From a virus, in the IMG/VR virus record IMGVR_UViG_3300021419_000004, positions 4,460 through 68,459 of that record: a stretch of DNA of 64,000 nucleotides; one strand, given 5' to 3'. The stretch's first letter is position 1, and each line of letters opens with the position of its first letter. Below are positions 1 through 64,000 of this stretch, piece after piece. The translations under genes were made by a program, and so were the position numbers. The notes below the pieces were generated by a model. That model saw only the letters and a list, made by a program, of their open reading frames with translations. It ran no database searches and had not been told where the DNA came from.

Positions 1-614
1 TGGGTCAGGCCAGTGCGTCCCGGGGTATCCACTCCGCAGCTGAGGCTGTAGATGGCATCAGGGCCGCAGTTGTAGGGCATGGTGCCCTTTCCTGGGATGG
101 GCGTGGGGGTCTCAGGCGTCACCCGGGCGCTGTAGCCGCGTTGCCAGGTGAAGCGGGGCAGCCAGCTCCAGCCCCTGGCCCATGCGGCCATCTCGACGTT
201 GACGTAGCGGACGCCCTCGGGGAGCCAGACGGGGACGCGCTCCCACACGTCCACCGGCTCCGTCTCGTAGCTCTCCCAGCGGATGGTGGTCCAGCGCGTA
301 TACCGCCACCACGGCCAACTGGCCGACCACAAAGTGTGCTCGTCAGTGTTCCACTTCCATCCAGCGGAGGCTGACGCCAACCCCGGGGATTCTTCTCCCT
401 GGAGCAGCGCAGACAGGCTGACCTCGAGGAAATCTCCTGGCCGTGTGCCGCGCCAGTGTGCAGCCACGGGCCCCAGCAGCAGCGTCCAGCTGCGGCCTTC
501 GTCGCCTCGGTCGAAGTGGAAGCCCAGGCAGAAGTCGGAGAAGCCCCGCCACACGAGCTCTCGCACGCCGTCTCGACTTCTCCAGGCCCTGCTCACCAAA
601 GGGTGTCCTCGCAT
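1..614 (-). CDS. Trp-rich hypothetical protein, partial (runs off left edge)
   Basis: Own translation from ATG 614 (MRGHPLVSRAW...PIPGKGTMPYNCGPDAIY), open to position 1; AGGA RBS. Confidence 0.7.
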   Translation of the reverse strand, partial: MRGHPLVSRAWRSRDGVRELVWRGFSDFCLGFHFDRGDEGRSWTLLLGPVAAHWRGTRPGDFLEVSLSALLQGEESPGLASASAGWKWNTDEHTLWSASWPWWRYTRWTTIRWESYETEPVDVWERVPVWLPEGVRYVNVEMAAWARGWSWLPRFTWQRGYSARVTPETPTPIPGKGTMPYNCGPDAIYSLSCGVDTPGRTGLT

Positions 615-618
615 CGTC

Positions 619-915
619 CTACTCCATCAGCGCTGTGAGCGCCTGCCAAAGGGTGTCTGGGTCCATGCCCTGGCGGTCCAGCTGCGGGCGTCCGGCATCC
701 TGCTCTCGCAGGTTGATGCGGCTGAACATCCGTTGGATGGCCACCTCCGCTGCATCTGAGGCGCGGAGCTCGCGGCCTTCGGCCTGCGCCTCTACCAACA
801 ACCTGCCGGTCGCAGTGACCAGCCACCGGGAGGCGTCCTCTGCGGTCGGGATGTAGGTGCGCTGGTAGAAACCATACAGCTCTTGCCGGGTATCGGCCAT
901 GGATGCCTCCATCAC
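619..915 (-). CDS. Hypothetical protein
   Basis: Coupled to neighbours, plausible composition. Confidence 0.65.
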   Translation of the reverse strand: MMEASMADTRQELYGFYQRTYIPTAEDASRWLVTATGRLLVEAQAEGRELRASDAAEVAIQRMFSRINLREQDAGRPQLDRQGMDPDTLWQALTALME

Positions 916-1100
916 GCCTCCGCCGGCGCAACGCCGGACAGTGCCCGGAGCACCTGTCCGGCCTCGTCCAGGCCGTCTACGTCATCGGGGACCCACCAGA
1001 CCTGCAGCGACACATCGTCGCCGGCCAGAACACGGATCTCCGTCAGCTCTCGCCAGGCCAGTCCCTCTTCGCTCAGGTGCAGCGTTGCACTTTCCATCAC
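912..1100 (-). CDS. Small acidic hypothetical protein
   Basis: 4-nt overlaps on both sides. Confidence 0.6.
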   Translation of the reverse strand: MMESATLHLSEEGLAWRELTEIRVLAGDDVSLQVWWVPDDVDGLDEAGQVLRALSGVAPAEA

Positions 1101-2053
1101 ACCTCCACAGGGCCACCGAAGATCAGCAGCTCACGCGCCTTGGGGCGCTTCACGGTTCCGTCCTTCCCCTTCCTACCCCGAGACACGGGCCGCGGAGCTT
1201 CGAAGGACACACACTCGAAGCCCTGCTCTTCCCACATCTCACGGACCATGGGCAGATCGTGGTTGTTGTGGACGACGCGGACGCCCCGATTCGCCAGTGC
1301 CCCGCCGACACGCGCCAGGGCGCGCTGTTCCCCTTCACCGAAGGCGCCCGCGTAGCTGACGAAGCCGCCCTTACGGTCGGGCATGTAGGGTGGGTCCCAA
1401 TACACGCGGTCGCCGGCCTTCGCCCGCCTCCAAGCGCCTGTCCTCCAGTGGCCGGTGCGCAGCAGGGCGACAGGTCCCAGCGTCGCTGCGAAGGCACGCA
1501 GCCTGGCGCCGTCGTCTCCCGGGGGCTTGTAGCCGCCTGCCATCTTGCCGTGAGGGACGTTGAAGCCGCCGCTCTTGTTGACCCGGTAGAGCCCGTTGAA
1601 GCCCCGGCGGTTCAGGAAAAGCAGGTGCGCAGCCTGCTCAGGAGCCGGCAGGTTGCCCAAGTTGAAGCGGTTGCGGGCTCGGTAGTAGACCTCACCGCGG
1701 GCGTGGTGCGCGAGGTCTTCGCGCTGCCCATCACCTGCCTTGCGGTAGAGCTCTTCCAGCGCCTCCAACGCCACCAGGACCTCAGGCGTGTGGTGCACCG
1801 TCTCCCAGTAGCAGTCGATCAAGCGCTTGTTGATGTCGCCCAGGATGAGGCGGAGGCCGGGCCAGCGTCCATCGAGCACCCCTGCAGCCACCTCCAGCTC
1901 CAGTGCAGCGCCGCCCAGGAAGTCGCCCCAGAAGTTCGCGTCAGCCGGGGCCTTGTCCAGCTCCAGGGCCTGGAGGAGGGCGGGGACCTGCTTGCGTTTG
2001 CCGCCGACCCACTTGAGGATGGGGGCGGCTGACGGTGTGTGGTTCTCGGCCAT
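1097..2053 (-). CDS. dam: Dam-family (D12 class) DNA adenine methyltransferase
   Basis: PILKWVGGK, DFLGGAA, DIN..L, FLNRRGFNGLYRVNKSGGFNVP, YWDPPY; start trimmed to MAENHT. Confidence 0.92.
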   Translation of the reverse strand: MAENHTPSAAPILKWVGGKRKQVPALLQALELDKAPADANFWGDFLGGAALELEVAAGVLDGRWPGLRLILGDINKRLIDCYWETVHHTPEVLVALEALEELYRKAGDGQREDLAHHARGEVYYRARNRFNLGNLPAPEQAAHLLFLNRRGFNGLYRVNKSGGFNVPHGKMAGGYKPPGDDGARLRAFAATLGPVALLRTGHWRTGAWRRAKAGDRVYWDPPYMPDRKGGFVSYAGAFGEGEQRALARVGGALANRGVRVVHNNHDLPMVREMWEEQGFECVSFEAPRPVSRGRKGKDGTVKRPKARELLIFGGPVEV

Positions 2054-3741
2054 CAGGCCCCCCAGAAGACGTGCAGCTGCTCGGCTGCACGGGTGTAGGC
2101 GGTATAGAGAAGGTTCGGACCCTGAGGGCTCATGCCGACGTGGCCGGCCATCGCGGAGTCCACGACGACACCGACATGGGTCCACTCCGAGCCCTGGGAA
2201 GCATGCACCGTCAGGCACTCACCATAGGTACAGTGCACGAGGTTCTTGTCTTTGAAGAGCCGGTAGGCCTTCACGTAGCGCCAGAAGTCGCCCTGACTGA
2301 GCTCCATCAGGCCCGGGATGATGATCACGTAGTCGCTGCGGTCGCTGGACAGCCAGACCTTGAAGCGGCGATGGGACTGCAGCATCGGCGGGTAGTCCCG
2401 GCTGTTGCGGACCCACTGATTGATCATCCCCTGCTTGTGCGCGGACGGCGCCGGGTCGATCTCGAGCACGCGGACAGCCTCGATGACCTCGCCGTTCATC
2501 AGACCCACCTCGCGGTTGTTCTTCTTGATGCACAGCCGGTCGCCCGCAGACACGGGCTCCGAATCCAGACCCCTGAGCTGGCGAACCATGGTGTTCAGGG
2601 CTCTCCGCGTGTCGTTGCGCCAGGTGATGAGCGTGGCGTCCACGCCCTGCCCCCGACGTGAGGCCAGCCACTTCGCTGCCATCTGCGGAGAGGCCCACTG
2701 GCCGGTCCACAGGTTGGCCCGGTTGTCTTCCTCCCCGGGGAAGTGCCCTGAGCCCTGACGGAGCCGGACCTCGGTGGCGATCTGGATGATGGGGTTGCCC
2801 TCGGCCTGCCGGTGGATGGTGGACAGCGAAGCGGTGGGGAACTCCAGGGCTGGAACCCAGTTGGCCCTGCCCCGGGTCTTCTCCACGACCGGAGGGAGCT
2901 GCGCGGTGTCTCCGACGTACAGCAGGAGGCTGTTGGCTGGGAGCATGTACTCCAGGGTCTCTCCGACGCCCCTGGCGGTGCCGTCCCGGCTCCACATGCC
3001 GTAAGGCACCATGGACGCCTCATCGCACACCAGGAGGCACCGAGGAGGGCAGGGGGCCACTGGATCCTTGAAGGAGAGCATCTCTCGACGCCGACCTCGT
3101 GGGCTTGCTTCCAACTCCTCACCATCCTCTCCTCGCTCGAGTACCGTGGTGTAGAGCGCCGCGTGGATGGTGCCAGCGCCCGTGCAGCCCTTCTGCCGCA
3201 GACGCAGGGCGGCCTTGCCGGTGGGCGCGACAAAGGCCACGCTGTCCACCAGTCCTTCCCGCAGGGCCCGGCGAGCCAGCACCTTGACCAAGGTCGTCTT
3301 GCCAGTGCCTGCAGGTCCGTCGAGGGCCATGATGCGGTCCATGGGATCGCCTTCGGCTCCCTCGATGGCGTAGCGCATCTGGCTGATGATCGCATCAACA
3401 GCGGCCTGCTGGTCATCGCTGAGTACGACGTTCACGTCATCGAAGGGCGTGCTGAGCTCCGGCTGCCGCATCTCTTCGGGTGCCGGAGGTGTCGGTGCCT
3501 CTCCCGAATCCTGCATCAGCTCCCCGAAGTCTACTCCTCGGGGCTCTCCGGCTTCCACCTCTCGCTCTCGCTCCCGATCGTCCCAGCGCAGCCGGTTCAG
3601 CTTCTCCCGCATCTCCGCGGCTGCTGCCCTCACCGACCGGACAGGGATGGAGTTCTCTCCCCAGCCCTGCTGCAGGTAGCCCTGGATCTGTTCTTCGCAG
3701 GAGGCGAGGAACGCCTTCGCTGCGGCCTTGTCCAGCTCCAT
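2053..3741 (-). CDS. RecD/Dda-like SF1B helicase
   Basis: GPAGTGKTT, APTGKAA, DEASMV, GDTAQLPPV, HRQ, TVHASQGSEW, YTAYTRA. Confidence 0.93.
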   Translation of the reverse strand: MELDKAAAKAFLASCEEQIQGYLQQGWGENSIPVRSVRAAAAEMREKLNRLRWDDREREREVEAGEPRGVDFGELMQDSGEAPTPPAPEEMRQPELSTPFDDVNVVLSDDQQAAVDAIISQMRYAIEGAEGDPMDRIMALDGPAGTGKTTLVKVLARRALREGLVDSVAFVAPTGKAALRLRQKGCTGAGTIHAALYTTVLERGEDGEELEASPRGRRREMLSFKDPVAPCPPRCLLVCDEASMVPYGMWSRDGTARGVGETLEYMLPANSLLLYVGDTAQLPPVVEKTRGRANWVPALEFPTASLSTIHRQAEGNPIIQIATEVRLRQGSGHFPGEEDNRANLWTGQWASPQMAAKWLASRRGQGVDATLITWRNDTRRALNTMVRQLRGLDSEPVSAGDRLCIKKNNREVGLMNGEVIEAVRVLEIDPAPSAHKQGMINQWVRNSRDYPPMLQSHRRFKVWLSSDRSDYVIIIPGLMELSQGDFWRYVKAYRLFKDKNLVHCTYGECLTVHASQGSEWTHVGVVVDSAMAGHVGMSPQGPNLLYTAYTRAAEQLHVFWGA

Positions 3742-3995
3742 CAGATGCCTCGGAAGTTCTGCTCAGCCTGCTCATAGCGGGCCTTGAACTCCTCGACGCT
3801 GCGTGTCCAGATGCCTCCAGCGCACCGGTAGACCACCTGCACTGCAGGGGTCTCCGTGTCCGCTGACAGGGCGAGCTGGATCACCTGCACCTCCATCCCC
3901 TTCTCTCGGTGACAGTAGCGGAAGCCCGGACGGGCGAAGGGGATTGCCTGGTTCAGCAGGGTCTGGATCTGCTGCTGGGTCAGCCTGTCGGCCAT
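3741..3995 (-). CDS. DUF1653-like small protein
   Basis: YCHREKG..V..LALSADTE...VVYR...IWTRSVEEF pattern; GGAG RBS before ATG 3995. Confidence 0.7.
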   Translation of the reverse strand: MADRLTQQQIQTLLNQAIPFARPGFRYCHREKGMEVQVIQLALSADTETPAVQVVYRCAGGIWTRSVEEFKARYEQAEQNFRGI

Positions 3996-4170
3996 GGTGT
4001 TCTCCGTGTCGTGTGTCGTGACGCGCGTATTGCGCATGCGTGCCAGGCGCTGAGCCTTCAAGGCTGCCGGTCCGGGTCAATGTGCAAGCGGCACCCTGCA
4101 TCACTGCCTGTCCCGACAGCCGTGGAGGCTGGCGAGCCCGGTGTCTCGTCCCACCGGACTCGCGCTGCCC

Positions 4171-4995
4171 TCACTGGGTGAAGAAGCCGGCCGGGGCGTT
4201 GCCGGGGGCCGGGGCCGTCGTGCCGGGCAGGGGCGGTGCGCTGGGAGCGGCGGGCGCGGCGGCGGGCGCAGGGGCGGCAGCCGGGGGCGGGGGTGCGGCG
4301 ACGCTGGCGGACATCGGCGCCGGCGCGGCCTGGGTCGGGGCGCCGACACCGGCACCGCCACCCTGGGCGAGGGCGGCGGGGCTGCCCTGCTTGATGAAGC
4401 GCTTGCCCCGCTTGGGGATCAGGCTCTTGCCGAACTCGTCCTTCTCCTTGCCCTCGCTGATCATCTGGAAGACCGGGCCGGGGATCCAGACCAGCTCGTC
4501 GTAGAGCCAGCTGTCGCCCTTGAGCGCGCCCTCCTCGCCCTTGTAGCCGTAGAAGGTGGCCTCGAGCTTGGCGTCAGCGCCTGCCTGGGCCTGCAGCTGC
4601 TGCAGCACGGCGGTGTAGAGGCCCTCCCAGTCCAGGACGTTCTTCTGCAGGGCCTGGGCCCGCTGCGCCAGCCACTGGTTGGCGGACTCCAGGCTGAGGA
4701 TGCTCTGGGTGGTGCCGGGGACGACCAGGCCGAGGAAGAAGCCGAGGATCTCGGAGATGCGAGCGCGCGCCGCCCCGTCCTTGGCGTCGGCCTTGGGGTA
4801 GAAGTGGGTGTCCTTGGTCTCGCGGCCCTCCACCGAGTAGGTGACGACCAGCGCTTCGCCGTGTTGGGTGGTCTCCTCCTTCACGCTGAGGATGATGGCC
4901 CGGCCGGGGCCGTCCTGGTCGAGGACGCCTCCCTGGCCGGAGTCGTATCGGGGCTTGATGTCGCCCATCTTGGTCAGGTCGAAAGCGAATGCCAT
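4171..4995 (-). CDS. Putative single-stranded DNA-binding protein (DUF669-like) with Pro/Ala tail
   Basis: MAFAFDL start, beta-rich N-terminus, flexible tail ending GFFTQ, next to Sak4-like ATPase and exonuclease. Confidence 0.55.
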   Translation of the reverse strand: MAFAFDLTKMGDIKPRYDSGQGGVLDQDGPGRAIILSVKEETTQHGEALVVTYSVEGRETKDTHFYPKADAKDGAARARISEILGFFLGLVVPGTTQSILSLESANQWLAQRAQALQKNVLDWEGLYTAVLQQLQAQAGADAKLEATFYGYKGEEGALKGDSWLYDELVWIPGPVFQMISEGKEKDEFGKSLIPKRGKRFIKQGSPAALAQGGGAGVGAPTQAAPAPMSASVAAPPPPAAAPAPAAAPAAPSAPPLPGTTAPAPGNAPAGFFTQ

Positions 4996-5017
4996 GGTGC
5001 TTGTTCTCCGTGTCGAA

Positions 5018-5075
5018 GCAGCCTTTGCTGCGGGGGTTGCAGCCGAAGCTGCGGGGAATGTGCGGCAGATGCCGC
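5018..5075 (-). repeat. Three 14-bp palindromes GCRGC-N4-GCYGC in the ssb-like leader
   Basis: 5018-5031, 5039-5052, 5062-5075, each followed by GGGG on the plus strand. Confidence 0.8.
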
Positions 5076-5163
5076 GGGGGGATGAAAGCAGGGGCCCCGA
5101 GGGCGCCTGTAGCGTCTGAGGGGGTTGAAGGTAGAACAACAACAACAACCCCGGGACCCCTGC

Positions 5164-6222
5164 TCAGTAGAAGACGGGCTCTGCGGTGGACTCGCGGATC
5201 CGGTAGCGGTCGATGATGTCCCGGAGGAGCCAGCGGGTTGCAGCTGCCCGGGGCGCGTGGCCATGAGCGGCCGCAGCCTTGAGGCCGCCGGGCCTCACCT
5301 CGTCCCAGTAGGACTGGCCCGAGAGCAGCGCCTGGGCGCCGGCTTCCACGACCTCCTCCATCCAGGTATGCTCCGAAGGCCTCGGGATGATGTGCCCCGC
5401 AGCCACCAACAGCTCACGCATGTTCATCGGGCCCTTGACCGGGGCAGTGCCCAGGCGGTCGCGGCAGACGTAGCGGTCGTGGTGCGAGAAGTAGTGTCCG
5501 GGCCAGCCGAAGGGCTTGGGAGGAGGCTCGGCGGGCGTCATTCCCGGAATGGCCAGCGCCGGAGTGCTGCCGCTCCCCAAGCTCCGGTCCTCTTTCTGGG
5601 CGTAGAGCAGAGTGCCAGCGTAGCCGCAGACCTTGGAGCCCATGTTGCGGGACGGGAGGAAGGGCGTTCCCCGGGGCAGATCGTTGTCCGGGTCCCGGGC
5701 GTGGGCGTTGATCCACAGATGCACACCCAGGCTCCGGGCAGTGTAGAACAGGGCCTCGATGTCGCTGGACACCATGCCGAAGACGGCGCGGGTGTCGGGG
5801 TTCTTGCCCTCCGCGGCGCGGGCGGCGGCGTTCTCTTGCTCGCGAAGCCGGAACTGGCCGTCCGCGAGGTACTGCAGGTCATCGATGCACAGCGCGAGGT
5901 AGGGCTGCTGACCGGCGCGGATACGGTCCAGGTTCCACCGGGCCATTCCATGCATGATCGGGAAGATCTGGGAGATGGAGCCCACGTCGTAGTGGGGCAG
6001 CTCCGCCATAGGGATCCCAGTGTTCGCCGGGATGCTGGCCAGGTGCTGCAGGATGCCGACGTAGATGCCGTTGCGGTGGAAGGTCAGGCCCTGGTCGGCG
6101 GTCTTGCCGGAGCCCGGGGGGCCGTAGGTCAGCAGACTCGCCGGAGCCCCGTTCGGGCCCCAGTAGGCCGCCAAGCGGCTCACCAGCTCGGTGCGCTCCT
6201 CAGCGGAGAGTGGTTGTGTCAT
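5164..6222 (-). CDS. AAA_24/Sak4-like P-loop ATPase
   Basis: LTYGPPGSGKT Walker A, LCIDDL Walker B, INAH motif; start MTQPLS. Confidence 0.75.
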   Translation of the reverse strand: MTQPLSAEERTELVSRLAAYWGPNGAPASLLTYGPPGSGKTADQGLTFHRNGIYVGILQHLASIPANTGIPMAELPHYDVGSISQIFPIMHGMARWNLDRIRAGQQPYLALCIDDLQYLADGQFRLREQENAAARAAEGKNPDTRAVFGMVSSDIEALFYTARSLGVHLWINAHARDPDNDLPRGTPFLPSRNMGSKVCGYAGTLLYAQKEDRSLGSGSTPALAIPGMTPAEPPPKPFGWPGHYFSHHDRYVCRDRLGTAPVKGPMNMRELLVAAGHIIPRPSEHTWMEEVVEAGAQALLSGQSYWDEVRPGGLKAAAAHGHAPRAAATRWLLRDIIDRYRIRESTAEPVFY

Positions 6223-6240
6223 CGCGTGTCCTGTGTCGGA

Positions 6241-6256
6241 CCTGCCAGTTGGCAGG
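6241..6256. promoter_or_regulatory. Operator palindrome CCTGCCA-GT-TGGCAGG downstream of a TTGACG-N17-TACAAC promoter
   Basis: Perfect inverted repeat, same motif at 11145, 15721 and 23260. Confidence 0.75.
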
Positions 6257-6327
6257 GGTCTATGAGTTGTAGTCGGAGGGGTTGTGGTCGTCAAGAGTTG
6301 TGGTGGAGGATGATCGCGTCCGCGATC

Positions 6328-7125
6328 TCACACCCCCACAACGCCCATGGGGATGAAGACATCCGCCCGCGCACCCGCTGCCGGGTAGAGCGCCTGCTCT
6401 TCGCAGTAGCCTCCGAACTTGCTGCGGAAGTAGCGGAAACCCCTTCCGTCCCACAGGGCCACCTCGGCGTTGCGGCAGTGGCCGGCATAGAAGGCGCCAG
6501 GCTGCAGGGCCTCCTTCGGGATCATGCCGGCTTCCCAGGCCTGAGTCATCCACTCTTCGGAGATGATGGACGTGAGCTCCATCCCGAGCTGGAGGGCGCG
6601 ATCCTTGAGCTCCTGCACCGTCGCGGGCTCCGGGGGCTTGTGCTCGACCTGGCGGGAGGCGCTCAACAGAAACCAAGTGCTGTGCGTCAGTACCAGCAGC
6701 CCATCAGCGCACTCGTGAGGGCCCTCGATCACCTCATGGCAGATGCCGCCTCCTTCATGCTCGGGCTCCAGCAACAGCGTTTGGGCGTCCTCCAGACACC
6801 AGTTGATGGTGCGGCGGTCTACCGCCGGGCGCCCACTGTAGCTCCACATGACCGGGGCAAAGCTCTCGTCCATGAACGGGAGGATCTGCTGCGCCCGCTC
6901 AGGCACTCGTCCCAGCGTCTGCCACTGGTAGCCGTTCACGAAGGCCTCCAAGGCGTCTCCGGTGAAGATGCAGGCCTCTTCGGCCTCCCGCTCGATGCCC
7001 TGCTCTTCGTCTTGCTGGGCCCGGATCCTGCCCAGCAAGTAGAACATGGCCAGCTCGTTCAGGGTGTAGTGGCCGGTTGCCTCTTCCGCAGTGCGGACCT
7101 TCGTGTCAGGCATCATCACCTCCAA
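6328..7125 (-). CDS. Hypothetical protein
   Basis: Long ORF in operon orientation. Confidence 0.7.
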   Translation of the reverse strand: MEVMMPDTKVRTAEEATGHYTLNELAMFYLLGRIRAQQDEEQGIEREAEEACIFTGDALEAFVNGYQWQTLGRVPERAQQILPFMDESFAPVMWSYSGRPAVDRRTINWCLEDAQTLLLEPEHEGGGICHEVIEGPHECADGLLVLTHSTWFLLSASRQVEHKPPEPATVQELKDRALQLGMELTSIISEEWMTQAWEAGMIPKEALQPGAFYAGHCRNAEVALWDGRGFRYFRSKFGGYCEEQALYPAAGARADVFIPMGVVGV

Positions 7126-8419
7126 AGTTCAAGGTCAGCGGCGGAACAGCGGCGGCAGCGCGCTCCTCGGCGGTCAGACCAGCCTTGCCTGCACCCAGCG
7201 TCATCGACTTGACCTTGACTCCGGCCACGGCAGCACGACCCCGCTGGCACAGCTCCCAGGCCTCGCAGCGGCCGTAGCGCTTGAGCATGCAGGCCATCTC
7301 GTGGCCGGTCGCTGGGAAGTCCCAGGGGTCCCGTCCGGACTCGATGAGCGTGTGCAGCTGGCGGTAGGTGTCCCAGACGTTGCGCCAGTGCCTGGACTCG
7401 CGCCAGGGCGCCGGCTCCGGAGGCTCCTGAATCCAGGTCGTCTTGTTCTTGGGTCCCGGCATCTGGATGACGTTGATGCGGAGCTTGACCAGGCCCTTGG
7501 CGGCGAGGTCCGGGTAGTAGAGCTGGGTCAGCAGCCGCAGGCCCCAGAACTGGCCATGCATGGAGTAGGCCCGCACGGTGCCGTACTCGCCGGTCTTGTA
7601 GTGGTTGGTCGTCTTGTGGTCTGCGACCACCAACGCATAGACGGGCTGTCCATCAGGCCCCGCAACGCCGGTCGGCTCCCAGGTGATGAGGTCGATGCGC
7701 TGGGTGTAGAGGTAGAAGGCCTGGGGGCCCTTGTAGCCGTTGAGATCCTTGATCCAGGTACTGGGCTGCTGCTCCCTCATGTAGCGGGCGCAGCCCATGA
7801 TGTCGTCAGCCTCGTGGCAGATGCGGAAGGGCACCACATGGCGGAGGAACGGCACCTTGGGGTCGTTCACCAGCTCAAGGCCCCGGGCCTGGAGAGCTGC
7901 CCGCACTTCGTCCTCGCGGTAGACCCGGATCTCGGGCTCCGCGCTTTGCCCCTGCAAGGGGTCAGCGTCCAGCAGGGCGCGATACTCGCGCTCCACGCTG
8001 ACCACCAAGGGCTTGTTCTTGACGAGCTCGTGCTCCATCACGAGATCCGACATAGCGTGCGCCGAGACCGCTTCGATCTCGTCCTTCACTGGGATGCCCT
8101 CAGCGCGCATCACCTTGGCGTGCGCGTGGATGGCCGCCACAGGGTCGTAGAGCTCTTCGGGGAGGGGATGTGCAGCGCGGGCCTGCTCGACAGTCATGCC
8201 CCCAGCCACAGCGGCGCCCAGCTGCTGCGTGCGGCGCAAGCGCTCCCAGTAGTGCGCCTCGCCAGTGTGCACGAGGGACCCACGGTGCAAGGGGTCTCGG
8301 TTGCCAAGGCCATCGACCTCGAGGAGCTCCACGTAGGCGTAGAGCTGGTTGCACAACATCGCCTGGCCGACGCGGGAGAAGCCGGCTTCGGAACGTCCGG
8401 CGTTGAGGAGCTCAGGCAT
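7106..8419 (-). CDS. PD-(D/E)XK (RecB/Cas4-like) exonuclease
   Basis: GSLVH, RIDLI...ADHKTT, Y...GQ; N-terminal Cys plus C-terminal C-x6-C-x5-C (Fe-S-like). Confidence 0.8.
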   Translation of the reverse strand: MPELLNAGRSEAGFSRVGQAMLCNQLYAYVELLEVDGLGNRDPLHRGSLVHTGEAHYWERLRRTQQLGAAVAGGMTVEQARAAHPLPEELYDPVAAIHAHAKVMRAEGIPVKDEIEAVSAHAMSDLVMEHELVKNKPLVVSVEREYRALLDADPLQGQSAEPEIRVYREDEVRAALQARGLELVNDPKVPFLRHVVPFRICHEADDIMGCARYMREQQPSTWIKDLNGYKGPQAFYLYTQRIDLITWEPTGVAGPDGQPVYALVVADHKTTNHYKTGEYGTVRAYSMHGQFWGLRLLTQLYYPDLAAKGLVKLRINVIQMPGPKNKTTWIQEPPEPAPWRESRHWRNVWDTYRQLHTLIESGRDPWDFPATGHEMACMLKRYGRCEAWELCQRGRAAVAGVKVKSMTLGAGKAGLTAEERAAAAVPPLTLNFGGDDA

Positions 8420-8762
8420 CGGTGCCATCCGCGTGCTTGGTGAGGACCACCATCCGGCGCTGGGACCAGTCAGCCCAATCCACGCTGATGGAGGCGCGGA
8501 AAGCGCCCGAGGACCAGGAGATCTGCGCTTGGTCCCCGCAGACAGAACGGATGAGGTACCGGTGCGGAGAGTCGGGATTCTTCCAGTTGGGGGCCATCCA
8601 CTGCTGCCCTTGCTCGGGAGGGTGTTTGCGCCTGCTGCTGCGGGACATCCACCACAACGTGGCGAAGGCGTGAGCCCCCTTGCCCAGCGTCCACAGAAGT
8701 TTCGCGAGGGCAAGCCCTGCCACGCTGAGCAACGCCCAGCCGATGATGTTCCAAGGATCCAT
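8412..8762 (-). CDS. Membrane protein
   Basis: N-terminal hydrophobic helix MDPWNIIGWALLSVAGLAL. Confidence 0.65.
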   Translation of the reverse strand: MDPWNIIGWALLSVAGLALAKLLWTLGKGAHAFATLWWMSRSSRRKHPPEQGQQWMAPNWKNPDSPHRYLIRSVCGDQAQISWSSGAFRASISVDWADWSQRRMVVLTKHADGTDA

Positions 8763-8781
8763 GTCTGTGTCTTCTCCAGTG

Positions 8782-9153
8782 TCAGCGGCAGGTACGGAAG
8801 CCCAGGGCCTCGTAGGCGCGAAGGCAGTCTTGAGCCCGAACCCCAGTGTCCGGGGAGACCAAGGGGTCTGGGATCTCGGGCCAATGACTGTACTTTGGCG
8901 CCCTCCAGGGCTTGGGATTGCCCTCATCCTCGACGTACCACCAGAACAACTGGACTCCGATGTTGTCCAGATAGGCACAGGCGATCAAGCCTTCCTGGGG
9001 GGCCTCCGGCATCTCCCAGCCGTCCACCACCTCAAAGCCCTCGATCCAGCGAGTGCCATAGATGGCATGGACCGCGGCGAGCGCCTGTTGCTTGGTGATG
9101 TAGGCCTTCTGACAGGCGAGGGCTGCGGCTGCGAGGTTTCCAATCTCGTTCAT
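8782..9153 (-). CDS. Hypothetical protein
   Basis: GGAGG RBS, coupled. Confidence 0.65.
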   Translation of the reverse strand: MNEIGNLAAAALACQKAYITKQQALAAVHAIYGTRWIEGFEVVDGWEMPEAPQEGLIACAYLDNIGVQLFWWYVEDEGNPKPWRAPKYSHWPEIPDPLVSPDTGVRAQDCLRAYEALGFRTCR

Positions 9154-9380
9154 CAGTCCCTCCTGTGAGAGTCAAAACACCCAGCAGCGCGGGCGGCGCA
9201 GTATGCATCGGAGTGGCCTACCTCCAGGCACTCCTGATACTGCCAGGCCTCACAGCTGACGACACCGGCGCAGAGGATGATGACCACAACAAAGACACCG
9301 AAGGCGCCCATGGCCTCAGCGCGCTTGGCACGGGCACTGGGCTCTACGTAGTCGTCTACGAAGTCGCGTTCATCCCTCAT
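9153..9380 (-). CDS. Small membrane protein with Cys-rich C-terminus
   Basis: TM segment VFVVVIILCAGVV. Confidence 0.65.
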   Translation of the reverse strand: MRDERDFVDDYVEPSARAKRAEAMGAFGVFVVVIILCAGVVSCEAWQYQECLEVGHSDAYCAARAAGCFDSHRRD

Positions 9381-9609
9381 CGTCGCCTCCGGTCTTGATG
9401 TAGTCCGTGAGGACTTCGTGGATGGTGTAGGTGACGGAGGAGTAGCGGGGGATGCCGTCGCCGCTCAGCTCCACGCGGAACTCCGGCCAGTCGGACTTCA
9501 AGGCCCCCTGATCCACGGTGGCCCACTTCACGCCTTCGGCGCGGCAAGCCATCGTTTCAGCGTGCCTCTCAAGCACCAGTTGAAGCCACTGGGTGATCTC
9601 GATCTTCAC
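9370..9609 (-). CDS. Hypothetical protein
   Basis: Coupled ORF. Confidence 0.6.
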   Translation of the reverse strand: MKIEITQWLQLVLERHAETMACRAEGVKWATVDQGALKSDWPEFRVELSGDGIPRYSSVTYTIHEVLTDYIKTGGDDEG

Positions 9610-10202
9610 AGCAGCTCCCGAGGGCAGTCCTGGCCGGACCGCTCCGCGTTCAGGCGTGCGGCCCGGGTCGTGATGATCTCGAGCTGCTGCTGCCGGTACT
9701 GGATCAGCTTCTCCAGGCAGGCAGGGCAGGTGACCTTGGTGTCATCGCGGGACAGCAGGCGATCGGGGACGTTGCGCTGCAGGCAGGCGGCGCCAGCACC
9801 CTCGACCACGAAGTTCTGCCGCAAGGGGCTGTAGGTGGGGATGGAGGGGTCCCAGTGCACTGGCGGCGCTCCTCGCAAGCCGGTCTCCCAGCGGCAGCGG
9901 TACTCGCCATACATCAACGAGAGCACCCGCGCCACAACCAAGGCTCCCCACTCCTCGGGGTTGTTGGTGTAGAGGCCGGCGGCCGCGCGCTTGAGCTCCC
10001 ACACGGAGGCCCAGGTCGCGGCGCTCACCCCGGCTGTGTTGACCAGCAGCGGCGAGCCCTCTTCATCGGAGCCCTTCCAGGCATCGTGCTTCTCGTCCCC
10101 CAACAGCGCCACCTGGACGCTGTACTGGTTCAGGACGCGGGCATCACAGACGAAGCGATCCGGCATTGCGGCGCGGATGGTTTCGAGGGCCTTGGGCTTC
10201 AT
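9606..10202 (-). CDS. Hypothetical protein with CxxC (VTCPAC)
   Basis: Start MKPKALE after GGAG; ATGA overlap. Confidence 0.65.
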   Translation of the reverse strand: MKPKALETIRAAMPDRFVCDARVLNQYSVQVALLGDEKHDAWKGSDEEGSPLLVNTAGVSAATWASVWELKRAAAGLYTNNPEEWGALVVARVLSLMYGEYRCRWETGLRGAPPVHWDPSIPTYSPLRQNFVVEGAGAACLQRNVPDRLLSRDDTKVTCPACLEKLIQYRQQQLEIITTRAARLNAERSGQDCPRELL

Positions 10203-10690
10203 GGGGTCTCCTGGGCGCTTGCAGCGCTGGTGAGGGCGTCGAGGGAGTTGAGGAGGTCCTTCTGCTCTTGCGTGCCCCACTTCATCACCAGACGACGGCG
10301 GAGCCCATCATGCAATGGGGAGTTGACGCGGACGAACGTAGGCTTGTTGTGGAGGATTGCACCCCGAGCCAGTACATCCGTTGCGTAGAAGGAGCTGTTG
10401 CCGCAGTGGCCACAGGGATGGGAGTCGAGGGCGAAGCGATGATGGAGCCGCAGGCACTCCGTGCAGACCGTCACCTTGCGCATGCCCAGCCACAGATCGC
10501 AGCCCGGCACCTGCATCAGCAGTTCTTGATCCTGCTCTCGGAGGATCTCCAGGCGCTTTGCCTCCTGGGGGCTTGGGCGGCGCAGCGTGCGCGTAGCCCA
10601 ACGCCCCCACAAGAGGAGCCGCTGCCGCTGATCACGGAGCGCCCAGCCGGCGGCGAGGCCGAAGAGGGCTGCCGCCAGCACCTCAAGCAT
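10199..10690 (-). CDS. Membrane-anchored zinc-finger protein
   Basis: N-terminal TM, CTEC...CGHC. Confidence 0.65.
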   Translation of the reverse strand: MLEVLAAALFGLAAGWALRDQRQRLLLWGRWATRTLRRPSPQEAKRLEILREQDQELLMQVPGCDLWLGMRKVTVCTECLRLHHRFALDSHPCGHCGNSSFYATDVLARGAILHNKPTFVRVNSPLHDGLRRRLVMKWGTQEQKDLLNSLDALTSAASAQETP

Positions 10691-11096
10691 CGACAGCACC
10701 GAGGGTCTCGAAGGATTCGATCTCGGAGGGTGTGAAGCCCCAGACCATATCACCCCAGGCGGGGTCATTGACGCGGACGTAGGCGCCATCCGGGCACATG
10801 GCCCAGACGGTCCCCTCCTTCACGGTGACAGGCGGGGAGGTCTTGCCGAGGATCAGCCGGACACGACGGTTCAGGATGGACTGCGCCAGCTCCAGCGGGC
10901 AGCCTCCAGATGCGACAGACACAGCCAGGCGGAGCTGATCATCGGGCGCGCCTTGGGGGAGGCTCAGCGCCTTCACGTGTCCCCGCTTGTATCGAAGCGT
11001 GGCTGTGCCGTCCGGCTCCCGGGTGAGCTCCGCAGAGGCCGTCTGCAGCAGCTTCTCCATGCGGTCACGCACGCGCTTGCGCGTCTTCGCGTTCAT
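10683..11096 (-). CDS. Hypothetical protein (first gene of a unit)
   Basis: GACACGGAGA leader, promoter upstream. Confidence 0.7.
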   Translation of the reverse strand: MNAKTRKRVRDRMEKLLQTASAELTREPDGTATLRYKRGHVKALSLPQGAPDDQLRLAVSVASGGCPLELAQSILNRRVRLILGKTSPPVTVKEGTVWAMCPDGAYVRVNDPAWGDMVWGFTPSEIESFETLGAVDA

Positions 11097-11138
11097 CGGT
11101 CTCTCCGTGTCGCGGCCCGCAGGCCAGGTGTCGGTGAT

Positions 11139-11167
11139 CTACTACCTGCCATCTGGCAGGGTGTCAA
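11139..11167 (-). promoter_or_regulatory. sigma70-type promoter TTGACA-N17-TAGTAG with operator CCTGCCATCTGGCAGG (11145-11160) in the spacer
   Basis: Direct reading. Confidence 0.75.
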
Positions 11168-11178
11168 GTGGGTGATCG

Positions 11179-11508
11179 CTACGAGATCCGCTTGGCTCTA
11201 TGGAAGGCCCGGCTTGTGTGGTGGCCTGCAGGTGCCGGATGATTCAGGTCCCAGTCAGAAGGGGGCCATTCAGCCCCGAAGCAGCCGTTGGCGGGATCCC
11301 GAGGGGCATGAGAGCTCACCCAAAAGCCAGTGAAGTAGACCCGCCGCACCGCTCCGCAGCGCTCCACGGCCACCACCATGTGCTCTCCAGTGACTGCAGC
11401 CCGCTGCATGTGCGGTTCGTCCACCGCCTCTGCAAACTCGAACTCCCATACCTGCCCCACCTCCGCATCGAGGATGTCGTCTCTCCAGTCACTCTCGGTC
11501 TTGGCCAT
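11179..11508 (-). CDS. Hypothetical protein
   Basis: AAGGAGG RBS before MAKTES. Confidence 0.7.
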   Translation of the reverse strand: MAKTESDWRDDILDAEVGQVWEFEFAEAVDEPHMQRAAVTGEHMVVAVERCGAVRRVYFTGFWVSSHAPRDPANGCFGAEWPPSDWDLNHPAPAGHHTSRAFHRAKRIS

Positions 11509-11563
11509 GAGGGCCTCCTTTGTCGAAATCGTCAAGTTCGGTGAAAGGCCCGCAGCCTCACGC

Positions 11564-13423
11564 CTACACATGCGCACTGTCCTCCACGCCCAGCAGCTCC
11601 AACAGCTCACTCGCCAGGGCCTCGGGGTCGGGGACACCGCCGGACAGGCGATCGCTCAGATCACCCGCATCCTTGCCATCCTCGCTCATGGCCTGCACGT
11701 CCGGGAGCTTCTCGAGCATGATGGCGCTCAGGCGCTCATCGATGGTGCCCTCGGCCACAGCGTAGATCACCGAGTGTGGGCGATCCTTGCCCAGGCGCTG
11801 GCCGCGGCCCTCGACCTGGAAGACCTGGCGCGGTGTGAAGGGGAGCTGGGTGATGACCTGGATGTCCAGATCCTGTAGGTCGATGGACTCTCCCCAAGCG
11901 TCCGTGGTCACCACGAGGATGCAGGGGCCCGGATGGTCCATGAACTGCCGGCGCTTGGCGTCCCGCACCTCGCCGCTGTCCTCACCGGTGGACTCGTAGA
12001 CATCGATGGCCGGCCTGCTCTTGGTGCCTTTGAACTGGGAGCGGAAGCGCTTGGCCCAGTCGGACACGTCGCGCTTGCGGCCGCAGAACACGGCCACCTT
12101 GCCCTTGCCGGTCTCCACCCAGTCGTTCATCATCCCCTGCACCCAGGGGCGCTTGCGGGCGGCAGCCTCGATGAGGCGCGCCTCCATGCGGGACTGGCGA
12201 CCCAGCTTCTGGGCGGCCTTGATCATCGACTTGACCGCAGCCGGCTTGCACTGATCCTCGACAGCGACAGTTGCCACGATTCGCATCATCGGAGGAAGCT
12301 CGGCGTCCACCACGGACCGCGGGACTTCGTGCACCAGCATGGAGCGGCGCTGGAAGAGCTCAGGTGTGTAGGGGCGGGCCTGGGCGCGGATGTTTGGGTT
12401 GTCCGGTACCATGCCGTACTCGCCTTGGTAGGCCAGGCCGTAGCGCTTGGCGAAGTCCCAGAAGCTCCCCCAGCCGAAAGGGTCCAGCAGGTCGAGCTGG
12501 CCCCACCAGTCGGTGAGCCTGTCCGCGGTCGGCGTAGCCGTCGTTCCGATGCGTCGAGCTGCTGCGCGGGAGAGCTGCATGGCGGCGGCTACCCGGTTGT
12601 CCTTCGGTGCCCACTGCTCGGTCTCGCGGAGCACACCGCGCTCATCGCGCTCGACCTTCACCACCTTCTCCCAGCGACCCTTGCTCTTGCCGATGTGCAG
12701 CTCATCGAAGATGACATTGAGCGGCATCTTGCGGGCCAGGGAGATCAGGATCGGGAGCTCGGTCTTGAGCTGGTCCCAGCTCATCACGATGACGGGCCGG
12801 GTCCTCCAGCCCCACAGCTCCTCAGGCCCCCAGCCCTCCAGCGGGCGCGCCTCGAGGCGGCACCACTCCAGGTACTGGGTCAGGGATTGCCAGCGGTCCT
12901 TCTTGCGGCGGGCGCTCTCGGGCTTGCAGTTGAAGGGCGTCCACCGGCTGATGGCTGCGAAGTCCCGGACGTGCTTGGGACGAGGAGCGGAGCGCGTGAG
13001 TTCCACGATGGCACCCTGCCGCATCGCTGCTGCCAGAAACCCGGTCCAGGTCTTGCCGGAGCCAGCTGGATGGTAGAAGAGGGCCCCAGGACGTTCGTAG
13101 GCCCAGGCCGGTGCCTCGCGCTGCCAGCTTCGGAGCTTGTCCAAGATGCCGGGCGACCACTGGGCATGCCATTGCGGGGCGGAGATGGGAGGAGGCAGCA
13201 GGCGGCCGGCCACGCCACGCTTGGTGTAGCCGATGCGGTAGTAGTTGAGGTAGTGCTCAGCCACCGCGGTTGCGTTGGCAGGCACGCTCAGGGCTGCAGC
13301 GCCGAAGCGGCGGAGTCCTGGGACCAGTAGCAGCTCAGCGTCCTCCGCTGGAGTCGGGCGCCTGTTGAGGACGAAGGTCTGAGACCACCGGGCGGGGCTG
13401 TAGGTGGTCTGGCGGATGGTCAC
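11564..13423 (-). CDS. SNF2-family (SF2) helicase/ATPase
   Basis: HPAGSGKT, IFDELH, TTATP, GESIDLQ, QVEGRGQRLG. Confidence 0.9.
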   Translation of the reverse strand: MTIRQTTYSPARWSQTFVLNRRPTPAEDAELLLVPGLRRFGAAALSVPANATAVAEHYLNYYRIGYTKRGVAGRLLPPPISAPQWHAQWSPGILDKLRSWQREAPAWAYERPGALFYHPAGSGKTWTGFLAAAMRQGAIVELTRSAPRPKHVRDFAAISRWTPFNCKPESARRKKDRWQSLTQYLEWCRLEARPLEGWGPEELWGWRTRPVIVMSWDQLKTELPILISLARKMPLNVIFDELHIGKSKGRWEKVVKVERDERGVLRETEQWAPKDNRVAAAMQLSRAAARRIGTTATPTADRLTDWWGQLDLLDPFGWGSFWDFAKRYGLAYQGEYGMVPDNPNIRAQARPYTPELFQRRSMLVHEVPRSVVDAELPPMMRIVATVAVEDQCKPAAVKSMIKAAQKLGRQSRMEARLIEAAARKRPWVQGMMNDWVETGKGKVAVFCGRKRDVSDWAKRFRSQFKGTKSRPAIDVYESTGEDSGEVRDAKRRQFMDHPGPCILVVTTDAWGESIDLQDLDIQVITQLPFTPRQVFQVEGRGQRLGKDRPHSVIYAVAEGTIDERLSAIMLEKLPDVQAMSEDGKDAGDLSDRLSGGVPDPEALASELLELLGVEDSAHV

Positions 13424-13550
13424 TGGACACGCCTCCACGCGAGGACGATCATGTGACCAGCGCCTGCAGCAGACAGGCTGCACAACAGTAGAGTCAGGAT
13501 CGGGTGAGCGGCCAGGAAGGCGCCTATCTGTTCAGTCATCGCATGCGCTC

Positions 13551-14099
13551 CTAAGCAGCCTGAGTGAGCTTCTTCCGCCGCAGACTCCCAACGTGCAGAG
13601 CGGTCATGCGGAGGGCTTCGGCGTACACCCAGGGAGCCCCGTCGAGCAAGGGCGCGCGGGTGCTTGCATCGCTCCAGATGCTGTTGATGCCGGGCACCTG
13701 CACACAGAACTGGGAGTCAGGGGCCTCGCTGAACTTGATGCGGCGGTTCGGGCCGTCCAGGTCCCACATGCCCCGATACGTCCAGGTCAGGCGCAGTGGG
13801 TCCCGGCCCAGGCCGAAGACGCCGCCCAGGTACTGGAGCGCGGCCATGCGGGAGACATCGTAGTTGAGGTCCAGCAGGAGGCCCTGCTCCCAGACCGGAT
13901 GGCGCTTGTGGTTCCACAGGACCCGCACCCTGCCGCCCCCTTGAACTTCGGTGACGATGCCCCTGTGCGCGGCACTGGGCTGCTGTGGAAGACGCGCCCG
14001 GGCCCCAGGCTGCCACAGCCCCGAGATCCAGCCAGGGAGGGTCAGGTCATTGTAGTAGCGACCGGCGGTGTTGTTGTCGGCGGACGTGTCGCTGCTCAC
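13551..14099 (-). CDS. Hypothetical protein
   Basis: GTGA overlap with upstream gene. Confidence 0.6.
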   Translation of the reverse strand: MSSDTSADNNTAGRYYNDLTLPGWISGLWQPGARARLPQQPSAAHRGIVTEVQGGGRVRVLWNHKRHPVWEQGLLLDLNYDVSRMAALQYLGGVFGLGRDPLRLTWTYRGMWDLDGPNRRIKFSEAPDSQFCVQVPGINSIWSDASTRAPLLDGAPWVYAEALRMTALHVGSLRRKKLTQAA

Positions 14100-14419
14100 A
14101 GTGCACCTCGCACCACGAACCCGGACGCTTCGGCGATGGCCAAAGCCCGATCCAGAGTCAGGTTCTCCAGAGGATGAGACATCGCGGCCTCCCAGCTCCA
14201 CATGACTTGGTTGACGAAGGCGGGCATGGGTGTGCGGTGGGTCTTCGACAGCTCGATGGCCGTGCAGCGGTCCCAGTGGAAGTCCGCCCTCAGGAACTCG
14301 AAGTCCCCGGAACCGACGATCAGGTGGGTGGCTCCCATACCCAGCTGAATGGCGACGCACACACCCTGAGGACACGGGGGCTCGAGAGGGGCGTCTGGCG
14401 CCCAGGTTGAGACGGTCAT
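14096..14419 (-). CDS. Hypothetical protein
   Basis: Coupled ORF. Confidence 0.6.
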   Translation of the reverse strand: MTVSTWAPDAPLEPPCPQGVCVAIQLGMGATHLIVGSGDFEFLRADFHWDRCTAIELSKTHRTPMPAFVNQVMWSWEAAMSHPLENLTLDRALAIAEASGFVVRGAL

Positions 14420-14829
14420 GGACTGTCCTCGGTGTCAGCGGTGTCAGCGGTGTCGTCGGTGTCGGTGTCGGTGTTGTGGACGATCCAGGTGATCACCTCA
14501 GCCATCGTCATCGGCTTCACCAGCCATGGCGCGTTGGCTTCCCAGGGGAAGGCCATCCCGCCCGAAGGCGTGTAGCCGGTCGCGTTGCCGACGCTGTAGC
14601 CGGGCAGCAGCGCAGCCCCCCAGCCGGTCGCGTAGTTCTTGCCGTCGTAGGCCCAGCGGATCACGAAGGCGTGGACCCGAGAGCCCCTGCACTTCCGCAG
14701 CTTGGTGAGGGCCTGGCGCACCTGCCGGCGTGTGTAGGGCGGATCCTCAGTGATGACGGAGACTGGAGGCAGGCTCCACAGCCACCGGCCAGCACGTCTG
14801 ACGATCTTCTGGGCGGTGCGGCGGTTCAT
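14416..14829 (-). CDS. Hypothetical protein, paralog of 25140-25409
   Basis: NRRTAQKIV, YTRRQVRQAL and FPWE shared; DT-repeat tail. Confidence 0.7.
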   Translation of the reverse strand: MNRRTAQKIVRRAGRWLWSLPPVSVITEDPPYTRRQVRQALTKLRKCRGSRVHAFVIRWAYDGKNYATGWGAALLPGYSVGNATGYTPSGGMAFPWEANAPWLVKPMTMAEVITWIVHNTDTDTDDTADTADTEDSP

Positions 14830-14981
14830 GGCGCGCCACCACCCAGGCAGCCCCACACCACCACCAGGGCGAGCCAGCCGAGCCCCAGCCCGCCGGCAGC
14901 GGACAGCAGGAAGCGGGCAGGGGTGCGGCCGTAGAGCCAGTCAGCGGGCGAGGTCAACCACGCGATGAGGAGGGTGATCAC
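14826..14981 (-). CDS. Small membrane protein (51 aa, not in ORF track)
   Basis: MITLLIAWLTSPADWLYG...LGWLALVVVWGCLGGGAP; 4-nt overlaps both sides. Confidence 0.6.
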   Translation of the reverse strand: MITLLIAWLTSPADWLYGRTPARFLLSAAGGLGLGWLALVVVWGCLGGGAP

Positions 14982-15652
14982 TGGTCGTCTCCCCCGGCGG
15001 GGGGAGCGTCTTCGTCAACCTTGATGCTCCAGCCCGCAGGCATGCCGCCAGCGGCCAGTAGCTCCCAGTGGGAGCGGACATCGGGATGCGCGTCGCGGGC
15101 GTCGTCTGCAAGCAACTTGGATGCCTCAGACCGGAGCCACACAGCGGTGGAGGGGTCCAGGCGCTGAGGGCCCAGTCGGTCCAGATACTGGGGATAGAGG
15201 GCTTGCATGTAGTCCACGATCTTGAAGGGGCCCTTTAGGACGTTCCACTCAGCGAGGAACCGGAGGCCAACGTGGCTCGCTTGGAAGCCGGAGATGCCTT
15301 GCTGCCGAGAAGCCGCCCAGGCAGCTGCCAGGGTACAGGCGGTGCAGGCATGGACGGCCGTGCCATAGTCGTGCTGGTAGGCAGTCAGCAGGCGGTCCAT
15401 GAACGCCTCCAGGCGGGCGATCTCCATCTTCCGGGCCTCCTTCATCCAAGCCTCTCGGATGACCTCGAAGCCGTCCTCCTTCTCCGAGAGCTGCGGCATC
15501 GGCACTGGGTTGAGCTGACGCCCCGCCAAGCTGATGATCTTGCCAGTGTCGGGGCCCGTGAGGATCACCGCGCGGAGGTCGTTGGCGGGACTCACCAGGG
15601 CAGTTGCGGGACGGCCTCCCGGCCCGCGAACATACAGGAACTTCTTACTCAC
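14978..15652 (-). CDS. Hypothetical phage protein
   Basis: HDYGT...GISGFQAS...LYPQY motifs; CACGGAGA leader. Confidence 0.75.
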   Translation of the reverse strand: MSKKFLYVRGPGGRPATALVSPANDLRAVILTGPDTGKIISLAGRQLNPVPMPQLSEKEDGFEVIREAWMKEARKMEIARLEAFMDRLLTAYQHDYGTAVHACTACTLAAAWAASRQQGISGFQASHVGLRFLAEWNVLKGPFKIVDYMQALYPQYLDRLGPQRLDPSTAVWLRSEASKLLADDARDAHPDVRSHWELLAAGGMPAGWSIKVDEDAPPAGGDDQ

Positions 15653-15713
15653 GCTATCTCCGTGCCTGTGTCAGGTGCGGCGTCTACCGCGTGCCGGTGT
15701 CATCGGCTTTGGA

Positions 15714-15743
15714 TCTCTACCCTGCCAAGTGGCCGGCCGTCAA
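15714..15743 (-). promoter_or_regulatory. Promoter TTGACG with operator variant CCTGCCAAGTGGCCGG (15721-15736) in the spacer
   Basis: Same layout as 11139-11167. Confidence 0.65.
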
Positions 15744-15762
15744 GAGGGTGATCGGGCTCGGA

Positions 15763-16002
15763 TCACCCCAGCCCCCACTCCTTCATCTCCAGCTTGTGCA
15801 AGGCCCACTTCACCCGCCTGTGCCGGTTCTCCTGGGTCTTGCTGCGGTACTTCCCGTAGGGCTCCCCCGAGAAGATGTCGTAGCAGATGTGCTGGTGCTT
15901 CTTGACGAGCTCCAGGCGCCTGGCCTTCTCGGCCGGGGAGAGCTCTACGGCCTGACGGCGGTCGAAGAGGCGACGGTACTTGCGTCGCTGGCGGGCGTTC
16001 AT
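15763..16002 (-). CDS. Small basic protein
   Basis: ATGA overlap with the sigma gene. Confidence 0.6.
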   Translation of the reverse strand: MNARQRRKYRRLFDRRQAVELSPAEKARRLELVKKHQHICYDIFSGEPYGKYRSKTQENRHRRVKWALHKLEMKEWGLG

Positions 16003-17270
16003 GGCAGCCTTCCCGTCAAAGTGTATCCGTCGGGCCTCAGGGTCACCTCGGTGACGTTGGCGGCCTCCATCAAGGGGATGAGCGCGCGGAGAGCATCCCG
16101 CAGGGCTGCGTGCGGGTCACTGGGTACTTCCTGGGGCTGCGGTGCGGATGGTGCGGTCTGCGTGTCCTCAGGCACCACGGACGGTGCAGGCGCAGGAACC
16201 GCAGCCGAAGCCGGGCCCCCAAGAGGCGCCAGGCCGGCCTTGGCGCGTGCGGCGTTGAATCCCTCAAGGTCTCCCACCTTCGGGATCGTCTTCCCGGGCC
16301 CGCCTACCACACCCAGCAAGGCGCGGACCTCGCGGACGTAGTAGCGTGATGAGGTCTCCCCGAACTTCAACCCGGGATGGGCTGCCGCTGCTTTCTGGGC
16401 AACCATCTGGCCAGCTTCCCGGGTGCTCAGGGTGGGATCGCGGAGGATCATGTCGTACAAGGTGGTCTTCACCCACAAGGTAGGGACGCATCCCTCCCGA
16501 TGCCTGGAGGTGCCGAAGAGATGAGCTGCATGGTGTTCAGGCACTGGAGGCCTCCGGGGGGCAAGAACGGGTTGTGGTCTCGGGTCTTGGTGCGACCGTG
16601 CTGTGAGGCGGGCGACCGCGGATCTCTTGATCTGGGAGATGCGAGGCTCGGAGACTCCAAGCATGGCTCCCACTTCCAGCATGGTCTTCCCATCGAGGAG
16701 CTCGAGCATGACCCTCCGCTCCTGGTCAGGGAGGCGGGCCACCAGTCCCCGGACGCGGCGGATGTCCACGAGGCGGTCCACGTCCACCGGAGGCGCGGGA
16801 AGGGCCTGGGCCAGGAGGGTCGAGCCCTCACGGTCGGAGATGGGCTGAGAGGTGCTGGTCTCCTCAACCTTCTGTCCTCGGTGGCGGAGCTGGTGGAACT
16901 CGTCCACGGACAGCTCCAAGGCCTCCGCCATCTCAGCATCACTCGGAGTCCTGCCCAGCTGCTGGGTCAGACCGGCGCGGGCCTGTCCGAGCGTGCGGCT
17001 CCGCTCGTAGGTGAGTCGGGAAGTCGGAGAGGATCTGCGCAAGAAGTCGATGGCGGCGCCCTGGAGGCGCTTGCCTACGTAGGCCTCAAGGCCCGGGTCG
17101 CTGAGGTCGGCTCCGTCCAGGATTTCTACCAGAGCCAGCATGACCGCGCCCTCGACCTCCTCTACAGGGACTGGTGCCTGCTTCCCATAGCGCCAGGCGA
17201 TGGCCTTGGCTTTGGGCAGCAGGGCCACAATGACCGCATCACGGTGGAGATCCGGCCGAGGCGCAGTCAT
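15999..17270 (-). CDS. FliA/WhiG (sigma-28)-like sigma factor with C-terminal extension
   Basis: KRLQGAAIDFLR, QLGRTPSDAEMAEALE, LPDQER...TMLEVGAMLGVSEPRISQI. Confidence 0.88.
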   Translation of the reverse strand: MTAPRPDLHRDAVIVALLPKAKAIAWRYGKQAPVPVEEVEGAVMLALVEILDGADLSDPGLEAYVGKRLQGAAIDFLRRSSPTSRLTYERSRTLGQARAGLTQQLGRTPSDAEMAEALELSVDEFHQLRHRGQKVEETSTSQPISDREGSTLLAQALPAPPVDVDRLVDIRRVRGLVARLPDQERRVMLELLDGKTMLEVGAMLGVSEPRISQIKRSAVARLTARSHQDPRPQPVLAPRRPPVPEHHAAHLFGTSRHREGCVPTLWVKTTLYDMILRDPTLSTREAGQMVAQKAAAAHPGLKFGETSSRYYVREVRALLGVVGGPGKTIPKVGDLEGFNAARAKAGLAPLGGPASAAVPAPAPSVVPEDTQTAPSAPQPQEVPSDPHAALRDALRALIPLMEAANVTEVTLRPDGYTLTGRLP

Positions 17271-17650
17271 GGCGCCACGCGCTGCTTGGTGGTCTTCAGC
17301 CTGGCACGAGCCTCCTTCAAGGGAACCCGACGGGCGCGGCAGCGGGACACGTGCGCCCGGATGGCCGCCACGTCTGCGCCCTTCTTCTCCAGCTCGCGGT
17401 ACCAGGAGCGCAGGCTCATGTTCTTCTTGGCACTGTTGCAGCTGTAGCAGCAGGTCACGAGGTTCCTGGCGTCGTTGGAGCCGCCCTGCTTGCGGGGCTT
17501 GCAGTGGTCCAGGGTCAGGACTGTCTGAGTAGCGTGGGCTCCGCAGTAGACGCAGCGCATGCCGTCCCGCAGATAGATGGCCCAGCGCTTGTCTTTGCGG
17601 ATCCAGCGAGACCCCTGGCCCCGGTTGCCCCCTTTGCCTCTACTGGCCAT
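17267..17650 (-). CDS. HNH endonuclease
   Basis: RDGMRCVYCG...TLDH..P...GGSN...NLVTCCYSCN. Confidence 0.92.
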   Translation of the reverse strand: MASRGKGGNRGQGSRWIRKDKRWAIYLRDGMRCVYCGAHATQTVLTLDHCKPRKQGGSNDARNLVTCCYSCNSAKKNMSLRSWYRELEKKGADVAAIRAHVSRCRARRVPLKEARARLKTTKQRVAP

Positions 17651-17948
17651 CGTTCCCCTGATCTCCTCCCAGCAGCGCCTCATCATCCGTCGAGATCCAG
17701 CCCTTGTGGATAGGGTCGCCGTGCCTGAACTGCCTGGGCCACTCCGCCACGAGGACGTAGCCGCCCGGTTCGGGTCCTTGGAGGTACTCCCCCACCAGCA
17801 GGTGGGTGGCCTTGTCCAGGCGTCCTCGCGTTGCCAAGGCACCCTTCACCCAATGCTCCCGCAACTCGTCCGTCAGCGGGGTCAGCGTCACCTTGCTGCC
17901 CTCGGTCCAGGCCCACTTGCGGCCATCGATGTCTTTGATCTCGTACAT
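17640..17948 (-). CDS. Hypothetical protein
   Basis: GAGGACGAC RBS. Confidence 0.65.
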   Translation of the reverse strand: MYEIKDIDGRKWAWTEGSKVTLTPLTDELREHWVKGALATRGRLDKATHLLVGEYLQGPEPGGYVLVAEWPRQFRHGDPIHKGWISTDDEALLGGDQGNDGQ

Positions 17949-17987
17949 GTCGTCGTCCTCTCAGTGTCAGTACAGCATCTGCCGCTG

Positions 17988-18440
17988 TCAATCCTCGTGT
18001 GTCTTCTCCACGAGAGCGGCTATCACCCCCTTGAGCGATCCTACCTTAGGGCGCGTCGGTGTTTTGACTTCTAACCGATACAGAGGGTACGAGCGTTGCC
18101 GGGGTTTTGGAGGGTGATCAGACACTCTGATTGTCCCCAAACTACCTAAGTGGAAGTAGGCTGAGCATGATGATCGGGAAAGCTGGTAGCGAAACGTGAG
18201 TCCTTCCCGAACGAGGGCCTGCCTGACCTTGGTTATAGTCTGGTCCACACGGCGTTTAACGATCTCCCGGGTCCGGTAGGACAGGGCATAGGAGCGGGGA
18301 TCTGCCTGCCCCTTTAGTTTGCTGATCCACCGTTTGATCGACGCGGGGTTCGCCAAGTGCACTACTCGGATCTCATCCACGTAAATCCAAACCCAACGGC
18401 CGTCAGTGGGTACCGCCTTGATTCGAGGCTCATGATCCAT
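17988..18440 (-). CDS. Hypothetical protein of lower GC
   Basis: S.SAY...IRVSDH motif; more A/T-ending codons than neighbours. Confidence 0.6.
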   Translation of the reverse strand: MDHEPRIKAVPTDGRWVWIYVDEIRVVHLANPASIKRWISKLKGQADPRSYALSYRTREIVKRRVDQTITKVRQALVREGLTFRYQLSRSSCSAYFHLGSLGTIRVSDHPPKPRQRSYPLYRLEVKTPTRPKVGSLKGVIAALVEKTHED

Positions 18441-19809
18441 GAGTTTTTCCTCCATCGCCACCCGTCAGCACATGCAGGGCCTGGCCTGTCTTGGTCTCCC
18501 CGCCCAGCCGAATGGGGACTGGCTGAGCTGTGGCCATTCGGGCACCGCGGCCGCGGGCCATAGCTTCGAAGTCCGCCGCCGTCGCGGAGGGGCGGTCCCG
18601 CAGGCGGTAGCCCATGATCACGGTGCCGTCCGCCGTCGGGTGGGCCATCTGCTCCAGGGCCTGCTCCGCCATCAGGGTCTCGAGCACCGGCATCGCATCG
18701 CGCTTGGTGATCTTCAACTGGCGGTAGAGCTCACCGTCCGGCACCCAGGAGCCCGCCTCACGCAGGATGCGGAGGATGTGCTCTCGGATGCGCATGTCCT
18801 CACTGCGGACGGCGAGCTGCTGCAGGTGCCAAACCCCGGGCAGATGCAGGTGGTAGATGATGGAGAAGGCATAGGCGATCTCGCTGGCCCCCAGGGGGAA
18901 CTCTTTGTTCTGGTCGCAGTGTAGACGCGCCTTGCCGAAGTCCCAGCTCAGCAGCATGGCGATGCGTTCGGCCATGCGCTGGGCACGGGCGCGGTAGGAC
19001 TGGAGGCTGTGCTCCTCACACCGAGTGCTGACCGCGGAGACCCAGTTGGCATGCATCTCCCGCGCCTGGTCAGAGGCGAAGTAGGCCGTGTAGACGGCGT
19101 AGGGGTCGGAGGCCTTCTCCCCCAGGGCCTGCATGCCGATTTGGAGCTGGCGGAGCTCCTCATAGTCGCGGGTGCGCGCGCCATGCACTGAAGGCTGCTG
19201 ACGCTCCCGGCCTGGGGCCAGGAACACCAAGTGGTCGCGCAGCGTTCCAGACTCCATGTGGGCGAGCAGCAGATCCTCCCGCAAGGTGCGGACCGGGATG
19301 GAGCTGATCATCCCCATCCGCGGGCGGCGGGGGCCATGGGTGCCGCGGCTGGTCCAGCTCCTGATGTCCCGGCCTTCCCAGATCTCATGCAACAGGTGTT
19401 CGAAGTCGGCCTTGGTGCGGTTGCCGGTCAACCTGAGCAGGTTCTCCGCGACCACCAGAGTGGCGCGGTTGCTGTAGCCCAGCATGTCCCGGAGGGCTCC
19501 TGGGCTCGATGGCGTGGGGCCCAGGACCCGATCGTCAATCAAGCGGATCAAGCGCTCCGCTGACCGCACCGCGGTCCCGTCCCGGGCGCCGCGGTGGCCC
19601 GCCAGCAAGACGTAGAGGGTGCTGTTGTTTTCGGCGTGGCTTGCGTCCAGGCGGCACAGGGGCGCCAGCACGCTCAGGGTCGCCAGGTAGCTCCCGACGT
19701 GCAGCAGGCTGTGGCCATCGGACTGCCGCATGCCCAGGTCCACCCACTGCCGCATCAGGGTGCCCGGGGGCACCACTCGGTCAACGTCGGCTTCGGTGGG
19801 GAGCTTCAT
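18430..19809 (-). CDS. DUF3987/YfjI-like AAA+ helicase-domain protein, degenerate, with C-terminal wHTH-like region
   Basis: LYVLLAGHRGARDGTA (Walker A position), SSPGAL, LHEIWEG, RIAMLL; start MKLPTE. Confidence 0.6.
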   Translation of the reverse strand: MKLPTEADVDRVVPPGTLMRQWVDLGMRQSDGHSLLHVGSYLATLSVLAPLCRLDASHAENNSTLYVLLAGHRGARDGTAVRSAERLIRLIDDRVLGPTPSSPGALRDMLGYSNRATLVVAENLLRLTGNRTKADFEHLLHEIWEGRDIRSWTSRGTHGPRRPRMGMISSIPVRTLREDLLLAHMESGTLRDHLVFLAPGRERQQPSVHGARTRDYEELRQLQIGMQALGEKASDPYAVYTAYFASDQAREMHANWVSAVSTRCEEHSLQSYRARAQRMAERIAMLLSWDFGKARLHCDQNKEFPLGASEIAYAFSIIYHLHLPGVWHLQQLAVRSEDMRIREHILRILREAGSWVPDGELYRQLKITKRDAMPVLETLMAEQALEQMAHPTADGTVIMGYRLRDRPSATAADFEAMARGRGARMATAQPVPIRLGGETKTGQALHVLTGGDGGKTHGS

Positions 19810-20477
19810 GGCTGTGAGCCGTCCTCGCCACCGGCCCGGCTGTCGATGGCCTGCCCGCAGCAGGAGCAGCGCTCCACGATGGGTGCGAGCAGTGCGCCTG
19901 CCACACTTGCACTCGCGCTCGGCAACTTCCACCAGCTCCGGCCGTGGCCGCACTCAGCGTCCAGGTGCCCGAAGTCGATGCGCCCACCGGGCTTCACGCA
20001 CCGCTGGAGGGTGTCAAGGGCGGCCACGCGATCTGCAGCCGGGATCCAGGGGAAGACGTTGCGGGCCAGGATGAGATCGTACCGGCCAAGCACCACGGGA
20101 TGGCCCTCCGGCCGGGCGAGGTCCACGCCGCCAGAGCAGTAGGTGACGCGGCCATAGTGCTCAGTGAGCTGGACAAGGGGGTCGTCGAAAACGCGCCCGA
20201 TCACAGCATGGTGCCTGTCAGCCAGCAGTGCAGGGGAGGCGAGGGTGAAGATCATGCCCAGAGCCACACCCCTCTCTTTGTCAGATGCGGTCACGTGCCA
20301 GTCCAGCTCGGTCTCCTGCAGCAGGAGAGCCAGGGACTGCACCTCCTCGCCCGTGGAGCAGGCAGCGCTCCAGACGCGGAAGGGCATCCCCGGAGGCAGG
20401 CTGAGGAGCCAGGAGCGGAGGTCCCGCCAGTAGGCGGAATCCCGGAACATGGCGGTCTGATGAGGGGAGCGGTTCAT
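19806..20477 (-). CDS. cheR: CheR-type SAM-dependent methyltransferase
   Basis: TAMFRD, RVWSAACSTGEEVQSLA, ASD, YDLILARNVF, VKPGGRIDFGH. Confidence 0.88.
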   Translation of the reverse strand: MNRSPHQTAMFRDSAYWRDLRSWLLSLPPGMPFRVWSAACSTGEEVQSLALLLQETELDWHVTASDKERGVALGMIFTLASPALLADRHHAVIGRVFDDPLVQLTEHYGRVTYCSGGVDLARPEGHPVVLGRYDLILARNVFPWIPAADRVAALDTLQRCVKPGGRIDFGHLDAECGHGRSWWKLPSASASVAGALLAPIVERCSCCGQAIDSRAGGEDGSQP

Positions 20478-20644
20478 GGCGCGCCTTCCGCGTCTTCCGC
20501 GCCTTCCGTGTCCTCCGCGTCCGCGCAACTGCACTGCTCCGCAGCCTCTGCGAGCTGGATCTCTTTGTAGTCCTCGCTGAAAGCGTTGAGGGCCATTGCT
20601 CCTATCAGCACGATGAATACGGCTGCGTCCCAGGCGTCGAACAT
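20474..20644 (-). CDS. Small membrane protein
   Basis: MFDAWDAAVFIVLIGAMAL; GACACGGAGA leader. Confidence 0.65.
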   Translation of the reverse strand: MFDAWDAAVFIVLIGAMALNAFSEDYKEIQLAEAAEQCSCADAEDTEGAEDAEGAP

Positions 20645-20733
20645 GTGTCTCTCCGTGTCGTGTCTTTGGCCAGGCTGCCGCTTGGCCGGTCTTGGTCTTG
20701 TACCCCGGGGAGTCAGGCCGGGGCAAGTGGGGA

Positions 20734-21549
20734 TCAGGGGTGGTAGACGGTCAGGATCTCCTGACGGCCCTTGGGAAGGGGGCGGCCATCGCTCCGCTGC
20801 AGGCTGTGCACCTCGGCTTTTCTGCCCGGCAGTTCGACGGTCTCTGCTTCCGCAATGGCTACCCGGCAGCCCTGCCCCAGGGCAGCTTCTGCGGCCCTCA
20901 CAACCTCCAGGCGTCCGAACTTGAAGCGGTAGCCGGTGGTCTTGCGGTAGGGCGGGTCCAGATACACAGTATCCCCGGGCCTCAGACCGTCCAGCCAGAA
21001 GAGCTTGGCTGCATCCGTCTGCATCCACTGCGGCTGCAAATGCCGCATCCACCGCCCTACGCGCAGCACCTTGGCCGCCAAGGCAGGCGGATTGAGGCGA
21101 TCCTTGAAGCCCCTGGCGATGCCTGAGGGGCTGACAGTCGCGTAGCCGGCTGTAGCCCAGGACTCGCCCTCATCACGCGGTGCCTTCCCCAAAGGAGTGG
21201 ATGCCTGAAGCACCGCGTAGGCAGCAGCCCAGGGGGCCGGTCCCAACTCAGCGGGCACCAGTGCCCGTGCGAGTTCGAATCCCTCCCGGCCTGGGGGGTA
21301 GGCCCTGATCCCCGACGCAACCGCCTCAGGGGCCCCTGCCAACTCCTGATAGAAGCGGGCTACGTCGCCGGCATCGTTCAGGCGGAGGAGGTGTGTCCCT
21401 GCCTCCAGCCCCAATGCCGCCAGCGTAGGGGCCCTCAGCGCCCGTTTGCCGCCCTGGTAGGTGAAGGGGGCATGAGGGCCTCCGGCCACCGCAAGCGCCA
21501 TAGAGCAGCTGCCTGCGCAGGGCTCACACCAGATGGACCGGCGGCTCAC
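20734..21549 (-). CDS. Second DNA adenine methyltransferase (Dam-like, rearranged motif order)
   Basis: EPCAGS, PFTYQGGK, LNDAG, VYLDPPY. Confidence 0.8.
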   Translation of the reverse strand: MSRRSIWCEPCAGSCSMALAVAGGPHAPFTYQGGKRALRAPTLAALGLEAGTHLLRLNDAGDVARFYQELAGAPEAVASGIRAYPPGREGFELARALVPAELGPAPWAAAYAVLQASTPLGKAPRDEGESWATAGYATVSPSGIARGFKDRLNPPALAAKVLRVGRWMRHLQPQWMQTDAAKLFWLDGLRPGDTVYLDPPYRKTTGYRFKFGRLEVVRAAEAALGQGCRVAIAEAETVELPGRKAEVHSLQRSDGRPLPKGRQEILTVYHP

Positions 21550-21806
21550 CGGTCCCGCTCCCTGCGGAACAGCAGACCCCCGCGGACTTCGAAGCCTTGA
21601 GGGGGCGGGTCCATCCCGGTCACTACCCTGCAGGCCGGGCAGTCCACCAGCACCCAGGCCCCGGAGCCGTAGACAGTGGTGAGATCTGCCGTTGGAGCGC
21701 CGCATGCGGTCGTCTCGCTTCGATCGCAGTGGTGGACGAAGAGGTGGTGCAGGCCCAGGGGGCCAGTGGCCTTGGAGAGGCTGCGGTGGGGTGTGTACGC
21801 AGCCAC
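21546..21806 (-). CDS. Small zinc-binding protein
   Basis: TACG...VDCPAC. Confidence 0.6.
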   Translation of the reverse strand: MAAYTPHRSLSKATGPLGLHHLFVHHCDRSETTACGAPTADLTTVYGSGAWVLVDCPACRVVTGMDPPPQGFEVRGGLLFRRERDR

Positions 21807-21807
21807 G

Positions 21808-22956
21808 CTACACCCCCGCCGGCGGAGGGACTGGGAGGCCGGTCACCACTTCCTCGAGCTGGACACGCTGAGAAGGCTGAGCTTGAGGGAGAGGAGGGCG
21901 CGTGGCTTGAGCGACGGGTGCGGTGGGCGCGTCGGAGGGCACAGCTGACGCAGCTGACGCAACTGGCGTCGGCGTACCCCCCGGAAGCCACAGGCCGCTC
22001 GCGGGCAGTCCATCCGGGCCCGAATCCACACTGCCCCAGGAGGCCGTGCGGGCGCGCTCCAAGGTGCGTTCCCTGGGGAGCCAGAAGGAGCCAGCGCTCA
22101 CCCGGTGCTCGACGCGGTGACGCCAGGCCGCGAAGTGGCGAGGGAACTGGTGCCTCCACACCAGTGCGATCGTCTCCTCCCAAGGGAGGGCGGCGGTAGC
22201 CGCGGTCATGCCGCCCAGGCGGGGGGTGAAGTACAGGCCTCGCTCCCACAGGGCGAAGACCATCATGGTCACCTGCAGCACATGGAGGGGATAGGCCAGC
22301 TTGGCCTCCAGGGGCCGGGCGCCCAGGACCGGCGTGGCGGTCTTCAGCAGCAGCGGCGAGATGGGGGCGTTGGGGGCCTGGCCCAAGGTCCAGTCGATCA
22401 GGGGGCGGAAGGTGCTCTCAGGCACGGGCTGGCGAGTGCGCCGGTCCAGGATGAAATCTTCGCGGAGCTCCGGTCCCGAGAAGTCTGAGAGCTTGACGCG
22501 GGCGAGGGCCCGCACCGACTGGGGGTAGAAGTTGATGATCTGCCCGATGGCGGTGACGACCTCGTAGGGCAGCGGGTCACACTGGAAGCAGGTGTCGCGG
22601 CCTTGGGAAGCTGGCGCCCGAGGCTGTCTCTTGAGCGCAGGGAAAGGAGCCGGGAGCAAGGGGGACGCGGCGCCGAACACACTGACGGCCCATGCAGTGA
22701 ACACGGGCCAGGCGGTAGCGCAGTGGCGATTCACGTAGGGAGGGAGCGTGGCCAGCACCGAGGCCAGCGTCTGGGTGTCGGTGGGCCCCGCATCGTGAGG
22801 CAGAGCACGCAGCAGCCGCTTGAGTGAACGGACGTACTGCCGCGAAGTCTCAGGGGAGCGACCCGACTTGATGAGGTGAGGATAGAGCACGGAGTGCTGC
22901 GGGTCCCCCCTGCGGGCGAGCTGGTGGTAATCGGCAAGGGGGTGAGAGAACTGCAT
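21808..22956 (-). CDS. Degenerate tyrosine-recombinase-like protein
   Basis: SAM-like HLIKSGRSPETSRQYVRSLKRLL and box-I-like VRALARVKLSDF; no canonical HxLRH/LGH/Y. Confidence 0.45.
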   Translation of the reverse strand: MQFSHPLADYHQLARRGDPQHSVLYPHLIKSGRSPETSRQYVRSLKRLLRALPHDAGPTDTQTLASVLATLPPYVNRHCATAWPVFTAWAVSVFGAASPLLPAPFPALKRQPRAPASQGRDTCFQCDPLPYEVVTAIGQIINFYPQSVRALARVKLSDFSGPELREDFILDRRTRQPVPESTFRPLIDWTLGQAPNAPISPLLLKTATPVLGARPLEAKLAYPLHVLQVTMMVFALWERGLYFTPRLGGMTAATAALPWEETIALVWRHQFPRHFAAWRHRVEHRVSAGSFWLPRERTLERARTASWGSVDSGPDGLPASGLWLPGGTPTPVASAASAVPSDAPTAPVAQATRPPLPQAQPSQRVQLEEVVTGLPVPPPAGV

Positions 22957-23343
22957 AGCGGCTCCGGGAGCGAGAGGTGGGTACAGTGTACCCTCAGATA
23001 ACGGGGGCTGAGGCTTTAACAAGACAGCGGCCCCAAGTATGGTCAACCCTCGATAGAGGCGCAATAGAAAAGCTACAAACACAATGCGTGTATCACGACT
23101 TGATCACTCGGATATAGCCGGATATCGCCCCCGTAGGCTCGGAAAATGGCATGCGAGTAATGCGATATTCCATGACGTGGAACGCCATTTTTCCACCCAT
23201 ACGCGCGGGCGCGCGCTTGATCTACTGGCGCTGGCTGCGATTCGGCTCGGTATTTTTGTCCTGCCACTTGGCAGGCGCGCGATCGCCGGGCTACGGTGCT
23301 TGGGACTGGCCAGCACTGTGCCTGGCGCAACACGGAGACTGGA
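22957..23343. promoter_or_regulatory. AT-richer divergent control region: leftward TTGCGC-N17-CATACT (23036-23064), rightward TTGGCA-N18-TACGGT (23268-23297), operator at 23260-23275
   Basis: Strand switch, composition shift, motifs read directly. Confidence 0.65.
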
Positions 23344-23451
23344 ATGCTGATCCTCTTCTTGACCCTGCTTGGCTGCGAGTTCACTGACGGCGATGCCGGT
23401 GGTGATGGGCACCCCGTGCTCGAGGCCCAGAAGGCCGGGTGGTTGGTGTGA
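23344..23451 (+). CDS. 35-aa lipoprotein-like peptide (not in ORF track)
   Basis: CACGGAGA RBS, MLILFLTLLGC, GTGA overlap with next gene. Confidence 0.6.
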   Translation: MLILFLTLLGCEFTDGDAGGDGHPVLEAQKAGWLV

Positions 23452-24353
23452 GCCACCACCCCGCGCCAGTCGGTCCCGAGTGTTTCGGAGGCTTGGACTT
23501 CGATCCTCTCAATGCTACTTCCCTCATCAGTCAGGGGTTCGCACAAGCCGTGTTCGACCCCCATGCAGCTCACCCCTACGCCGCCACCCACGAACAGGAG
23601 GCTTCTGTGCCTCGAATCTCGCAGATCCCGCAGACAGATGCGAAGCTCCAGGCCCTGGACGCCGCCCTCAAGGAGGCTGAGGAGCGTGCAGCGCAGCTCC
23701 GAAAGGAGCGCGACGAGCACCTGGCTTGGGCGTCCAAGGTAGTGGTGATCCCGGCCGCCCGCTGGATGGAGCTCATCGAACGCGTGGACGCCTCAACTGC
23801 CCGGAGGATGACGGCCCACAAGCCGGAGCCTGCCCCCGAAGAGGGGCTGACTCGCCCGCAGGTGGAGGACTTGCTGCGGGAGATCCTGGGATGGCTACAC
23901 AGCGCCCGAAATGGCGGGTCCCGGACCAGGGCAGGATCCCATGTGCACCTCGATGCCGCACGCTGGGATCGAATCCTCGCCGTCCTGTGTCGTCTGGCGG
24001 CCGTCGATCCGAGAGCACCGGCGTGGTATGGCGCCATCCCCGCTGCCGGCACCGCCTCCCTGGTGCCCTGGGAGCTCATCTCACCCATCAACCGCGATGA
24101 GGGGGCACCCGACCCCTCCATCCCCCTCACCAACCGAGAGAAGCAGCTCTGGGGACTGCTGGCGTCCACCCAGGCGCTCGTGGAGAAGGCCTACAGGGAA
24201 GGCTGGAGCGCCCTCGGGATCCGTGAGGGCATCGACGCCTTCAAGTGCGGCCCCGCCGCATCTCAGCCCTTCTACGACCAGTCCGATGTGTGCAAGCGCC
24301 TGCAGGACCTGGACGCCGAAGTCGGTGAGCTCATGGAGGTGCCGCGTGGCTGA
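23448..24353 (+). CDS. Hypothetical coiled-coil protein
   Basis: Long ORF at start of rightward operon. Confidence 0.7.
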   Translation: MSHHPAPVGPECFGGLDFDPLNATSLISQGFAQAVFDPHAAHPYAATHEQEASVPRISQIPQTDAKLQALDAALKEAEERAAQLRKERDEHLAWASKVVVIPAARWMELIERVDASTARRMTAHKPEPAPEEGLTRPQVEDLLREILGWLHSARNGGSRTRAGSHVHLDAARWDRILAVLCRLAAVDPRAPAWYGAIPAAGTASLVPWELISPINRDEGAPDPSIPLTNREKQLWGLLASTQALVEKAYREGWSALGIREGIDAFKCGPAASQPFYDQSDVCKRLQDLDAEVGELMEVPRG

Positions 24354-24638
24354 GCGCAGGAGCCCTCAGTGGGAGGACACCACGAGCTACCGCCAAGGGG
24401 AGAGGTCCCCGCCCGCGCCTGGACCCTCCGAGTGCGTGATCTCCAGCTCACCATCCACAGGCACCGTGACTACGAGCCCGGCCAGTGGCTGCTCACCTGC
24501 CCCCAGGTCCGGCAGGGGCGCTATGCCCTGGAGGCCTACGGCACCGATGACGCAGCTCTGGAGGCTGCCAAGGCGGAGGCCATTGAACACGTGCGCACAG
24601 TGCTCCGAGTGCGGCTGGTCGCGCTGGAGGGGCTGTGA
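24346..24638 (+). pseudogene. Phage protein apparently split by a -1 frameshift near 24403
   Basis: GGAGG-GTG start gives WEDTTSYRQGER; continuation VPARAWTLRV...WLLTC is in the -1 frame. Confidence 0.5.
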
Positions 24639-24883
24639 GTCGGCGGCGCGAAGTGCCGCCCTTGGCAGCCCTGCCCCAAGTCCACTGTGAGTTCGACCCC
24701 ATGACCACCAAGGGCGTGAAGTACCAGTGGTGGGAGTGCAGGCACTGTGGGCGGCAGACCCGCACCGGCTGGCACGTAGAGAGCCGAGAAAGCTTCGGCC
24801 ACTGCTACGCGCGTGTGGAGCAGCTCCGCATCGACCACCGAAACCTACAACAGCAACTGCAAGCCTCTGGAGACACCCAATGA
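24635..24883 (+). CDS. Small Zn-ribbon protein
   Basis: HCEF...ECRHCG. Confidence 0.6.
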   Translation: MSRRREVPPLAALPQVHCEFDPMTTKGVKYQWWECRHCGRQTRTGWHVESRESFGHCYARVEQLRIDHRNLQQQLQASGDTQ

Positions 24884-25143
24884 CCATCCTCCTGCTGCTG
24901 CTTGCTTGTGGGTCCACGCCCGAACCCAGCGCAACGTCAGGCCCTGACGGCATCTGTCATGTGAGCGCCGGCAAGCCCCGCACCGAAGACATCGACTGCC
25001 CATGCCAAGACGAGATCTATGTGATCGGCGGCTGGGGCGCCGTCGTGGCCACCTGTCACCCTCACGCATCCGGGTCCCTGGAGCGCACCGCTGACGGCGA
25101 GGCTGACCTGCTGATCTGCACTTGCCCAAAGGAGACCCCGTGA
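24880..25143 (+). CDS. Cys-rich lipoprotein
   Basis: MTILLLLLAC lipobox, 6 further Cys. Confidence 0.7.
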   Translation: MTILLLLLACGSTPEPSATSGPDGICHVSAGKPRTEDIDCPCQDEIYVIGGWGAVVATCHPHASGSLERTADGEADLLICTCPKETP

Positions 25144-25409
25144 ACACCAGAACCGCCAAGAAGATCGTGGATTGCACCGCCCGCGCCGTCGCGCACAAGC
25201 AACCCGTCAGGTACAGCCGGCGCCAGGTTCGCCAAGCCCTGCACCACCTGCGCCGCCGGAACGGCAAGTGCTGGAGGCAGGCAGTGGACTACGCCGGAGT
25301 CTCATGCGACTACTGCGCGCCCGTCTTCCGCACCCGCACCGGCAAGCTCAGCTTCCCTTGGGAAGTGGGCAGCAGGGGCGTGGGCATCTGGGCACTGGGG
25401 GCGCCGTGA
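25140..25409 (+). CDS. Hypothetical protein, paralog of 14416-14829
   Basis: NTRTAKKIV, YSRRQVRQAL, FPWE. Confidence 0.7.
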   Translation: MNTRTAKKIVDCTARAVAHKQPVRYSRRQVRQALHHLRRRNGKCWRQAVDYAGVSCDYCAPVFRTRTGKLSFPWEVGSRGVGIWALGAP

Positions 25410-25831
25410 ACGCAACACCGAAGATGACCGCCCGGATCCCCATCCGCCGCTGCACCCCTCGCACCGGCAGCGGCGAGGGCTTGCTGACGCTCACCGTCTA
25501 CCCGCCCCGAGATGACGACAACACCTTCCACCCCCGGAACACCGTGCTGTGCGAGACGTTCGGAGACAAGCAGTGCGCACTGGCCCTCCCTGAGGTGAGC
25601 ATGCTGCGGCGCCTGACGAGCCCGGACTGCATCCACGGAGATGTGGAGATCAGCCTCCCCCTGGGTGGCTGGAAGTTCGACATCGACTCCGAGGACGTGC
25701 AGATCACGATGCCCTTCGTCGGATTCGCCCCTCCCGGGGGCAAGGCCCCCAAGAAGCGCATCCTGCGTGTGGATCGGAGGGACCTGCACGGCGCCCTCAA
25801 CGCCTGCATCGCTGTGGGAGGTGAGACGTGA
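25406..25831 (+). CDS. Hypothetical protein
   Basis: GTGA coupling. Confidence 0.65.
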   Translation: MNATPKMTARIPIRRCTPRTGSGEGLLTLTVYPPRDDDNTFHPRNTVLCETFGDKQCALALPEVSMLRRLTSPDCIHGDVEISLPLGGWKFDIDSEDVQITMPFVGFAPPGGKAPKKRILRVDRRDLHGALNACIAVGGET

Positions 25832-26181
25832 TCCCCGCCGGGAAGAACGAAGAGGGGCGCGCCCTGTGCCCATGCTGCGGCGCGGAACTCACGCTGCGGT
25901 GGACCGACCACCATGGCATCGCCGAGTGCGGGGTCTGCGGCGTTGCCCTGGGCATCGAAGGCTATGGCAAGTTCGAAGAGACCACCGTGCTGCTGGATGC
26001 CGTCGAGCTGGAAGCCTGCCAGGCGTACTGGAAGGAGACCAGCACTCGGATGATCTGGGGCGACACGCACCGCTGGGGCAACGTCTCGGACACCGCCGAG
26101 GAGCGCGCCCAGCACATGAAGGCCTGGATGCAAGAGCACAGGCCTGAGGTCGCCGCGATCTGGTACAGGAGGGAGGCGTGA
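25828..26181 (+). CDS. Zn-ribbon protein
   Basis: CPCCG...CGVCG. Confidence 0.7.
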   Translation: MIPAGKNEEGRALCPCCGAELTLRWTDHHGIAECGVCGVALGIEGYGKFEETTVLLDAVELEACQAYWKETSTRMIWGDTHRWGNVSDTAEERAQHMKAWMQEHRPEVAAIWYRREA

Positions 26182-26378
26182 ACGCACGGCAACGATGGAA
26201 GCAACAGCGCCAGCTGGCCGAAGCCCTGGCCGTAGGCACTGGTGTCGTCGGCGGCGTCGCCTGGATCCTGATCGGTGCAGCCACGGAGGATGTAGGCCGC
26301 AGCGCAGCTGGGGTGCTCCTGCTCGGCACAGGGGCGCTTGTCCTGTCAGGCTTGACCATCGCGCGGTGGTTCGACTGA
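26178..26378 (+). CDS. Small 2-TM membrane protein
   Basis: Two hydrophobic helices. Confidence 0.65.
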   Translation: MNARQRWKQQRQLAEALAVGTGVVGGVAWILIGAATEDVGRSAAGVLLLGTGALVLSGLTIARWFD

Positions 26379-26538
26379 GGGAGGCGCGTAGCGTGCGCGG
26401 CACGCACAGCGTCCGAAACGCGAGAGCCCCTCCTGCTTGCACAGGAGGGGCCGACACTGTGAGGCTGACAAGACCTCGGACACGGGTGCTCCTCTCGGAG
26501 CTACCCAGACACTATCGACACATTTGGAGACCGTCAAC
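26379..26538 (+). other. Structured 5-prime leader: serial hairpins separated by four GACAC motifs
   Basis: GCCCCTCCTG/CAGGAGGGGC and other stems; GACAC at 26453, 26479, 26508, 26517. Confidence 0.55.
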
Positions 26539-27270
26539 ATGAAGATCGAGATTCATTTGCCTGATGCGAACGCGAGTGCAGACGCAGGCAATGCACCCGC
26601 CACCGGTTCCCTTCGGTTCTACGGCACCGAAGCTGAGGTGCGCGAAGCAGCCGCCCGGCTGTTGGACCTGCTGCCCGGAGAGGAGCTCTTGGACGTGACC
26701 GACCTGGAGGTTGCGTTCAAGAAGGCGCTTCGAACAGTGGACGCGCAGGCCGTGGTCCTGACGGATGTTCGCTGTGCGTTGGACGGCAAGAAGGCCGTAG
26801 GTAACAGCGGAGTGGCGCTGGACGTGCAGAAGCTGGTGAAGCGCCTGCAGGAGGCGGAGCAGCGGCTGCACGAGCTGGAGACGGTGCCTCAGGCAGAGGA
26901 ACGAGAGGAGCGCCACGCCAGGAAGGCCGCCGAAATAGAGACGGCCTTGGCAGGGCTGCATCAAAGCAACCCAGACCTCTACTGGGCGATCAAGCGGCTG
27001 CAGCACCCCGTCATCCGCTTCGCCTACCCCGCGGCGCCTGACGATCTGGAGATGGCGCTCACCTCCAATGCGAAGCGCCTTCACCCGGCGCTGCTGCATC
27101 CCGGGAGCAATCTGCCGCCAACGCCCGTAGATCCGGCTCCGGGGGAGTGGGTGAAGGAATGGAAGGAATGGGTGGATGCTGCCGGAGCAAAGTGGCCGAA
27201 GGCAGGCCCCTTCAGCAGGCTCGCCGGTGCTTGGCTGAGGTACGCAAACTCATTCTACGGCCTCAAGTAG
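26539..27270 (+). CDS. Hypothetical coiled-coil protein
   Basis: GGAG RBS before MKIEIH. Confidence 0.7.
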   Translation: MKIEIHLPDANASADAGNAPATGSLRFYGTEAEVREAAARLLDLLPGEELLDVTDLEVAFKKALRTVDAQAVVLTDVRCALDGKKAVGNSGVALDVQKLVKRLQEAEQRLHELETVPQAEEREERHARKAAEIETALAGLHQSNPDLYWAIKRLQHPVIRFAYPAAPDDLEMALTSNAKRLHPALLHPGSNLPPTPVDPAPGEWVKEWKEWVDAAGAKWPKAGPFSRLAGAWLRYANSFYGLK

Positions 27271-27273
27271 ACG

Positions 27274-27305
27274 GGTGGGCAGGTGGGCAGGTGGGCAGGT
27301 GGGCG
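27274..27305 (+). repeat. 4 x 8-bp tandem repeat GGTGGGCA
   Basis: Between convergent genes. Confidence 0.9.
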
Positions 27306-27311
27306 CCCCGG

Positions 27312-27914
27312 CTACCCCTCCAAGAACTCTTCCCAGCCCTCTTCCTGTAGCTGGTCTACCAGCTCGGAGACGATGAAGCGCCCCAGGGCCTCCGGGTCCC
27401 TGAGGGCGGCCGCGCTGAGCTCCAGCGAAACTTCGGCCACGTCGTAGTCCTCGCCGTCGTCCCCTTCGATCTCGACCAAGCCGGACAGCTCGACCGTCAC
27501 GTCAGGGTCAGCTGCGCTGGTGGCGGCGAGCTCTTCCTCCAGCACCTGCAGCAGCACCTCCGCCTGCTCTTCGACCATCTGCGCCCCGCGATCCTTGAAC
27601 CAGCGCAGCAGCTTGCTCTTCGCCTGGCCGAAGAGCCCATCGCCCGCACCCTCAGCAGCGGCCTCGAGCTCCTCCGCCAGCGTGGCCCAGACCTCGCGGA
27701 AGACCTCCGGGTCCCGGAAGTCCGGGGGCACCTCGGCGGTGCGGCGGGCCTCCTCCTGGGCGTGGAAGGCGGCGGCAGCAGCCTGGAGGTTCGGGTGCTT
27801 CTCCTCCAGGCGACGGGCGGCCTTGAGGGCCGTCTTGGCCTCGTTGGCGGGTGTGTCAGGGTGCTCCGCGAGGGCGAGCAGCTTGATGTACTTCTCCAGG
27901 GCCTTGGCATCCAT
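27312..27914 (-). CDS. DUF2786-like N-terminal domain protein
   Basis: KLLALAEHPDTPANEAKTALKAARRL. Confidence 0.65.
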   Translation of the reverse strand: MDAKALEKYIKLLALAEHPDTPANEAKTALKAARRLEEKHPNLQAAAAAFHAQEEARRTAEVPPDFRDPEVFREVWATLAEELEAAAEGAGDGLFGQAKSKLLRWFKDRGAQMVEEQAEVLLQVLEEELAATSAADPDVTVELSGLVEIEGDDGEDYDVAEVSLELSAAALRDPEALGRFIVSELVDQLQEEGWEEFLEG

Positions 27915-27989
27915 GGGTGTCCTCTCCGTTTGGGTGCATCGGCATCTTAGCGGCTGGAGGCGTTGACTGCCTGTGGGGCGATCGTTTGC

Positions 27990-28027
27990 TGAACGCGTTC
28001 ACTGAATGCATTCACTGAATACGTTCA
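27990..28027. promoter_or_regulatory. Three tandem 12-bp TGAA-N4-TTCA palindromes (13-bp period) in a divergent promoter region
   Basis: TGAACGCGTTCA, TGAATGCATTCA, TGAATACGTTCA; promoter TTGCAC-N17-TAAGCT at 28082-28110. Confidence 0.75.
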
Positions 28028-28160
28028 CCGAAACACCGTGCGCAACTTTTGAGCACGCAGCCTCACCACACGATCACCCCCTTGCACGCCCCCCTCAGAA
28101 CCCGTAAGCTCTCCACAGCCAGTCTCCAGACGCCGGAGTGCCACATAGAGGACGAACTCG

Positions 28161-30044
28161 ATGAGCTACGATGATCTGGAGCCAGGTCTGGATGGGCCTG
28201 ATGATGGCGGCATCTTCGGCGACCAGGGAGATGTGCATCAGCGCCTGATGGGCGTTGGCGACGGCATGGGCGGTATGGGGGGCGGTCCGCCGCTCCCCAG
28301 CGCCTCGGCTCCCAGCCTCATGCAGCAGCACAGCCTGGGCAGTGACACCGTGCTGCGGGTCCAGCGGCGGGATGAGCACGACGGGCGCATCAAGGATCTG
28401 GGCACCTTCCCGGCCACGCTGAACTCCGACGCGCTGGTACGCCGGTTGGGACGTCCGGGCTCCTACATCCTGACGCCGGTCAATGGCATCGGGCAGCGCG
28501 CGGGCACACCCATCTCCTTCGATGTGGACCCGGCGCACGAGGCCCTGCGCAGCCTTCCTACCGTTGCGGAGAGTGCAGCCGGCGGAGGCGCCAGCCTGGG
28601 TGAAGTGCAGCAGCTGGTGGCCGCCACCATGGCACCGCTGCTCCAGCAGCTCCAGCAGCGAGAGGCCCGCCTGGACGCGCACGAACGGCGCCTTCTGGAG
28701 CAACAGTCGAAGCTCGAGGACGCCCGTGTGGCGACGCTGACCCTGGCCAACGACGCACAGATCAACGCCGCCGACAAGGCCATGGACGCAGCAACGGCCC
28801 GCATGCAGGAGCAGCAGCAGTCCTTCGCGCAGACCATGATGGCCCTGCAGGAGGCCTCTGAGCAGCGCCACCAGCAGGCCATGGAGCAGCAGAAGGCCGC
28901 CAACGATGTGCTCCTGACCCGCATCATGGCCATCAACGACGCCGACCAGCAGCGGGCGAAGGACTGGATGGCGATCCAGCAGCAGGCCCTGCAGCAGCAG
29001 CAGGAAATCCTGGCCAGCAACAACCAGATGATGATGGCTCGCTGGGACAACGAGCGGGCCTCCGAGAAGGAGCGCATGGAGCGCGAGGACACCAGGCGCC
29101 AGCAGCAGGCAGCCTCGGACCTGGAGCGCCAGCGCGAGCACAGTCGCACGGTCCTCGCGCTCCGCGAGCAGCAGGCCGAGGCGGCCTCGGGCATGGGTTC
29201 TTTGGAGAGGCTGGTGGAGCTCAAGAAGGTCATGGACCAGCTGGGGGGCGGCGAAGCGGGCGAGAAGCCCCTCATCAGCCAGATCGTGGACGGCCTCAAG
29301 GAAGTGGCCGGCCTCGGAACGGAGCTGGTGAAGGCCAGCAACGCCGCGAACGACGCTGAGGTGGGCATCGAAGAGGAGATGGCCCGGGAGCAGGCGCTGC
29401 ACCAGCAGGCGCAGCAGGAGCAGATGCTCCGACAGCAGGCGCTGATGCAGCAGCAGGCAGCACTCCAGCAGCAGGCGCAGGCGCAGCCACCCCAGCACAC
29501 GCCACTGGCCCTGCCCCCTCCTGACCCCTTCGATGAGTTCAACGCGACGGAGCTGGCGACTGCTGACCAGCAGCCTGCGAGCGTGGCGGTCGCTGCCACT
29601 GCGGCGGCTGCGGCGGACCCCTTCGCGCCGGCCGCGCAGCCCGCTCTGCCCGTGCAGCAGGCCCAGCCGGCCGCAGATCCCTTCGCGCCTTCTGCGCCCT
29701 CCACAGCACTGGCGGCGCCGGCAGTCGCGCCCCCAGCCGCCGCTTCCCGCCTGCCTGCGCAGACTCTGGCCACCGCGCGCGCGGCCTTCCGCTGGGCCGC
29801 CGGCCAGATCCTGGCGCAGCCTCCGGGGGAGTGGCAGACGATCATCACGGGCGCCCTGGCGCAGGCGCACTCGGCCATCGTCCCCTATGTGCAAGAGGTC
29901 GGTGTGACCCAGGCCCTGGGAGAGGCGGGACTCCCTCCCCAGATCACCGCTCAGGTCATCGCGGGCATGCAGCAGAATCCCCTCTTGGCCAGCGCCCTGG
30001 AGAGCAACTACAACATGACGGTGGCCCAGCTCCGCTGGCACTGA
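28161..30044 (+). CDS. Gln-rich long coiled-coil protein
   Basis: Small N-terminal domain, Q/E/A heptads, DPF repeats, helical C-terminal domain. Confidence 0.8.
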   Translation: MSYDDLEPGLDGPDDGGIFGDQGDVHQRLMGVGDGMGGMGGGPPLPSASAPSLMQQHSLGSDTVLRVQRRDEHDGRIKDLGTFPATLNSDALVRRLGRPGSYILTPVNGIGQRAGTPISFDVDPAHEALRSLPTVAESAAGGGASLGEVQQLVAATMAPLLQQLQQREARLDAHERRLLEQQSKLEDARVATLTLANDAQINAADKAMDAATARMQEQQQSFAQTMMALQEASEQRHQQAMEQQKAANDVLLTRIMAINDADQQRAKDWMAIQQQALQQQQEILASNNQMMMARWDNERASEKERMEREDTRRQQQAASDLERQREHSRTVLALREQQAEAASGMGSLERLVELKKVMDQLGGGEAGEKPLISQIVDGLKEVAGLGTELVKASNAANDAEVGIEEEMAREQALHQQAQQEQMLRQQALMQQQAALQQQAQAQPPQHTPLALPPPDPFDEFNATELATADQQPASVAVAATAAAAADPFAPAAQPALPVQQAQPAADPFAPSAPSTALAAPAVAPPAAASRLPAQTLATARAAFRWAAGQILAQPPGEWQTIITGALAQAHSAIVPYVQEVGVTQALGEAGLPPQITAQVIAGMQQNPLLASALESNYNMTVAQLRWH

Positions 30045-30072
30045 GGGGCCACAAGGCCAGGAGAGGACGACG

Positions 30073-31152
30073 ATGAGACTGACCTTGAAGACGAAGGGCC
30101 TGGAGGCCGTGCTGGAGTTCACAGCTGCCGAGGCGGCCGAGTTCGCGCAAGCGGTGCCTGCAGGCCTGGCGGAGAAGGCGCGCCAGACGGCAGCGGCTCA
30201 CCTGGCCTCCCTACTCGACCAGTGGGCAGCGGAGGACAGGGAGGCGGCGGCGGCCACACCAACCGCGCCCACCGCCGAAACTACACCGCTCAGCGCCGAT
30301 CGGTTCCAGGGCCTGCTGGACCACGTTTACGCCGCCCTCGGCGCGTCTCGGGATGATTCAGTGCCCCTGGAGATGGTCTACTGGACAACGTGGAAGGAGG
30401 GTCTCCAGAACACCCGACAGCTGGATCTCATCGACTTCACTGTAGACGTGGGCGATGTGGAGGCGGTTCGGGAGATCCTCGGGCGCAGGCTGGGCCGCGC
30501 TCAGGGTGAAGTAGAGGGCGACTACCCCTTCTTCGACTTCTACGACGACCAGGGCCGGAAGATCGCCCGTGCCTCCACTGCCCCCACTCCGGGCGTCGTC
30601 GTCGGTGAGCAAGAGGACGTGACCCTCCCGGGGCAGCCGACGGACGCACCTGTTCCCGTCGAGGAGATCGCAGCCGCCCGCCCGCCCATCGACCCCCTGG
30701 CGCCGCCTGCCCAGCCTCCGGCCGCTGACGCCCACGCCCGGGAGACGCCCGCGCAGAAGGCTGAACGCATCTACCTCACCAAGCGGGCCAAGGCCGCTGA
30801 GACCGATCCGGCGCTGGCCGGCGGCCCGGCAGTGGATGTACCGGCGACCCTGCAGCGCCTGAACGAGTGGATCGCCGGCTGGGTGCAGCACGGCCAGGAG
30901 CCTGACGGAACGAACCGGGTTCTCCGGCTCGCCCAGGACCGAGAGGCTGTGACTTTGTGCTCCTACCTGGGCGGCCTGGTCGGTGCCGCTGATCTCCTGG
31001 GCTGTGATCTGGCTGCCCCCGCCATCAACTGGAAGCCGGTCGGACACCATCCGTGGCAGCCTACCTGGCGGGACACCATCATCGCCGCCACGACCGTCGC
31101 TGGGACCCTTCCCATGGTCCCGTCTGAGGTGGCCGCCGCGCTCCGCAGCTGA
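30073..31152 (+). CDS. Hypothetical protein
   Basis: GAGGACGAC RBS. Confidence 0.75.
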   Translation: MRLTLKTKGLEAVLEFTAAEAAEFAQAVPAGLAEKARQTAAAHLASLLDQWAAEDREAAAATPTAPTAETTPLSADRFQGLLDHVYAALGASRDDSVPLEMVYWTTWKEGLQNTRQLDLIDFTVDVGDVEAVREILGRRLGRAQGEVEGDYPFFDFYDDQGRKIARASTAPTPGVVVGEQEDVTLPGQPTDAPVPVEEIAAARPPIDPLAPPAQPPAADAHARETPAQKAERIYLTKRAKAAETDPALAGGPAVDVPATLQRLNEWIAGWVQHGQEPDGTNRVLRLAQDREAVTLCSYLGGLVGAADLLGCDLAAPAINWKPVGHHPWQPTWRDTIIAATTVAGTLPMVPSEVAAALRS

Positions 31153-31220
31153 CACGCCGCGCGCCAGCGCACACACGCGTACCTGCGCGCACCCTTTCCC
31201 TACCCCCCAACGAGGACGAC

Positions 31221-32123
31221 ATGAGCAAGCATCTCGCAATCTCTGTGCTGGACGACATCGACGGCACTCCCATGCACCTGGACTACGACGGTGAACCGCC
31301 CGCAGACGAGCGGGACGGCCTGGGCTCCGAGCTCTTCGCCGCTGAGTTCCTGCCCCGCAACTGGTGCCAGGTGACCCTGACCATGAAGACGGCGAACCCC
31401 GAGTACGCCGCGGCCCAGAAGCAGTGGACTGAGACCCTCAACCAGGCCGTGATGGGCATGGCGATGCAGGGTGTTCGGGAACAGCTCGAGGCCACCGGCC
31501 AGCCCCTGGACGACAACGCCATCCAGCAGGCCGCCCTCCAGCTCCTGCAGAACGCCGCCGACCGGGCCTCCCTGGAGGCCCTGGCGGAGCAGCAGCTCGG
31601 CGGACCCCCGGACATCGAGCCCACGCGCCTGCGCGAGGAGGTGCTGCACTTCAAGCCCCAGCACTTCTTCCAGCTGTTGCGTAGCCTGCCCGGCGTGGAC
31701 CGCGACGGCTTCATCGCCCTGGCCACCGGACTCGGGCTGTCCGAGCAGCAGGCCGCCAAGCACGCCCCAGTGGCAGCCACCGGGAGCCCGCCGGTCACCG
31801 CACCGGCGCCTGTCCCGGCGGCTGCTCCCGCCCAACCCGCGCCGCAACCCGTCCCGCAGCCTGCTCCTCAGCCGGTTTCGGTGCCTCAGCCAGTCCCGAC
31901 TCCCCAGCCGGCACCGGGTCTCCCGAACCCGGCCATGGCGCCCGGCCTTCCCCAGCCGGCAACGACGGCACCCGGACTCCCGAACCCGGGCCTCACCCCT
32001 CAGGCACAGCCGACCCCGGCTGTGCCGGCCGCCGCACCGCCCCGGCCCGCGCCTCAGGCCGTCCCGGCTCCCTCAGGGCCCGTGGTGCCCCAGGTGGCGG
32101 ACATGAAGGACCCCTTCGCGTAG
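31221..32123 (+). CDS. Hypothetical protein with Pro-rich tail ending DPFA
   Basis: GAGGACGAC RBS. Confidence 0.75.
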   Translation: MSKHLAISVLDDIDGTPMHLDYDGEPPADERDGLGSELFAAEFLPRNWCQVTLTMKTANPEYAAAQKQWTETLNQAVMGMAMQGVREQLEATGQPLDDNAIQQAALQLLQNAADRASLEALAEQQLGGPPDIEPTRLREEVLHFKPQHFFQLLRSLPGVDRDGFIALATGLGLSEQQAAKHAPVAATGSPPVTAPAPVPAAAPAQPAPQPVPQPAPQPVSVPQPVPTPQPAPGLPNPAMAPGLPQPATTAPGLPNPGLTPQAQPTPAVPAAAPPRPAPQAVPAPSGPVVPQVADMKDPFA

Positions 32124-32244
32124 CGCTTTCGACAGGCCGCCGGTGAGACGAGACACCGGTGGCCCTTCGACTACTCCAGCGCGGGTGCGGAGTAGCCGGA
32201 GCGACGGACTGCACCGGCATGCGGCATGGCCGCTCGAGGACGAC

Positions 32245-32727
32245 ATGATCAAGGCACTGACGACCGTAGAGGTCGAGATGATCGAGGCCCAGGGACAGAA
32301 CGCGGACGACTACATCGCGGTGGAGTTGCCCACGTTGCCGGGAGGTTTCGGCACGGTGGGTATCGCCAAGCAAGAGCTCAAAGCGGACGGCAAACTGCTG
32401 GACGCGCAGGAGCTACTGGTTTGCAAGGCCACCTTCTCGATGGATCCGCGCATCTTCTCCGGTACCGGTGTGTCTCAGTTCGCGCCGCAGTCGGTAGAGG
32501 CAGCAGCGCGGCTCATCGGCCGCAACGTGGGCCCCATGCACATGCGCCTGGTCTACAGGAAGGACGGCCTGACGCCGAAGGCGCTGGCCAGCCAGGAGAT
32601 GGAAGCGGCGGAGTCGGGAGCTGCGGCATCCGGCCTGGATGGCGCTGAGGAGGTTGCTCCGAAGACCATGCCTGAGGAGGGTGCCTCCGTTGGCCGAGTC
32701 CGACTGCCAACGGAAAAGAAGCCTTGA
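32245..32727 (+). CDS. Hypothetical protein
   Basis: GAGGACGAC-ATG. Confidence 0.7.
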   Translation: MIKALTTVEVEMIEAQGQNADDYIAVELPTLPGGFGTVGIAKQELKADGKLLDAQELLVCKATFSMDPRIFSGTGVSQFAPQSVEAAARLIGRNVGPMHMRLVYRKDGLTPKALASQEMEAAESGAAASGLDGAEEVAPKTMPEEGASVGRVRLPTEKKP

Positions 32728-33059
32728 AGAAGCTCACCATCTACGTCTTCGATGGACCGCCCGAGAACGACATGATGCGGACCCCGGGCCTTCCCTCAGT
32801 GCAGGTCGAGGGCCTGAACTCCTTCACCGATCGGGAGCTGGCTGCCGTCTTCATGGGCACCTCCGGCTATCTGACTGCCGCCCGCCCGGGCTCCAGTCAG
32901 TACATCGCTGAGATCCTCCAGCACATGAACCTCATCGCGCCTGAGTCGGTGAAGGCTCACGTCGAGGCCATGACGGCGCCTCCGCCACTTGCCGAGGACT
33001 GGAGCTGGCTGGATGAGGTGCCCGTGCCTCCAGTGAGTGACGATGCAGGGGAGGAGTAG
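32724..33059 (+). CDS. Hypothetical protein
   Basis: TTGA overlap. Confidence 0.65.
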   Translation: MKKLTIYVFDGPPENDMMRTPGLPSVQVEGLNSFTDRELAAVFMGTSGYLTAARPGSSQYIAEILQHMNLIAPESVKAHVEAMTAPPPLAEDWSWLDEVPVPPVSDDAGEE

Positions 33060-33917
33060 GTGAGGGACTACACACCGGGCAAGCCTCGAGACTCCCTGCC
33101 CCCACTGAACAAGCGCTGCAAGGCCGTGCTTTCCACTGACCGATGGGGCGTGCGCCTCTTCCCGGTCTTCCTCCCCTGCAGCAACTCGGCGAAGGGCGCT
33201 CACGGTTACTGCGGCGCGCATGCACGCCACGCGGAGTGGTACAACCAGCAGCTCCAGGTCCTGGGCACAGAATGGGAAGAGCGGCAGTACCTCCACTGTC
33301 TGAGGCACTACGGGGACGAAGGCATGGAGGCGATCTGGACGACGCTCGAGGCCGAGATCCAGAGCAAGCCTCCTGCCAAGCAGAAGTCCATCCTGGGGCG
33401 CCTGAACAGCGCCAAGCTCTGGTGGGTCGAGTACGGAGCTCACCGGCGCCAGCAGCGGGCCGAGCGCCGCAAGGCAGGCGTCACCCAGGACGATGAAGTC
33501 CGCCAAGCGAGGCAGGCTCGGGGCATTCAAGAGCGCCGCCAGCAGGGTGAGCCCATCCGCGGGGCTGAGATCGGCCAGCGCGTGGCCCGGGTGGCGCAGC
33601 AGGCGCGCCGGGCACGGGGTGTGGAGGGCGCGGAGGCTGTGGAGGGCGCGTCGAGAGCACCGGCCATGCAACCTCCTCCCGCCCCACTTCCCCCCGACTC
33701 CCGAGTTCGCGTGCGTGTGCGTCCTCTAACGCTGGAGGACATTGAAGCCGGCCTGGCGCCCGTGCAGGCTGTGCATCCCGCACCCGTGCCCGCGTCCGCA
33801 CCAGCGACGACGACGACGGCCGCCGCCCCTGCCTCGTCTCCAAAGCCCACAGACCCTGCAGTTGCTGCCCGGGAGTCCCTCCTGGGGAGCTGGGCCAGCA
33901 AGAGGAGGAAGCGATGA
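33060..33917 (+). CDS. Zn-finger (C-C-C-H) protein
   Basis: RCKA...PCSNSAKGAHGYCGAH. Confidence 0.65.
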   Translation: MRDYTPGKPRDSLPPLNKRCKAVLSTDRWGVRLFPVFLPCSNSAKGAHGYCGAHARHAEWYNQQLQVLGTEWEERQYLHCLRHYGDEGMEAIWTTLEAEIQSKPPAKQKSILGRLNSAKLWWVEYGAHRRQQRAERRKAGVTQDDEVRQARQARGIQERRQQGEPIRGAEIGQRVARVAQQARRARGVEGAEAVEGASRAPAMQPPPAPLPPDSRVRVRVRPLTLEDIEAGLAPVQAVHPAPVPASAPATTTTAAAPASSPKPTDPAVAARESLLGSWASKRRKR

Positions 33918-34285
33918 CCCGACAACAACCGCAACAACCGCAGCCCCACGTCCTCGACCGCATGGGACTCAAGGCACCCTTCCACGTAGGGCCCATGGGC
34001 ATCTATGTGTTCGACGCCGACAACCGGATGGTCGCGGAGTTCACGGACCTGGAGATGCACCCCAGGGGATGGGGGCGCATCCGCAAGCAAGAAAACGCGG
34101 AAGACCTGTTCGGGCACTGGGAGAGGTGGCTGCTGTCTGCCTTCCTTCTGGAACCGCACAGCAAGCACGAGACGCCTGCAGCTGCTCTGGCTTGCATCCT
34201 CAACCAGATCGCAGCGAAGCGGGCCTCCATGAAGCGGATTCTCCGACCCCTCACCGTCCATCAACTCCGGGATCGGTGGAAGTGA
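33914..34285 (+). CDS. Hypothetical protein
   Basis: YVFDADNRMVAEF...RGWGRI; coupled. Confidence 0.65.
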   Translation: MTRQQPQQPQPHVLDRMGLKAPFHVGPMGIYVFDADNRMVAEFTDLEMHPRGWGRIRKQENAEDLFGHWERWLLSAFLLEPHSKHETPAAALACILNQIAAKRASMKRILRPLTVHQLRDRWK

Positions 34286-34545
34286 CAGTTGAGCTCGATG
34301 TTCGGAAGCTGCGCGGAAGCCTCACGGTCGCCGAGATGGCCCTACTACTCGGGTGCGCCCCGTCGTCGGTCTACCGGTGGGAGCAACAGAAGACCCCGAC
34401 CATCGACCCGGCACAGCGGCGCATCCTTCTGGTGCTGGAAGCGCACCCGGGCGACGAGCTCCGCGGAGAGCTTTCTCGAGCACTCGCGTTGCGAGGCACC
34501 CTCTACGCCCTCTACAAGCTGTTGGGGGTTCACTTCGGACCTTGA
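34282..34545 (+). CDS. XRE/Cro-like HTH regulator
   Basis: LRGSLTVAEMALLLGCAPSSVYRWEQ. Confidence 0.85.
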   Translation: MTVELDVRKLRGSLTVAEMALLLGCAPSSVYRWEQQKTPTIDPAQRRILLVLEAHPGDELRGELSRALALRGTLYALYKLLGVHFGP

Positions 34546-34576
34546 CGACCAAGTGACTCCCCGGCTACCTTGACGA

Positions 34577-34711
34577 GGCTGGGAGTTTGTGGGCCGTCCA
34601 ATGCCCCGTTGGTGCTCCCGGCCACCTCGCCTGGGAGGCCCTCCAGGTAGCCGCATAGGCCAAGCCCCCTGGACCGTTTCACGTTGGCGGGTCAGGGGGC
34701 TTCTGCTTTCT
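34577..34711 (+). ncRNA. Candidate structured small RNA with own promoter and terminator
   Basis: TTGACG-N18-TACCTT upstream; 10-bp stem GGCTGGGAGT/GCTCCCGGCC; ends in AAGCCCCCT/AGGGGGCTT hairpin plus T-rich tract. Confidence 0.5.
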
Positions 34712-34722
34712 GACTCGGCATC

Positions 34723-34751
34723 TTGACCTGACAAGACGCTCCGGCTATCGT
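34723..34751 (+). promoter_or_regulatory. Promoter TTGACC-N17-TATCGT, probably giving a leaderless mRNA
   Basis: ATG 34758 follows the -10 after 6 nt; no SD. Confidence 0.6.
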
Positions 34752-34757
34752 CCGCCC

Positions 34758-35819
34758 ATGTCGTCTCTCGCACTGTCCTGGCTCTCCCGTCAGCATGAGC
34801 TCAACGCACCCTTCCAAGAAGGACCGCAGCGCATTGGACCCGGGGGTATCCCGGACATGAGCGACATGCGCGGGCGCCTCTTCGGCGTCCCAGGCTTCCA
34901 CCGCTGGTCTGACCGCAAGAAGGTGCGCAAGCTGCGCGAAATGGCCGAAGCCTATGGCAACGACCCGCGCATGCGCTTCTTCACGGTCAACTCGGTGCTG
35001 AGGCCGGCGGGGGCCACCGACTTCCGCAACTACCGCCAGGTGGCGGAGACCCTGCTCAAGGCGGTGCAGGACGCCGGAACGCTCGGCATCATGTACACCA
35101 ACGAGCCCAATGAGCAGCTCCAGTCCCCGTGGTGGACACTCAAGGTGCGCACGGGGGACTGCGATGACATGTCTCTCTTGCTCGCTGCAATGGCGCATTC
35201 CGTCCGCCTGCCCTGGCGCTTTGTGCTGGCGGGTACTGCCCGGGGCGGACGGGCCCGATGGGCGGAGGGCGGCCGCATGCCTCGAGGCTTCCGCGCCAGC
35301 CACATCTACCTGGACCTGGGCTGGCCTCCCTTCTCCGAGGGCAAAAAGGATGCTCACGGACGCCCGGTCACCCAGTGGGCGCCGGCGGAGCCAACCCTGC
35401 GCGGTCTGCCCCTCGGGCATGACGTGGTGCTGCACGGCATCCCTGGTCAGGGACAGCGCCTGGATCTGGGCGGCGGGGTCGCCGGACACACGGCCGGGCC
35501 CTCCTGGGGCGGCTTCACGAACGGGGCCTACGGCGACTTCGGCGGCACCATCTACAGCCGCCGCGCCAACTGGGGCGACGCTGCGTTGGCGAGCAACGGA
35601 TCGACCGGTGGATCGACCGGTGGATCCACCGCGGAGGAGGAGGTCTACTACCTCCAGCCGACCAACGGCGCCCTCGCCCAGCTCCAAGACAAGCCCCTGG
35701 TCGGCATCGTCGCCCGGGCTGTCGCGTCCCTGGACGCATCTCTCATCCTCGCGGAGGCCATCGGGGCAGTCATCCAGGCTGTCATCGTGTCCTACGCCCT
35801 GTCCAAGCTCAAGCTGTAA
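34758..35819 (+). CDS. Transglutaminase-like cysteine protease (putative virion maturation enzyme)
   Basis: QSPWWTL...GDCDD (Cys), SHIY (His), WAPAEPT (acidic); first gene of the structural operon. Confidence 0.85.
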   Translation: MSSLALSWLSRQHELNAPFQEGPQRIGPGGIPDMSDMRGRLFGVPGFHRWSDRKKVRKLREMAEAYGNDPRMRFFTVNSVLRPAGATDFRNYRQVAETLLKAVQDAGTLGIMYTNEPNEQLQSPWWTLKVRTGDCDDMSLLLAAMAHSVRLPWRFVLAGTARGGRARWAEGGRMPRGFRASHIYLDLGWPPFSEGKKDAHGRPVTQWAPAEPTLRGLPLGHDVVLHGIPGQGQRLDLGGGVAGHTAGPSWGGFTNGAYGDFGGTIYSRRANWGDAALASNGSTGGSTGGSTAEEEVYYLQPTNGALAQLQDKPLVGIVARAVASLDASLILAEAIGAVIQAVIVSYALSKLKL

Positions 35820-35837
35820 CGCCAAGGAGACGAGACC

Positions 35838-36221
35838 ATGGCTGCAACCGAGATTGAGTCCTTCCTGACCCCTGAGACCTGCGAACGGGCCTACCGCATC
35901 GCGCGTCAGTGCCAGGAGAAGCGTGACTACGAGCGGGCCAGCTACGGCCTGCGCGCCGCCCGGGACCGCAACCCCAAGCTCCTCAAGACCCTGGAGGCGA
36001 TGGCCGAGGCCACCGACAAGGCCGAGGAGAACCAGCGCGGGCGCACCCGTCGCGGCATGTCCACGACCCACGCGGACAAGGCCAAGGCCACCGAGGTGTC
36101 CCTCTGCCGTGAGGCCTACAAGGCCGTGGACAGCAACAACCAGCCCGTCATGGGTCACTTCCAGTTCATCTACTACGGCGCCGCGTGCGTCGCCGGACTC
36201 GTCACAGGCCCCTACGGGTAG
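35838..36221 (+). CDS. Putative virion protein
   Basis: AAGGAG RBS; SYG, RDRNP, ends GPYG. Confidence 0.7.
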   Translation: MAATEIESFLTPETCERAYRIARQCQEKRDYERASYGLRAARDRNPKLLKTLEAMAEATDKAEENQRGRTRRGMSTTHADKAKATEVSLCREAYKAVDSNNQPVMGHFQFIYYGAACVAGLVTGPYG

Positions 36222-36254
36222 GCCACCAGCGGCTGGAGCCGCAAAGGAGATCAC

Positions 36255-36935
36255 ATGCTCGTGCCCATCAACGGTGCCTTCGGCTCCATGGACGCTGCCT
36301 ACGGAGATGCCTACGGAGCGTCCTACGGCGCCAGCAGCTGGCTGGCCGAGCGCCGCCGCAACCTCAAGAAGGCCCGTCAGCGCGTGATCGCCGCCACCAA
36401 GAACCAGGCCGCCCAGGCTCAGTCCCGCGGCTACCTGGTCCCCACCTCCTCCGCCGCCCAGGCCGGTTCCGCCGCCTGGACCGGCCGGACTCGCTTCTTC
36501 CAGAAGCCCGGCTTCGTGGAGCGCTACCAGTCCCTGCCCACCGCCGTGAAGGCAGGCACTGCGGCCATGATCCCCGGCATCGGCCCTTGGCTGGCCGCCG
36601 GCATCCTGGGCAAGAAGGTGGTCGAGGTGGGCACCAGCCGTCGCAAGGGCAGCGTCGGCACCAGCATCCGCAAGGGGCCGGGCGGAGCCACTGTCGGCCG
36701 CGGGCCTCGAGGCACCAGCGCCTACACCACTGCCAACGACCTCTACGCCGCCCAGGATGCCTTCTCCCAGGGCTACCCGGCCGAGGGCGCCGCTACCTCC
36801 TCCGAGACCGCAGTGGCTGAGGTCTCCGCACCGAGCTACGGCCTGATGGCGGTCGGCGCCCTCCTGTTGGCCGGTGCCGGCTACGCCCTCTTCAAGCGCT
36901 TCAAGAAGGGCAAGAAGAGCAAGAGCAAGAAGTAG
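36255..36935 (+). CDS. Tail-anchored virion membrane protein
   Basis: AYGDAYGASYG N-terminus; C-terminal TM plus KRFKKGKKSKSKK. Confidence 0.75.
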   Translation: MLVPINGAFGSMDAAYGDAYGASYGASSWLAERRRNLKKARQRVIAATKNQAAQAQSRGYLVPTSSAAQAGSAAWTGRTRFFQKPGFVERYQSLPTAVKAGTAAMIPGIGPWLAAGILGKKVVEVGTSRRKGSVGTSIRKGPGGATVGRGPRGTSAYTTANDLYAAQDAFSQGYPAEGAATSSETAVAEVSAPSYGLMAVGALLLAGAGYALFKRFKKGKKSKSKK

Positions 36936-36944
36936 GAGGCACCC

Positions 36945-37631
36945 ATGTCCGCCTGGAGCAACAGCAGCAACTGGGGGCACCCAGTCGCGGGAGCTGCAGC
37001 ACCGTCTGTGGCCGCCACACCTGCGTCTTTCGCGGGCTACGGGGACCCCTTCGTGCGCCCGCAGATGGCCGGTCCGCAGGTGGCGGCCTTGGGCAGTGAC
37101 GCCAAGGTCAACCGGCTGCTGTCAACCAAGGCCAGCGCCGAGCTGGCGAGTGGCTACTACAAGGGCGGCGGCGGCTACACCTACCTGTGGGACGCACCCT
37201 CGGCGACCATCACCATCGCAGCCGGGCCCACGGGCGCGGGCTCCCAGCTCTCCCCGGGGCACACCTACTACAACGCCGTGCTGACGGAGCTCTACCGCAT
37301 CGGCGCTCCCAACACCTCCAGCCCCACCGGCAGCGCAGGCAGCTCGGCAGCGGCCGCCGCGGCGGACGCAAGTGGTGCCGGTGGGATCTCTGGCGGCAGC
37401 CGCTTCGCCAACATCGTCTCCGGCCTCAGTCAAGCAGCCACGACCGCCGCGGCGCTGACCTCCCAGGTCGCCGCAGCCAAGGCGGCCCAGGCCGCCACGG
37501 CAGCGCCAGCAGTCGCAGCTCCGGCGCAGATGGCGCCGGCAACGCCCTCGCGCCTGCCCTGGATCCTGGCCGCTGTTGGTGGAACCGTGGTTCTCGGACT
37601 CATCTTCGCCACCCTCCGGAAGCGCCGATGA
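36945..37631 (+). CDS. Tail-anchored virion membrane protein
   Basis: AGYGD; LPWILAAVGG TM plus RKRR. Confidence 0.75.
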   Translation: MSAWSNSSNWGHPVAGAAAPSVAATPASFAGYGDPFVRPQMAGPQVAALGSDAKVNRLLSTKASAELASGYYKGGGGYTYLWDAPSATITIAAGPTGAGSQLSPGHTYYNAVLTELYRIGAPNTSSPTGSAGSSAAAAAADASGAGGISGGSRFANIVSGLSQAATTAAALTSQVAAAKAAQAATAAPAVAAPAQMAPATPSRLPWILAAVGGTVVLGLIFATLRKRR

Positions 37632-38311
37632 GTACCGCTCAGCTGGCCGGAACGGGTGGGCGCTGGGGAGCTGCGTCTCCCTGGGGTGCCTATGGCCGCG
37701 GCGGCGCTGTCCTCAGCACCGTGGGCGCCGGCCTGCAGAACATCGACTGGCAGCAGACCGGAGAGGCCCTGAGCCAGGCCGGCGCTGCCGGCGTCAGCAT
37801 CTACAGCAACATCTCCGCCATCAAGGCTCAGCAGGCCGCCGAGCAGGCCGCAGCCAACCAACTCGCCCTCCAGGCCTCCGCGCCAGCGCCTGTTGTCTCG
37901 ATTCCGACGGGCTCCGGCGTCCTGCCTTGGGTTGTGGCAGGAGTGGCAGGCCTGGGGGCTTTGGTGCTGCTGCTCCGTGGTCGCGGGAAGGGCGGCCGCC
38001 GCAAGAACCCCTATGGCGTCGAGCCGGTCACCATCATCACCGGCCTGGCCACCGGCATCTCCGCCCTCGTGGGCGCCGCCAAGGTCGGGTACGACATCCG
38101 CAGTGGCAAGCGCGCGGAGCGCATGAGCCAGACGATGGCAGCTCACCAGCAGCTGCAGGCAGCTCAGACCGCGGCCTACACCGCAGGGGCCCAACAGGCC
38201 GGCGCCGAGCTCCAGCGGGCTCAGCAGGCGCGCAGCCTCAAGACCTTCGGAGCACTCGCCGTTGTCGGCGTGCTCGTCTACCTGTTCTACAAGAAGCGGA
38301 GTTCCAAGTGA
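37628..38311 (+). CDS. Two-unit membrane protein (TM-RRKNPYG-unit-TM)
   Basis: ATGA overlap; two TM plus basic segments. Confidence 0.75.
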   Translation: MSTAQLAGTGGRWGAASPWGAYGRGGAVLSTVGAGLQNIDWQQTGEALSQAGAAGVSIYSNISAIKAQQAAEQAAANQLALQASAPAPVVSIPTGSGVLPWVVAGVAGLGALVLLLRGRGKGGRRKNPYGVEPVTIITGLATGISALVGAAKVGYDIRSGKRAERMSQTMAAHQQLQAAQTAAYTAGAQQAGAELQRAQQARSLKTFGALAVVGVLVYLFYKKRSSK

Positions 38312-38988
38312 ACCAGCCTCTCCAGTTCTCCCAGGATCCGGGAATGACGCCCGTCCCTCTCCCCCAGGGCCGCATGCAGATGCCGGCAGGGGCCCAGTCC
38401 GGTGGCGGCAAGCTGCCCGCCCTGCGTCCGGTGCCCCAGGGCTACATCCACGGCCGAAGTGCTGAGCTGCCCCTCGACGTGGAGGCGGATCTGGAAGGGG
38501 GGCCTGCCGTGAATGTGAAGCACCTGCTTCTGGGAGCTGGGGCCGGGTACGCCGTGGGCGGCCCTGTTGGCGCCCTGGCTGGCGGCATCGTGGCCCACAT
38601 CCTGGGCAAGCGGTCGTCTCAGCACGCCTACCAGATGCCGGACAACACCGTCGGCTATGGCGCCACCTACGGAGACGCCTGCAGCCGCTGGCAGCGCAAG
38701 TACGAGCGTTACGCCCGCAAGGGTGGCAAGCGCCGAGACAAGTGGGCCGACAAGAACTACTCCAAGGCGGCTGCTGCAGGCTGCGCCTGGACCCAGCCTG
38801 AGGGCGTCCAGCAGATGCTCCAGGGCCAGATGCCGGACGTGACCAGCTATCAGACCCAGGGCTACCAGGAGGCCATGGCTGCGGCTGGTGGGACCGGAGT
38901 CGGTGGCGGCAACGCGGCCTCACCGGTGTTGCTGGTCGCCGGTCTGGGCGCAGCCGCGCTGGGCCTGATCTACATGTTCACTCGCTGA
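38308..38988 (+). CDS. Two-unit membrane protein (glycine-zipper TM, GYGATYGD, C-terminal TM)
   Basis: GTGA overlap. Confidence 0.75.
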   Translation: MNQPLQFSQDPGMTPVPLPQGRMQMPAGAQSGGGKLPALRPVPQGYIHGRSAELPLDVEADLEGGPAVNVKHLLLGAGAGYAVGGPVGALAGGIVAHILGKRSSQHAYQMPDNTVGYGATYGDACSRWQRKYERYARKGGKRRDKWADKNYSKAAAAGCAWTQPEGVQQMLQGQMPDVTSYQTQGYQEAMAAAGGTGVGGGNAASPVLLVAGLGAAALGLIYMFTR

Positions 38989-39035
38989 GCGCTGAGCGCC
39001 AGCACACCGCGCCCCGGGGCGCAAAGGACGAGACC

Positions 39036-39290
39036 ATGAGCAAGAAGTTCGCCAGCAAGGGTCAGATCAAAGAGCAGCTGCAGGACGCCGTGGAGAAGGT
39101 GGCTGAGAAGCTCGAGGCCACCAACATCCAGGCCGACGAGCTCCCTGAGCTCTCCGCCAAGTTCACCATCGCCCTGACTTCGACCATCGAGGCCGCCAGC
39201 GACAAGCGCTTCACCTTCACTGAGCTGATGGATGTCGGTGCCAAGTGGAGGGCCTTTGGTGCTGCCTGGAAGGCCGCCCGCCAGGACTGA
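39036..39290 (+). CDS. Small helical protein
   Basis: AAGGA RBS. Confidence 0.7.
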   Translation: MSKKFASKGQIKEQLQDAVEKVAEKLEATNIQADELPELSAKFTIALTSTIEAASDKRFTFTELMDVGAKWRAFGAAWKAARQD

Positions 39291-39316
39291 GAGCGCGCAA
39301 GCGCTGAGGAGCCCCT

Positions 39317-39742
39317 ATGCCCTGCACCTGCCATCAACGCGCCTCCCACGGCTACCTGGGCTACCAGGGCTACGGGAATGCGCACTACGGCAACGCGGAC
39401 ACCGATACGCCTGAGGCCGAGTCGTCCTCCTGGGAACAGTACGCGCCCCTGGTGACGGCAGTGGTCGAGGGCACCTCTGACCCCCACAAGCAGGCGTTGC
39501 TGTGGGAACAGCGGCTGGTGACGCTGCAGAAGGCAGGCTTCTCCCCCGAGAGCGCCGCCTACCGCAGCGCAGAGGCTCGGTACCAGGCTGCCCTTCGCGC
39601 CGCCGGGATGGAGCTCGAGGAGGAGCAGTCCACGCGCGAGTGGCGGGCCCTCGGCAAGGCTGGCATCGCTACTGGCATTGTCGTCGGTATCGGTGTCCTG
39701 GTGGCGCTGGGCGTGGCCATCGGCCGCGGAGGCAAGAAGTGA
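39317..39742 (+). CDS. Tail-anchored virion membrane protein
   Basis: GYLGYQGYGNAHYGN; C-terminal TM plus RGGKK. Confidence 0.75.
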   Translation: MPCTCHQRASHGYLGYQGYGNAHYGNADTDTPEAESSSWEQYAPLVTAVVEGTSDPHKQALLWEQRLVTLQKAGFSPESAAYRSAEARYQAALRAAGMELEEEQSTREWRALGKAGIATGIVVGIGVLVALGVAIGRGGKK

Positions 39743-40425
39743 GCATCCAGGCTGCCCGCATCCAGCGACAGGCGGAGCTCCTCAAGCAGCTCAAGCCGGC
39801 CGGCACCTTGCGGAAGAACAAGCGAGCCCGCAAGAAGGCCAAGCGGAAGTTCTCCGGCACGGCTGTGGCGCGTACCAACGCCGCAGGCAGCAAGCGTTGG
39901 ATGTGGTGGGCAGCTGCGGGCACAGGCGTCGCTCTCATCGCGGGCAGCCTCTTCAAGCCGGTGCGGGGGCTCCTGCGCGGGTTGGGCATCGGAGGTGTGG
40001 ACCATCCCGAAGCCTGGGCGGTAGACCGTAGTGCAGCCGCCCTGGACGAAGCTGCTCGGGAGACCAGCGACGCTGCGCTGTCGGACAACTACAGCCGTCT
40101 GTCCCAGCTCGTCGCCTCCGGAGGCGTCTGGGGCCAGGATCGCAGCGCGGCGGACATCCTCATCGGGACCGCGGCGATGATCAACTACCAGGCAGCCCCG
40201 GTGGCCTCCAGCCGGCTCCGGCTGTTCATGGCGGACCGAGGGGTGAGCTGGAAAAGCGGCGGCACCGTCGTCACAGATGCTGAGCTCGCTGAGCTGGAGG
40301 ACGTGGTAGGCTGGCGCTCGATGTTGCCGGCCTGGCGCCCCTCCCTGGGACTGGCTGGTGCCGGTGCAAGCCTGGTGCTCGTCGGCATCGTGGGCACCAT
40401 GCTCACGCGGAGGAAGAAGCGATGA
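39739..40425 (+). CDS. Basic N-terminus, two-TM membrane protein
   Basis: RKNKRARKKAKRK; ends TM plus RRKKR. Confidence 0.75.
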   Translation: MSIQAARIQRQAELLKQLKPAGTLRKNKRARKKAKRKFSGTAVARTNAAGSKRWMWWAAAGTGVALIAGSLFKPVRGLLRGLGIGGVDHPEAWAVDRSAAALDEAARETSDAALSDNYSRLSQLVASGGVWGQDRSAADILIGTAAMINYQAAPVASSRLRLFMADRGVSWKSGGTVVTDAELAELEDVVGWRSMLPAWRPSLGLAGAGASLVLVGIVGTMLTRRKKR

Positions 40426-41159
40426 ACGCGATGACCACGACCATTCAGCCGGGCATGCCCCGGGCCAAGGCAACGGCGACTGGCGTCGGCCTCCGCTCTC
40501 TCCCCTGGATCATCGGCGGCGCCATCCTCGCCAAGGCCGGCGGCTTCCAGCCCGCTGCGGGTGCGTTCATGGGCCTGGGCATCGGGGTGTCCCTGGGCCT
40601 GCGGCGGGCAAAGGAGCAGGAGCTCCTGGGCAGCGCTGGGTCTCCGGTCCTGCAGGACGCCGCTGCCAGCGTGGCGACCGCGGGCATGGCCGACGCGGAC
40701 ACCCTCAAGACCGCCTGGAACTACTGGACCAAGTGGGGTGTGCGTGGCGGGCTCGAGAACGTGGCCTATGAGGCCGAGGAAGCTGCGGCCGAGGCTGCAG
40801 GTGCTGCCGGGGGCATCGCCGCAGCTGCGCAGCAAGCCTACAAGGATGAACTGGAGCGCCGAGAGCAGGAGCGCAAGCGCAAGCGCATGGAGCGCATCCT
40901 CAAGATCGGCGGTCTGAGCCTGCTGGGTCTGGTCATCGCCGGTGGGGTCGCTGGCCGGGCGGCGGGCGGGACTCGTCGGCGGAACCCGGCGAAGGACAAG
41001 GGCCCCAGCTGGCTCGCCGTTGGCCTTGTGACTGCCCTGGCAGCTGCGGACACCGTGACGCCCGGGTTCCCCTTCCCGGGCTCCGCCGTGGTACTGGTAC
41101 CAGCGGCTGCCGCAACCTGGCTGGCCAAGCTGAGCGCCATGGGTGTGAAGCTCCGCTGA
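40422..41159 (+). CDS. Multi-TM membrane protein with RRRNP motif
   Basis: LPWIIGG TM; GGTRRRNP. Confidence 0.75.
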   Translation: MNAMTTTIQPGMPRAKATATGVGLRSLPWIIGGAILAKAGGFQPAAGAFMGLGIGVSLGLRRAKEQELLGSAGSPVLQDAAASVATAGMADADTLKTAWNYWTKWGVRGGLENVAYEAEEAAAEAAGAAGGIAAAAQQAYKDELERREQERKRKRMERILKIGGLSLLGLVIAGGVAGRAAGGTRRRNPAKDKGPSWLAVGLVTALAAADTVTPGFPFPGSAVVLVPAAAATWLAKLSAMGVKLR

Positions 41160-41168
41160 GAGGACGAC

Positions 41169-41888
41169 ATGAGACTGCTGAACCAGGGCATCCGCAACAT
41201 CGCCGCCCGGCTGGGGATTGACCAGGCCTGGGAGGACTCCGAGGAGGCCGCCCAGGACGCCTACGAGTCCCACCACTGGGGCCACAAGCATGACGGCACC
41301 ACCTTCACCGACGACCATCCGGACGCGCCGGCGGTCTCGACGGAGATGGGCAAGCTGCTGGCGCTGGGGGTCATTCCCATCGGCAAGCGAGGTACTCCCG
41401 ACCGACGGGCCGCCAAGGCCATGCACCACTGGGAGAAGCGCCTCGAGCTCAACCCGGAGAAGGTGCCGGGCGAGGATGAGGGCATCGCCGAGCTGTGGTT
41501 CAACGGCCGGAAGGACCCGCGCTGCATCGTCAGCTTCACGCCTGCATCGGAGCTCCTGCACCTGGCGCTCCCTCCCGATGAGCAGAAGCGCATGCAGGCC
41601 TACTTCCGTAGCGCGCACCTCTACCCCCTGGGCGAGCTGGCCGGTATCCGCGGTGGTCGAGCTGCTGAGGGTGATGAGCGTCAGGTTCCGGTGGCGCTCC
41701 TGGGTGAGCTCGCCTGGGTGATGTACCTCACCGACAAGAAGGGCGATGGCGTCAGTGAGTACGTGCACGGCATGGGCACGGAAGGCCGCTTGACCCCGAT
41801 GCGCCCCTACCTGTGTGTCGCCGAGGATGGGTCCCTGTGGCTCGCCGGTGGCAACTACGAGGTCAAGTCCGTCGGGATCAGCGGATGA
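41169..41888 (+). CDS. Soluble protein of the structural module, unknown function
   Basis: YESHHWGH, LGELAWVMY...EYVH...PYL...LAGGNYEV..GI. Confidence 0.75.
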   Translation: MRLLNQGIRNIAARLGIDQAWEDSEEAAQDAYESHHWGHKHDGTTFTDDHPDAPAVSTEMGKLLALGVIPIGKRGTPDRRAAKAMHHWEKRLELNPEKVPGEDEGIAELWFNGRKDPRCIVSFTPASELLHLALPPDEQKRMQAYFRSAHLYPLGELAGIRGGRAAEGDERQVPVALLGELAWVMYLTDKKGDGVSEYVHGMGTEGRLTPMRPYLCVAEDGSLWLAGGNYEVKSVGISG

Positions 41889-42532
41889 GGCGTGGGTGGC
41901 TGTGGCTTGCGGCGGTGACGCTGCCTGCAGTCACCGGGCTGTTGGCGTGGTGGTACCGCCGCAGGACCGTCTTGTCGCTACCCGGCCAAGAGGAGAGCAT
42001 CGTGGCAAAGGTCTACCAGTGGACGGAAGAGCTGATGTCCGGCACCGAGGAGACGGAGGTCGAGGGTGTCCGGGCCAAGAAGGGCGTCGTCTTCACGCCC
42101 CAGATCCTGACGGGCCTGCAGCGCCTGCGGGACGCCCTCGGGCAGGATGCCTACGGGCTCGTGGTCACCGACGGCTGGCGCACCCCTGAAGTACAGGCTG
42201 CCCGGCTGTGGAGCAAGTACCTCAAGGGCACGACCATCCGAGGCAAGTACACTCCGCCCGGCTTTGGTGCGCTCTACGCGCTCTACAAGGCCGACTGGAT
42301 CATCGCCAAGCTCGAGGAGGCCGGCGCCAGCAAGAGCGCCTGGGCCAGTGTGCTCAAGAAGCTGGCGAACCAGGGCTACTACCTCAGCGACCACCAGCGG
42401 GGTGATGCCTTCGACCTGCGCACCCGCGGCATGCCCGCCGACGACCGTGCCAAGATCCTCGCAGCCGTGAAGGCCCTCGGCGGGTCGGCATTGGACGAGG
42501 GCGACCACATCCATGTGGAGAATCTGGGATGA
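41885..42532 (+). CDS. Membrane-anchored peptidase M15 (Hedgehog/DD-peptidase fold) peptidoglycan hydrolase
   Basis: VTDGWRT, SDHQRGDAFD, DHIHVE; N-terminal TM. Confidence 0.85.
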   Translation: MRRGWLWLAAVTLPAVTGLLAWWYRRRTVLSLPGQEESIVAKVYQWTEELMSGTEETEVEGVRAKKGVVFTPQILTGLQRLRDALGQDAYGLVVTDGWRTPEVQAARLWSKYLKGTTIRGKYTPPGFGALYALYKADWIIAKLEEAGASKSAWASVLKKLANQGYYLSDHQRGDAFDLRTRGMPADDRAKILAAVKALGGSALDEGDHIHVENLG

Positions 42533-42780
42533 CTCTTTCCGAAGCCTTGGAAGCCTACGGGCGCCTCGCCCCTGCCGACAATGCGCTATCCCGACGCGTG
42601 TACGCGGCTATGCCCCAGCTCTCCGACCCGCCCACGCGGGAGGAGCTCATCGAGTGGCTGGCCTGGAATGACCCCAACGGCGTCTACTACGACGAGGACA
42701 TGCTCTATGAGTTCGGTGAGGTGCTGACCCTGGAAGAGGCCCAGGATCTCTTCATCGAGACGATGGAGGAGGCGGGCTGA
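42529..42780 (+). CDS. Small acidic protein
   Basis: REELIEWLAWNDPNGVYYDE. Confidence 0.7.
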   Translation: MTLSEALEAYGRLAPADNALSRRVYAAMPQLSDPPTREELIEWLAWNDPNGVYYDEDMLYEFGEVLTLEEAQDLFIETMEEAG

Positions 42781-43136
42781 TGCCCCGCTTCCTCATCTAC
42801 CTCACCTTGCCTGCCGTGGAACTCATCAGGCCGGCGGCGCTGGTGCGGGGAGTCTCGAAGGTGGCCCTGGGCGTCGAACGGAGCAGGGCTGGTGACGGCG
42901 GCTTCTACAAGGCGTACCGGAGAGCCGGCGGGGACCCAGACAAGCTCTCCGACTACTGGATCCAGAAGAGGGATGCCTTCATCGCCCGCCACCGCGCCCA
43001 GATGCGGGAGCGCGGGTCGAATGGCTGGGAGAAGGTGGGAGGCGAGTGGAGGCCAACCCGCCAACATCTGGCGCTGGCCGCCTGGGCCTACTCACCATCT
43101 CCCGACCGGCTCATCCGCTGGGCTGAGAGCCAGTAG
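42780..43136 (+). CDS. Hypothetical protein
   Basis: W..KRDAFIARH...PTRQHLALAAWAYSP. Confidence 0.7.
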   Translation: MPRFLIYLTLPAVELIRPAALVRGVSKVALGVERSRAGDGGFYKAYRRAGGDPDKLSDYWIQKRDAFIARHRAQMRERGSNGWEKVGGEWRPTRQHLALAAWAYSPSPDRLIRWAESQ

Positions 43137-43146
43137 CGCCAGCAGC

Positions 43147-43386
43147 TCAGCCGAGGTGCCCCAGGCTCGCGGGGCCCGGGTTGCTGCTCACCTTGATGGC
43201 CTTCTCCAGCTCGGGGGTCATCTGGCCTTTGCGCCTGGCCTCTTGCACCAGGACCCACAGGGCCATCGCTTCCTCCACGGCCGCAACCAGCGAGATCTGA
43301 CGCCATCCGCGCATCATGTCGAAGTTGCGCTTGATGGCCGTGCGGACATCGACGCGCACGCTGGATCGGCTTTGGGGTGTGGCCAT
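43147..43386 (-). CDS. Putative ribbon-helix-helix DNA-binding protein
   Basis: SVRVDVR beta strand followed by two helices (SLVAAVEEAMALW); GGAGG RBS. Confidence 0.55.
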   Translation of the reverse strand: MATPQSRSSVRVDVRTAIKRNFDMMRGWRQISLVAAVEEAMALWVLVQEARRKGQMTPELEKAIKVSSNPGPASLGHLG

Positions 43387-43600
43387 GTGGATGCAGTCCT
43401 CCGGACCGTCCTGTGGCCCGTGGAGGGACCATAGCACAGGTGCAGGAAGTGTGAAAGGTGCGAGAGGTGCGCAATAACCGGAGTATCTCAGGTGAATCGA
43501 GCTTCGTCCCTTGGACTGCTCTACCGCCTCCGCTACGGTCCAAGTGTCTCGAGCCCACCGCGGGTCTCGGAACCTTCATTCCCACCCCGAGGAGGCCCCC

Positions 43601-44437
43601 ATGGCCGTGCGCAAGCGCAAGACGCGCAAGAGCACCAAGCGCCGCCGGAAGAACCCGGTGCGCGGCGTTGGCACGCTCGTCCTGAACCCCCGCCGCAAGC
43701 GTCGGCGCCCGGTCAAGCGGAAGCGTCCCGTGAAGCGCCGCGTGGCAGCTCGCCGGAAGCCGGTGCGTCGCCGCAGGCCCGCCGTCCGTCGGCGCAAGGC
43801 TGTGGCTCGTCGTCGCCCGGTGCGGCGTCGTCGGCCCGTGCGCCGGAAGGCAACGCGTCGCCGCAACAGCGCCGTCTACATGCGGAAGACCAACCCCAAG
43901 CGCCGCCGGCGCAGCAAGGCCAAGGTCCGCTACAGCCGCAAGAAGAACAGCGTCCGGCGTCGCCGGAACCCGGGCTTCGCTGGCATGCTCAAGAAGATCC
44001 CCTTCATCGGCAAGCCCCTGGCCGCCATGGTCGAGGCCCTCCCCGCTGCTGCCCTGGGCGCCATCGGTGTCGAACCCACCATGATGCTCGCCAAGTTCGT
44101 CGGGCCCTACGTGCCCCAGATGAACCCGGCGATCTTCTACGCCCTGACCGGCTCCCTCCTGGCCGGCATCATCGGCTCCACCTCCTTCCTGGGCGCCGCC
44201 TTCCACAAGAAGCTGGCCATCGCGGTGGCTTCGGCTGCCGGCGGTGTCGCCTACTACAAGTGGCGGACCGAAGGGCCCATGTCGGACATGCCGACCGAGA
44301 TGGCGGGTCTCCCCTCCTACTCCGGCATCGGCAACGTCCTGGGCCTCCCCGACTACGGGGACACCGGCTACGCCGTCGTGCCCATGGCAGGCCTGCACAC
44401 CCAGCCCCTCGCGGGCCCCGGTGGCTACCCCCGCTGA
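43601..44437 (+). CDS. Arg/Lys-rich protamine-like DNA-condensing protein with C-terminal membrane domain
   Basis: About 125 aa R/K-rich region punctuated by NP motifs, then about 3 hydrophobic helices; GGAGG RBS. Confidence 0.8.
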   Translation: MAVRKRKTRKSTKRRRKNPVRGVGTLVLNPRRKRRRPVKRKRPVKRRVAARRKPVRRRRPAVRRRKAVARRRPVRRRRPVRRKATRRRNSAVYMRKTNPKRRRRSKAKVRYSRKKNSVRRRRNPGFAGMLKKIPFIGKPLAAMVEALPAAALGAIGVEPTMMLAKFVGPYVPQMNPAIFYALTGSLLAGIIGSTSFLGAAFHKKLAIAVASAAGGVAYYKWRTEGPMSDMPTEMAGLPSYSGIGNVLGLPDYGDTGYAVVPMAGLHTQPLAGPGGYPR

Positions 44438-44443
44438 CTGAGT

Positions 44444-44467
44444 GCGGCCCTGGACAACCAGGGCCGC
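44444..44467 (+). other. Perfect 10-bp hairpin upstream of the capsid candidate
   Basis: GCGGCCCTGG-ACAA-CCAGGGCCGC. Confidence 0.7.
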
Positions 44468-44550
44468 CTCACCCTCGCTTCCCCGCTCGCAAAAGAGCAC
44501 CTGGCTGGGCCGATTGAGGCCCTCACTCCTACCCCCCAAAGAGGTACACC

Positions 44551-45237
44551 ATGTTCCCTTCTCTCGGCGCTCCCGGCCAGGTCGTGGCTGGCGGAAACCC
44601 CACCGCCCTCGCTCCGATGGCCCTCCCCAAGTCCGTCGTCCGCATCGGCGAGCAGGCCATCTGGTCCACCCAGCAGTACGCTGACGCGACCGCCCTGGCC
44701 CGCAACGAGGACATCCTGTTCTCGACCCCCCAGAACGGCACCGGCCAGGGCTTCGCGGCCCCGCTGAGCCTCGCGGAGACCAACCTCCGTGAGTCCAGCC
44801 GCATCCCCGGCGGCTACGCCTACACCGTCCAGGCCATCGCCCTGCAGACCTACTACGCCGACCAGTGGGCCATCGTGCGCGCTGACGTGGCGAACCTGGT
44901 CAACAACTGCGTCCCCCAGTGGTCCTTCCTCCAGGTCCGCATCGAGATCGCTCCCGCCCAGCTCATCGGCGCCGGCGGCGGTGTGTACGGCGACACCGCC
45001 GACACCGGTGCGGCCGACGGTGGCTCCGGCGGTTCCCGGACCACGCTGAACAACGGCAACGGGCAGGTGTGGGTCTACCGCGCCCACCCGGTCGCCCTGC
45101 CCGCGAACAGCACCTACAACATCGTCCTGAGCTGGGGCGCCAACGCCTCCGCGGTGGACGGCGGCCAGAACAACAGCTCGCAGAACGTGCGCTGTGTCCT
45201 GCTCGGCACCTTCGAGAGCGCGATCCCCATCGCCTGA
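44551..45237 (+). CDS. Putative major capsid protein (single jelly-roll-like)
   Basis: Beta-rich, LFSTP...ETNL....RIP..Y.V.AI pattern; strong C-ending codon bias; flanked by hairpin and terminator. Confidence 0.55.
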   Translation: MFPSLGAPGQVVAGGNPTALAPMALPKSVVRIGEQAIWSTQQYADATALARNEDILFSTPQNGTGQGFAAPLSLAETNLRESSRIPGGYAYTVQAIALQTYYADQWAIVRADVANLVNNCVPQWSFLQVRIEIAPAQLIGAGGGVYGDTADTGAADGGSGGSRTTLNNGNGQVWVYRAHPVALPANSTYNIVLSWGANASAVDGGQNNSSQNVRCVLLGTFESAIPIA

Positions 45238-45286
45238 CCGAGGGCGGGTCTTCCCGCTGGCCTCGGCCCTTCTCGGGCCACCACAG

Positions 45287-45328
45287 GGCCGGGGCCCCTC
45301 ATCTGAGGTGGTCCCGGCCTTTTGCTTT
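45287..45328 (+). terminator. Rho-independent terminator after the capsid candidate
   Basis: GGCCGGG...CCCGGCC stem followed by TTTTGCTTT; extra hairpin 45238-45266. Confidence 0.75.
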
Positions 45329-45339
45329 CAGGAGCTCCG

Positions 45340-46002
45340 ATGAGCAAGCCCTTCGTCCCGGCCTGGCTGCAGGGCCAGTACGGCCAGCAGGTCCAGTTCC
45401 CCAAGGACTACCGCGCCTCCCTCTCCCCTCCCACCCTGGGTCAGATGGCCCAGGCTGCCGCCAACGCACAAGCAGCGCAGCAGGCTCAGGCAGCTGCGCA
45501 GGGAGCACCCATGCATCCCCACATGACCGGAGCTCCCACCTGGCAGCGCGAGCAGGTCTACTACCCGACCCCGCTCCTGCCGGAAGCCCCCAACCTGGCC
45601 AAGACGCCGCGCGACATCGTGCTGCGCTTCACCAACCAGGCCGTGGGTCAGGAGATCTTCCTGCCGCTGCAGGTGGACATCCCTGGCGTCATCTACGCCG
45701 TCTCCGGAGGTGCCTACACCACCGACGACTCCAACCTGCCCGTGGGCCGTGATCCCCTGGACACCTTCCTGGTCCGCATCGAGCGCAACAACGGCGACCG
45801 CTTGCAGACCCAGGCGGGGTTGGGCTCGGCTGTCGTGGGCCCCGCCCGCTTCCCCCGTCTGCTCGGCGGCCCTGGCTATGTGTTCCAGCGTGGCGCTTCG
45901 CTGCGGGTGGCGGTGACGCCCCTGATCGCCAACCTGGACATCACCATCTGCTGCTGGATCATGGAGATCCGCGGTCCCACCAACATCTCGGCCGTGGGCT
46001 GA
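45340..46002 (+). CDS. Putative second capsid/penton protein (jelly-roll-like C-terminal domain)
   Basis: Disordered N-terminus plus about 8 predicted beta strands. Confidence 0.5.
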   Translation: MSKPFVPAWLQGQYGQQVQFPKDYRASLSPPTLGQMAQAAANAQAAQQAQAAAQGAPMHPHMTGAPTWQREQVYYPTPLLPEAPNLAKTPRDIVLRFTNQAVGQEIFLPLQVDIPGVIYAVSGGAYTTDDSNLPVGRDPLDTFLVRIERNNGDRLQTQAGLGSAVVGPARFPRLLGGPGYVFQRGASLRVAVTPLIANLDITICCWIMEIRGPTNISAVG

Positions 46003-46013
46003 GGAGGTAGATC

Positions 46014-46496
46014 ATGAACACGATGTTCCCCCACACCGTCGGCATCACGCCGGGGCTCAACAACACCATGGCGCTGGGCCTGGGCCTGTACCCGGATGCC
46101 ACGCAGTCGATGAACTACGACAACGAGAGCAACTCGCCCTCCCCGGGCGACACCCTCACCGGCGGCACCTCGGGTGCCACCGGCACCGTCATCGGCGTCT
46201 CTCCCCTGGTGGCGGCGGGCTCCCGCAACGTCTACCTGGCGGATGTGGTCGGCACCTTCCAGAACAACGAAGTGCTGAGCGTCGGAGCCACCACCATTGG
46301 TGATGCCAACGGCACCAACACCTCCTACGACCCCAACACCGACGACCCCCTGGTCAGCATGTACTTCGTGGACGTGGCCCCCAACGGGGCGGTCCAGGGG
46401 AACAAGGGCGACATCGCCATCTTCCTGGGCGGTGCCACCGCAGCCTACTACGGCTGTGACGGCGGCTCCGTCTGGCGGCAGTTCACCCTCGTCTGA
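46014..46496 (+). CDS. Virion spike/vertex protein
   Basis: GDTLTGGTSGATGTV...GTFQNNE and APNG..G.KGD...W structural motifs. Confidence 0.6.
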   Translation: MNTMFPHTVGITPGLNNTMALGLGLYPDATQSMNYDNESNSPSPGDTLTGGTSGATGTVIGVSPLVAAGSRNVYLADVVGTFQNNEVLSVGATTIGDANGTNTSYDPNTDDPLVSMYFVDVAPNGAVQGNKGDIAIFLGGATAAYYGCDGGSVWRQFTLV

Positions 46497-46502
46497 TCTG
46501 CT

Positions 46503-46610
46503 ATGAGCACTGCCCTGGGGTATCTTGGGGCAGTGCTCGCGTGGCTGCGGCCACCTCCGGCCGCCTCGCGCGGCCTCTCCTCTCTCTGGACCTTGGAGCG
46601 CTCCCCATGA
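46503..46610 (+). CDS. 35-aa peptide (not in ORF track)
   Basis: MSTALGYLGAVLAWLRP...; stop overlaps ATG 46607. Confidence 0.4.
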   Translation: MSTALGYLGAVLAWLRPPPAASRGLSSLWTLERSP

Positions 46611-47350
46611 AGCCGAAGCCGACCGGTCAGCCCGTGATGCCTGTGGCAGCTCCTACTCCGACCTCTCCAGTGGTCGGGGCCCATGCCCTCCCCGGCCCCA
46701 GCCTTGCGGGCCACGGACAGATGGCCGGCCCCGAGCATCTGGCCGGCAACGTCCAGGGAGCTGGACGGCATCCCTTCTACGGCTACCCGAACCTGTGGGC
46801 AGGCGCCGATGCATCGGCGCCTGCTGAGGCAGGAAAGGAGATCCGGGCCTTCTACGGGGAGACCCTGGTTGTCCCTGCAGCAGCCTGGGAGACCAACCCG
46901 GCCAACTTTGAGCCGGACACGCCGGACGACGTGGTGGCCCAGTACATCTGGGAGGGCCCGCTGCTGGACTTGCGGAAGGACCTCAAGGGCTCCTTCGGCA
47001 ACGGCCTGCACGAGGCGACGACCATCGGCCGAGCTGGCAGCTACGGCTCCGGCGTCAAGATGACCATGCTCGCCCGCATCGAGGGCATCAACATCCCGGA
47101 CTATCCGGAGACCCTCCGGGTGTTCAGCCGGGAGGCCCTCAGCCCCTTTGACTCCCGGGACATTCAGACGGTCACCGAGTGGCAGGAGATCTCCACGGAC
47201 TGGTGGTCCGGGGGCGCTGCCGTCAACCTCACCTGGAGCCCCCCGGGCGCCCCCATCCGCTTCTGGCGCGTCTACCTGCGCCTGGACCAGGCCTCCGGAA
47301 CCGCGCCTGCGGACACGCCCCTGCTCCGCCTCCAGCCCAACGCCCAGTAG
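46607..47350 (+). CDS. Beta-rich virion protein
   Basis: GGAG RBS; beta-sandwich-like C-terminus. Confidence 0.6.
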   Translation: MKPKPTGQPVMPVAAPTPTSPVVGAHALPGPSLAGHGQMAGPEHLAGNVQGAGRHPFYGYPNLWAGADASAPAEAGKEIRAFYGETLVVPAAAWETNPANFEPDTPDDVVAQYIWEGPLLDLRKDLKGSFGNGLHEATTIGRAGSYGSGVKMTMLARIEGINIPDYPETLRVFSREALSPFDSRDIQTVTEWQEISTDWWSGGAAVNLTWSPPGAPIRFWRVYLRLDQASGTAPADTPLLRLQPNAQ

Positions 47351-47359
47351 GACAGAACC

Positions 47360-47734
47360 ATGCCTTTCGAAGGATCGGAACAGTGGGGAGCTACCCGGGT
47401 CGCATCGGCGCAGACCAGCCAGGAGCGTGAGATCAGCGCACTGGCTGGCGGCTCCGACTACACAGGCCAGACCCAGGCAGTCAACAACCTGCCGCACCAT
47501 ACCCTCTACATCCGGCAGGACTCCGGGGATCAGCTGTGGGACGTGACTGTCGAAGTGCTGCACTCCACCGGCACTTGGCGCCCCATTGACGAGTTCACCA
47601 TGACCGGCATTGGCGGACCGACGCTGTTCCGCGAGTACCGCGTGGTGGCGGAATCCATCCGCGTCGAAGTCTCCAACCCGCCTGTGGGAGCACCCTCGGG
47701 CGGTTGGTACATCCTCTCCTCCTTCTCGCTGTAG
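47360..47734 (+). CDS. Small jelly-roll-like vertex protein
   Basis: 124 aa all-beta pattern (VTVEV...W...IRVEVSN). Confidence 0.55.
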   Translation: MPFEGSEQWGATRVASAQTSQEREISALAGGSDYTGQTQAVNNLPHHTLYIRQDSGDQLWDVTVEVLHSTGTWRPIDEFTMTGIGGPTLFREYRVVAESIRVEVSNPPVGAPSGGWYILSSFSL

Positions 47735-47743
47735 GAGCTCTCC

Positions 47744-48556
47744 GTGAGCCAGTACGTCATCCGCATTCGTGAGCGTCAGGGCAAGGGCAAGATCCGTGCC
47801 GAGCTCCCTGGCACCTTCACTCAGGCCAAGGCAGTGAAGACCGGTCAGTCCATCGCTGACGACTACTCGTTGCCCGCGGGGTGCAAGGTGGTCGTGGAGA
47901 AGAAGGGAGGAGCCAGGCGCAAGAAGGCCGCAAAGAAGCCCCGTAAGCCGGCACGCAAGGCGGCCCCGAAGCGTGCATCCAAGCGCAAGAGCAACCCTCA
48001 CCGCCCGACCCTGACGATGCTCCTCAACAAGGGTGAAACGCTCAGCTGGGCCAAGAAGCGCAAGCCGGGCTCAACGGTGACCATGGGCCAGGGGCACAAG
48101 GGCTTCGCCGTCATCGACTGGACCGTGCCTGGGGGGAAGGAGCACCACTACAAGACCCCCAGCGGCGCCATCAAGCGCTTTGAGGAGCTGGTGGGCACCC
48201 AGGGCGCCTACAAGGCCATTGCTGCGTGGGAGCAGAAGCACGGCAAGCTGGCCGCAGCGGGTCGCATGGGCGACCTCGAGAAGGCCAGCAAGCAGGCGAG
48301 CCGGCGCAAGAACGCGGGCAAGCGCAGCAAGAAGTGGATCCAGAAGGCCGACGCGCAGATGGAGAGAGCAGGCACCGAAGGGGCCTTCACCGCCCAGGCC
48401 AAGCGCGCCGGCTACGACGATCCCTTGAAGTACGCCCGGCACGTCAAGAAGACCTATGAGGCCGCCCGCAAGAAGGGCAAGACCGCCGGCAGCAAGGGTG
48501 TCCCGACCTTGCGCACCTACCGCCGGGCGATGTTCGCGCTGAACGCGCAGAAGTAG
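47744..48556 (+). CDS. Histone-like basic virion core protein
   Basis: KKAAKKPRKPARKAAPK, KRKSNP, KKWIQKA...GAFTAQAKRAG. Confidence 0.7.
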   Translation: MSQYVIRIRERQGKGKIRAELPGTFTQAKAVKTGQSIADDYSLPAGCKVVVEKKGGARRKKAAKKPRKPARKAAPKRASKRKSNPHRPTLTMLLNKGETLSWAKKRKPGSTVTMGQGHKGFAVIDWTVPGGKEHHYKTPSGAIKRFEELVGTQGAYKAIAAWEQKHGKLAAAGRMGDLEKASKQASRRKNAGKRSKKWIQKADAQMERAGTEGAFTAQAKRAGYDDPLKYARHVKKTYEAARKKGKTAGSKGVPTLRTYRRAMFALNAQK

Positions 48557-48594
48557 GGGCAGGAGAGGACGGGGAGCCCTGATCGAGGTCTCCT

Positions 48595-49197
48595 ATGGCA
48601 GGCAGCAACAACTTCCAGGGCCCCGTCATCCTGACGGAGCTCGACAGCTACTTCGCCTGGGGGCGTCAAGGCCCGGGGGTGTCGAGCCACGTCCGCGTCT
48701 ACCGAGTGGACTACGACCCGAATGGAGTGCTCGCAGCTCCTCGGGGTAGCTGGGCTCTCCGGGACGATGCGGGGCAGGTGGCCGCCTACCTGAACCAGGA
48801 TGGTGCCTCGACCTGGGCCAAGCTGGTCCCTAACGGAGGAGGCACCGCCGGCCTGGTGATGCCCCTGGAGAAGGAACTGCTGCCTTTGGGTGGGGATGAC
48901 ATCACGGACTCCGTGAGGGTCAATGCAGCGGGCACCATAGTCGAGGTGCTGTTCTACTGCAGCGTGGCCTACACCACGGCCGGCTCTTTCACCATCGACG
49001 TGCAACTGAACAGCGTCAGCGTGCTCAGCGCTGTGGTGGACGGCACGACTATTCCGGCACTCCCCGGGGTGCTCACGGCGCCGCTGGCGGCATCTACGCC
49101 CCTGGCCGCGGGGGATGTCCTCTCAGTGGTGCTTTCCAGTGACAACGCAGACCTGGCTGGGGCCGGGCTCACGGCTGTTTTTCGGACGGAGGCCTGA
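48595..49197 (+). CDS. Virion spike/decoration protein
   Basis: DPNGVLAAPRGS...W module plus beta domain ending LAAGDVLSV...AGLTA. Confidence 0.6.
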   Translation: MAGSNNFQGPVILTELDSYFAWGRQGPGVSSHVRVYRVDYDPNGVLAAPRGSWALRDDAGQVAAYLNQDGASTWAKLVPNGGGTAGLVMPLEKELLPLGGDDITDSVRVNAAGTIVEVLFYCSVAYTTAGSFTIDVQLNSVSVLSAVVDGTTIPALPGVLTAPLAASTPLAAGDVLSVVLSSDNADLAGAGLTAVFRTEA

Positions 49198-49198
49198 G

Positions 49199-50737
49199 AT
49201 GGGCGACTACAAGAGCAGCCGTGATGCAGGTGCCAAGAGCCCGGCGTCCCCTACCCGGATCGGAGCTTCGACCGACAACCAGGTGCGCGGCCAGTTCAAC
49301 ACCGGCGCCACAGGCATCATCACCGGCGGCCGTGGCTCCGTAGATGCGGATCCGGCCAAGTTCCAGCTCGCCGCTGGCGAGGGCTGGGTGCGCGTGAACA
49401 CCACCAACCCGGACGACCCTGAGCAGATCCGGCTGGTGTGGGATGCAGTGACAGGCATTGACCCGCTCAACAAGGCAGGGCCCGGCGCGGCCATCAGCTA
49501 CGTGTGGGCCAGCCTACCCACGGTCTATTCAGGCGAGGTGGTCACCGCTGAGATCACCCAGACACAGCCCAGCGACTACCCAGACCCGGGAGACCCTACG
49601 CCTTCGGAGTTCCGGGAAAAGGTCTACCTCGGTTTCGTCGTCTTTGAGTCCTTCCTGGGCATCGTATTGGCCTTCGTCGTCAACGTCCGGGCAGCCCTGA
49701 ACGTTGCTGCCCAGCTCGCCGACCTCAGCGCTTCCCTGGGTTCCCTCCGGGTGCAGGATGGCGAGGTCCGGGCCATCGGCGCACTCCAGCTCGAGCAGGA
49801 CGCCGGCGTCTTCTACGCGGAGGGCGCCAACTGGGTAACCTCGGAGCTTGTGCCTTCGGTGGTTGATGCTGCAGCCATCTCTCCCCTGCTTGGCGGGACC
49901 GGCTACCGCAGTGGCGCCAACGATGGGCGCTTCTCGGTGACTCCGGGCCCGCCCACGACCTCGCTGGATCCCACGCTCTATGACGACGGGAGCGGCACTC
50001 CTCGGACGGTCCCGGCAGGCCAGGTGACCATCCAGCGCATCTACTACAATGTGACCAGCCCTGGGCACCTGTTCATGTATGGGCAGGAACTCTACGAGAG
50101 CCTGGCGGAGGCGCACGCCAACATCCTCACCGGTCCCTTGGAGGACATCCCTCAGTTGCGGGCGGAGGATTGGGTGTTGGTGGCTCAGGTTGCGGTGGTG
50201 CAGTCGGCTACGGACCTCACCGACCCCGAGCAGGCCCTGGTCTACAACGCGTTGCCCTCAGGGAAGCTCAGCCTCGAGGCCGATCCGCCTGCGATGCCGG
50301 CCCCCAGCGGCATCGTGGGCACGGCCACCAACTTTCCCTCTGGGGGTGGAGCGATTGAGTTCGCCAACTTCGGTGCGGTCACCGGCCCTGGTGCAGGCGC
50401 CTTCACGCTACCGGTGGACGCCTACATCGTCGCTGTGGTCTACACGTTCAGCCACACCAATCCCATCAACATCGGAGCCGGTGAGTCCATCACCTTGACC
50501 GCGGGCCTCTTCGTGCCGGGCGCGGCGTTGACCACTGCCAACTACACGCCTGAAGCAACCACTGAACAGATCTGGGACAGCAGCTTCTCCGGCACGCACC
50601 CGATCTCCGTGGTGCAGCCGACGGATCCCATCTTGGTGAACGCGGGGACCCCCATCGGTATCCGGACCGTGGAAAGCGGTTCAGTGACCCCTGCCAATGC
50701 TGACCTATTGGCCACGCTGTGGTATAGACCAGCATGA
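49199..50737 (+). CDS. Fibre/receptor-binding-like protein
   Basis: TGIITGG...FQLAAGEG, LDPTLYDDGSG...TIQRIY; G/T/P-rich beta protein. Confidence 0.6.
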   Translation: MGDYKSSRDAGAKSPASPTRIGASTDNQVRGQFNTGATGIITGGRGSVDADPAKFQLAAGEGWVRVNTTNPDDPEQIRLVWDAVTGIDPLNKAGPGAAISYVWASLPTVYSGEVVTAEITQTQPSDYPDPGDPTPSEFREKVYLGFVVFESFLGIVLAFVVNVRAALNVAAQLADLSASLGSLRVQDGEVRAIGALQLEQDAGVFYAEGANWVTSELVPSVVDAAAISPLLGGTGYRSGANDGRFSVTPGPPTTSLDPTLYDDGSGTPRTVPAGQVTIQRIYYNVTSPGHLFMYGQELYESLAEAHANILTGPLEDIPQLRAEDWVLVAQVAVVQSATDLTDPEQALVYNALPSGKLSLEADPPAMPAPSGIVGTATNFPSGGGAIEFANFGAVTGPGAGAFTLPVDAYIVAVVYTFSHTNPINIGAGESITLTAGLFVPGAALTTANYTPEATTEQIWDSSFSGTHPISVVQPTDPILVNAGTPIGIRTVESGSVTPANADLLATLWYRPA

Positions 50738-50769
50738 GGCGAGTCGCGCCGTAGCGCGAAGGAGATTCC

Positions 50770-51930
50770 ATGGCCAACGCCAAGACTGTTCTTGCAGCCG
50801 TCCGTCGTTCTGTCAAGCTCCGAAGGACCGAAGAGGGCGAGCGCAATGCCGTGGCCATGGTGCTGTCCCGCTACGGCTACACCAAGCCTCCCAGGGTCCA
50901 GCAGGTCGCCGACCCGGAGCGGAAGACCCGCCGGGTCTACGTGTGGCAGGGCGCCCTGGGTGACGACGACTTGGTGCTGATCGCCGGCCCCTCCTACGAG
51001 GGCAAGGTGGTTGCCGGCAGCACGGTGCGCCTGGACAGCGACAGCGACGATGGCATCACGGCCTGGATCTCCGGGGCCGACTACACCCAGAAGGGCATGC
51101 AGTCGGCCATGAAGCGCGCTACAGAGCGCGGCGCCGTGGACCCCTTGACCGAGGGCCCCAAGAAGCGGGCCGCAGCACGCGCCAGGCGGGCGCAGACGCG
51201 GGCGGCGAGGCCCGCAGCTCCCGTGAAGCCTGCGGTGCCCCAGGAGACCGCTGAGGCCATGCACGCTGCGAAGGCACGCAGGGCTGCCGCCAAGGCCCCT
51301 GCGACGATGGAGGACCGCCTCAAGGGGGCGGTTTGGGCCGTGCGCTCGGAACCCAACGAGATCCGCTGGCCCATCGAGCTGGTGGCGCTCATGCAGCAGG
51401 TGGGTGAGATGCCCCATGCTGTAGAGGCCATGGATCAGTACGTCCAGCGTGTGCTGAGTGGGGAAGCTCGACGGCCCTCGCTGGTGCAGATGCGCTCGCT
51501 GGGGCGCTGGGGCAAGCAGCTCCAACAGGCCCAGGACCGGTCCATCTGGGACAAGCCGGCTCCTGGGATGGAGCTGGAGACGGCGCAGGCCCGGCTGGCT
51601 GAAGACGCCGACCTCCGGCTGCAGGCCCGCCTGGACAAGGTGGTGCGGAACCTCAAGGCGTCCCAGGACATCCGCTGGGCCATCGAGGCTGTGGACCTGA
51701 TGGGCCAGATGGGCACCGAGCCCGACTCCGCCGTCTTCGCTCTCAACGACTTCGTGATGGGTGTGCAGGACGGCGACGTTCCAATGCCCACGGCAGCTCA
51801 GCGGGCGAAGCTGGGGCGCTGGGGCGCTGAGATGACGCCTCCAGCCCCCGTCCAGTCCAGCAGCGACAACGACGCGGCCATGATGGCCAAGTTCCAGGCG
51901 CTGCTCAAGTCCGCGCTGGCTGAGGCTTGA
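50770..51930 (+). CDS. Hypothetical protein with internal tandem domain duplication
   Basis: Two copies of IRW.IE.V.LM.Q.G...LGRWG. Confidence 0.75.
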   Translation: MANAKTVLAAVRRSVKLRRTEEGERNAVAMVLSRYGYTKPPRVQQVADPERKTRRVYVWQGALGDDDLVLIAGPSYEGKVVAGSTVRLDSDSDDGITAWISGADYTQKGMQSAMKRATERGAVDPLTEGPKKRAAARARRAQTRAARPAAPVKPAVPQETAEAMHAAKARRAAAKAPATMEDRLKGAVWAVRSEPNEIRWPIELVALMQQVGEMPHAVEAMDQYVQRVLSGEARRPSLVQMRSLGRWGKQLQQAQDRSIWDKPAPGMELETAQARLAEDADLRLQARLDKVVRNLKASQDIRWAIEAVDLMGQMGTEPDSAVFALNDFVMGVQDGDVPMPTAAQRAKLGRWGAEMTPPAPVQSSSDNDAAMMAKFQALLKSALAEA

Positions 51931-52310
51931 GCATGGACGACAAGGAAGTCCGAGACCAGCTGTTCATCGCCATCCGCGAGGGCAACGAGGCCAACAAGGC
52001 CATGGCCCAGGCCATGCAGGCTGTCGCCACCGCCGTGAGCTCCATTGGGGAGACCCAGCGAGAGCACACACGCAGCCTGGACGAGCACTCGCTGACGGTG
52101 GACCGGCTGGTCACTACCATCCAGGCGCGCCAGGCTATCTGGAAGGAGATGATCGACACGGTGAAGGACTACAAGGTGCTCAGCGGCATTGTCATCGGGA
52201 TCATCCTGACTGTGGCTGTGCTGGGCCCTCTCGTCATGGCATCCTTGCCTTCGACTCTTTCCACCTTGGGGGTTGAGGACGCCGTGCCGGCGCCTGCGGA
52301 GATTCCATGA
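51927..52310 (+). CDS. Coiled-coil plus TM protein (holin/XhlA-like architecture)
   Basis: Heptads then LSGIVIGIILTVAVLG. Confidence 0.55.
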   Translation: MSMDDKEVRDQLFIAIREGNEANKAMAQAMQAVATAVSSIGETQREHTRSLDEHSLTVDRLVTTIQARQAIWKEMIDTVKDYKVLSGIVIGIILTVAVLGPLVMASLPSTLSTLGVEDAVPAPAEIP

Positions 52311-52501
52311 GCCAGCTTGACCCGACTCCCATTCAGGTGATGCAGAACGCCGTTGCGCGCGCTGCCGAGAAGGAGCTCAAGGCCCGAAAGACCGCCTCGG
52401 CAGTGCTCGCCCAGGTGCTACCGGATGAGGACAGGCAAGCGCTGGAGGAGAGGCTCAAGGAAGGCTCCCCTCTCAAGCTCAAGCCCATCACCCGCCACTG
52501 A
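52307..52501 (+). CDS. Small hypothetical protein
   Basis: ATGA overlap. Confidence 0.6.
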   Translation: MSQLDPTPIQVMQNAVARAAEKELKARKTASAVLAQVLPDEDRQALEERLKEGSPLKLKPITRH

Positions 52502-52511
52502 GGAGTCTCCC

Positions 52512-52895
52512 GTGGGCAACCCTGCAGTCGATGCCACCTGTCCCATCCATTTCTACCAGGGAGACCCATCCTCTTGGGCGCTGGGGCTCCACTACGGAGA
52601 CGCCGGGATCGCGGTGGGTGCCTCTCAGATCACCCAGTACGACTTCTCCCCGGAGGAGCCCGTTGCGTCTCTCCTGACGGACCTGGGGCCCATCGCCATG
52701 CAGGACTACTCGCTGCAACTGGGGGGCGCTGCAGCCGGCGCGTACCTCCACAGCCAGATCGCTTCCAGGCCCGGCGCCTGGTTCGACTGGTATAGGGCCA
52801 TGGTGGACCCTCAGCTACGCACAGCTGCGCAGCAGGTGGAGATCCAGGCTGGGGTGAGGGACGCCCTACTCCATGGGGTCCGTGGGTGTGTCTGA
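52512..52895 (+). CDS. Hypothetical protein
   Basis: GAGGAG RBS, GTG start. Confidence 0.6.
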   Translation: MGNPAVDATCPIHFYQGDPSSWALGLHYGDAGIAVGASQITQYDFSPEEPVASLLTDLGPIAMQDYSLQLGGAAAGAYLHSQIASRPGAWFDWYRAMVDPQLRTAAQQVEIQAGVRDALLHGVRGCV

Positions 52896-53129
52896 GGCCA
52901 TCAGCGACTGCTGGCAAGTGCCGCACTCCAGACGGGCTGCGAAGGCGGAGTAGACCTCCAGGCAGTCGTCAAAGCGCTTGAAGGCCCGGGTGAGCGCCGC
53001 GGCGATGCGTGCGTGGTCTTGAGCAGTCGGCGGGTCCGCTGCCTCGGCCACAGCCTGTAGGTAGTCCAGGCGCGCCTTCTTGAGCGCGTCCTGGGCTCTG
53101 GAGAGTGCGAGCTGGTACTGCAGTGGCAT
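52866..53129 (-). CDS. Hypothetical protein
   Basis: Helical ORF, convergent overlap. Confidence 0.5.
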   Translation of the reverse strand: MPLQYQLALSRAQDALKKARLDYLQAVAEAADPPTAQDHARIAAALTRAFKRFDDCLEVYSAFAARLECGTCQQSLMASDTPTDPME

Positions 53130-53220
53130 CGCCCTACAGTCTATCTCGATCCGCCCCTACACTGCATTTCACCGGTTTTCGGGAGCGCCACGCGGGTAAC
53201 ACGCAAGCCGGATGCAAGAG

Positions 53221-53511
53221 TCACAGGATGCAGGGATCCACGTCCACGTCCCACTCTTCATCGATGTTCCCATCGCAGTCGTTGTCGAGGCCATCGCAGA
53301 TCTCCTCGGCCGCGGGGGAGGTGTCCGGGTCCTGATCGTCGCAGTCTTCACCCTCACTCCAGACGCCGACCTCGATGAAGTAGCCGTCTCCGTCGCAGTC
53401 CTCGAGCCCATACCCGTCGCAGGTGGTGTCGGTTGCAGTATCGGAGGTGTCGGAGGTGTCGATGGCACTCAAGGGGGAGCGGCAGGCCAGGAAGAAGAGG
53501 AGGAGGGTCAT
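53221..53511 (-). CDS. Lipoprotein with putative metal-binding (MopE-like, PF11617-type) motif
   Basis: MTLLLFFLAC; DCDDQDPDTSPAAEEICDGLDNDCDGNIDE. Confidence 0.85.
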   Translation of the reverse strand: MTLLLFFLACRSPLSAIDTSDTSDTATDTTCDGYGLEDCDGDGYFIEVGVWSEGEDCDDQDPDTSPAAEEICDGLDNDCDGNIDEEWDVDVDPCIL

Positions 53512-53591
53512 GGGGTGCCCGTGTCTGGTTGAGCTCCAGTGCTCATGGGACACTACGGCCAGGATCCCTGAGTCTTCATTTCAGGGCCTTG

Positions 53592-53625
53592 CAGGATCCC
53601 GGGATCCCAGGATCCTGGGATCCTG
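53592..53625. repeat. 4 x 8-bp YRGGATCC tandem, near-palindromic array
   Basis: CAGGATCC CGGGATCC CAGGATCC TGGGATCC TG; fifth copy near 53560. Confidence 0.85.
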
Positions 53626-53643
53626 GGAGGACCGCCTTGTCCG

Positions 53644-54576
53644 TCAGTCCAGCTCATCAACTGCGGAGGCCAGGTCGCCGGCGCGCGGCTTGGTGTAGCG
53701 GCTGGTGGTCGAGATGTTGCTGTGCCCCAGCAGCTGCTGCACCACACGCATCTCCACGCCCTTGTCCAACAGCAGCCGGGTCGCGAAGGTGTGCCGCAGC
53801 GTGTGGGGAGTGGCCTTGCCGGCGTTGCCGGGCAGCCCCTGGCGGGCCTTGCTGAGCTGCTTGCGCACCGTGGAGGGGCTGACCACGCCGTGGCTGTCCC
53901 CGGGGAAGAGGTAGCCGCTCACAGGCCCGTCCTGCCGCTCCCGGAGATGCACCCAGCTGTCGATGAGCCTGCGTGCGCGGGAGTTCAACGGCACCCAGCG
54001 CAAGGTGTTGCCCTTGCACGGGCCGATGCCGGAGGGCTTCCAGCTCCGCTGCACCTCGATGCCCCAGGCCTTCCCCTGCCGCTGCAGGTCTCCTCGACGG
54101 AGCGCCACAGCCTCACCGACGCGCAGGCCGGTCTCAGGGAGCAACTGCAGGATGACGGCGATGTCGTCCGAGCAGACGTGCTGCACGGCGTTCCGGTACT
54201 CGTTGAGCTCCTCCTCGGTGAGACCCTCGCCCACGAAACCAGTCTCACCTACGTTGGCCCTGCGGACCTTGGGCAGCACCTGGCGTACGGCCCGGGAGGC
54301 GTCGTCCCTGGACGCCCCCTTGTAGCGCAGCCACCAGCGGACGGCGGCACTGTAGCTGTCCCGGGTGCCCCGGGGTGTAGCGGGAGAGACAGCCTGCTGC
54401 AGCCAATCCAGTGGAGGTACGGCGATTCGGCCCTGCTCATCCAACCACTGGTGGGCCAGTCGGGCGTAGGTGCCAGCGGAGGAGGGGCTGAGTCCACCGT
54501 CCTCCACGAGGTAGGCCACAAAGGCCTGCCGGGCGTTGTCGAGGGGGTCTGTGGATCGGCTGATGATGTCACCCAT
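53644..54576 (-). CDS. Tyrosine recombinase (XerC/D-like integrase)
   Basis: TGLRVGE, HTLRHTFAT, LLGH, TTSRY all intact. Confidence 0.95.
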   Translation of the reverse strand: MGDIISRSTDPLDNARQAFVAYLVEDGGLSPSSAGTYARLAHQWLDEQGRIAVPPLDWLQQAVSPATPRGTRDSYSAAVRWWLRYKGASRDDASRAVRQVLPKVRRANVGETGFVGEGLTEEELNEYRNAVQHVCSDDIAVILQLLPETGLRVGEAVALRRGDLQRQGKAWGIEVQRSWKPSGIGPCKGNTLRWVPLNSRARRLIDSWVHLRERQDGPVSGYLFPGDSHGVVSPSTVRKQLSKARQGLPGNAGKATPHTLRHTFATRLLLDKGVEMRVVQQLLGHSNISTTSRYTKPRAGDLASAVDELD

Positions 54577-54585
54577 GGATGCAGT

Positions 54586-55191
54586 CTACTCCTCTCCGGG
54601 GGCGGCAGGGGGAGCAGGCCGAAGGCGGGGCACTTGCTGCCGCTCTCGCAGGACCTGGACCTCCTCCAGCAGCCTGGATGGGCACAGGGCCGAAACGGGG
54701 TCGTAGGCGCCCCACAGCTCGACAGGGAGGCCGCAGAACTCGCAGCGGCCATCCTCGTCCTCGGCGTGCCCGAAGCGCGCCGCCTCGGCGTCCAAGTCTG
54801 CGGGGGGTACGGGGACTTGCGCCAGCGGCCGGGGCTCAAGCACGTCCATGGCCTCCGCCTCGCTGTGAGCGATGACCGCCAGGGCCCGGAGCGTCGCTTC
54901 GGCGTAGCCCGCGGCGTGCCCGTAGTCAGGGCCGGCTTCCTGCAGCATCTCCACAGCATCGTCTGCCAGGCCGGCGGCGTGCCTCAGGGTATCACCCAGG
55001 GCGCGCTGGGGCGCTGGTGGAGGCGGAGGCACGAGGGAGATGGGATCGGGGGGCAGATTCCGTCCCACAAGACCCTCGGGCCAGGGAGCCCCACAGGTCC
55101 CACAACCGCGCTGGTTCTCGGCGCAGATGGCGGTCCAGTTGCCCGTGACGCCGCAGCGGCACTGCACAATCTCGGAAGGCTGACGGTTCAT
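54586..55191 (-). CDS. Zn-finger protein
   Basis: CRCG, CGTCG, CEFCG. Confidence 0.65.
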   Translation of the reverse strand: MNRQPSEIVQCRCGVTGNWTAICAENQRGCGTCGAPWPEGLVGRNLPPDPISLVPPPPPAPQRALGDTLRHAAGLADDAVEMLQEAGPDYGHAAGYAEATLRALAVIAHSEAEAMDVLEPRPLAQVPVPPADLDAEAARFGHAEDEDGRCEFCGLPVELWGAYDPVSALCPSRLLEEVQVLRERQQVPRLRPAPPAAPGEE

Positions 55192-55517
55192 CACCGCTCC
55201 TGGTAGGCCATCTGGGCCCGGCAGTCGTTGCGAGGGCGGGTCGTGCAGGTGACTTCGATCACGCCGTGGGGTGTGCCTGCGAAGCACTGGTACACGTCGT
55301 TGCCTGCAGGGATGACCCGCCACGCGCAGATGGCGTCGGCGCCCTGGTAGGCGTCGATGACGCTGGCGGCGTCCTGCTCGGCCATGGGGGCGTACTCGTC
55401 AGCCTTGTAGGCCTCCACGATGATGGCGGTGAGCGCGCATACACCCACGATGAGGCCGAGAAGGAAGGGCCAAAGGTTGCGGAGCCGGTACCGGTCCCGC
55501 ACTCGTGCAGTCTGCAT
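55191..55517 (-). CDS. Membrane-anchored Cys-containing protein
   Basis: TM LWPFLLGLIVGVCALTAII. Confidence 0.65.
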   Translation of the reverse strand: MQTARVRDRYRLRNLWPFLLGLIVGVCALTAIIVEAYKADEYAPMAEQDAASVIDAYQGADAICAWRVIPAGNDVYQCFAGTPHGVIEVTCTTRPRNDCRAQMAYQER

Positions 55518-55527
55518 GTCGTCGTCC

Positions 55528-55974
55528 TCAGCCGGCGGAGAGCCGCTCGGCGCAGATGGGCCCAAGGCCCCGTTGGATGGATTCAGGGTTGGTCAGTGGG
55601 CGCCCGCAGGCGCTGCACTTGCCCTCGTGGAAGAAGCGGACCTGGGCCAGCTTGTCGGCGTTGTGGTTGTAGAGCTGGGCGTGTAGCCAGCGGAAGGCGG
55701 CGGAGGCTTGGTAGGGGCCGGAGATACTGAGAGGCAGCGGGCCAGCGCCACGGAGCTCGGAGACACAGCTCCGGTCCTCGGAGAGCGTACCCAGCCACTC
55801 CGCCCTGCCTTCCAGGCCTCCGCGCATCCAGTAGAGCGCGGTGCCATCGAGTTGGAAGGTCAGGTGCTTGTCGGTGCGGCTGGACTGCAGAGTGAACACG
55901 GCGTGCTTGCCCTGCAGGAAGCGCTTGATGTCCTCCGGCTCGGTGAGCTCGCCGCGGCGGGAGGCAGTGGTCAT
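55528..55974 (-). CDS. DUF6011-like Zn-ribbon protein
   Basis: GKCSACGRPLTNPESIQRGLGPICA. Confidence 0.8.
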   Translation of the reverse strand: MTTASRRGELTEPEDIKRFLQGKHAVFTLQSSRTDKHLTFQLDGTALYWMRGGLEGRAEWLGTLSEDRSCVSELRGAGPLPLSISGPYQASAAFRWLHAQLYNHNADKLAQVRFFHEGKCSACGRPLTNPESIQRGLGPICAERLSAG

Positions 55975-56468
55975 CGCCGCCTCTTCTTGCCGCGACGGTT
56001 GCGGCCCTTGCCCTTGTGGTTGCTGCCCCGCCTGGCGGCCCGGTTGTTGGGTGGTGCGCCCGGTGCGAGTGCTTCGAGGCGGTCTATGTAGGGGTGGCTG
56101 GGCTGGAGACGATCAAGTCCATGGTGATAGGTGCCGATGGCCCGTTGAATCTTCTCCGGCCAGCCGCGCTTGAACTGCACCAGACAGCCGGCGTGGAGGG
56201 TGTTGCTCAGGTACGCAGGGTGAGCCTCCACGGGTTCGTCCAAGATCTCCGCGTGGACGCCGGGCTCCTGCTCCAGCAGCTCTTTGACCTCCCGGGCTGT
56301 TTCAGCCGGGCCGGTCACAGCATACACGCCATCCTCGGTGGTGATCTTGATGCAGACCTCGCCGTCTCGCAGCTTGCCCTGCACGTAGGCCAGCCCATCG
56401 TTGTGCTCAGTTGCTGCGGGCGTGCCTGCTGCATCTGCGCGGGCCGTCACGTCTTCCTTAGCGCTCAT
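55971..56468 (-). CDS. Hypothetical protein with basic tail
   Basis: Coupled ORF. Confidence 0.65.
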   Translation of the reverse strand: MSAKEDVTARADAAGTPAATEHNDGLAYVQGKLRDGEVCIKITTEDGVYAVTGPAETAREVKELLEQEPGVHAEILDEPVEAHPAYLSNTLHAGCLVQFKRGWPEKIQRAIGTYHHGLDRLQPSHPYIDRLEALAPGAPPNNRAARRGSNHKGKGRNRRGKKRRR

Positions 56469-57453
56469 CGGAGGGCCCCGGGCCGATGTCGTGGAAGCCG
56501 GGCATCCCGGCCCAGGAGTCTCGGACCAAGGGCTCCGAGAAGGCGAGGGCCTTGAGGGTCTTCGCCCTCTCGTTGTCGATCAGGCAGGGATCCTGCATGT
56601 AGTCGAGCAGCAGGGGGAGCAGGATGTCCTGGCACGCGGTGGAGGGCTTGTAGGCGATGGCCCGCACTTCGTCCTCGGTCGCCTCCCTTGCCGCATCGAC
56701 GTTCTGGGCAAAGCAGCGGGGGAGGTGGTAGGGCCGGTTGAGCAGGCATCCTCGGGAGCTGGTCCAGAAGCGCAACTGTCCGTGCACGGACAGGGAGAGC
56801 AGCGGCCTGTCTGCGTAGTAGTGCACGGTCCAGTCGGAGGTAGGGGTAGGCCGCCCCAGGCTGACGCCGAAGGCGCCGTTGGGCGTCACCTTGGAGATCC
56901 GGGCCGTCAGCAGCGGCGGCCCGGACTTCTGCTTGATCTCCCGCAAGCTGGCCCGGAGCAGGCCATCGGTGCTGATCCATCCGTAGCCGGGGGCGATGGG
57001 CGGGATGGTGCTTGCGGGCTTCGTGGAGGTTGCCTCGGAGGCGGCCTCGGCGGCCCTGGCCTGCTGGGCCTTCGTCGGGGAGTAGGCGTAGCGGCCCTGG
57101 TAGAGGATGGAGTTCCGCACGCTGGTTGCCAGCAGCATGGCCAGGGCTTGCATCGCGGCATCCACGATCTGTTGCTCGGTGGCGTCTTCGTCCAGCGGCC
57201 ACCAGTTCCCGACAGCTCCGCACCCGTAGCCGATGCGGAGGAGCAGTTGGCCATGCGTGCTGCCGTGGTAGACGGCCTCCCAGCGGAGCCCTTCGGTTCT
57301 CAGCAGGGACGGCCCCAGCTCGATGCCGCGGAGCACGCGGAAGAGGCGGTCGAGGGGGATGCGGCCCGGGGCAAGGCCCTCGGGGAGGCGCGCGAGGGGG
57401 GCAGGTTGTTCCTGCAGGCAGGTGGTCTTGATGCGCTGATGGTAGACGGCCAT
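56458..57453 (-). CDS. Hypothetical protein
   Basis: GACACACGACACGGAGA leader before MAVYHQ. Confidence 0.7.
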   Translation of the reverse strand: MAVYHQRIKTTCLQEQPAPLARLPEGLAPGRIPLDRLFRVLRGIELGPSLLRTEGLRWEAVYHGSTHGQLLLRIGYGCGAVGNWWPLDEDATEQQIVDAAMQALAMLLATSVRNSILYQGRYAYSPTKAQQARAAEAASEATSTKPASTIPPIAPGYGWISTDGLLRASLREIKQKSGPPLLTARISKVTPNGAFGVSLGRPTPTSDWTVHYYADRPLLSLSVHGQLRFWTSSRGCLLNRPYHLPRCFAQNVDAAREATEDEVRAIAYKPSTACQDILLPLLLDYMQDPCLIDNERAKTLKALAFSEPLVRDSWAGMPGFHDIGPGPSDER

Positions 57454-57528
57454 GAGGATCTCCGTGTCGTGTGTCTGGTCTGCCCGGCTCACGCCAGGCG
57501 GTGCTCTACAGCTATAGCTGCGGGATCC

Positions 57529-57648
57529 GGTCGCGTAAAGGAGCATTTACGCGATTAGCAAAAAACCCAGTGATTTCAAGCACTTACGCGCCGATCGCCA
57601 AATAAAGTGGATAAAACACTTTACGCGACGCGATCCCCCTCCTATGTT
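57529..57648. promoter_or_regulatory. AT-rich divergent control region with four TTACGCG sites, an inverted pair and promoter TTTACG-N17-TATGTT
   Basis: TCGCGTAAA-GGAGCA-TTTACGCGA (57531-57554), further copies at 57584 and 57620. Confidence 0.75.
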
Positions 57649-57747
57649 GTTTGAGGCCGGGCAAGACAAGCCCGCAGGCAAAGCGGCCCGCCTACTGCCG
57701 CTGACCGCCTGCTACCCTTCCCCCAACCCCCACCAACTGGAGCCCCG

Positions 57748-58230
57748 ATGTCCCGCAAGTCCCTGATCATGTCCCTGCACTCCGCCAACCCCGGCCACAC
57801 CCTGGACGACATTGAGGAGGTTTTCGACCTCGGCGCCACCTCCGTCGAGGAGACCGAAGCAGCCGGAGAGGATCCCTATGCCGCCTGGGCCAGCATGACC
57901 TTGGTCGCCGCAGAAGAGGCCTTGAACGCAGCGGCAGACGCCGATGATGCGGACTACCCCGACCTGCCTGCAGTGTTCCTCGCTGGCGTCAACGCAGCAC
58001 TCCCCAAGGCCACCATCGACTACTACGTGGAGCTGCTGGAGTTGGACGCCCCTGACCTCGATGACGAGCAACTCGCCATCGGCTTCGGCTACAACGACTC
58101 CCACATCATGGACCCCACCATGGACGAGGGCATGCAGCCGGTGGACCCCGTGGGCTTCTACGGAAAGCCGCTCATCGACGCCTGGATCTCCAGGGCCATC
58201 GCCTACGCCAACCAGCACGGCTACCAGTAG
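57748..58230 (+). CDS. Highly acidic hypothetical protein
   Basis: GGAG RBS; D/E-rich. Confidence 0.75.
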   Translation: MSRKSLIMSLHSANPGHTLDDIEEVFDLGATSVEETEAAGEDPYAAWASMTLVAAEEALNAAADADDADYPDLPAVFLAGVNAALPKATIDYYVELLELDAPDLDDEQLAIGFGYNDSHIMDPTMDEGMQPVDPVGFYGKPLIDAWISRAIAYANQHGYQ

Positions 58231-58231
58231 C

Positions 58232-58450
58232 ATGCCCAAGCGCCTCCCGACCATCATCAGCATCACCGGCGCCAGGTCGAAGGACGAAGCGCTGGCAGCG
58301 ATGGCGGACGCGTGGACCTTCATGCAGGAAGAGCAGGAGCGCCGCTTGCGCTCCCCTCGTGTCTTCCAGCACACCGGACGGGACCACCTCGTCTACTGGT
58401 GCAGCGGCCCGCACGACACCCGCCGCCTCACCATCCAGATCAGACACTGA
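58232..58450 (+). CDS. Small hypothetical protein
   Basis: Starts MPKRLP right after upstream stop. Confidence 0.6.
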   Translation: MPKRLPTIISITGARSKDEALAAMADAWTFMQEEQERRLRSPRVFQHTGRDHLVYWCSGPHDTRRLTIQIRH

Positions 58451-58474
58451 CCTCAACCCCCGACAGGACGCGCC

Positions 58475-58753
58475 ATGGACCCCAAGATCACCCACCTCAA
58501 CGCACGCCATCAGCAGCAGCTCGCCTTCGTCATCGACTGCAACACCATCATCGACCGCTTCCTGCGTGCCGTGCGTCGCGGTGCCGCTCCTGCTGAGGCC
58601 TGGAACGACCAGATCGACTGGCTGGATGCCTGGGCCGAGGAGATGAAGGACTGCGGCCGCCTGGACGCCGCGGAGAGCGCCAAGCAACTCGCCAAGTGGT
58701 GGTGCACCATCGACCCCCGGGCACTGGCCGCAGACGTGCGGGCTACGGCGTGA
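58475..58753 (+). CDS. Hypothetical protein
   Basis: AGGA RBS. Confidence 0.65.
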   Translation: MDPKITHLNARHQQQLAFVIDCNTIIDRFLRAVRRGAAPAEAWNDQIDWLDAWAEEMKDCGRLDAAESAKQLAKWWCTIDPRALAADVRATA

Positions 58754-58896
58754 GCCGCGCGCCCAAGTCCTACCCTTGGGTGGCTGTGCTGCTGGCGGTG
58801 CTGGGCTTCTTCGCGCTGCCGATCTTCTTCGGTCTCGGAGAGGCTCTGGTCTCCTGCGGCTACGCACCGCCCCCCGGGTTCCACCCCTCCCACTGA
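58750..58896 (+). CDS. Small membrane protein
   Basis: GTGA overlap, TM WVAVLLAVLGFFALPIFFG. Confidence 0.55.
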   Translation: MSRAPKSYPWVAVLLAVLGFFALPIFFGLGEALVSCGYAPPPGFHPSH

Positions 58897-58903
58897 ACGC
58901 AAA

Positions 58904-58938
58904 GAGCCCCCGACATGCACCATGCACATCGGGGGCTC
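58904..58938. terminator. Terminator hairpin between convergent operons
   Basis: GAGCCCCCGA...TCGGGGGCTC, short T tract on minus strand. Confidence 0.65.
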
Positions 58939-58968
58939 AGCCAATCTCCGGCACGGAGAGAGTGGACT

Positions 58969-59595
58969 CTACACCTGGGCGTCAGCACTCGGCAAGGGGA
59001 GGGGCTGGCAGCTCTCGGATTCCGCGGTGTCCAGCAGCACGGAGCGCAGGACCATCCGCAGGCCGATGACGCGGCCCTCACGGGTCTCAGGGATGCAGAC
59101 CAAGGCGTCACCATCGGGGACGTGCAACGCTGCCATGGGCAGGCCGGTCTCGCTGAACCCGGAGCCGTTCTCCCGGCACAGGTCGGCGGCCACCCACTGG
59201 GACTCGTCCAGCAGGTGCATGTTGCACACCGGCATCGGGTAGCCCTCCTCGGAGGTCCGCACGAATTGCTCGATCTTGCCCTTGCGGAGCTGGGCCTCAG
59301 CAGCGTCCTTGCAGGGGATGCGGACGGTGCCGTCGGGCAGGGTCTGCACGCTCGCACGCAGGTGCTCGCTCAGCATCCGCTTGGCCAGGTAGAGGTTGAT
59401 GTCGGTGCCCTTCTTGCCAGGCGTGTAGAGGTCCAGGCAGGCCTGCCCGCGCGCACCGCGGTTGAGCTGGCGCCACATCTCATCGATGTCTTGCGGCTCC
59501 GCGATGACCACGTTGGTGCCATGGCCCAAGACCGGCTTGCGGTTGAGCTCCATGACGAAAGCGCCTGGGGCATCGGAGAAGGAGTTGATCTTCAT
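58969..59595 (-). CDS. Hypothetical protein
   Basis: GAGGACGAC-ATG, MKINSF. Confidence 0.7.
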   Translation of the reverse strand: MKINSFSDAPGAFVMELNRKPVLGHGTNVVIAEPQDIDEMWRQLNRGARGQACLDLYTPGKKGTDINLYLAKRMLSEHLRASVQTLPDGTVRIPCKDAAEAQLRKGKIEQFVRTSEEGYPMPVCNMHLLDESQWVAADLCRENGSGFSETGLPMAALHVPDGDALVCIPETREGRVIGLRMVLRSVLLDTAESESCQPLPLPSADAQV

Positions 59596-59767
59596 GTCGT
59601 CCTCGTGTGGGGGAAGGGGAGGGGAACAAGGTAGCACGCGGAAGTGGGCACGCCACCCTGCGGCGCCCAGGGATCCGAAGACCCCCAGGCACCGGGGCGG
59701 AGAGGACGAGAATCCACCCAGGCGGAGGTTAGCACGGGGCCGGGGCTGCGGCGACTGCGATTCCCGG

Positions 59768-61879
59768 CTACCGCGGCAGCGCGCTGAGCATCGCCTTGCG
59801 CAGGGTCGCCGCCTGCACCATCTGCGAGATGGTATCGATGACCGTCGGCACGCTGGCGGCGCCCTGAGCCCAGGCACCGGACAAGACCGACTGGTCCACC
59901 AGGGTGGAGTCCTCCAGGCGCCAGCCCGATGCCCCGTAGAGCCGGATGGACACGTCGTCTCCGGAGCGGCGGACCACGACCGTGAAGTAGCGGGCGCCTG
60001 GGACTGTGGCCACGCCACCGAAGGGGTTCCGCGCCTGCTCCTGGGTCTTGTAGGTCAGCACCCAGCCTTGCTTGGGGCCCTTGCGCACCCCAGGGGAGAG
60101 CTTTTTGCCTGCCTTGGGGCTCTCCAGGGAGCTGGGGACGGTGACCTTGAAGGCGGAGCCCTTCCGCATCGCTGCGTTCAGCACCTCCGCGAAGGACCCC
60201 TCCCCGGCCCGGGCGGCGGCGTTCTTGACCTTGCGCTCCGCCTGGACACGTGCGGCTGCAGCGTCCTCCGCGGCTTTGATGCGCGCCATGCGCTCTTCAA
60301 ACTCGGGGAGCTCCAGCTCCAGGCCGGTGATGGCGCGTGCGGACTGGAGGGCGTTGGGCGTGATCTGCCGGAGGAACTCCTGATCCCGGCGGGACCACTT
60401 CCAGCCTGCACTCTTCACAGCTCGCCAGGCCTCGCCCATGCGCTCATCGAACTCCAGGCGCAGGCGGTCCCGGTCGTAGTCCACGTAGAGCGTGCCCGAA
60501 GGGAGCTCGTGGATGGTGCCGAAGTGCTCCCAGGGATGCCCGGAGAACTCAAACTCCTGCACACCGGCGGCCTCTTCTCGAGCCCGCAGCGTCTCCGCCC
60601 GCACCGCAGCTGCCCGGGCTGCAGTGGAGGTGCCTGCGGTCTCCTGTTTGGCCTGAGCTCGCAGCATCTCGGCGCGCTGGCGGCGCTGGGTGTGCGTCAG
60701 GCGCTGACGCTGGGGAGCCTCCCCGAAGCCGCCCAGCCGCGCGACCTCACGCCGCAGGCTCTCTCGACGCTTGTCCAGGTGCGGCGTCAGGCCGGAACCA
60801 CGGGTAGCGGATTCGGTCAGGTCCATGTAGGCCTTGATGGCGGCCTGGCGGTTCGCCTCTCGCTTGTCCGCGACAGCCTCCAGGCGCAGGGTCTCCAGCT
60901 CCTGCTTGATGCGCTTGCCGGCCTTGGGCAGGATGGCTGCGGCTTCCTGCAGGCGGCGGTCCGCGCTCTCATGCTTCTTCTGCTCCCGGCGCTCGTTGCG
61001 TCCTGCAGGCCCGGTGACCATCCAGCTGGTCGTGCGGGACTTCGATCCCAGGAAGCTCTTGACCGCCCCCAGGTAGGCCTGCCGCGCATTCTCGAGCTCC
61101 GCCTCAAGCCATGCAGGGTCCGCAGCCTCCGCAAGGGACCGCAGCTGCTGGGCCCACTTGTTGAAGGTGCGGGCGTAGTCCCGGCGGGCGTTCTCGCCTC
61201 GGCGCTCCGAGAAGTGGGACGTACCCTCGAAGGCCTGACGAGCGGCCGCCTTGTCGATGTCGTCCGGCATCGCCACAGCCCGGCCAGGCTGGCGCACTCC
61301 CGGTAGGATGTAGCTGCCCTGCCAGATCAGCTCTCCGGTGGTGATCATGTCCTGGGCGACCTTGGAGAGGTTGGTACCGGGAGGGGCAAACACACCGCCG
61401 ACGGGCGCCTTCCGCTCCGCCGGGTCCGCGAAACGCTGGCGCTTGCGCTCGATCTGCCACCACTCGGAGGCGTCGTCGGCCATGTCGGTGAGCTCCCGCT
61501 CAGCCACCCGCATGCGCTTCTCTTCGTAGGCCTCTTCGACCAGCGGCACCAGGGCCTCTTGATGCGCTTCCATCCAGGCAGCAAGGGCTGGGTCCAGCTT
61601 CTGCGCGCCCTCGAGGAGTCGAGCGAAGAGGCGGGCACCGGCGGAGGGCTTGCCGATGTTGCGACGGCGAGGGAGGCTACTTGCCCGGGCGCCGGCGACG
61701 AACTTGGAGGGCAGGTGCCGGTCCAGAATCCACTCCATCTCCTGCTGCGGCCACTGCGGGTAGAAGTTGGCCAGGGCCTTCATAGCCTCCACATACTCCC
61801 GCCACTCCTTCTGGAGGGCGGGATGGTATTGGCCGATGTCCCGGAGGAGGGCGCGCTCAGTGGCTTTGGTGGGGGGCAT
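59768..61879 (-). CDS. Polyvalent-type multidomain protein (DUF3560-like region)
   Basis: TSHFSERRG...SWMVTGPAGRNERR; DRLRLEFD...KSAGWKWS...RQITPNA. Confidence 0.65.
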   Translation of the reverse strand: MPPTKATERALLRDIGQYHPALQKEWREYVEAMKALANFYPQWPQQEMEWILDRHLPSKFVAGARASSLPRRRNIGKPSAGARLFARLLEGAQKLDPALAAWMEAHQEALVPLVEEAYEEKRMRVAERELTDMADDASEWWQIERKRQRFADPAERKAPVGGVFAPPGTNLSKVAQDMITTGELIWQGSYILPGVRQPGRAVAMPDDIDKAAARQAFEGTSHFSERRGENARRDYARTFNKWAQQLRSLAEAADPAWLEAELENARQAYLGAVKSFLGSKSRTTSWMVTGPAGRNERREQKKHESADRRLQEAAAILPKAGKRIKQELETLRLEAVADKREANRQAAIKAYMDLTESATRGSGLTPHLDKRRESLRREVARLGGFGEAPQRQRLTHTQRRQRAEMLRAQAKQETAGTSTAARAAAVRAETLRAREEAAGVQEFEFSGHPWEHFGTIHELPSGTLYVDYDRDRLRLEFDERMGEAWRAVKSAGWKWSRRDQEFLRQITPNALQSARAITGLELELPEFEERMARIKAAEDAAAARVQAERKVKNAAARAGEGSFAEVLNAAMRKGSAFKVTVPSSLESPKAGKKLSPGVRKGPKQGWVLTYKTQEQARNPFGGVATVPGARYFTVVVRRSGDDVSIRLYGASGWRLEDSTLVDQSVLSGAWAQGAASVPTVIDTISQMVQAATLRKAMLSALPR

Positions 61880-61887
61880 CTGAGGTC

Positions 61888-64000
61888 CTACCCCTTGATC
61901 TCGGCCTGCTGAGCAGCAGCCTTGAGGATGCGGCGGATGCCGTCTCCCTGCTCCCACATCCACACCCAGGGGAGGGCCTCAAAGGGATTCTCCGCATCGC
62001 CGCTTTCGAAGAGCTGGACGCTCACCTCACCGGTGGGCTTCGTACCCTTGAGCACCGCCGGGGCATCGTAGAAGATGGCCTCGATGTAGGTGCCGTTGGG
62101 CGCCGTGGTGGACGCGGTGAACGTGTCAGCCAAGATGTCCGTGTCCCAGGAGAGCGGGAGGTTCTTGGTCGCCGTGGTCAGCACCTCCTCGTACTTGGAC
62201 ACGTCGTCCTCCACGTCCATCAGGTAGGGGTCACTGCCGGGAGTCACGGACACATCTGCACCGGCCTGCTGCAGAGCGACAAGCGCGGCACGCGCTGCTT
62301 GGGCATCGCGGGCGGAGGTGGGCTTGCCTTTGGAGCCGCGGATGTACCACAGCTGAGCGGCTCGGCTCCAGCGGAAGGCCTGCTTGCCGAACTGAGGCTC
62401 GGACGTGAACTTCACCCCCTTGATCACGTCCTTGAAGGGGTAGGTGCTGCCGGTGATGGTGACGCCCTCTTCGGGGGTCGCGGTGACGACGACCTGGCCG
62501 GTGGCGGGTGCTGGGCTCACCGTCTTCGCCGCCTGAGCCGCTGCCTTCTTCGGCCCCGGCTTCGCGTCCAACAGTTGCTGAGCTCGCTTCTCCTCTTGGC
62601 GGATGCCCACCGGGATGCTGACCCCGGCATCCCCAGCCTCGGCCATCTTGTCCCGCAGAAGCTCAAGGTGACCCTCCAGCAAGGTACGCACACCGTCTGC
62701 GCCTCCGTGCTGCTTGAAGGCGGCCACAGCGCCCACCACGTCGTCGTAGGCCTCAACCAGCTCGGCGCCGATGTCGGTCAGCTGGTCCGACAGCTCAGGG
62801 GTGAAGTTGGCCACGTCCTTCGCCGACCACAGCCGCGTGGAGGCGGTGCGCGCCCGCACAAGGCCCTTCTCCCCCTTCGCAGCTGCATCAGCCAGGGCCA
62901 CGTAGTGCTGCGGGATGAAGATGGAGCTCCACTTGGCGGAGCCGCCGCGGAGGTTCATAGCCTTCATCAGGGACTGGACCAGCACCTGCTGCTTCTGCGT
63001 GAGCTGCTGTCCCTGGGCCACGCCCACGTCCACGTAGCTGTAGCCGGTCCCTCGGCCCCCGCGGGCGTAGAACTTCACGCCAGGGATGGCGGCCTGGAGG
63101 ACAGCGCGGACAGCCTTGAGGCCGGTGGTGCGGCTGTCGGCGATGCTTCCCAAGCCGGTGGAGTCGGGGGAGCCCGCGATCTCGCGTTCTTGGCGATACT
63201 GGCCGTAGCCGTCGGTGATCATGTAGGGCTTGGCACCGGACAGGAACTCGCGCAGGTGTACAGACCAGGGACGCCTGCTCTCCTTCACCTCGCGGGTGTC
63301 CGCCCGCCGGGTGTAGAGCTTGACAGCGCCGTTGGGGTACACGTGCAGCACCTGTACATAGGTGCGCGGCCGCTCAGTGTCGTCCGGCATGAATGCCCGC
63401 TCGAGCACATAGACGCTGCTGTTCTTGATTCCCGCATCCAGCAGTCCGCGGCGTGTCGCCTGGGCCTCCCTGGACAAGGGGCTCTCCTCCAGCCACGTAG
63501 AGGCCGCCCGCCGCCAGTCCGGTACACCTGGCAGCACCGTGTCCCGGGAGTAGAGGCTGCGGTTCCTGGTGGTGTTGGCCCAGGTAACGCCGCCACCGGC
63601 TTGCTCAGGGTCGAAGAGGTCCGAGACGAAGCCCATCGAGCTGTTCACGTCGAAGCGGGCCCGCCAGATGGCGCCGTCTCCGTAGTCGATGCGGATGGTG
63701 GTCTTCTCGTAGGTGCCGGGGCTGCTCATACCCAGCTCCTCGGCCAGCGTGCGCTGCTCTACCATCCAGTTGAGCAGGTCCTCAGCGTCCTGCACCGACG
63801 CGAGCTCCACCTTCTCGGGGACGAAGCTGGCCGTGCTGCCGTCCATGATGATGGAGGTGATGGGGATGCCACCTCCGCCCATGACGGTCTTCACGGTGCG
63901 CGTGCGCGGGTCCGTGAGGGCTGAGATGCCTGCCAGCCCCTGCTCCTCGATGACCGAAGGTGCCGGGGGCAGGCCAGCTCCGACGGCGGGTGTGGTTTGC
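61888..64000 (-). CDS. Large polyvalent-type protein, partial (LPD25/LPD29-like domains)
   Basis: TYEKTTIRI...WRARFDV; VRAVLQAAIPGVKFYAR; GSTYPFKDVIK...FRW...WY; frame open to window edge. Confidence 0.65.
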   Translation of the reverse strand, partial: QTTPAVGAGLPPAPSVIEEQGLAGISALTDPRTRTVKTVMGGGGIPITSIIMDGSTASFVPEKVELASVQDAEDLLNWMVEQRTLAEELGMSSPGTYEKTTIRIDYGDGAIWRARFDVNSSMGFVSDLFDPEQAGGGVTWANTTRNRSLYSRDTVLPGVPDWRRAASTWLEESPLSREAQATRRGLLDAGIKNSSVYVLERAFMPDDTERPRTYVQVLHVYPNGAVKLYTRRADTREVKESRRPWSVHLREFLSGAKPYMITDGYGQYRQEREIAGSPDSTGLGSIADSRTTGLKAVRAVLQAAIPGVKFYARGGRGTGYSYVDVGVAQGQQLTQKQQVLVQSLMKAMNLRGGSAKWSSIFIPQHYVALADAAAKGEKGLVRARTASTRLWSAKDVANFTPELSDQLTDIGAELVEAYDDVVGAVAAFKQHGGADGVRTLLEGHLELLRDKMAEAGDAGVSIPVGIRQEEKRAQQLLDAKPGPKKAAAQAAKTVSPAPATGQVVVTATPEEGVTITGSTYPFKDVIKGVKFTSEPQFGKQAFRWSRAAQLWYIRGSKGKPTSARDAQAARAALVALQQAGADVSVTPGSDPYLMDVEDDVSKYEEVLTTATKNLPLSWDTDILADTFTASTTAPNGTYIEAIFYDAPAVLKGTKPTGEVSVQLFESGDAENPFEALPWVWMWEQGDGIRRILKAAAQQAEIKG

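What the first reader, a model, noticed from the sequence alone, without database searches (positions are those of the whole stretch)
34758..52895. Morphogenesis module of a probable undescribed large tailless, internal-membrane virus
Seen: about 27 co-oriented genes with no terminase, portal, HK97 capsid, tape measure or tail tube motifs. They encode a Cys enzyme, at least 7 small Gly/Ala-rich membrane proteins with TM plus basic tails, a membrane-bound PG hydrolase, two very basic DNA-binding proteins and a run of beta-rich capsid, vertex and spike candidates. Established: such inventories typify jelly-roll lipid-containing viruses (tecti-, cortico-, sphaerolipo-, portogloboviruses), whose known prokaryotic genomes are much smaller than 64 kb. 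Inference: a new lineage infecting Myxococcota-like bacteria.
Basis: partly seen in the sequence, partly recalled or inferred. Interest (0 to 1): 0.92.

Follow-up and report, generated by a model that had tools for sequence, protein, structure and literature searches.

The report
Capsid module, large tailless membrane virus
This gene block most likely builds the particle of an uncultured, roughly 70-90 kb bacterial virus that uses two small jelly-roll shell proteins and many membrane-anchored proteins instead of a phage head and tail, a design so far described only in viruses of 44 kb or less.

Summary
Window 34758-52895 carries 27 co-oriented genes and one small opposite-strand gene. Pfam recognises only two of them: a transglutaminase-like Cys enzyme and an M15 peptidase.

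The window is 64 kb of a 68,459-bp IMG/VR virus record. I found four relatives of 41-93 kb, two with terminal repeats. All five genomes encode one copy each of the 44551 and 45340 proteins. AlphaFold2 predicts both as single eight-stranded jelly rolls. Their best PDB matches are shell proteins of membrane-containing SPV1 and HHIV-2, but at Z about 8, which is background level.

No terminase, portal or HK97 capsid was detected in any searched part of the five genomes. No P-loop ATPase lies in the module.

The new link is to Salisaeta phage SSIP-1, a 44-kb tailless, membrane-containing phage. The tail-anchored transglutaminase-like protein is specifically related to its virion protein gp34 (36.8 bits; PDB transglutaminase-likes score 17.5 or less).

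A protamine-like membrane protein sits before the first jelly-roll gene in all five genomes.

Best reading (0.6): the virion module of a large SSIP-1/sphaerolipovirus-like lineage without a recognisable packaging motor. No particle has been seen.

This scan has reported similar "large tailless jelly-roll virus" modules on other DNA before.

The parts
34723..34751 (+). sigma-70-like promoter match just upstream of the first gene of the module
   Evidence: TTGACC-17-TATCGT, 9 of 12. Three such sites in 19.5 kb against 1.1 expected. A consensus match only.
34758..35819 (+). g01: tail-anchored transglutaminase-like Cys enzyme (353 aa), a relative of SSIP-1 virion protein gp34
   Evidence: Pfam Transglut_core E 2.4e-5. 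Cys135 (GDCDDM), His182 and Glu211-Pro-Thr are invariant in 4 of 4 genomes, and all four have a C-terminal TM plus basic tail. The profile hits SSIP-1 gp34 at 4.6e-12, 36.8 bits, against 17.5 bits or less in the PDB.
35838..36221 (+). g02: small conserved protein (127 aa), function unknown
   Evidence: GC3 0.91. blastp homologs in G1, G3 and G4. No Pfam family.
36255..41159 (+). g03-g10: eight genes. Seven encode Gly/Ala-rich proteins ending in a TM helix plus basic tail (36255, 36945, 37628, 38308, 39317, 39739, 40422); 39036-39290 has no TM. Candidate virion membrane proteins.
   Evidence: Hydropathy and composition table, translations, overlapping start/stop codons. The same architecture is seen in G1. 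No Pfam family above cut-off.
41169..41888 (+). g11: conserved soluble core protein (239 aa), function unknown
   Evidence: Homologs in 4 of 4 other genomes. Alignment A5 has 31 invariant columns. No Pfam, PHROG, PDB-sequence or GenBank-phage match.
41885..42532 (+). g12: M15 (LAS-type) peptidoglycan peptidase with a hydrophobic N-terminus
   Evidence: Pfam Peptidase_M15_3 E 2.2e-5, 25 bits. Homolog in G4. G1 has a similar TM-plus-peptidase protein, seen by eye.
42529..43136 (+). g13 and g14: two small proteins (83 and 118 aa), function unknown
   Evidence: GC3 frames. No Pfam family.
43147..43437 (-). small opposite-strand gene (96 aa or less) inside the module, possibly regulatory
   Evidence: GC3 0.86 in the minus frame. 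Promoter-like site at 43455-43428. Translation. No Pfam family.
43601..44437 (+). g15: protamine-like N-terminal half (R/K-rich, repeated basic-run-NP motifs) fused to hydrophobic helices. Candidate membrane-anchored genome-condensing protein.
   Evidence: pI 12.0, 27% R+K, TM 139-157. Homologs in G1 and G3. A protein of the same architecture lies directly upstream of the first jelly-roll gene in G2, G3 and G4 and in G1.
44551..45237 (+). g16: first single-jelly-roll protein (228 aa), candidate major capsid protein
   Evidence: Highest GC3 (0.93) of genes over 100 aa. 105 unnamed homologs. AF2 pLDDT 80.9. Best structural match is SPV1 capsid protein 6oj0_T, Z 8.1, rmsd 3.5, 139 aligned. Present in 5 of 5 genomes.
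45340..46002 (+). g17: second single-jelly-roll protein (220 aa) with an N-terminal helix, candidate second capsid protein
   Evidence: 160 representative clusters. AF2 pLDDT 87.4. Matches: HHIV-2 6h82_b Z 8.4, SPV1 Z 7.8, PRD1 P3 second barrel Z 7.6. Present in 5 of 5 genomes and adjacent to g16 in G0, G1, G3 and contig L001.
46014..47734 (+). g18, g19 and g20: acidic soluble proteins (160, 247 and 124 aa), candidate minor capsid or vertex proteins
   Evidence: GC3 0.92 for g18. g19 has homologs in G2, G3 and G4. Folds were not obtained; the Atlas model of g19 has pLDDT 0.47.
47744..48556 (+). g21: very basic soluble protein (270 aa)
   Evidence: pI 10.8, 25% R+K. No Pfam family.
48595..52895 (+). 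g22-g27: acidic 200-aa and 512-aa proteins (spike candidates), a 386-aa helical basic protein and three small proteins
   Evidence: Frames. No Pfam family above cut-off. No PHROG for 48595, 49115 or 50770. The roles are inferred.
53644..54576 (-). tyrosine integrase directly after the module (context: a temperate life style)
   Evidence: Pfam Phage_integrase E 4.1e-29.

Best explanation
Window 34758-52895 is the virion-building (late) module of a temperate bacterial virus of about 70-90 kb. The virus belongs to a widespread uncultured lineage.

Proposed working:
- The shell is built from two different single-jelly-roll proteins (44551 and 45340), as in SSIP-1, sphaerolipovirus-type and portoglobovirus-type viruses.
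- The shell sits on a lipid membrane filled with virus-encoded proteins that are held by a C-terminal helix.
- A membrane-anchored transglutaminase-like Cys enzyme, a homolog of SSIP-1 virion protein gp34, is part of the particle. It acts either as a maturation protease or as a wall-cutting entry enzyme.
- A membrane-anchored M15 peptidase cuts peptidoglycan at entry or exit.
- No P-loop motor is encoded in the module. I therefore propose that the genome is condensed on the membrane by the protamine-like protein 43601, the basic C-terminal tails and the basic protein 47744, and is enclosed during assembly rather than pumped in. SPV1 is a known virus that also lacks a packaging ATPase.

Shown here: the gene content, the two jelly-roll predictions, their conservation and linkage in five genomes, the gp34 relation, and the lack of detectable tailed-phage hallmark genes.

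Inferred: the membrane, the icosahedral shell, the absence of a tail, and the packaging mode.
For: 1. Virus identity. The contig is an IMG/VR virus record of 68,459 bp, estimated 88% complete. Relative G001 (92,736 bp) is classed as having terminal repeats. G352:C152 (92,743 bp) has a 141-bp terminal repeat.

2. Both folded proteins are eight-stranded jelly rolls (pLDDT 80.9 and 87.4). Their top PDB matches are capsid proteins of membrane-containing viruses: 6oj0_T Z 8.1, rmsd 3.5, 139 aligned; 6h82_b Z 8.4, rmsd 6.0, 114 aligned; 6oj0_T Z 7.8; PRD1 P3 second barrel Z 7.6, rmsd 3.1, 110 aligned.

3. Profiles of both proteins find one copy each in 5 of 5 genomes. They are adjacent in three of these genomes and on contig L001. 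Meanwhile the replication genes differ: G3 and G4 share no polymerase or helicase with this contig by tblastn.

4. Gene order is kept between this contig and G001: Cys enzyme, then tail-anchored proteins, then g11, then the protamine-like protein, then jelly roll 1, then jelly roll 2.

5. The Cys-enzyme profile hits SSIP-1 gp34, annotated 'structural protein', at 4.6e-12 and 36.8 bits over residues 39-132 including the DCD motif. gp34 also ends in a TM helix. PDB transglutaminase-likes score 17.5 bits or less.

6. SSIP-1 is a tailless membrane-containing phage with two capsid protein types, about 100 nm across, T=49, 44 kbp (passages seen in PMC6356626, PMC6260650 and PMC4958249).

7. Tailed-phage hallmarks were not detected. 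Terminase_6N, Terminase_6C, TerL_ATPase, Phage_portal and Phage_capsid each gave 0 of 3 genomes at E<=1, while the controls rang. hmmscan of 49 proteins here and 40 large ORFs of G1, G3 and G4 gave none.

8. No Walker A motif in a plausible context lies in the module.

9. SPV1 also lacks a packaging ATPase (passage in PMC8812541).
Against: - The fold matches are at the level the tool calls background (typical best Z 7-8). Jelly-roll cement proteins of tailed phages score as well for the first protein: KHP40 7dou_4 Z 8.0, Pam1 7eel_H Z 6.8, GP4 8h89_J Z 6.5.
- The two jelly-roll families show no sequence relation to each other (hhalign probability 0.1), to any PDB sequence, or to SSIP-1 structural proteins.
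- SSIP-1 has a Walker A protein, gp40, among its structural proteins. No homolog exists here, so the packaging mode may differ, or a motor may have been missed.
- About 12% of this genome is not in the contig.
- Only the larger ORFs of the relatives were scanned. HK97-fold capsid proteins are often missed by Pfam, and I could fold only two proteins.
- My Walker A pattern is not exhaustive; it misses SNF2-type motifs, for example.
- No particle, lipid or proteome data exist.
Confidence: 0.6

Rival explanations
1. A very divergent tailed phage. The two jelly-roll proteins would be cement or decoration proteins on an HK97-fold head, and the capsid, portal and terminase genes would be too diverged for profile HMMs.
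For: Jelly-roll cement proteins of tailed phages match the 44551 model as well as SPV1 does: 7dou_4 Z 8.0, 7eel_H Z 6.8, 8h89_J Z 6.5. Several large proteins remain without any family, for example 28161 (627 aa), 49199 (512 aa) and 61888 (668 aa). The contig is estimated 88% complete. Replication genes (family A polymerase with a UDG domain, helicases, integrase) are phage-like.
Against: Five hallmark families gave 0 of 3 genomes at E<=1, including a 100%-complete genome. None appeared among 49 proteins of this contig or 40 large ORFs of G1, G3 and G4. The only canonical P-loops in this contig lie in helicases and an AAA_24 protein. In the terminally repeated G352:C152 the only credible one is a VapE-like primase-helicase. 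The 731-aa protein resembles DUF3560/LPD proteins rather than a portal (score 0.88, a lead only). The module shares a specific virion protein with tailless SSIP-1.
Confidence: 0.1
2. A membrane-vesicle-like or pleomorphic element without an icosahedral shell. The many membrane proteins and the protamine-like protein would wrap the DNA in a lipid envelope, and the jelly-roll proteins would serve as surface spikes or adhesins rather than as a capsid lattice.
For: There are 8 tail-anchored proteins and a membrane-anchored basic protein, and no packaging ATPase. Jelly rolls are also common in receptor-binding proteins: PRD1 P5 1yq5 and the phage 7-7-1 tail fibre 9rkv_M, Z 7.8.
Against: Two different jelly-roll proteins are the best-conserved, tightly linked pair in 5 of 5 genomes, and the first has the strongest codon bias, as expected of a lattice protein. 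The closest described relative by the gp34 link, SSIP-1, is icosahedral with T=49. Genomes of 68-93 kb are large for known pleomorphic viruses (this last point is from recall).
Confidence: 0.15
3. The architecture is as in the best explanation, but DNA is pumped in by a conventional ATPase. That ATPase would lie in the missing 12% of the contig or be too diverged to recognise, so the 'motor-less' part of the reading would be wrong.
For: SSIP-1 has a structural protein with a Walker A motif (gp40, GEKGSGKS). Helvetiaviruses and most double-jelly-roll viruses have packaging ATPases (PMC8812541 passage). This contig is incomplete. My motif scan is not exhaustive.
Against: No SSIP-1 gp40 homolog was found in any of the five genomes at E<=0.01. 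G352:C152 has terminal repeats and shows only a VapE-type P-loop. A protamine-like membrane protein is conserved next to the capsid genes in 5 of 5 genomes.
Confidence: 0.15

Closest known systems
[quoted passage not shown]
   Same: Its virion protein gp34 is a specific relative of the tail-anchored transglutaminase-like protein at 34758 (36.8 bits; both end in a TM helix). In both genomes this gene opens a long co-oriented structural block. That block holds several small proteins with C-terminal TM helices and a run of acidic 210-256-aa proteins. SSIP-1 is tailless, membrane-containing and described as having two capsid protein types (PMC6356626 passage).
   Different: No sequence relation was detected between the jelly-roll proteins here and any SSIP-1 protein. 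SSIP-1 is 43,788 bp, against 68-93 kb here. It has a Walker A structural protein, gp40, that is absent here. It shows no protamine-like membrane protein in my table. The original SSIP-1 paper (PMC3344969) is not held, so which gp are its capsid proteins is unknown to me.
Helvetiavirae / sphaerolipovirus-type viruses (HHIV-2, HCIV-1, SH1, Thermus phage P23-77)
   Same: Two different single-jelly-roll capsid proteins encoded side by side, with an internal membrane. HHIV-2 chain 6h82_b is the top structural match of the 45340 model (Z 8.4). HCIV-1 and P23-77 VP17 also appear in the lists (Z 5.5-6.6).
   Different: Those genomes are about 30 kb or less (HHIV-2 30 kbp in the PMC6260650 table). They have a packaging ATPase (PMC8812541 passage); none was found here. 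No sequence similarity was detected, and the structural scores are at background level.
Portogloboviridae (Sulfolobus polyhedral virus 1)
   Same: Single-jelly-roll capsid protein. 6oj0_T is the top match of the 44551 model (Z 8.1, rmsd 3.5, 139 of 178 aligned) and second for 45340 (Z 7.8). SPV1 has no packaging ATPase (PMC8812541 passage).
   Different: SPV1 has an archaeal host and a small genome (about 20 kb, from recall). No sequence relation was detected, and no Cys-enzyme link is known to me.
Tectiviridae / Corticoviridae (PRD1, PM2): double-jelly-roll, internal-membrane phages
   Same: The overall inventory is similar: membrane proteins, virion-associated wall enzymes, jelly-roll shell. 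The second barrel of PRD1 P3 aligns with the 45340 model (Z 7.6, rmsd 3.1, 110 aligned).
   Different: The capsid proteins here are single jelly rolls of 220-228 aa, not a fused double jelly roll. Prokaryotic double-jelly-roll viruses have genomes under 20 kbp (PMC8812541 passage) and a packaging ATPase.

Membership tests
Caudoviricetes (tailed phages) | large terminase subunit | tested here: not met
   Terminase_6N, Terminase_6C and TerL_ATPase each gave 0 of 3 genomes at E<=1 in six-frame searches, while the controls rang. None appeared in hmmscan of 49 proteins here and 40 ORFs of relatives. No unassigned canonical P-loop was found in this contig. This is a sequence-level test only.
Caudoviricetes (tailed phages) | portal protein | tested here: not met
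   Phage_portal gave 0 of 3 genomes at E<=1. No portal family appeared in any hmmscan. Only one portal family was searched in six frames.
Caudoviricetes (tailed phages) | HK97-fold major capsid protein | tested here: inconclusive
   Phage_capsid gave 0 of 3 genomes and no capsid family appeared in hmmscans. HK97-fold proteins are often beyond profile HMMs, and only 2 proteins could be folded.
Helvetiavirae (sphaerolipovirus-type) | two single-jelly-roll capsid proteins encoded together | tested here: met
   AF2 models of 44551 and 45340 are single jelly rolls. The genes are adjacent here and both occur in 5 of 5 genomes. That they form the shell is inferred.
Helvetiavirae (sphaerolipovirus-type) | vertical barrels forming pseudo-hexameric homo/heterodimer capsomers | not testable with these tools
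   This needs an assembly model or cryo-EM.
Helvetiavirae (sphaerolipovirus-type) | FtsK/HerA (A32-like) packaging ATPase next to the capsid genes | tested here: not met
   No Walker A motif in a plausible context was found in the module of any of the five genomes. No ATPase family appeared in Pfam scans of all 27 module proteins.
Helvetiavirae (sphaerolipovirus-type) | recognisable similarity to VP16/VP17 or VP4/VP7 | tested here: inconclusive
   6h82_b Z 8.4 and 6.6; 6h9c Z 6.0-6.5; 3zmn_A Z 5.5. All are within the background range stated by the tool. There were no sequence hits.
Portogloboviridae | SPV1-like single-jelly-roll capsid protein | tested here: inconclusive
   6oj0_T Z 8.1 (rmsd 3.5, 139 aligned) and Z 7.8. 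It is top or second in both lists but at background level.
Portogloboviridae | no packaging ATPase | tested here: met
   None was detected. The SPV1 property is taken from a PMC8812541 passage.
Portogloboviridae | small circular genome of a crenarchaeal host | tested here: not met
   Genomes are 68-93 kb. Bacterial-type sigma-70 factor. Contigs are binned with Myxococcota MAGs.
SSIP-1-like phages | gp34-type tail-anchored transglutaminase-like virion protein | tested here: met
   Profile A4 against gp34: 4.6e-12, 36.8 bits, with a C-terminal TM in both. PDB relatives score 17.5 bits or less.
SSIP-1-like phages | homologous capsid proteins | tested here: inconclusive
   hmmsearch and hhalign of A1 and A3 against SSIP-1 proteins gave nothing. 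SSIP-1 proteins could only be used as single sequences and could not be folded here.
SSIP-1-like phages | gp40-type Walker A structural protein | tested here: not met
   No blastp hit to gp40 at E<=0.01 from any six-frame ORF of the five genomes.
Tectiviridae/Corticoviridae and other double-jelly-roll phages | [quoted passage not shown] | tested here: not met
   Both models contain one barrel each. The proteins are 228 and 220 aa.

The most novel reading that the evidence does not exclude
These genomes represent a high-rank, undescribed lineage of large (about 70-93 kb) temperate bacterial viruses, perhaps mainly of Myxococcota. They would build a jelly-roll shell over a protein-rich membrane and enclose their DNA without any packaging motor. 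The genome would instead be condensed on membrane-anchored protamine-like proteins. That would extend the SPV1-type assembly principle to bacteria and to genomes several times larger. It would also link SSIP-1, sphaerolipoviruses and portogloboviruses through a shared virion Cys enzyme and single-jelly-roll capsid proteins.
Probability: 0.3. Interest if true: 0.85.

Novelty: new variant of a known kind. Interest (0 to 1): 0.7.

Why it matters
Tailless, membrane-containing phages are known from few isolates. According to the passages I read, the prokaryotic double-jelly-roll viruses stay under 20 kbp, HHIV-2 has 30 kbp and SSIP-1 has 44 kbp.

If this reading is right, that design would scale to 68-93 kb, with its own polymerase, sigma factor, integrase and anti-restriction-type giant proteins.

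It would also give SSIP-1, an orphan since 2012, its first relatives, through a conserved virion enzyme.

The apparent lack of a packaging ATPase, together with a conserved membrane-anchored protamine-like protein, makes an open question testable: how do large jelly-roll viruses enclose DNA, by pumping or by co-assembly?

The two capsid-candidate families are sizeable: 105 clusters at 90% identity and 160 at 50%. Neither has a Pfam or PHROG model, so such viruses are invisible to marker-based virus classification.

Tried and rejected
- Complex prediction of the 44551 and 45340 proteins, with alignments A1 and A3: verdict 'no answer' (score 0.01, mark 0.32). This is neither for nor against binding.
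- The look-up of sequencing runs: no RNA holder is listed, so nothing can be said on expression. Two DNA holders are listed. Both are seawater metagenomes, and one may be the source.
- ESM Atlas on 46607: poor model, no usable hit.
- ESM Atlas on the 731-aa protein: DUF3560/LPD-like at 0.88, a lead only.
- tblastn against GenBank phages: no match for the 44551 protein, the 731-aa protein or a g11 homolog.
- Profile searches of A1, A3 and A5 against PDB sequences: nothing meaningful.
- hhalign A1 against A3: no relation.
The rest of the genome shows a similar excess (36 against 27.7 +/- 5.0). As a general enrichment it is weak, although tandem YG runs at the N-termini of several tail-anchored proteins recur in G001.
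- G2's 'GMITSGKS' in the protein upstream of the capsid gene: rejected as an ATPase, because the protein is a basic/TM/acidic-repeat protein like 43601.
- Five literature searches found no paper describing 60-90-kb bacterial viruses with single-jelly-roll capsid genes. This covers only the held library, and supplementary files were not consulted.
- No tRNA in the window.
- No terminal repeat on this contig.

Full report
WHAT THE WINDOW IS. The window is bases 4460-68459 of a single 68,459-bp contig. The contig is an IMG/VR virus record classed 'linear' and estimated 88% complete. It has about 67% G+C, no terminal repeats and no tRNA. High G+C makes plain ORF lists useless (412 ORFs), so I called genes by third-position G+C and by codon-position asymmetry.

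The left 27 kb, plus 4.4 kb outside the window, holds a replication and early block:
- a family A polymerase fused to a UDG domain, with a Hint match;
- SF1 and SF2 helicases;
- an AAA_24 ATPase and a sigma-70 factor.

The + strand from about 28 kb to 52.9 kb is a long co-oriented block. A tyrosine integrase follows on the other strand.

THE OBSERVATION. Between 34758 and 52895 there are 27 + strand genes, many with overlapping stop and start codons. One small - strand gene (43147-43437) has its own promoter-like site.

All 27 proteins were scanned against Pfam. Only Transglut_core (34758) and Peptidase_M15_3 (41885) pass their cut-offs. PHROGs on ten of them gave a single unknown-function hit.

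Eight proteins end in a hydrophobic helix followed by a short basic tail. Seven of those eight (all but the 34758 protein, 24%) have 27-36% Gly+Ala. Two proteins are extremely basic.

RELATIVES.
- The 44551 protein has 105 unnamed homologs, none with a Pfam domain, on contigs of up to 110 kb.
- A profile of the 45340 protein finds 160 representative clusters.
- IMG/VR holds two relatives: G001, 92,736 bp, classed as terminally repeated and 100% complete, and G002, 41,099 bp.
- A sample of 401 Myxococcota genomes gave two further virus-sized contigs in MAG bins. G287:C16 is 83,222 bp. G352:C152 is 92,743 bp with a 141-bp terminal repeat.
- Samples of 401 Gemmatimonadota and 401 Acidobacteriota genomes gave only the seed genomes.
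- The five genomes share no nucleotide similarity, and two of them have different replication genes.
- Even so, local HMM searches find exactly one strong match to each of the two protein families in 5 of 5 genomes.
- blastp also shows conservation of the Cys enzyme (3 of 4 other genomes), g02 (3 of 4), g11 (4 of 4), the protamine-like protein (2 of 4 by sequence; the same architecture in all) and g19.
- Gene order is the same in this contig and in G001.

This is the signature of a conserved virion module combined with exchangeable replication modules.

FOLDS. AlphaFold2 with family alignments gives the following.
- 44551: pLDDT 80.9, pTM 0.73, a beta sandwich with a Gly-rich disordered loop.
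- 45340: pLDDT 87.4, pTM 0.73, an N-terminal helix followed by an eight-stranded barrel.

An exhaustive structural comparison puts the SPV1 capsid protein first for 44551 (6oj0_T, Z 8.1, rmsd 3.5, 139 aligned). For 45340, an HHIV-2 chain is first (6h82_b, Z 8.4) and SPV1 second (Z 7.8). The second barrel of PRD1 P3 aligns at Z 7.6.

These scores are no higher than the tool's stated background. Jelly-roll cement proteins of tailed phages (7dou_4, Z 8.0) and cellular jelly rolls score similarly. The folds show 'single jelly roll', not 'capsid'. The capsid role rests on context: highest codon bias, strongest conservation, tight linkage, and the absence of any other capsid candidate.

ABSENCE OF TAILED-PHAGE HALLMARKS. 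Six-frame searches with Terminase_6N, Terminase_6C, TerL_ATPase, Phage_portal and Phage_capsid each found 0 of 3 genomes at E<=1, while the control genomes rang. hmmscan of 49 proteins of this contig, 20 large ORFs of G001, 10 of G287:C16 and 10 of G352:C152 found many other families:
- polymerases, helicases, methylases and Mom;
- VapE, RelA/SpoT and a sigma factor;
- an ice-binding-like beta-helix.

It found no terminase, portal, capsid or tail family.

Canonical Walker A motifs in this contig lie only in helicases and the AAA_24 protein. In the terminally repeated G352:C152 the only credible one is VapE.

The large proteins at 59768-63894 look like DUF3560/LPD 'polyvalent' proteins (a lead only).

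Caveats: about 12% of this genome is missing, small ORFs of the relatives were not scanned, and fold-level detection was limited to two proteins.

THE SSIP-1 LINK. Earlier notes of this scan on other genomes named Salisaeta phage SSIP-1. I fetched its record (43,788 bp, circular).

A profile of the four Cys-enzyme sequences has Cys135, His182 and Glu211 invariant, and all four sequences end in a TM helix plus basic tail. This profile hits SSIP-1 gp34, annotated 'structural protein', at 4.6e-12 (36.8 bits, in a search of 34 proteins). The alignment runs over 94 residues and reaches well upstream of the catalytic Cys. gp34 too ends in a TM helix. The same profile scores 17.5 bits or less against every PDB sequence, including transglutaminase-like proteases. 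The relation is therefore closer than shared superfamily membership.

The SSIP-1 structural block also has several proteins with C-terminal TM helices and a run of acidic 210-256-aa proteins. However, I detect no sequence relation between those proteins and the two jelly-roll families.

According to passages I read, SSIP-1 has PRD1-type architecture with two capsid protein types (PMC6356626). It is about 100 nm across, T=49, 44 kbp, 'single jelly roll?' (PMC6260650). It is grouped with the vertical single-barrel viruses (PMC4958249). The original paper is not held.

SSIP-1 gp40 carries a Walker A motif. No homolog exists in the five genomes.

MECHANISM PROPOSED.
- The module opens with a promoter-like site and the tail-anchored Cys enzyme.
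- Next comes a series of tail-anchored Gly/Ala-rich proteins, which I take to be the protein complement of a virion membrane.
- Then follow the conserved g11, a membrane-anchored M15 peptidase (entry or lysis), and the protamine-like membrane protein.
- After these come the two jelly-roll shell proteins and several acidic soluble proteins (candidate penton, vertex and spike proteins), a second basic protein and a 512-aa spike candidate.
- No motor is found, and a basic, membrane-anchored protein is conserved next to the capsid genes in 5 of 5 genomes. I therefore propose condensation of the genome on the membrane and enclosure during assembly. SPV1 likewise lacks a packaging ATPase (PMC8812541 passage). 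This step is inferred.
- The role of the Cys enzyme is open: maturation protease or wall peptidase. That it is a virion component is inferred from SSIP-1 gp34.

COMPARISON AND NOVELTY. The module works like the virion modules of SSIP-1 and of sphaerolipovirus- and portoglobovirus-type viruses. It fails membership of the double-jelly-roll phages, because its barrels are single. It fails membership of the Helvetiavirae as defined, because it has no packaging ATPase and no demonstrable relation of its capsid proteins. It fails membership of the Portogloboviridae on host and genome. It shares one specific protein with SSIP-1.

Passages I read give under 20 kbp for prokaryotic double-jelly-roll viruses, 30 kbp for HHIV-2 and 44 kbp for SSIP-1. 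The genomes here are 68-93 kb.

Five literature searches found no description of such viruses. Supplements were not consulted.

This scan has already reported similar 'large tailless jelly-roll virus' modules on other DNA. By shared words, none of them resembles the 44551 protein.

I rate this a new variant of a known kind, interest 0.7, with confidence 0.6 in the reading. The main risk is that fold-level searches of complete genomes reveal a hidden HK97 capsid or a motor.

Noticed in passing
L014:3-3653 (- strand; contig bases before the window): A 1,217-aa ORF, open at the contig end, joins a UDG-superfamily domain and a family A DNA polymerase, with a weak Hint (intein-like) match between them. 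Homologs occur in G001 and G002. G352:C152 has a 1,090-aa ORF with a weak, below-cut-off Intein_splicing match (27.3 bits, cut-off 35.8).
   Followed up: partly
window 43601-44437; also G001 85093-86118, G2 36613-38400, G287:C16 26327-28000, G352:C152 41199-42758: The protamine-like membrane proteins carry repeated 'basic run followed by NP' motifs in all five genomes. G287:C16 adds a long acidic DDYG repeat, and a conserved basic C-terminal segment occurs in G2, G3 and G4. These may be a cleavage or DNA-binding repeat.
   Followed up: partly
window 36255-39742 and G001 88929-92442: N-terminal regions of several tail-anchored proteins carry tandem YG motifs, and the same is seen in G001. Overall YG enrichment is weak: 28 against 19.5 +/- 4, with a similar excess elsewhere in the genome.
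   Followed up: partly
window 43147-43437 (-): A small helical protein is encoded against the direction of the module, between the M15 region and the protamine-like gene. It has a promoter-like site with a TG extension at 43455-43428. It may be a late-gene regulator.
   Followed up: no
window 59768-63894 (-): Two adjacent large proteins (731 and 668 aa) have no Pfam family. The first resembles DUF3560/LPD 'polyvalent protein' domains in the ESM Atlas (score 0.88) and has a homolog in G001. Relatives carry giant methylase/SNF2/Mom proteins right after the virion module. These are probably anti-restriction proteins.
   Followed up: partly
window 15999-17270 (-); G001 1377-2693 (-): A virus-encoded sigma-70 family factor (regions 3 and 4). 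G001 has a sigma region-2 match inside its virion block.
   Followed up: no
G001 4294-5451 (-) (L006): An Ice_binding-like (beta-helix) protein is encoded directly after the transglutaminase-like gene (E 1.1e-22). It is a possible spike or fibre with no counterpart detected in this window.
   Followed up: no
window 20734-21705 (-) and 7106-8884 (-): By eye, the first ORF has a DPPY motif typical of N6-adenine methyltransferases. The second has a C-terminal Cys cluster like Cas4/AddB-type nucleases and is conserved in G001 and G002. Pfam found nothing for the second; the first was not scanned.
   Followed up: no
window 28161-34285 (+): Upstream and co-oriented with the module lie a 627-aa Gln/Ala-rich coiled-coil protein, two Pro/Ala-rich proteins and a Cys-rich basic protein. 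All lack Pfam or PHROG families, and no homologs were found in the four relatives. They may be scaffold or size-determining proteins.
   Followed up: no
G001 61036-62169 (-) (L009): A RelA_SpoT-domain protein (E 2.1e-10) is encoded in the related virus genome.
   Followed up: no

Follow-up and report, generated by a model that had tools for sequence, protein, structure and literature searches.

A run of basic residues closed by Asn-Pro is a genuine protein-level signature in the virus analysed here and is conserved across a large family of membrane-tied, arginine-rich core proteins. With a little less than even confidence, we read it as a turn or cap at the end of every arginine run, with the chain left uncut. 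The window, by which we mean the whole stretch of DNA analysed (64,000 nt; IMG/VR record IMGVR_UViG_3300021419_000004, positions 4,460 to 68,459), contains all instances of a basic run followed by NP named in the original prediction, each in the gene to which it had been assigned. The main carrier is a core protein laid out as an arginine-rich arm, a hydrophobic domain of about 105 residues and a short tail:

43601..44437, plus strand: gene of the three-part core protein, 278 aa (GC3 0.88; AGGAGG-like site 5' of the ATG)
43601..43972, plus strand: arginine-rich arm, residues 1-124 (66 K+R, 0 D/E, 6 Asn, 10 Pro)
43640-43657, plus strand: site 1, RRRKNP, closing the N-terminal basic leader
43673-43690, plus strand: site 2, TLVLNP, followed by RRKRRR, in the N-terminal signature
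43853-43870, plus strand: RRRNS variant site
43880-43897, plus strand: RKTNP site
43934-43951, plus strand: RKKNS variant site
43955-43972, plus strand: RRRRNP, the last site, at the boundary of arm and membrane domain
43973..44296, plus strand: conserved hydrophobic (membrane) domain, alignment A3

Further instances, not all of which hold up as members of the motif, lie in other genes of the window:

35958-35975, plus strand: RDRNP, gene 35838-36221
36348-36365, plus strand: RRRNL, gene 36255-36935
37628..38311, plus strand: protein of three hydrophobic helices, with a basic tail at its C terminus
37994-38011, plus strand: GRRKNP, gene 37628-38311, in the short loop joining helices 1 and 2
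40422..41159, plus strand: protein with two hydrophobic segments
40971-40988, plus strand: TRRRNP, gene 40422-41159, after the first segment
47744..48556, plus strand: modular basic protein
47981-47998, plus strand: KRKSNP, gene 47744-48556, after a small N-terminal domain
48299-48316, plus strand: RRKNA, gene 47744-48556

Counts were made on 30 plus-strand proteins of the window (7130 aa); genes 38308/38344-38988 and 42529-42780 lie outside this set and neither has NP. Among the 19 NP in the set, 5 have at least three K/R in the preceding four residues (expected 0.13) and 7 have at least two (expected 0.53), counts reached in 0 of 1000 shuffles with K/R positions fixed and the remainder shuffled, for a motif that was defined post hoc, after its sighting in the same window. 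The first non-basic residue after a basic run is Asn in 8 of 55 runs, Asn being a rare residue in this 67% GC genome (2.5% of the set), and the motif is common to 4-5 window proteins. There is no DNA-level repeat among the window sites, with codons varying from site to site, and NPGP, as in picornavirus 2A-like skipping, is absent from all 19 NP contexts, the last arm site reading RRRRNPGF. The strict form does not occur in P23-77 (68% GC, membrane-containing) or in phiC31 (64% GC); the loose form (at least two basic residues in four, then NP) occurs 5 times in phiC31 against 1.18 expected and is thus unspecific.

With respect to the core protein, Pfam and PHROGs scans were blank and BLAST found homologues in 25 of 92 loci, while the membrane domain gave 170 matches at E ≤ 0.001 (1.84 billion representatives searched). 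The family is widespread in metagenomes, on contigs from marine, freshwater, groundwater and soil samples; related contigs span 39-150 kb, and tblastn of the window proteins found no match among GenBank phages. Arm statistics are based on 102 representatives sharing <50% identity, 101 of them delimited by local hmmsearch. NP is present in all 101 arms, with 1-12 sites per arm (546 against 58.9 expected, about a 9-fold excess), whereas outside the arms of the same proteins it occurs 21 times against 18.7 expected; the motif is restricted to basic contexts. Asn precedes 68% of arm prolines (NP 546, SP 16, TP 9, GP 9, DP 0). It follows basic runs in 341 of 1211 cases in the arms of the 102 representatives (expected 137) and in 88 of 204 in the homologues from the loci (expected 9.3), and [KR][KR]N stands within 40 residues ahead of the membrane domain in 87/102. 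Position -2 is K/R in 69% (base rate 38%), compared with 42% at +2 and 52% at +3. The motif holds in loci of 32% to 70% GC, and basic runs with NP are also enriched in other proteins of the related loci (20 against 2.3 expected), several of which are headed by basic leaders ending in NP.

The second residue of the pair is less constant than the first. Pro follows 55% of arm Asn and another residue the other 45%; after run-ending Asn in the 102 representatives the commonest residues are P (183), G (39), T (38), A (28) and S (22). In the window protein and its five nearest representatives, sites 1 and 2 both keep Asn in 6/6 and Pro in 5/6, the exceptions being NS and NR, respectively, and at the RKKNS column four relatives read NS, NS, NT and NG, the fifth being without Asn. 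NP/NS, NP/NR and NP/NT exchanges occur at aligned sites of close relatives with Asn unchanged, NG also substitutes, and Asn is more constant than Pro. This replacement of Pro by S, R, T or G speaks against self-cleavage specific to Asn-Pro as the general mechanism, and so do the share of arm Asn that Pro follows, the long Asn-free part of the window arm and the loop positions of the sites in 37628 and 40422; Asn-Pro bonds had been put forward as candidates for self-cleavage from the window alone.

The VLNP of site 2 differs in kind from the other arm sites: it is part of a conserved signature of its own at the N terminus, G-x-h-h-h-(x)-N-P-basic, found in strict form in 67/102 representatives and in relaxed form in 94/101. 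No other piece of the arm is as well conserved as this signature, which occurs in 44 distinct contexts across the loci and is retained in distant loci with only weakly basic arms. An unrelated protein of 204 aa (L001:11384-11998) is headed by it as well, both NP included, and the internal arm units LAVRTN and LLVRAN resemble it.

Outside the core protein, the RRKNA of the modular protein 47744-48556 precedes a C-terminal module of about 80 residues. The homologue in L003 (889 aa) shares the N-terminal domain, which is followed there by PRRRNT; it carries TRRKNY where the second site aligns, and runs on with RRNP precisely at the stop of the window protein. The module is flanked by RRKN-A and the stop codon in the window, and by RRKN-Y and RRN-P in L003. 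A further protein, L004:13811-14752, also has this N-terminal domain, with KPRRNP behind it. The sites of 37628-38311 and 40422-41159, genes for which BLAST gave no homologue in the loci, lie within basic loops of 10-12 residues between hydrophobic helices. RRRNL is supported by its presence alone, gene 36255-36935 having no homologues in the loci. RDRNP was rejected as a member of the motif: it belongs to a conserved protein in which this position is a conserved Asx-Pro, mostly with Asp (Asp in 11/14 homologues; Ser, Glu and Asn in one each), and with Pro next in 11/14.

The original prediction also held that the motif punctuates the core protein and marks domain junctions in others, as a recurring signal that a lack of conservation would refute. 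The motif is conserved and enriched in related loci, and 5 of 11 fusion/fission boundaries, at which a gene is fused to its neighbour in another genome, have it nearby (1.36 expected), which supports a recurring signal at boundaries, although the sites in 37628 and 40422 separate helices rather than domains. Within the arms, NP sites are a median of 17 residues apart (quartiles 10-24); the window arm, at 53% K+R, contains a stretch of 59 residues without Asn that is built of RRRPV-type units instead.

The genes around the core protein bear on what kind of particle it may belong to and on what might cut it:

44551..45237, plus strand: jelly-roll, capsid-like protein gene, the family marker, directly 3' of the core-protein gene
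34758..35819, plus strand: transglutaminase-like Cys-His-Glu enzyme (Pfam Transglut_core, E 2.4e-05)

The jelly-roll gene has 105 homologues, with tandem paralogues in some loci, and the neighbouring family A5 has no profile relation to A1. The AF2 model of the jelly-roll protein (mean pLDDT 80.7) has viral jelly rolls as its top fold matches, namely, SPV1 (Z 8.1, rmsd 3.7, 138 aligned; a Z within the range the tool calls common), HHIV-2 (6.6) and HCIV-1 (6.1), followed by P23-77 VP17 (Z 5.7) and VP16 (Z 5.5), while Foldseek gave no match for it at E ≤ 0.001. In a comparison with membrane-containing viruses that have single jelly-roll capsid proteins (Helvetiavirae-like, SPV1-like), Pfam scans of the window's contig, which is cut at both ends, gave no packaging ATPase family, such as the FtsK/HerA type. 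A sigma-70-type gene and Shine-Dalgarno-like sites indicate a bacterial host. In the transglutaminase-like enzyme, the Cys of GDCDD, His182 and Glu211 are invariant in 10/10 sequences, and a hydrophobic helix occupies C-terminal residues 314-332. The enzyme is the only candidate protease in the block. Pfam scans found no adenain-type family, and the block's most conserved protein without known function (41169-41888) showed no protease-like fold (best Z 3.1).

In the reading that we tentatively prefer, Asn, usually as Asn-Pro, would form a chain-breaking turn or helix cap closing each arginine run. The arm would thereby be split into segments of about 10-24 residues that neutralise the packaged DNA and would be set apart from the adjoining hydrophobic or folded part, the protein staying a single chain, and the basic leaders, loops and tails of proteins in the same block would carry weaker echoes of the motif. 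Binding of DNA (or acidic lipid) by the arm is suggested by its composition only; that Asn forms a turn, that the virus has an internal membrane and that no cleavage takes place are inferences as well. A turn or cap is favored over a scissile bond because different small, turn-compatible residues follow Asn, because NP becomes NS, NR or NT in close relatives while Asn is kept, because RRRPV breakers fill the Asn-free part of the window arm, because the 37628 and 40422 sites sit in loops between helices, and because the RDRNP of 35838 is Asp-Pro, a classical helix-start pair, in 9/14 homologues. Up to 12 sites per arm, if all were cut, would moreover leave very small fragments. Turn propensity alone gives no account of the near-exclusive Asn before Pro, and the asymmetric context (K/R at -2 versus +2), the fusion/fission boundaries together with the L003 RRNP at the stop of 47744-48556, and the portable look of the two-NP signature on the unrelated L001 protein also sit uneasily with a turn or cap.

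Maturation cleavage at basic-Asn-(Pro/small) during or after particle assembly is a somewhat unlikely alternative. Arginine peptides of about 17 residues would be freed from a membrane-anchored precursor and the modules of fused proteins separated, either by Asn-driven self-cleavage at Asn-Pro or by the membrane-anchored transglutaminase-like enzyme, whose catalytic residues are conserved; the full sequence, in which the precursor is built into the particle and cut at Asn so that the peptides travel with the DNA, is rather unlikely. In its favor, the motif is conserved and confined to basic contexts, succinimide chemistry would require the near-exclusive Asn before Pro, and the boundary counts, the flanks of the 47744/L003 module and the basic leaders ending in NP all fit cleavage, as does a median spacing that resembles adenovirus mu, of 19 residues. 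Against it, Pro is not conserved where Asn is, most proteases do not cut ahead of Pro, the natural tail-anchored proteins of these viruses have K/R rather than Asn at the end of the chain, one of the boundary cases is a methyltransferase-HNH fusion and not a particle protein, and 41169-41888 has no protease-like fold. Asn-Pro autocleavage has precedents in aquareovirus VP5/reovirus mu1, where cutting at Asn42-Pro43 serves particle maturation (PMC9148132), and in the anti-sigma factor RsgI, where it occurs just past the membrane helix in a turn beside a beta strand (PMC10328401). The dipeptide is the same, but these are single, strictly conserved sites in folded domains, whereas here there are 1-12 per arm, in sequence that by its composition seems of low complexity, with Pro often replaced, so that the strictly conserved Asn-Pro pair of asparagine lyases is not seen even at sites 1 and 2.

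It is improbable, although compatible with both the turn or cap and cleavage, that the N-terminal signature (basic leader-NP, short hydrophobic strand, NP-basic) is a portable incorporation or targeting tag that recruits to the particle or docks on a conserved partner, the internal basic-N sites being degenerate copies. The conservation of the signature, its persistence on weakly basic arms, its presence on the L001 protein and the similar internal units point in this direction, but the L001 protein is the one clear case outside the core-protein family and most window proteins with the basic-NP motif have no hydrophobic strand. It is very improbable that the motif merely arises from amino-acid or codon bias in basic sequence of high GC content: the mild enrichment of the loose form in phiC31 and the lack of support for RRRNL and RDRNP are in its favor, and it is already contradicted by the shuffles, the arm-specific NP excess and the two control phages, as well as by the differing codons and the range of GC over which the motif is maintained.

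Among known systems, one close parallel is provided by adenovirus pVII and pre-mu (pX), basic DNA-condensing core proteins matured by the adenovirus cysteine protease. Both cases combine a very basic protein, a virus with a jelly-roll capsid (here a candidate one) and a short recurring motif as punctuation; here the gene of the basic arm stands next to the jelly-roll gene, and the structural block includes a gene for a cysteine-type enzyme. There is no sequence relation, and the motif is basic-Asn-Pro in place of (M/I/L)XGX-G; the arm continues into a membrane domain, the host is bacterial, cleavage is only a candidate reading, and the block has, instead of an adenain relative, the transglutaminase-like enzyme as a candidate protease. 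SPKK units adopt a Ser-Pro turn structure, and Asn, like Ser, can form a side-chain-to-backbone turn before Pro. The SPK(K/R) motifs of sperm-specific histones H1/H2B (PMC9903204) are likewise short X-Pro units repeated in basic, DNA-compacting tails; here Asn replaces Ser/Thr, which implies that there is no phosphorylation switch, and the constraint on basic residues is stronger ahead of the unit than behind it, whereas SPKK has two basics after it.

To our knowledge, DNA packing by membrane-tied protamine-like proteins is not known from cultured bacterial viruses, and polyprotein-like maturation of this sort has not been described for them. A whole uncultured lineage, with 170 representative proteins, appears to encode such a protein, and the simple, countable sequence rule is a handle for recognising these viruses and annotating their core proteins. 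Whether the chain is cut at Asn-Pro bears on the existence of adenovirus-like core maturation among bacterial viruses: if it is cut, this would be a bacterial-virus counterpart of pVII/pre-mu processing; if the sites are only turns, the arm would still be a new design for DNA neutralisation, with arginine runs capped by Asn-Pro. The Thermus phage P23-77 (GQ403789) differs in having no arginine arm protein and a genome of 17 kb; it shares high GC, jelly-roll capsid-like proteins, small membrane proteins and the clustering of structural genes round the capsid genes.

The window spans bases 4460 to 68459 of a single contig of 68,459 bases (67% G+C), both ends of which fall within genes. Replication and recombination genes, as assigned by Pfam, occupy one arm of this contig:

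D12 adenine methyltransferase
RecD/Pif1-like helicase
Helicase C-terminal domain
Sigma-70-type factor
Tyrosine recombinase

An open frame of 1229 residues (G000:C1:3-3692), cut by the end of the contig, lies immediately to the left of the window; by eye, it reads like a fusion of a uracil-DNA-glycosylase-like domain and a family-A DNA polymerase and is interrupted by an intein-like stretch. From about 28.1 to 52.3 kb of the window, approximately 32 plus-strand genes lie in tandem, with high third-position G+C and GGAG-like sites ahead of their starts. Pfam and PHROGs searches (30 + 31 proteins) left this structural block almost without assignments, with two exceptions:

34758-35819, plus strand, transglutaminase-like core
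41885-42532, plus strand, M15 peptidase

The same searches revealed no terminase, portal or tail genes, and no GenBank phage matched, either 35000-50000 in megablast or the jelly-roll protein and the core protein in tblastn.

The original prediction was that Asn-Pro (NP) following a basic run recurs in this block, and all the instances that it listed were found in the genes named. Among 30 block proteins (7130 residues) we observe 19 NP pairs, seven of them with two or more K/R among the four residues ahead of the pair (loose form; 0.53 expected) and five with three or more (strict form; 0.13 expected), counts that were reached by none of 1,000 shuffles in which K/R positions were fixed and the other residues permuted within each protein. 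Eight of 55 basic runs are directly followed by Asn, which makes up just 2.5% of the residues of these proteins. Two block genes outside this set, one of them 38308/38344-38988, contain no NP. Since codons vary among the sites, the pattern is one at the protein level; a DNA-level repeat underlying it was ruled out, with codons differing and AACCC scattered across all frames. The strict form is absent from two control phages of high G+C, P23-77 and phiC31, and the loose form occurs once in the former (0.60 expected) and five times in the latter (1.18 expected), so that specificity is limited to the strict form.

Two of the predicted members do not fit. At the RDRNP site of 35838-36221, 11 of 14 homologues carry Asp (Asp-Pro in nine) and Ser, Glu and Asn occur once each; judged from this alignment, it is an ordinary Asx-Pro position within a conserved protein. 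For RRRNL (36255-36935), its presence is the sole support. In 47744-48556, KRKSNP follows a small N-terminal domain. The further proposal that NP sites mark domain junctions does not fit GRRKNP (37628-38311) and TRRRNP (40422-41159), each of which sits in a basic loop, some ten residues long, that connects hydrophobic helices; these are hairpins and do not join distinct domains.

With respect to the core protein, the 278-residue product of 43601-44437 has three parts:

Arm, 124 residues: 66 K+R, 0 Asp/Glu, 6 Asn, 10 Pro
Hydrophobic domain, about 105 residues
Tail, 46 residues

Asn-Pro sites of the arm lie at residues 18, 29, 98 and 123. By its composition, the arm is predicted to neutralize DNA or acidic lipid. 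A collection of 5.8 billion proteins contains 105 homologues of the product of the following gene, 44551-45237, and the AlphaFold model of this product is a beta sandwich (mean pLDDT, 80.7) with the SPV1 capsid protein as best fold match (Z 8.1, rmsd 3.7, 138 residues aligned) and further viral jelly-roll matches in HHIV-2 (Z 6.6), HCIV-1 (Z 6.1), and P23-77 VP17 and VP16 (Z 5.7 and 5.5). Because these Z values are within the tool's common range and Foldseek returned no match for the model at E ≤ 0.001, "capsid-like jelly roll" is a reasonable but unproven label. The jelly-roll family shows no profile relation to the neighboring family of 45340-46002 (hhalign probability, 0.2).

The jelly-roll protein served as bait for the collection of related loci. 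A search of IMG/VR with the single protein gave no close relatives; an alignment query gave eight matches. The resulting 92 loci, two of which duplicate others, comprise 8 from viral contigs, 4 from genome bins and 80 of 143 confirmed from metagenomes. The four matches in genome bins bear conflicting labels and are weak clues to the host. Their G+C content ranges from 32 to 70% across the 37 loci of at least 8 kb, and the parent contigs of loci keeping the full 10-kb flank measure 39 to 150 kb. In nearly every locus with sufficient upstream sequence, the same kind of core protein is encoded just upstream of the jelly-roll gene. No homologues of 37628-38311 or 40422-41159 were detectable in the loci. 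Several loci carry the jelly-roll gene as two or three tandem paralogues:

L068:9306-11474
L049:5198-6666
L055:3690-5163
L069:10004-11465
L086:10019-11484
L045:340-1828

The window has a single copy, followed by the unrelated conserved gene 45340-46002.

A search of 1.84 billion representatives (50% identity clusters) with a profile restricted to the hydrophobic domain (11 sequences, alignment A3) retrieved 170 proteins (E ≤ 0.001). The best 150 of these 170 include 102 full-length proteins with at least 80 residues preceding the domain, or 101 when local hmmsearch delimits it. The arms of the 102 representatives are composed of 28% R, 10% K and 7.0% N, with D, E and Q below 1% each, and Asn comes first after 341 of their 1,211 basic runs, compared to 137 expected from this composition. 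The residue following a run-ending Asn is most often P (183), then G (39), T (38), A (28), S (22) and R (15). For all 998 arm Asn, Pro occupies position +1 in 55%, and K/R occupies positions -2 and -1 in 69% and 49%, respectively. Across the 101 representatives, NP is found 546 times in the arms (58.9 expected) and is at expectation outside them in the same proteins (21 versus 18.7). Asn precedes 68% of arm prolines, with SP (16), TP (9) and GP (9) far less frequent and DP absent. Every arm carries NP, 86 of 101 at least three times, with a median of 6 sites per arm (range, 1 to 12) and a median spacing of 17 residues (quartiles, 10 to 24). Given these family-wide results, the motif is conserved, a lack of conservation being what the original prediction had named as the finding that would count against it.

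Three arm positions are conserved in place, the first being a basic leader, itself optional, that closes with NP. An N-terminal signature, consisting of a short hydrophobic strand that ends in NP and is followed by basic residues, is present in strict form in 67 of 102 arms and in relaxed form in 94 of 101, with 44 distinct contexts across loci, and in 87 of 102 a last basic-Asn site is found no more than 40 residues ahead of the hydrophobic domain. The two-NP signature also opens L001:11384-11998, a protein of 204 residues with no relation to the core protein, in which a basic leader with NP at its end precedes a short hydrophobic strand that likewise ends in NP.

The two residues of the motif are not equally constant. 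When the window core protein is compared with its five nearest representatives (44 to 57% identity over the hydrophobic domain), sites 1 and 2 have Asn in all six and Pro in five of six, the exception being NS at site 1 and NR at site 2. Two loci, L037 and L042, encode arms that are 92% identical and differ at one site by NT versus NP, and the window arm contains 59 residues without Asn in which arginine runs are broken by RRRPV-type units. These comparisons of sequence indicate that Asn is the constant element and Pro the preferred follower, and that other breakers can substitute. Pairwise conservation in the arms (Asn 0.65, Pro 0.69, Gly 0.68, Arg 0.78) is given little weight, since low-complexity alignments are unreliable. 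The middle of the arm (43691-43852) is built from RRRPV-like units, and the Asn-free stretch has no counterpart in most relatives; the dipeptide that most often follows basic runs is PV, with five cases.

Outside the core protein, the strict motif was counted in 761 distinct locus proteins, from which 78 core-protein homologues and positional equivalents had been removed. We observe 20 sites, including two on near-identical copies of one protein, compared to 2.3 in shuffles (maximum of 8 in 200); Asn in general is barely enriched after basic runs in this set (58 versus 41.7). Eight of the 20 sites lie in the first 70 residues (basic leaders) and four in the last 30 (basic tails), the rest being internal. 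After the same N-terminal domain that precedes KRKSNP in 47744-48556, L003 has PRRRNT and L004 has KPRRNP; RRKNA of 47744-48556 aligns with RRKNY of L003, and the 889-residue L003 protein runs on with RRNP exactly where the product of 47744-48556 stops. When one gene's C terminus aligns inside a longer homologue (11 cases), the interval from -4 to +10 residues around the boundary includes a basic-Asn site in five (1.36 expected), two of which share one boundary, in a methyltransferase-HNH fusion that is not a particle protein. The N-terminal version of this analysis was set aside as too noisy, because start codons are uncertain.

The L003 protein (L003:12276-14945) resembles a string of modules, each about 80 to 225 residues long, with six strict basic-Asn sites between them (residues 89, 184, 292, 517, 601 and 791); modules one and five correspond to the two ends of the 47744-48556 product. 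Methyltransferase and HNH-like modules are joined in opposite orders in L082:10892-13333 and L007:5414-7204, with basic-Asn sites at the joins, and are separate genes in other loci.

Of 67 cases of a hydrophobic helix followed by a basic cluster across the loci and the window, 49 are at the very C terminus, and these ends are K/R, not Asn. The window proteins ending in a hydrophobic helix and a short K/R tail are as follows:

36255-36935
36945-37631
37628-38311
38308/38344-38988
39317-39742
39739-40425
34758-35819

Because the block combines many such small proteins with a jelly-roll protein, our results suggest a particle with an internal membrane, the inner face of which would be lined by basic tails and arms.

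We tentatively propose, as a reading somewhat short of probable, that Asn-Pro, or Asn with another small residue, is a turn or cap in a protein that stays intact: it would end each arginine run and separate the arm from the subsequent strand, helix or domain. It is favored by a +1 residue that varies, by breakers that can replace one another, by sites placed in loops in 37628-38311 and 40422-41159 and by the many sites per arm; the near exclusivity of Asn before Pro, the upstream weighting of the context, the boundary coincidences and the reuse of the N-terminal signature on the unrelated L001 protein count against it. The main rival, which we consider rather unlikely, is maturation cleavage at basic-Asn-Pro sites, processing being a role that the original prediction had raised. 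Asn-Pro self-cleavage is established in aquareovirus VP5 and reovirus mu1 at Asn42-Pro43 (PMC9148132) and in the anti-sigma factor RsgI (PMC10328401); there it concerns one site within a folded domain. The membrane-anchored transglutaminase-like enzyme 34758-35819, with Cys, His and Glu invariant in 10 of 10 sequences, could be a protease encoded in the block, but nothing ties it to the motif.

The most conserved unassigned family of the block, which includes the product of 41169-41888 and occurs in 46 of 92 loci, has a GGNY..GI end; Trp, Lys, Ser, Tyr and His are invariant in it, and Asp and Glu nearly so. As a protease it found no support from any known fold: its profile gave nothing against PDB sequences at E ≤ 10, ESM Atlas gave no usable match, and its AF2 model (pLDDT 73.5) has a best fold match of Z 3.1, which also speaks against cleavage. 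Several members of this family open with an Asn-containing basic leader.

Three groups are the nearest functional analogues: the adenovirus proteins pVII and pre-mu together with the adenovirus protease, the sperm histones with their SPK(K/R) repeats (PMC9903204), and the Asn-Pro self-cleaving proteins VP5/mu1 and RsgI. All are without sequence relation to the proteins described here, and each misses at least one defining feature. Literature searches, within the terms used, gave no description of such a virus family or motif. A viral DNA-condensing core protein is a known kind; new would be one, with DNA condensation predicted from sequence, that is membrane anchored, Asn-Pro capped and found in bacterial viruses.

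In L002:1422-3137, a homologue of 34758-35819, the region of the catalytic Cys is soon followed by an insertion of about 290 residues that could be an intein. In many core-protein homologues the hydrophobic domain is succeeded by long acidic repeats (type G-x-L-E-L-x-M-D-G-Y or LALDNMG), for example:

L025:7879-9936
L035:665-2263
L085:4849-6633

These tails make the homologues strongly bipolar; the tail of the window protein is short.

Follow-up and report, generated by a model that had tools for sequence, protein, structure and literature searches.

The 43601–44437 open reading frame and its gene module

The open reading frame at 43601–44437 (+ strand) encodes a 278 aa basic and hydrophobic protein, the stop codon being included in the span, and is found in a 64,000-nt window, the whole stretch of DNA analyzed here, from a 68.5-kb viral contig. 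The sequence GAGGAGG at positions 43589–43595 (+ strand) provides a strong Shine-Dalgarno ribosome-binding site 5 nt before the ATG at 43601, and because of this site the start is assigned to that ATG and not to the upstream TTG at 43511. The frame shows a GC3 of 0.88 in a contig with 67% GC. This open reading frame is a real gene. A divergent gene, 43147–43437, precedes it, and 43601–44437 opens a transcription unit.

The N-terminal domain, amino acid positions 1–131 (43601–43993, + strand), consists of 51% Arg + Lys with no Asp or Glu and has a net charge of about +67. It is laid out as runs of three to five Arg/Lys with short neutral spacers between them, several with Asn-Pro or Asn-Ser ends. 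The first 150 residues contain 48 Arg, 21 Lys and one acidic residue, and the remainder is 4.7% Arg + Lys; the whole protein has 75 Arg + Lys vs. 7 Asp + Glu. An extremely Arg/Lys-rich N-terminal half joined to a hydrophobic part had been reported from a sequence-only reading of this DNA, and the composition agrees with that description, as a conserved hydrophobic domain follows. The domain is protamine-like, a term that denotes a class by composition and not a homology family: a long tract of 35–50% or more Arg + Lys, almost no acidic residues, and Arg runs split by short spacers. The protein matches no Pfam family and is without homology to the basic proteins of adenovirus, baculovirus or sperm.

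The conserved hydrophobic domain is situated at positions 132–223 (43994–44269, + strand) and includes the sequences LKKIPFIG and VEPTMM. Hydrophobic segments at approximately 133–168 and 174–202 (Kyte-Doolittle windows of at least 1.2, maximum 1.65) are followed by the conserved, Gly/Ala-rich LAIAVASAAGGVAYYKWRT. There are 23 homologs of this domain (90%-identity clusters), and alignment A2 contains 20 of these, P0112–P0114 being left out as their scores and lengths are near-identical to those of P0109. Invariant in A2 are P134, G137, G153, P159, Y180, G184, A210, G214, Y219 and K220. The best 19-mer, positions 178–196, gives +2.6 on an insertion scale, compared with −1.2 to +1.4 for the clear anchors of neighboring genes and at least 4.8 for the capsid proteins. 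By hydrophobicity, this single segment is thus only a marginal predicted transmembrane helix, weaker than the anchors of its neighbors. The remaining sequence (44270–44437, + strand, stop codon included) consists of an acidic linker and a C-terminal tail conserved in A2 (E..G.L, then GD.GYAVVP), where E233, G236, L238 and P261 are invariant or nearly so. An ESM Atlas search with positions 120–278 matches unnamed viral clusters only (score 0.90), and the nearest clusters are mostly labeled Uroviricota, which is an automatic label. The Atlas model has low-TM structural neighbors, some of them membrane helical proteins, and this is a lead only.

The first gene of the module, 34758–35819 (+ strand), encodes a transglutaminase-like (papain-fold) protein (Pfam Transglut_core, 25 bits vs. 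a cut-off of 23) with a C-terminal membrane anchor at positions 313–349; homologs are present in G001, G002, L002, L003, L006 and L007. Seven small proteins encoded within 36255–41159 (+ strand) each end, or nearly end, in a hydrophobic helix, with a short basic tail after it in most cases. Kyte-Doolittle values near the C-terminus are 1.6 or greater in those starting at 36255, 36945, 37628, 38308, 39317, 39739 and 40422, and insertion sums for the seven range from −1.2 to +2.3 on the same scale. With 22 of 27 genes profiled, C-terminal hydrophobic anchors are found in 8 module proteins, which suggest a membrane in the virion. A Peptidase M15-type cell-wall hydrolase (41885–42532, + strand; Pfam Peptidase_M15_3, 25.5 bits vs. 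a cut-off of 23.2) indicates a bacterial host. A second basic, Lys-rich module protein is encoded at 47744–48556 (+ strand; 67 Arg + Lys vs. 19 Asp + Glu) and shows no Pfam or PHROG family and no homolog in related loci.

Small anchored membrane proteins dominate the late block, and this genome has no tape-measure-sized gene. Most late genes are ORFans without a Pfam or PHROG family. A PHROG search with 20 proteins of this genome gave no structural family, with hits to Sak4 and three families of unknown function only. The 668 aa and 703 aa open reading frames at 59768–63894 were considered as terminase and portal candidates and dropped, there being no Pfam, PHROG or PDB signal for either. Similarly, phmmer searches of PDB sequences showed nothing at E ≤ 1 for the 440 aa, 507 aa and 703 aa proteins.

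Two capsid candidates and related genomes

The sequence-only reading had placed the basic gene directly upstream of a capsid candidate, and this is borne out: 44551–45237 (+ strand, 228 aa), capsid candidate 1, begins 113 nt downstream and is predicted to form a single jelly roll. Its AF2 model (67 sequences) has a pLDDT of 82 and a pTM of 0.74. Among PDB structures it is closest to the SPV1 capsid protein 6oj0 (Foldseek E-value = 1.5e-3, probability 1.00), and alignment with 6oj0 (VIA) gives Z 8.4 and rmsd 3.4 over 136 aligned positions. The HCIV-1 and P23-77 VP17 folds are matched as well. Jelly-roll cement proteins of tailed phages are nearly as good (KHP40, Z 7.9; Pam1, 6.7; GP4, 6.3). There are 105 homologs of candidate 1, without names or a Pfam family, and 66 of these constitute alignment A1. 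As scores are middling and fold alignments show 7–10% identity, the relation to SPV1 is a resemblance of fold and not proven kinship.

Capsid candidate 2 (45340–46002, + strand, 220 aa) is also predicted to be a single jelly roll, with its core at positions 82–217 (AF2 model from 14 sequences, pLDDT 70). Best matches are HHIV-2 6h82_b (Z 8.5), which is also first in Foldseek (E-value = 7.5e-3), and SPV1 (Z 7.7). No sequence homology between the two candidates is detected by hhalign. Candidate 2 follows candidate 1 in all five of the related records, and a protein identical to candidate 2 is recorded on a 78,307-bp contig. The 46541–47350 gene product is a penton candidate. The top solved matches of both candidates are capsid proteins of dsDNA viruses with an internal membrane, SPV1 and HHIV-2. 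The Z values of 7.7–8.5 are in the range of the comparison between SPV1 VP4 and P23-77 VP17, for which PMC8812541 gives Z 7.5.

A search for the hydrophobic domain showed 106 cluster representatives (50% identity, E ≤ 1e-3). An N-terminal extension of at least 60 aa, with a median of 41% Arg + Lys, is present in 69 of these; 59 of the 69 extensions have at least 35% Arg + Lys and 64 have no more than two acidic residues. The family includes tracts of 100–230 residues with 35–53% Arg + Lys and almost no acidic residues. The other 37 representatives have no basic extension as annotated; thus either the fusion is not universal or the gene calls are too short.

A basic-then-hydrophobic open reading frame directly before the capsid gene is found at 43 of 67 assessable distinct loci, compared with 9 of 270 controls (further open frames of at least 250 aa on the same strand), and the arrangement exceeds chance. 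At 21 of the 67 loci the open reading frame upstream of the capsid gene is less basic (18–38% Arg + Lys). A single-sequence scan of IMG/VR with candidate 1 gave no relative; an alignment-based scan gave seven, and in all seven the basic and hydrophobic open reading frame immediately precedes the capsid gene. The metagenomic loci found number more than 116 and come from marine, freshwater, groundwater and soil-type samples. The gene serves as a hallmark of a virus group that is widespread in metagenomes and for which the databases searched give neither names nor Pfam families. A search of the literature showed no described virus group of this kind and no membrane-anchored protamine-like phage protein.

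Records of the group are 39–105 kb in length. Two are circularly closed, G001 and G002, with end overlaps of 25 and 127 nt, closed lengths being 73 and 93 kb. CheckV completeness of the contig studied here is 88%, approximately 12% of the genome being unseen, and no exact match to the window's right-hand end turned up among the metagenome contigs scanned. Genes of bacterial type include those for an M15 peptidase, for sigma-70 regions 3 and 4 and for a CheR domain, and relatives are found on contigs binned with bacterial MAGs, Nannocystaceae and Gemmatimonadota among them. An integrase is also encoded by the genome.

Search for packaging proteins

No FtsK/HerA/A32 ATPase, terminase, portal or HK97 capsid protein is detected in the 68.5-kb contig, in up to 7 relatives or in about 90 capsid neighborhoods. 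Six-frame searches covered eight ATPase/terminase families, one portal family and one HK97 capsid family in 5 to 8 records, and all of these searches gave matches in control genomes. FtsK_SpoIIIE, Terminase_6N, TerL_ATPase and Pox_A32 are found in 0 of 5 records. Terminase_3, AAA_10 and GpA_ATPase are found in 0 of 8, the two circularly closed genomes included, and the same is true of Phage_capsid and Phage_portal, each searched with one Pfam model that very divergent forms may escape. For DUF87/HerA the sole match is an 18-position P-loop below cut-off in an accessory open reading frame of G001, and the sole T2SSE match is the P-loop of that same frame. The possibility that this frame (GSTGSGKT) is a hidden packaging ATPase was dismissed: five other records lack a homolog, all its P-loop matches are sub-threshold, and phmmer against PDB gives weak P-loop/receiver-domain noise only (E ≥ 0.07). 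The evidence against a motor comes from sequence profiles and motifs, with structure models covering two proteins, in genomes where most genes are ORFans.

It had been claimed that no gene from 34758 to 52895 contains a Walker A motif. This stands in substance, with the exception of one loose [AG]x4GK[ST] match, AARKKGKT at 48461, in the 47744–48556 protein. The match is approximately 240 residues into a 270 aa chain, so that no Walker B can follow, and the protein fails a relaxed scan for strand + GK[ST] + Walker B. Its late position, the failed scan and the lack of a Pfam or PHROG family count against a true Walker A. The sequence-only reading had also pointed to a packaging ATPase or terminase outside the window as the result that would count against it; none above cut-off is found in the rest of the contig or in related records, and the additional 4.46 kb of contig carries a UDG + family A DNA polymerase gene.

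The P-loop proteins that are present have other annotations. A Sak4-like AAA_24 ATPase of recombination type (5164–6294, − strand; GPPGSGKT; PHROG 124, E-value = 1.8e-6) adjoins PD-(D/E)XK nuclease and polymerase genes, and its G002 homolog passes Pfam AAA_24. It is the only P-loop protein common to all five genomes inventoried. The second true Walker A protein of the contig is a RecD/PIF1-like superfamily 1 helicase (2053–3741, − strand; AAA_30 at 70.8 bits, UvrD_C_2, PIF1). The complete list for the five genomes is Sak4-like, SbcC/SMC-like, RecD/UvrD, SNF2, thymidine kinase and one accessory STAND-like open reading frame. In the capsid-gene neighborhoods of 92 loci (772 kb) the only convincing P-loops are two UvrD-type motifs; at about 90 loci no P-loop gene other than UvrD-type helicases is found within 10 kb of the capsid gene.

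Known systems and models of genome enclosure

The group shares with Portogloboviridae a single jelly-roll capsid protein, SPV1 being the best structural match of candidate 1, and the comparison with portogloboviruses as viruses without a packaging ATPase, made in the sequence-only reading, is apt: PMC8812541 describes SPV1 as having none, and none is detected in the group. There are differences as well. SPV1 infects hyperthermophilic Sulfolobales (Archaea), and its circular genome is about 20 kb, whereas the group has bacterial-type genes and 39–105 kb, and there is no sequence similarity, with 7–10% identity in fold alignments. SPV1 VP1 is not described as membrane-anchored in the literature consulted. 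[quoted passage not shown]

Helvetiavirae (Sphaerolipoviridae, Simuloviridae and Matshushitaviridae; HHIV-2, HCIV-1, P23-77) likewise have two adjacent single jelly-roll capsid genes, the jelly rolls standing vertically in the shell of Helvetiavirae, and HHIV-2 is the best match of candidate 2. They have an internal membrane, which the group would share. Genomes of Helvetiavirae are 16–31 kb, and the ATPase gene adjoins the capsid genes. We know of no protamine-like protein in Helvetiavirae. Simuloviridae have genomes of 16–19 kb. An FtsK-HerA packaging ATPase is ascribed to helvetiaviruses in PMC8812541, in contrast to the group, where none is detected.

Resemblance of the N-terminal domain to adenovirus VII, V and mu, baculovirus P6.9 and sperm protamines consists of Arg-rich tracts with short neutral spacers. 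Those proteins condense dsDNA inside the particle or nucleus, and adenovirus still encodes the IVa2 packaging ATPase. However, they are soluble, whereas the 43601–44437 protein is fused to a conserved hydrophobic domain. Viruses of the PRD1/PM2 type (Tectiviridae, Corticoviridae) infect bacteria and lack a tail; their inner membrane contains many small proteins encoded by the virus, and lytic enzymes are associated with the virion. The capsid protein is a double jelly roll, and DNA enters by a unique vertex, pumped by a P9-type FtsK/HerA ATPase. Their genomes are 10–15 kb, and neither their ATPase nor the double jelly roll is found in the group.

The best explanation as a whole, given about an even chance, is a membrane-linked polycationic core protein with motorless co-assembly around the condensed genome. 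The 43601–44437 protein would be a structural core protein of an uncharacterized group of large bacterial viruses whose gene set includes two single jelly-roll capsid proteins along with numerous small membrane proteins. Like protamines and adenovirus core proteins, the polycationic N-terminal domain would bind and neutralize viral dsDNA. The hydrophobic domain would be situated in or on the internal virion membrane, and the condensed genome would thus be held against that membrane. Membrane and capsid would then assemble around pre-condensed nucleoprotein, as proposed for portogloboviruses, and DNA would not be pumped into an empty shell. With no packaging NTPase, portal or terminase seen in any member of the group, enclosure of the genome by co-assembly appears most likely. 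Presence in the virion, DNA binding and condensation, insertion and topology in the membrane, and co-assembly are all putative properties of this protein.

A somewhat unlikely alternative is that the protein is a precursor. A virion protease, perhaps the transglutaminase-like papain-fold enzyme, would cut after the Asn of basic-basic-Asn motifs, splitting off numerous short protamine-like peptides from the membrane protein, so that DNA is condensed but the mature particle has no tether. This is likened to the adenovirus protease, a viral cysteine protease that trims the core precursors, including pre-VII and pre-mu. The [RK][RK]N motif is more frequent than in shuffled sequences (≤3/2000) in 13 of 16 family members, and RRRRNP, the last such motif, coincides with the domain boundary in almost every member of A2. 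The 37 of 106 representatives without the extension begin at or near this boundary, several with a remnant (a short Arg run, then NP), and a papain-fold protein is conserved in the module. Cleavage is putative, however. Enrichment is weak in the 43601–44437 protein itself, the motif count being reached by 79 of 2000 shuffles; the short forms may be truncated gene calls or contig ends, and we know of no transglutaminase-fold enzyme with specificity after Asn.

A hidden motor is judged unlikely. A divergent ORFan ATPase, a moonlighting Sak4-like ATPase or a host translocase such as FtsK would pump the genome, and the basic protein would merely neutralize charge in the particle, as internal proteins of other phages do. 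There is room for such a protein among the ORFan late genes and in the unseen 12% of this genome, and the Sak4-like protein is common to all the inventoried genomes. In addition, 70–105 kb is, to our knowledge, far above the genome of any prokaryotic virus that assembles around condensed dsDNA. But FtsK/HerA/A32 proteins carry a canonical Walker A, and there is no unexplained one in two closed genomes. The 10 kb around the capsid gene contains only UvrD-type P-loop genes at about 90 loci, whereas the helvetiavirus ATPase gene is adjacent to the capsid genes, and the Sak4-like gene is grouped with nuclease and polymerase genes.

It is improbable that the protein acts in delivery or lysis, as a membrane-active (ejection, pilot or holin-like) protein whose Arg-rich arm acts on membranes or nucleic acids of the host during entry or exit. 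The hydrophobic Gly/Ala-rich domain does resemble membrane-active proteins, the M15 cell-wall hydrolase is 1 kb upstream, and the gene opens a transcription unit after divergent 43147–43437. Yet most loci have the gene in the same place, immediately ahead of the capsid gene, the length and Arg + Lys content of the family tracts far exceed what membrane targeting needs, and charge per copy multiplied by a capsid-like copy number approximates the genome charge, by estimate. Very improbable is a tailed phage in which HK97 capsid, portal and terminase escaped detection, the jelly rolls serve for cement or decoration and the basic protein is internal to the head: KHP40, Pam1 and GP4 rank high among the fold matches, tailed phages have a similar genome size and PolA/Sak4/SNF2 replication module, and the Atlas labels are mostly Uroviricota, but the group differs from Caudoviricetes in that capsid, portal and large terminase are not detected (0/5 or 0/8 records, two closed genomes included), the 20 proteins compared with PHROG give no structural family, and the late block consists largely of small anchored membrane proteins with no tape-measure-sized gene.

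A broader form of the co-assembly reading, which falls somewhat short of an even chance, is that these viruses form a widespread high-rank lineage, as yet undescribed: large, tailless and bacterial, with two single jelly-roll capsid proteins, an inner membrane and no motor, a bacterial counterpart of portogloboviruses. A membrane-anchored protamine, perhaps processed at RRRN-P repeats, would condense 70–100 kb of dsDNA and nucleate wrapping by membrane and capsid.

In almost every known bacterial dsDNA virus an ATP-driven motor fills a preformed shell. If co-assembly is correct, 70–100 kb of DNA is condensed on a membrane-bound polycation and the particle is built around it, which would be a new assembly route for bacteria and, without a motor, of unprecedented genome size. 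Genomes of this kind are without the hallmark genes used by virus discovery pipelines; the gene pair provides a clean marker for further members, and the two halves of the protein can be expressed and assayed separately. In a scenario outlined in PMC8812541, a portoglobovirus-like ancestor duplicated its capsid gene and captured an FtsK-like ATPase, giving rise to helvetiaviruses. The group would then be the missing intermediate, with the capsid gene already duplicated and the FtsK-like ATPase not yet acquired, and portoglobovirus-like architecture would extend from hyperthermophilic archaea to common bacteria.

Basic protein upstream of the candidate capsid 1 gene

The open reading frame at 43601–44437 (plus strand) encodes a 278 aa basic protein. 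The reading frame is real, with a GC3 of 0.88 and GAGGAGG situated 5 nt ahead of the ATG. Residues 1–131 are 51% Arg + Lys and contain no acidic residues; the whole chain has 75 R+K versus 7 D+E. The domain switch is at residue 132 (LKKIPFIG...), followed by hydrophobic stretches at about 133–168 and 174–202 and the Gly/Ala-rich LAIAVASAAGGVAYYKWRT. The gene for candidate capsid protein 1 (44551–45237, 228 aa) starts 113 nt past the gene. Composition, frame and spacing confirm the sequence-only reading of an Arg/Lys-rich N-terminal half joined to a hydrophobic part just upstream of a capsid candidate. The predicted membrane anchor is marginal: the best 19-mer gives +2.6 on an insertion scale, versus −1.2 to +1.4 in clear neighbouring anchors.

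The hydrophobic domain alone, used as query, yields 23 proteins in 90% clusters and 106 representatives at 50% identity. An N-terminal extension of at least 60 aa is present in 69 of the 106; it is at least 35% R+K in 59 of these and has two or fewer acidic residues in 64. The other 37, some of which keep a short Arg-run remnant, begin at the domain boundary or close to it and may be truncated gene calls or genuinely separate genes. A basic plus hydrophobic open reading frame immediately precedes capsid 1 in all seven IMG/VR relatives. Upstream of capsid 1, 87 distinct loci were examined, of which 20 have too little upstream sequence, leaving 67. A 60-residue window with at least 40% R+K is found in 46/67 upstream open reading frames, and in 43/67 a hydrophobic segment follows it; the control, other same-strand frames of at least 250 aa, gives 21/270 and 9/270, respectively.

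The family alignment shows a conserved N-terminus, MARRR..RRRNP.R..G.L..NPRRR, then many RRRN[PTS] repeats, RRRRNP at the domain boundary, a hydrophobic domain with invariant Pro/Gly/Tyr positions, an acidic linker and a GDG.AY.V.P tail. A single protein carries up to approximately 13 copies of the RRRN-P motif (Arg/Lys run, Asn, then Pro, Thr or Ser), which may serve for processing or as a repeated unit that binds DNA. In loci L005 (2700–4487) and L007 (8403–9935) and in database homologues P0107, P0115 and P0120, the tail is followed by one more conserved domain at the C-terminus, GHRWGWLIKLIG...LPP..R, which the window's protein lacks.

Capsid candidates, gene blocks and relatives

Capsid 1 has 105 database homologues, none with a name or Pfam domain. 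Its AlphaFold model (67 sequences) is a confident beta sandwich with pLDDT 82. Foldseek places the capsid protein of SPV1 (Portogloboviridae) first with an E-value of 1.5e-3, no match reaching 1e-3 or better, and an aligner independent of Foldseek also ranks SPV1 first (Z 8.4, rmsd 3.4, 136 residues), above a tailed-phage cement protein (Z 7.9), satellite-virus coats and the Helvetiavirae proteins of HHIV-2, HCIV-1 and P23-77 (VP17). Capsid 2 (45340–46002, 220 aa) is also modelled as a jelly roll, with HHIV-2 (Z 8.5) and SPV1 (Z 7.7) as top matches; no sequence kinship between the two candidates was found. These Z values are middling, of a size that is commonly met, and are comparable to the Z of 7.5 that PMC8812541 gives for the accepted relatives SPV1 VP4 and P23-77 VP17. 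In loci L018 (5435–6890) and L019 (7825–9199) capsid 1 is duplicated in tandem before capsid 2, which makes a run of three jelly-roll genes.

The upstream genes of the module encode a transglutaminase-like papain-fold protein, seven small C-terminally anchored proteins and an M15 cell-wall hydrolase. At 34758–41159, each of eight successive late proteins has a hydrophobic helix at its C-terminus, in most cases followed by a short basic tail (KKGKKSKSKK, RKRR, KKRSSK, RGGKK, RRKKR). These C-terminal anchors differ from the membrane proteins of PRD1, which have N-terminal anchors. The picture suggested by these genes and models is of a tailless, membrane-containing bacterial virus with two single jelly-roll capsid proteins. 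Also in the structural module, the 270 aa Lys-rich protein at 47744–48556 (67 R+K, 19 D+E) lacks a hydrophobic segment, is without homologues in the related records, and may be a soluble DNA-binding core protein. Upstream of the module, 28161–30044 encodes a Gln-rich, coiled-coil-looking protein of 603–627 aa with homologues in the circularly closed genomes G001 and G002 and no family match, possibly a scaffold or tape-like protein.

The record, of which the window covers bases 4460–68459, is 68,459 bp long with 67% GC, shows no terminal repeat, and its genes continue past both ends; CheckV puts completeness at 88%. A 78,307-bp contig on record carries a protein identical to one capsid candidate. 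Gene calling on the basis of GC3 places about 93 genes in two blocks. The early block (minus strand) includes a UDG + family A DNA polymerase, D12 methylase, RecD-like helicase, Sak4-like ATPase, SNF2-type helicase, sigma factor, CheR-domain protein and tyrosine integrase; the late block (28161–52895, plus strand) consists of ORFans almost throughout by Pfam and PHROGs. The polymerase gene (L102, 3–3563, contig bases outside the window) encodes a UDG-polymerase fusion that exceeds 1187 aa and runs off the contig; residues 607–639 give a weak match to Hint_2, possibly an intein. The regions 15999–17270 and 19806–20534 encode the sigma factor (Sigma70 regions 3 and 4) and the CheR-domain methyltransferase. 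Neither of two adjoining large ORFans at 59768–63894 (703 aa and at least 668 aa) matches anything in Pfam, PHROGs or PDB sequences; for the first, G001 has a homologue of 788 aa, which is likewise followed by an ORFan of about 705 aa.

An alignment-based scan shows seven IMG/VR relatives of 39–105 kb, five contigs binned with bacterial MAGs (Nannocystaceae, Gemmatimonadota, Alphaproteobacteria, Solibacteraceae) and at least 116 metagenome loci, 80 of them kept. G001 (92.7 kb, 25-nt overlap) and G002 (73.0 kb, 127-nt overlap) are self-closing. Common to these two and the window genome are the polymerase, Sak4-like ATPase, PD-(D/E)XK nuclease, SNF2 helicase, DUF3987 protein, integrase, transglutaminase-like protein with its 127-aa neighbour, basic protein and both capsid candidates; the basic protein has a BLAST match in G001 only, its G002 counterpart being identified by position and composition. 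The recurrent order in the loci is transglutaminase-like protein, 127-aa protein, ..., basic protein, capsid 1, capsid 2 and a 269-aa protein.

Search for a packaging motor

The claim that 34758–52895 holds no Walker A motif is formally wrong, AARKKGKT, the module's one loose match, being present near the C-terminus of the 47744–48556 protein, and stands in substance. AARKKGKT is rejected as a true Walker A: it leaves no room for a Walker B, and the protein matches no family. A six-frame Walker A regex search of the whole contig gives the RecD-like helicase, the Sak4-like ATPase, AARKKGKT, two matches in frames not called as genes and nothing else. The P-loop inventory of four related genomes (G001–G004) adds SbcC/SMC-like ATPases (AAA_23, SMC_N), a UvrD helicase and a thymidine kinase. 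An accessory open reading frame of 410–440 aa with GSTGSGKT (L010, 15690–17009), present in G001 only, weakly matches STAND and receiver domains, and five other records lack a homologue; it adjoins a UvrD helicase and the integrase. A relaxed scan (GK[ST] after a hydrophobic strand, Walker B downstream) added nothing.

Six-frame profile searches, all of which gave matches in control genomes, found no FtsK_SpoIIIE, Terminase_6N, TerL_ATPase or Pox_A32 in five records, and no Terminase_3, Phage_capsid, Phage_portal, AAA_10 or GpA_ATPase in eight. DUF87 (five records) gave a sub-threshold match to the P-loop of this G001-only open reading frame and nothing more, and T2SSE (eight records) nothing but the P-loop of the G001-only frame. 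Pfam and PHROGs show no structural or packaging families among the large open reading frames of three genomes. Around capsid 1, 92 loci (772 kb) contain 41 Walker A regex matches, of which two are convincing P-loops; both are AVAGSGKT, a UvrD-type motif, in 622- and 660-aa open reading frames. A packaging ATPase beyond the module or window was thus not found by regex, P-loop inventories, profiles, large open reading frames or capsid neighbourhoods. In these mostly ORFan genomes, with folds modelled for two proteins, the predicted lack of any described type of packaging ATPase, in two closed genomes as in the surroundings of the capsid genes, is well supported as a non-detection, not as proof.

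Proposed assembly and relation to known viruses

The interpretation given with the sequence-only reading has partial support; its condensation, tethering and co-assembly form a reasonable reading of the sequences. The N-terminal polycation would neutralise and condense the genome, the hydrophobic domain would associate with the virion membrane, and membrane and capsid would then close round the nucleoprotein; the basic C-terminal tails of the neighbouring anchored proteins would also point towards the DNA. The HHIV-2 shell has T=28. For SPV1, the published value is T=43. In our own rough estimate, one basic protein per jelly-roll subunit in a T=28–43 shell, at about +67 each, corresponds to approximately 1,600–2,500 copies and 1.1–1.7e5 positive charges, versus 1.4–1.6e5 phosphates in 68.5–78.3 kb of dsDNA. 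This rough match supports neutralisation and condensation of the genome by the polycation. In a close variant, which we consider less likely, the protein would be a precursor. Cleavage after the Asn of the repeats, for which the conserved papain-fold enzyme is a possible agent, would release protamine-like peptides from a membrane protein. Asn after two basic residues exceeds shuffles in 13 of 16 members (at most 3 of 2000 shuffles) and is weakly enriched in the window's protein (79 of 2000).

On this reading, SPV1 is the closest system to the group in function and architecture. [quoted passage not shown] Helvetiaviruses have a similar capsid gene pair, but the FtsK-HerA ATPase that defines them was looked for in the present group and not found. 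Thus the group fits neither family. It differs in its bacterial hosts, its three- to fivefold larger genomes, its PolA-based replication module and its membrane-linked polycation. The basic protein would be a core protein that condenses DNA in the virion of a jelly-roll virus with no ATPase detected. No published description of the virus group was found in the literature searched, and the group as a whole has a considerable chance of being a new lineage of high rank. The scenario in PMC8812541 includes a stage with the capsid gene duplicated and the ATPase not yet acquired, and the group would match that stage.
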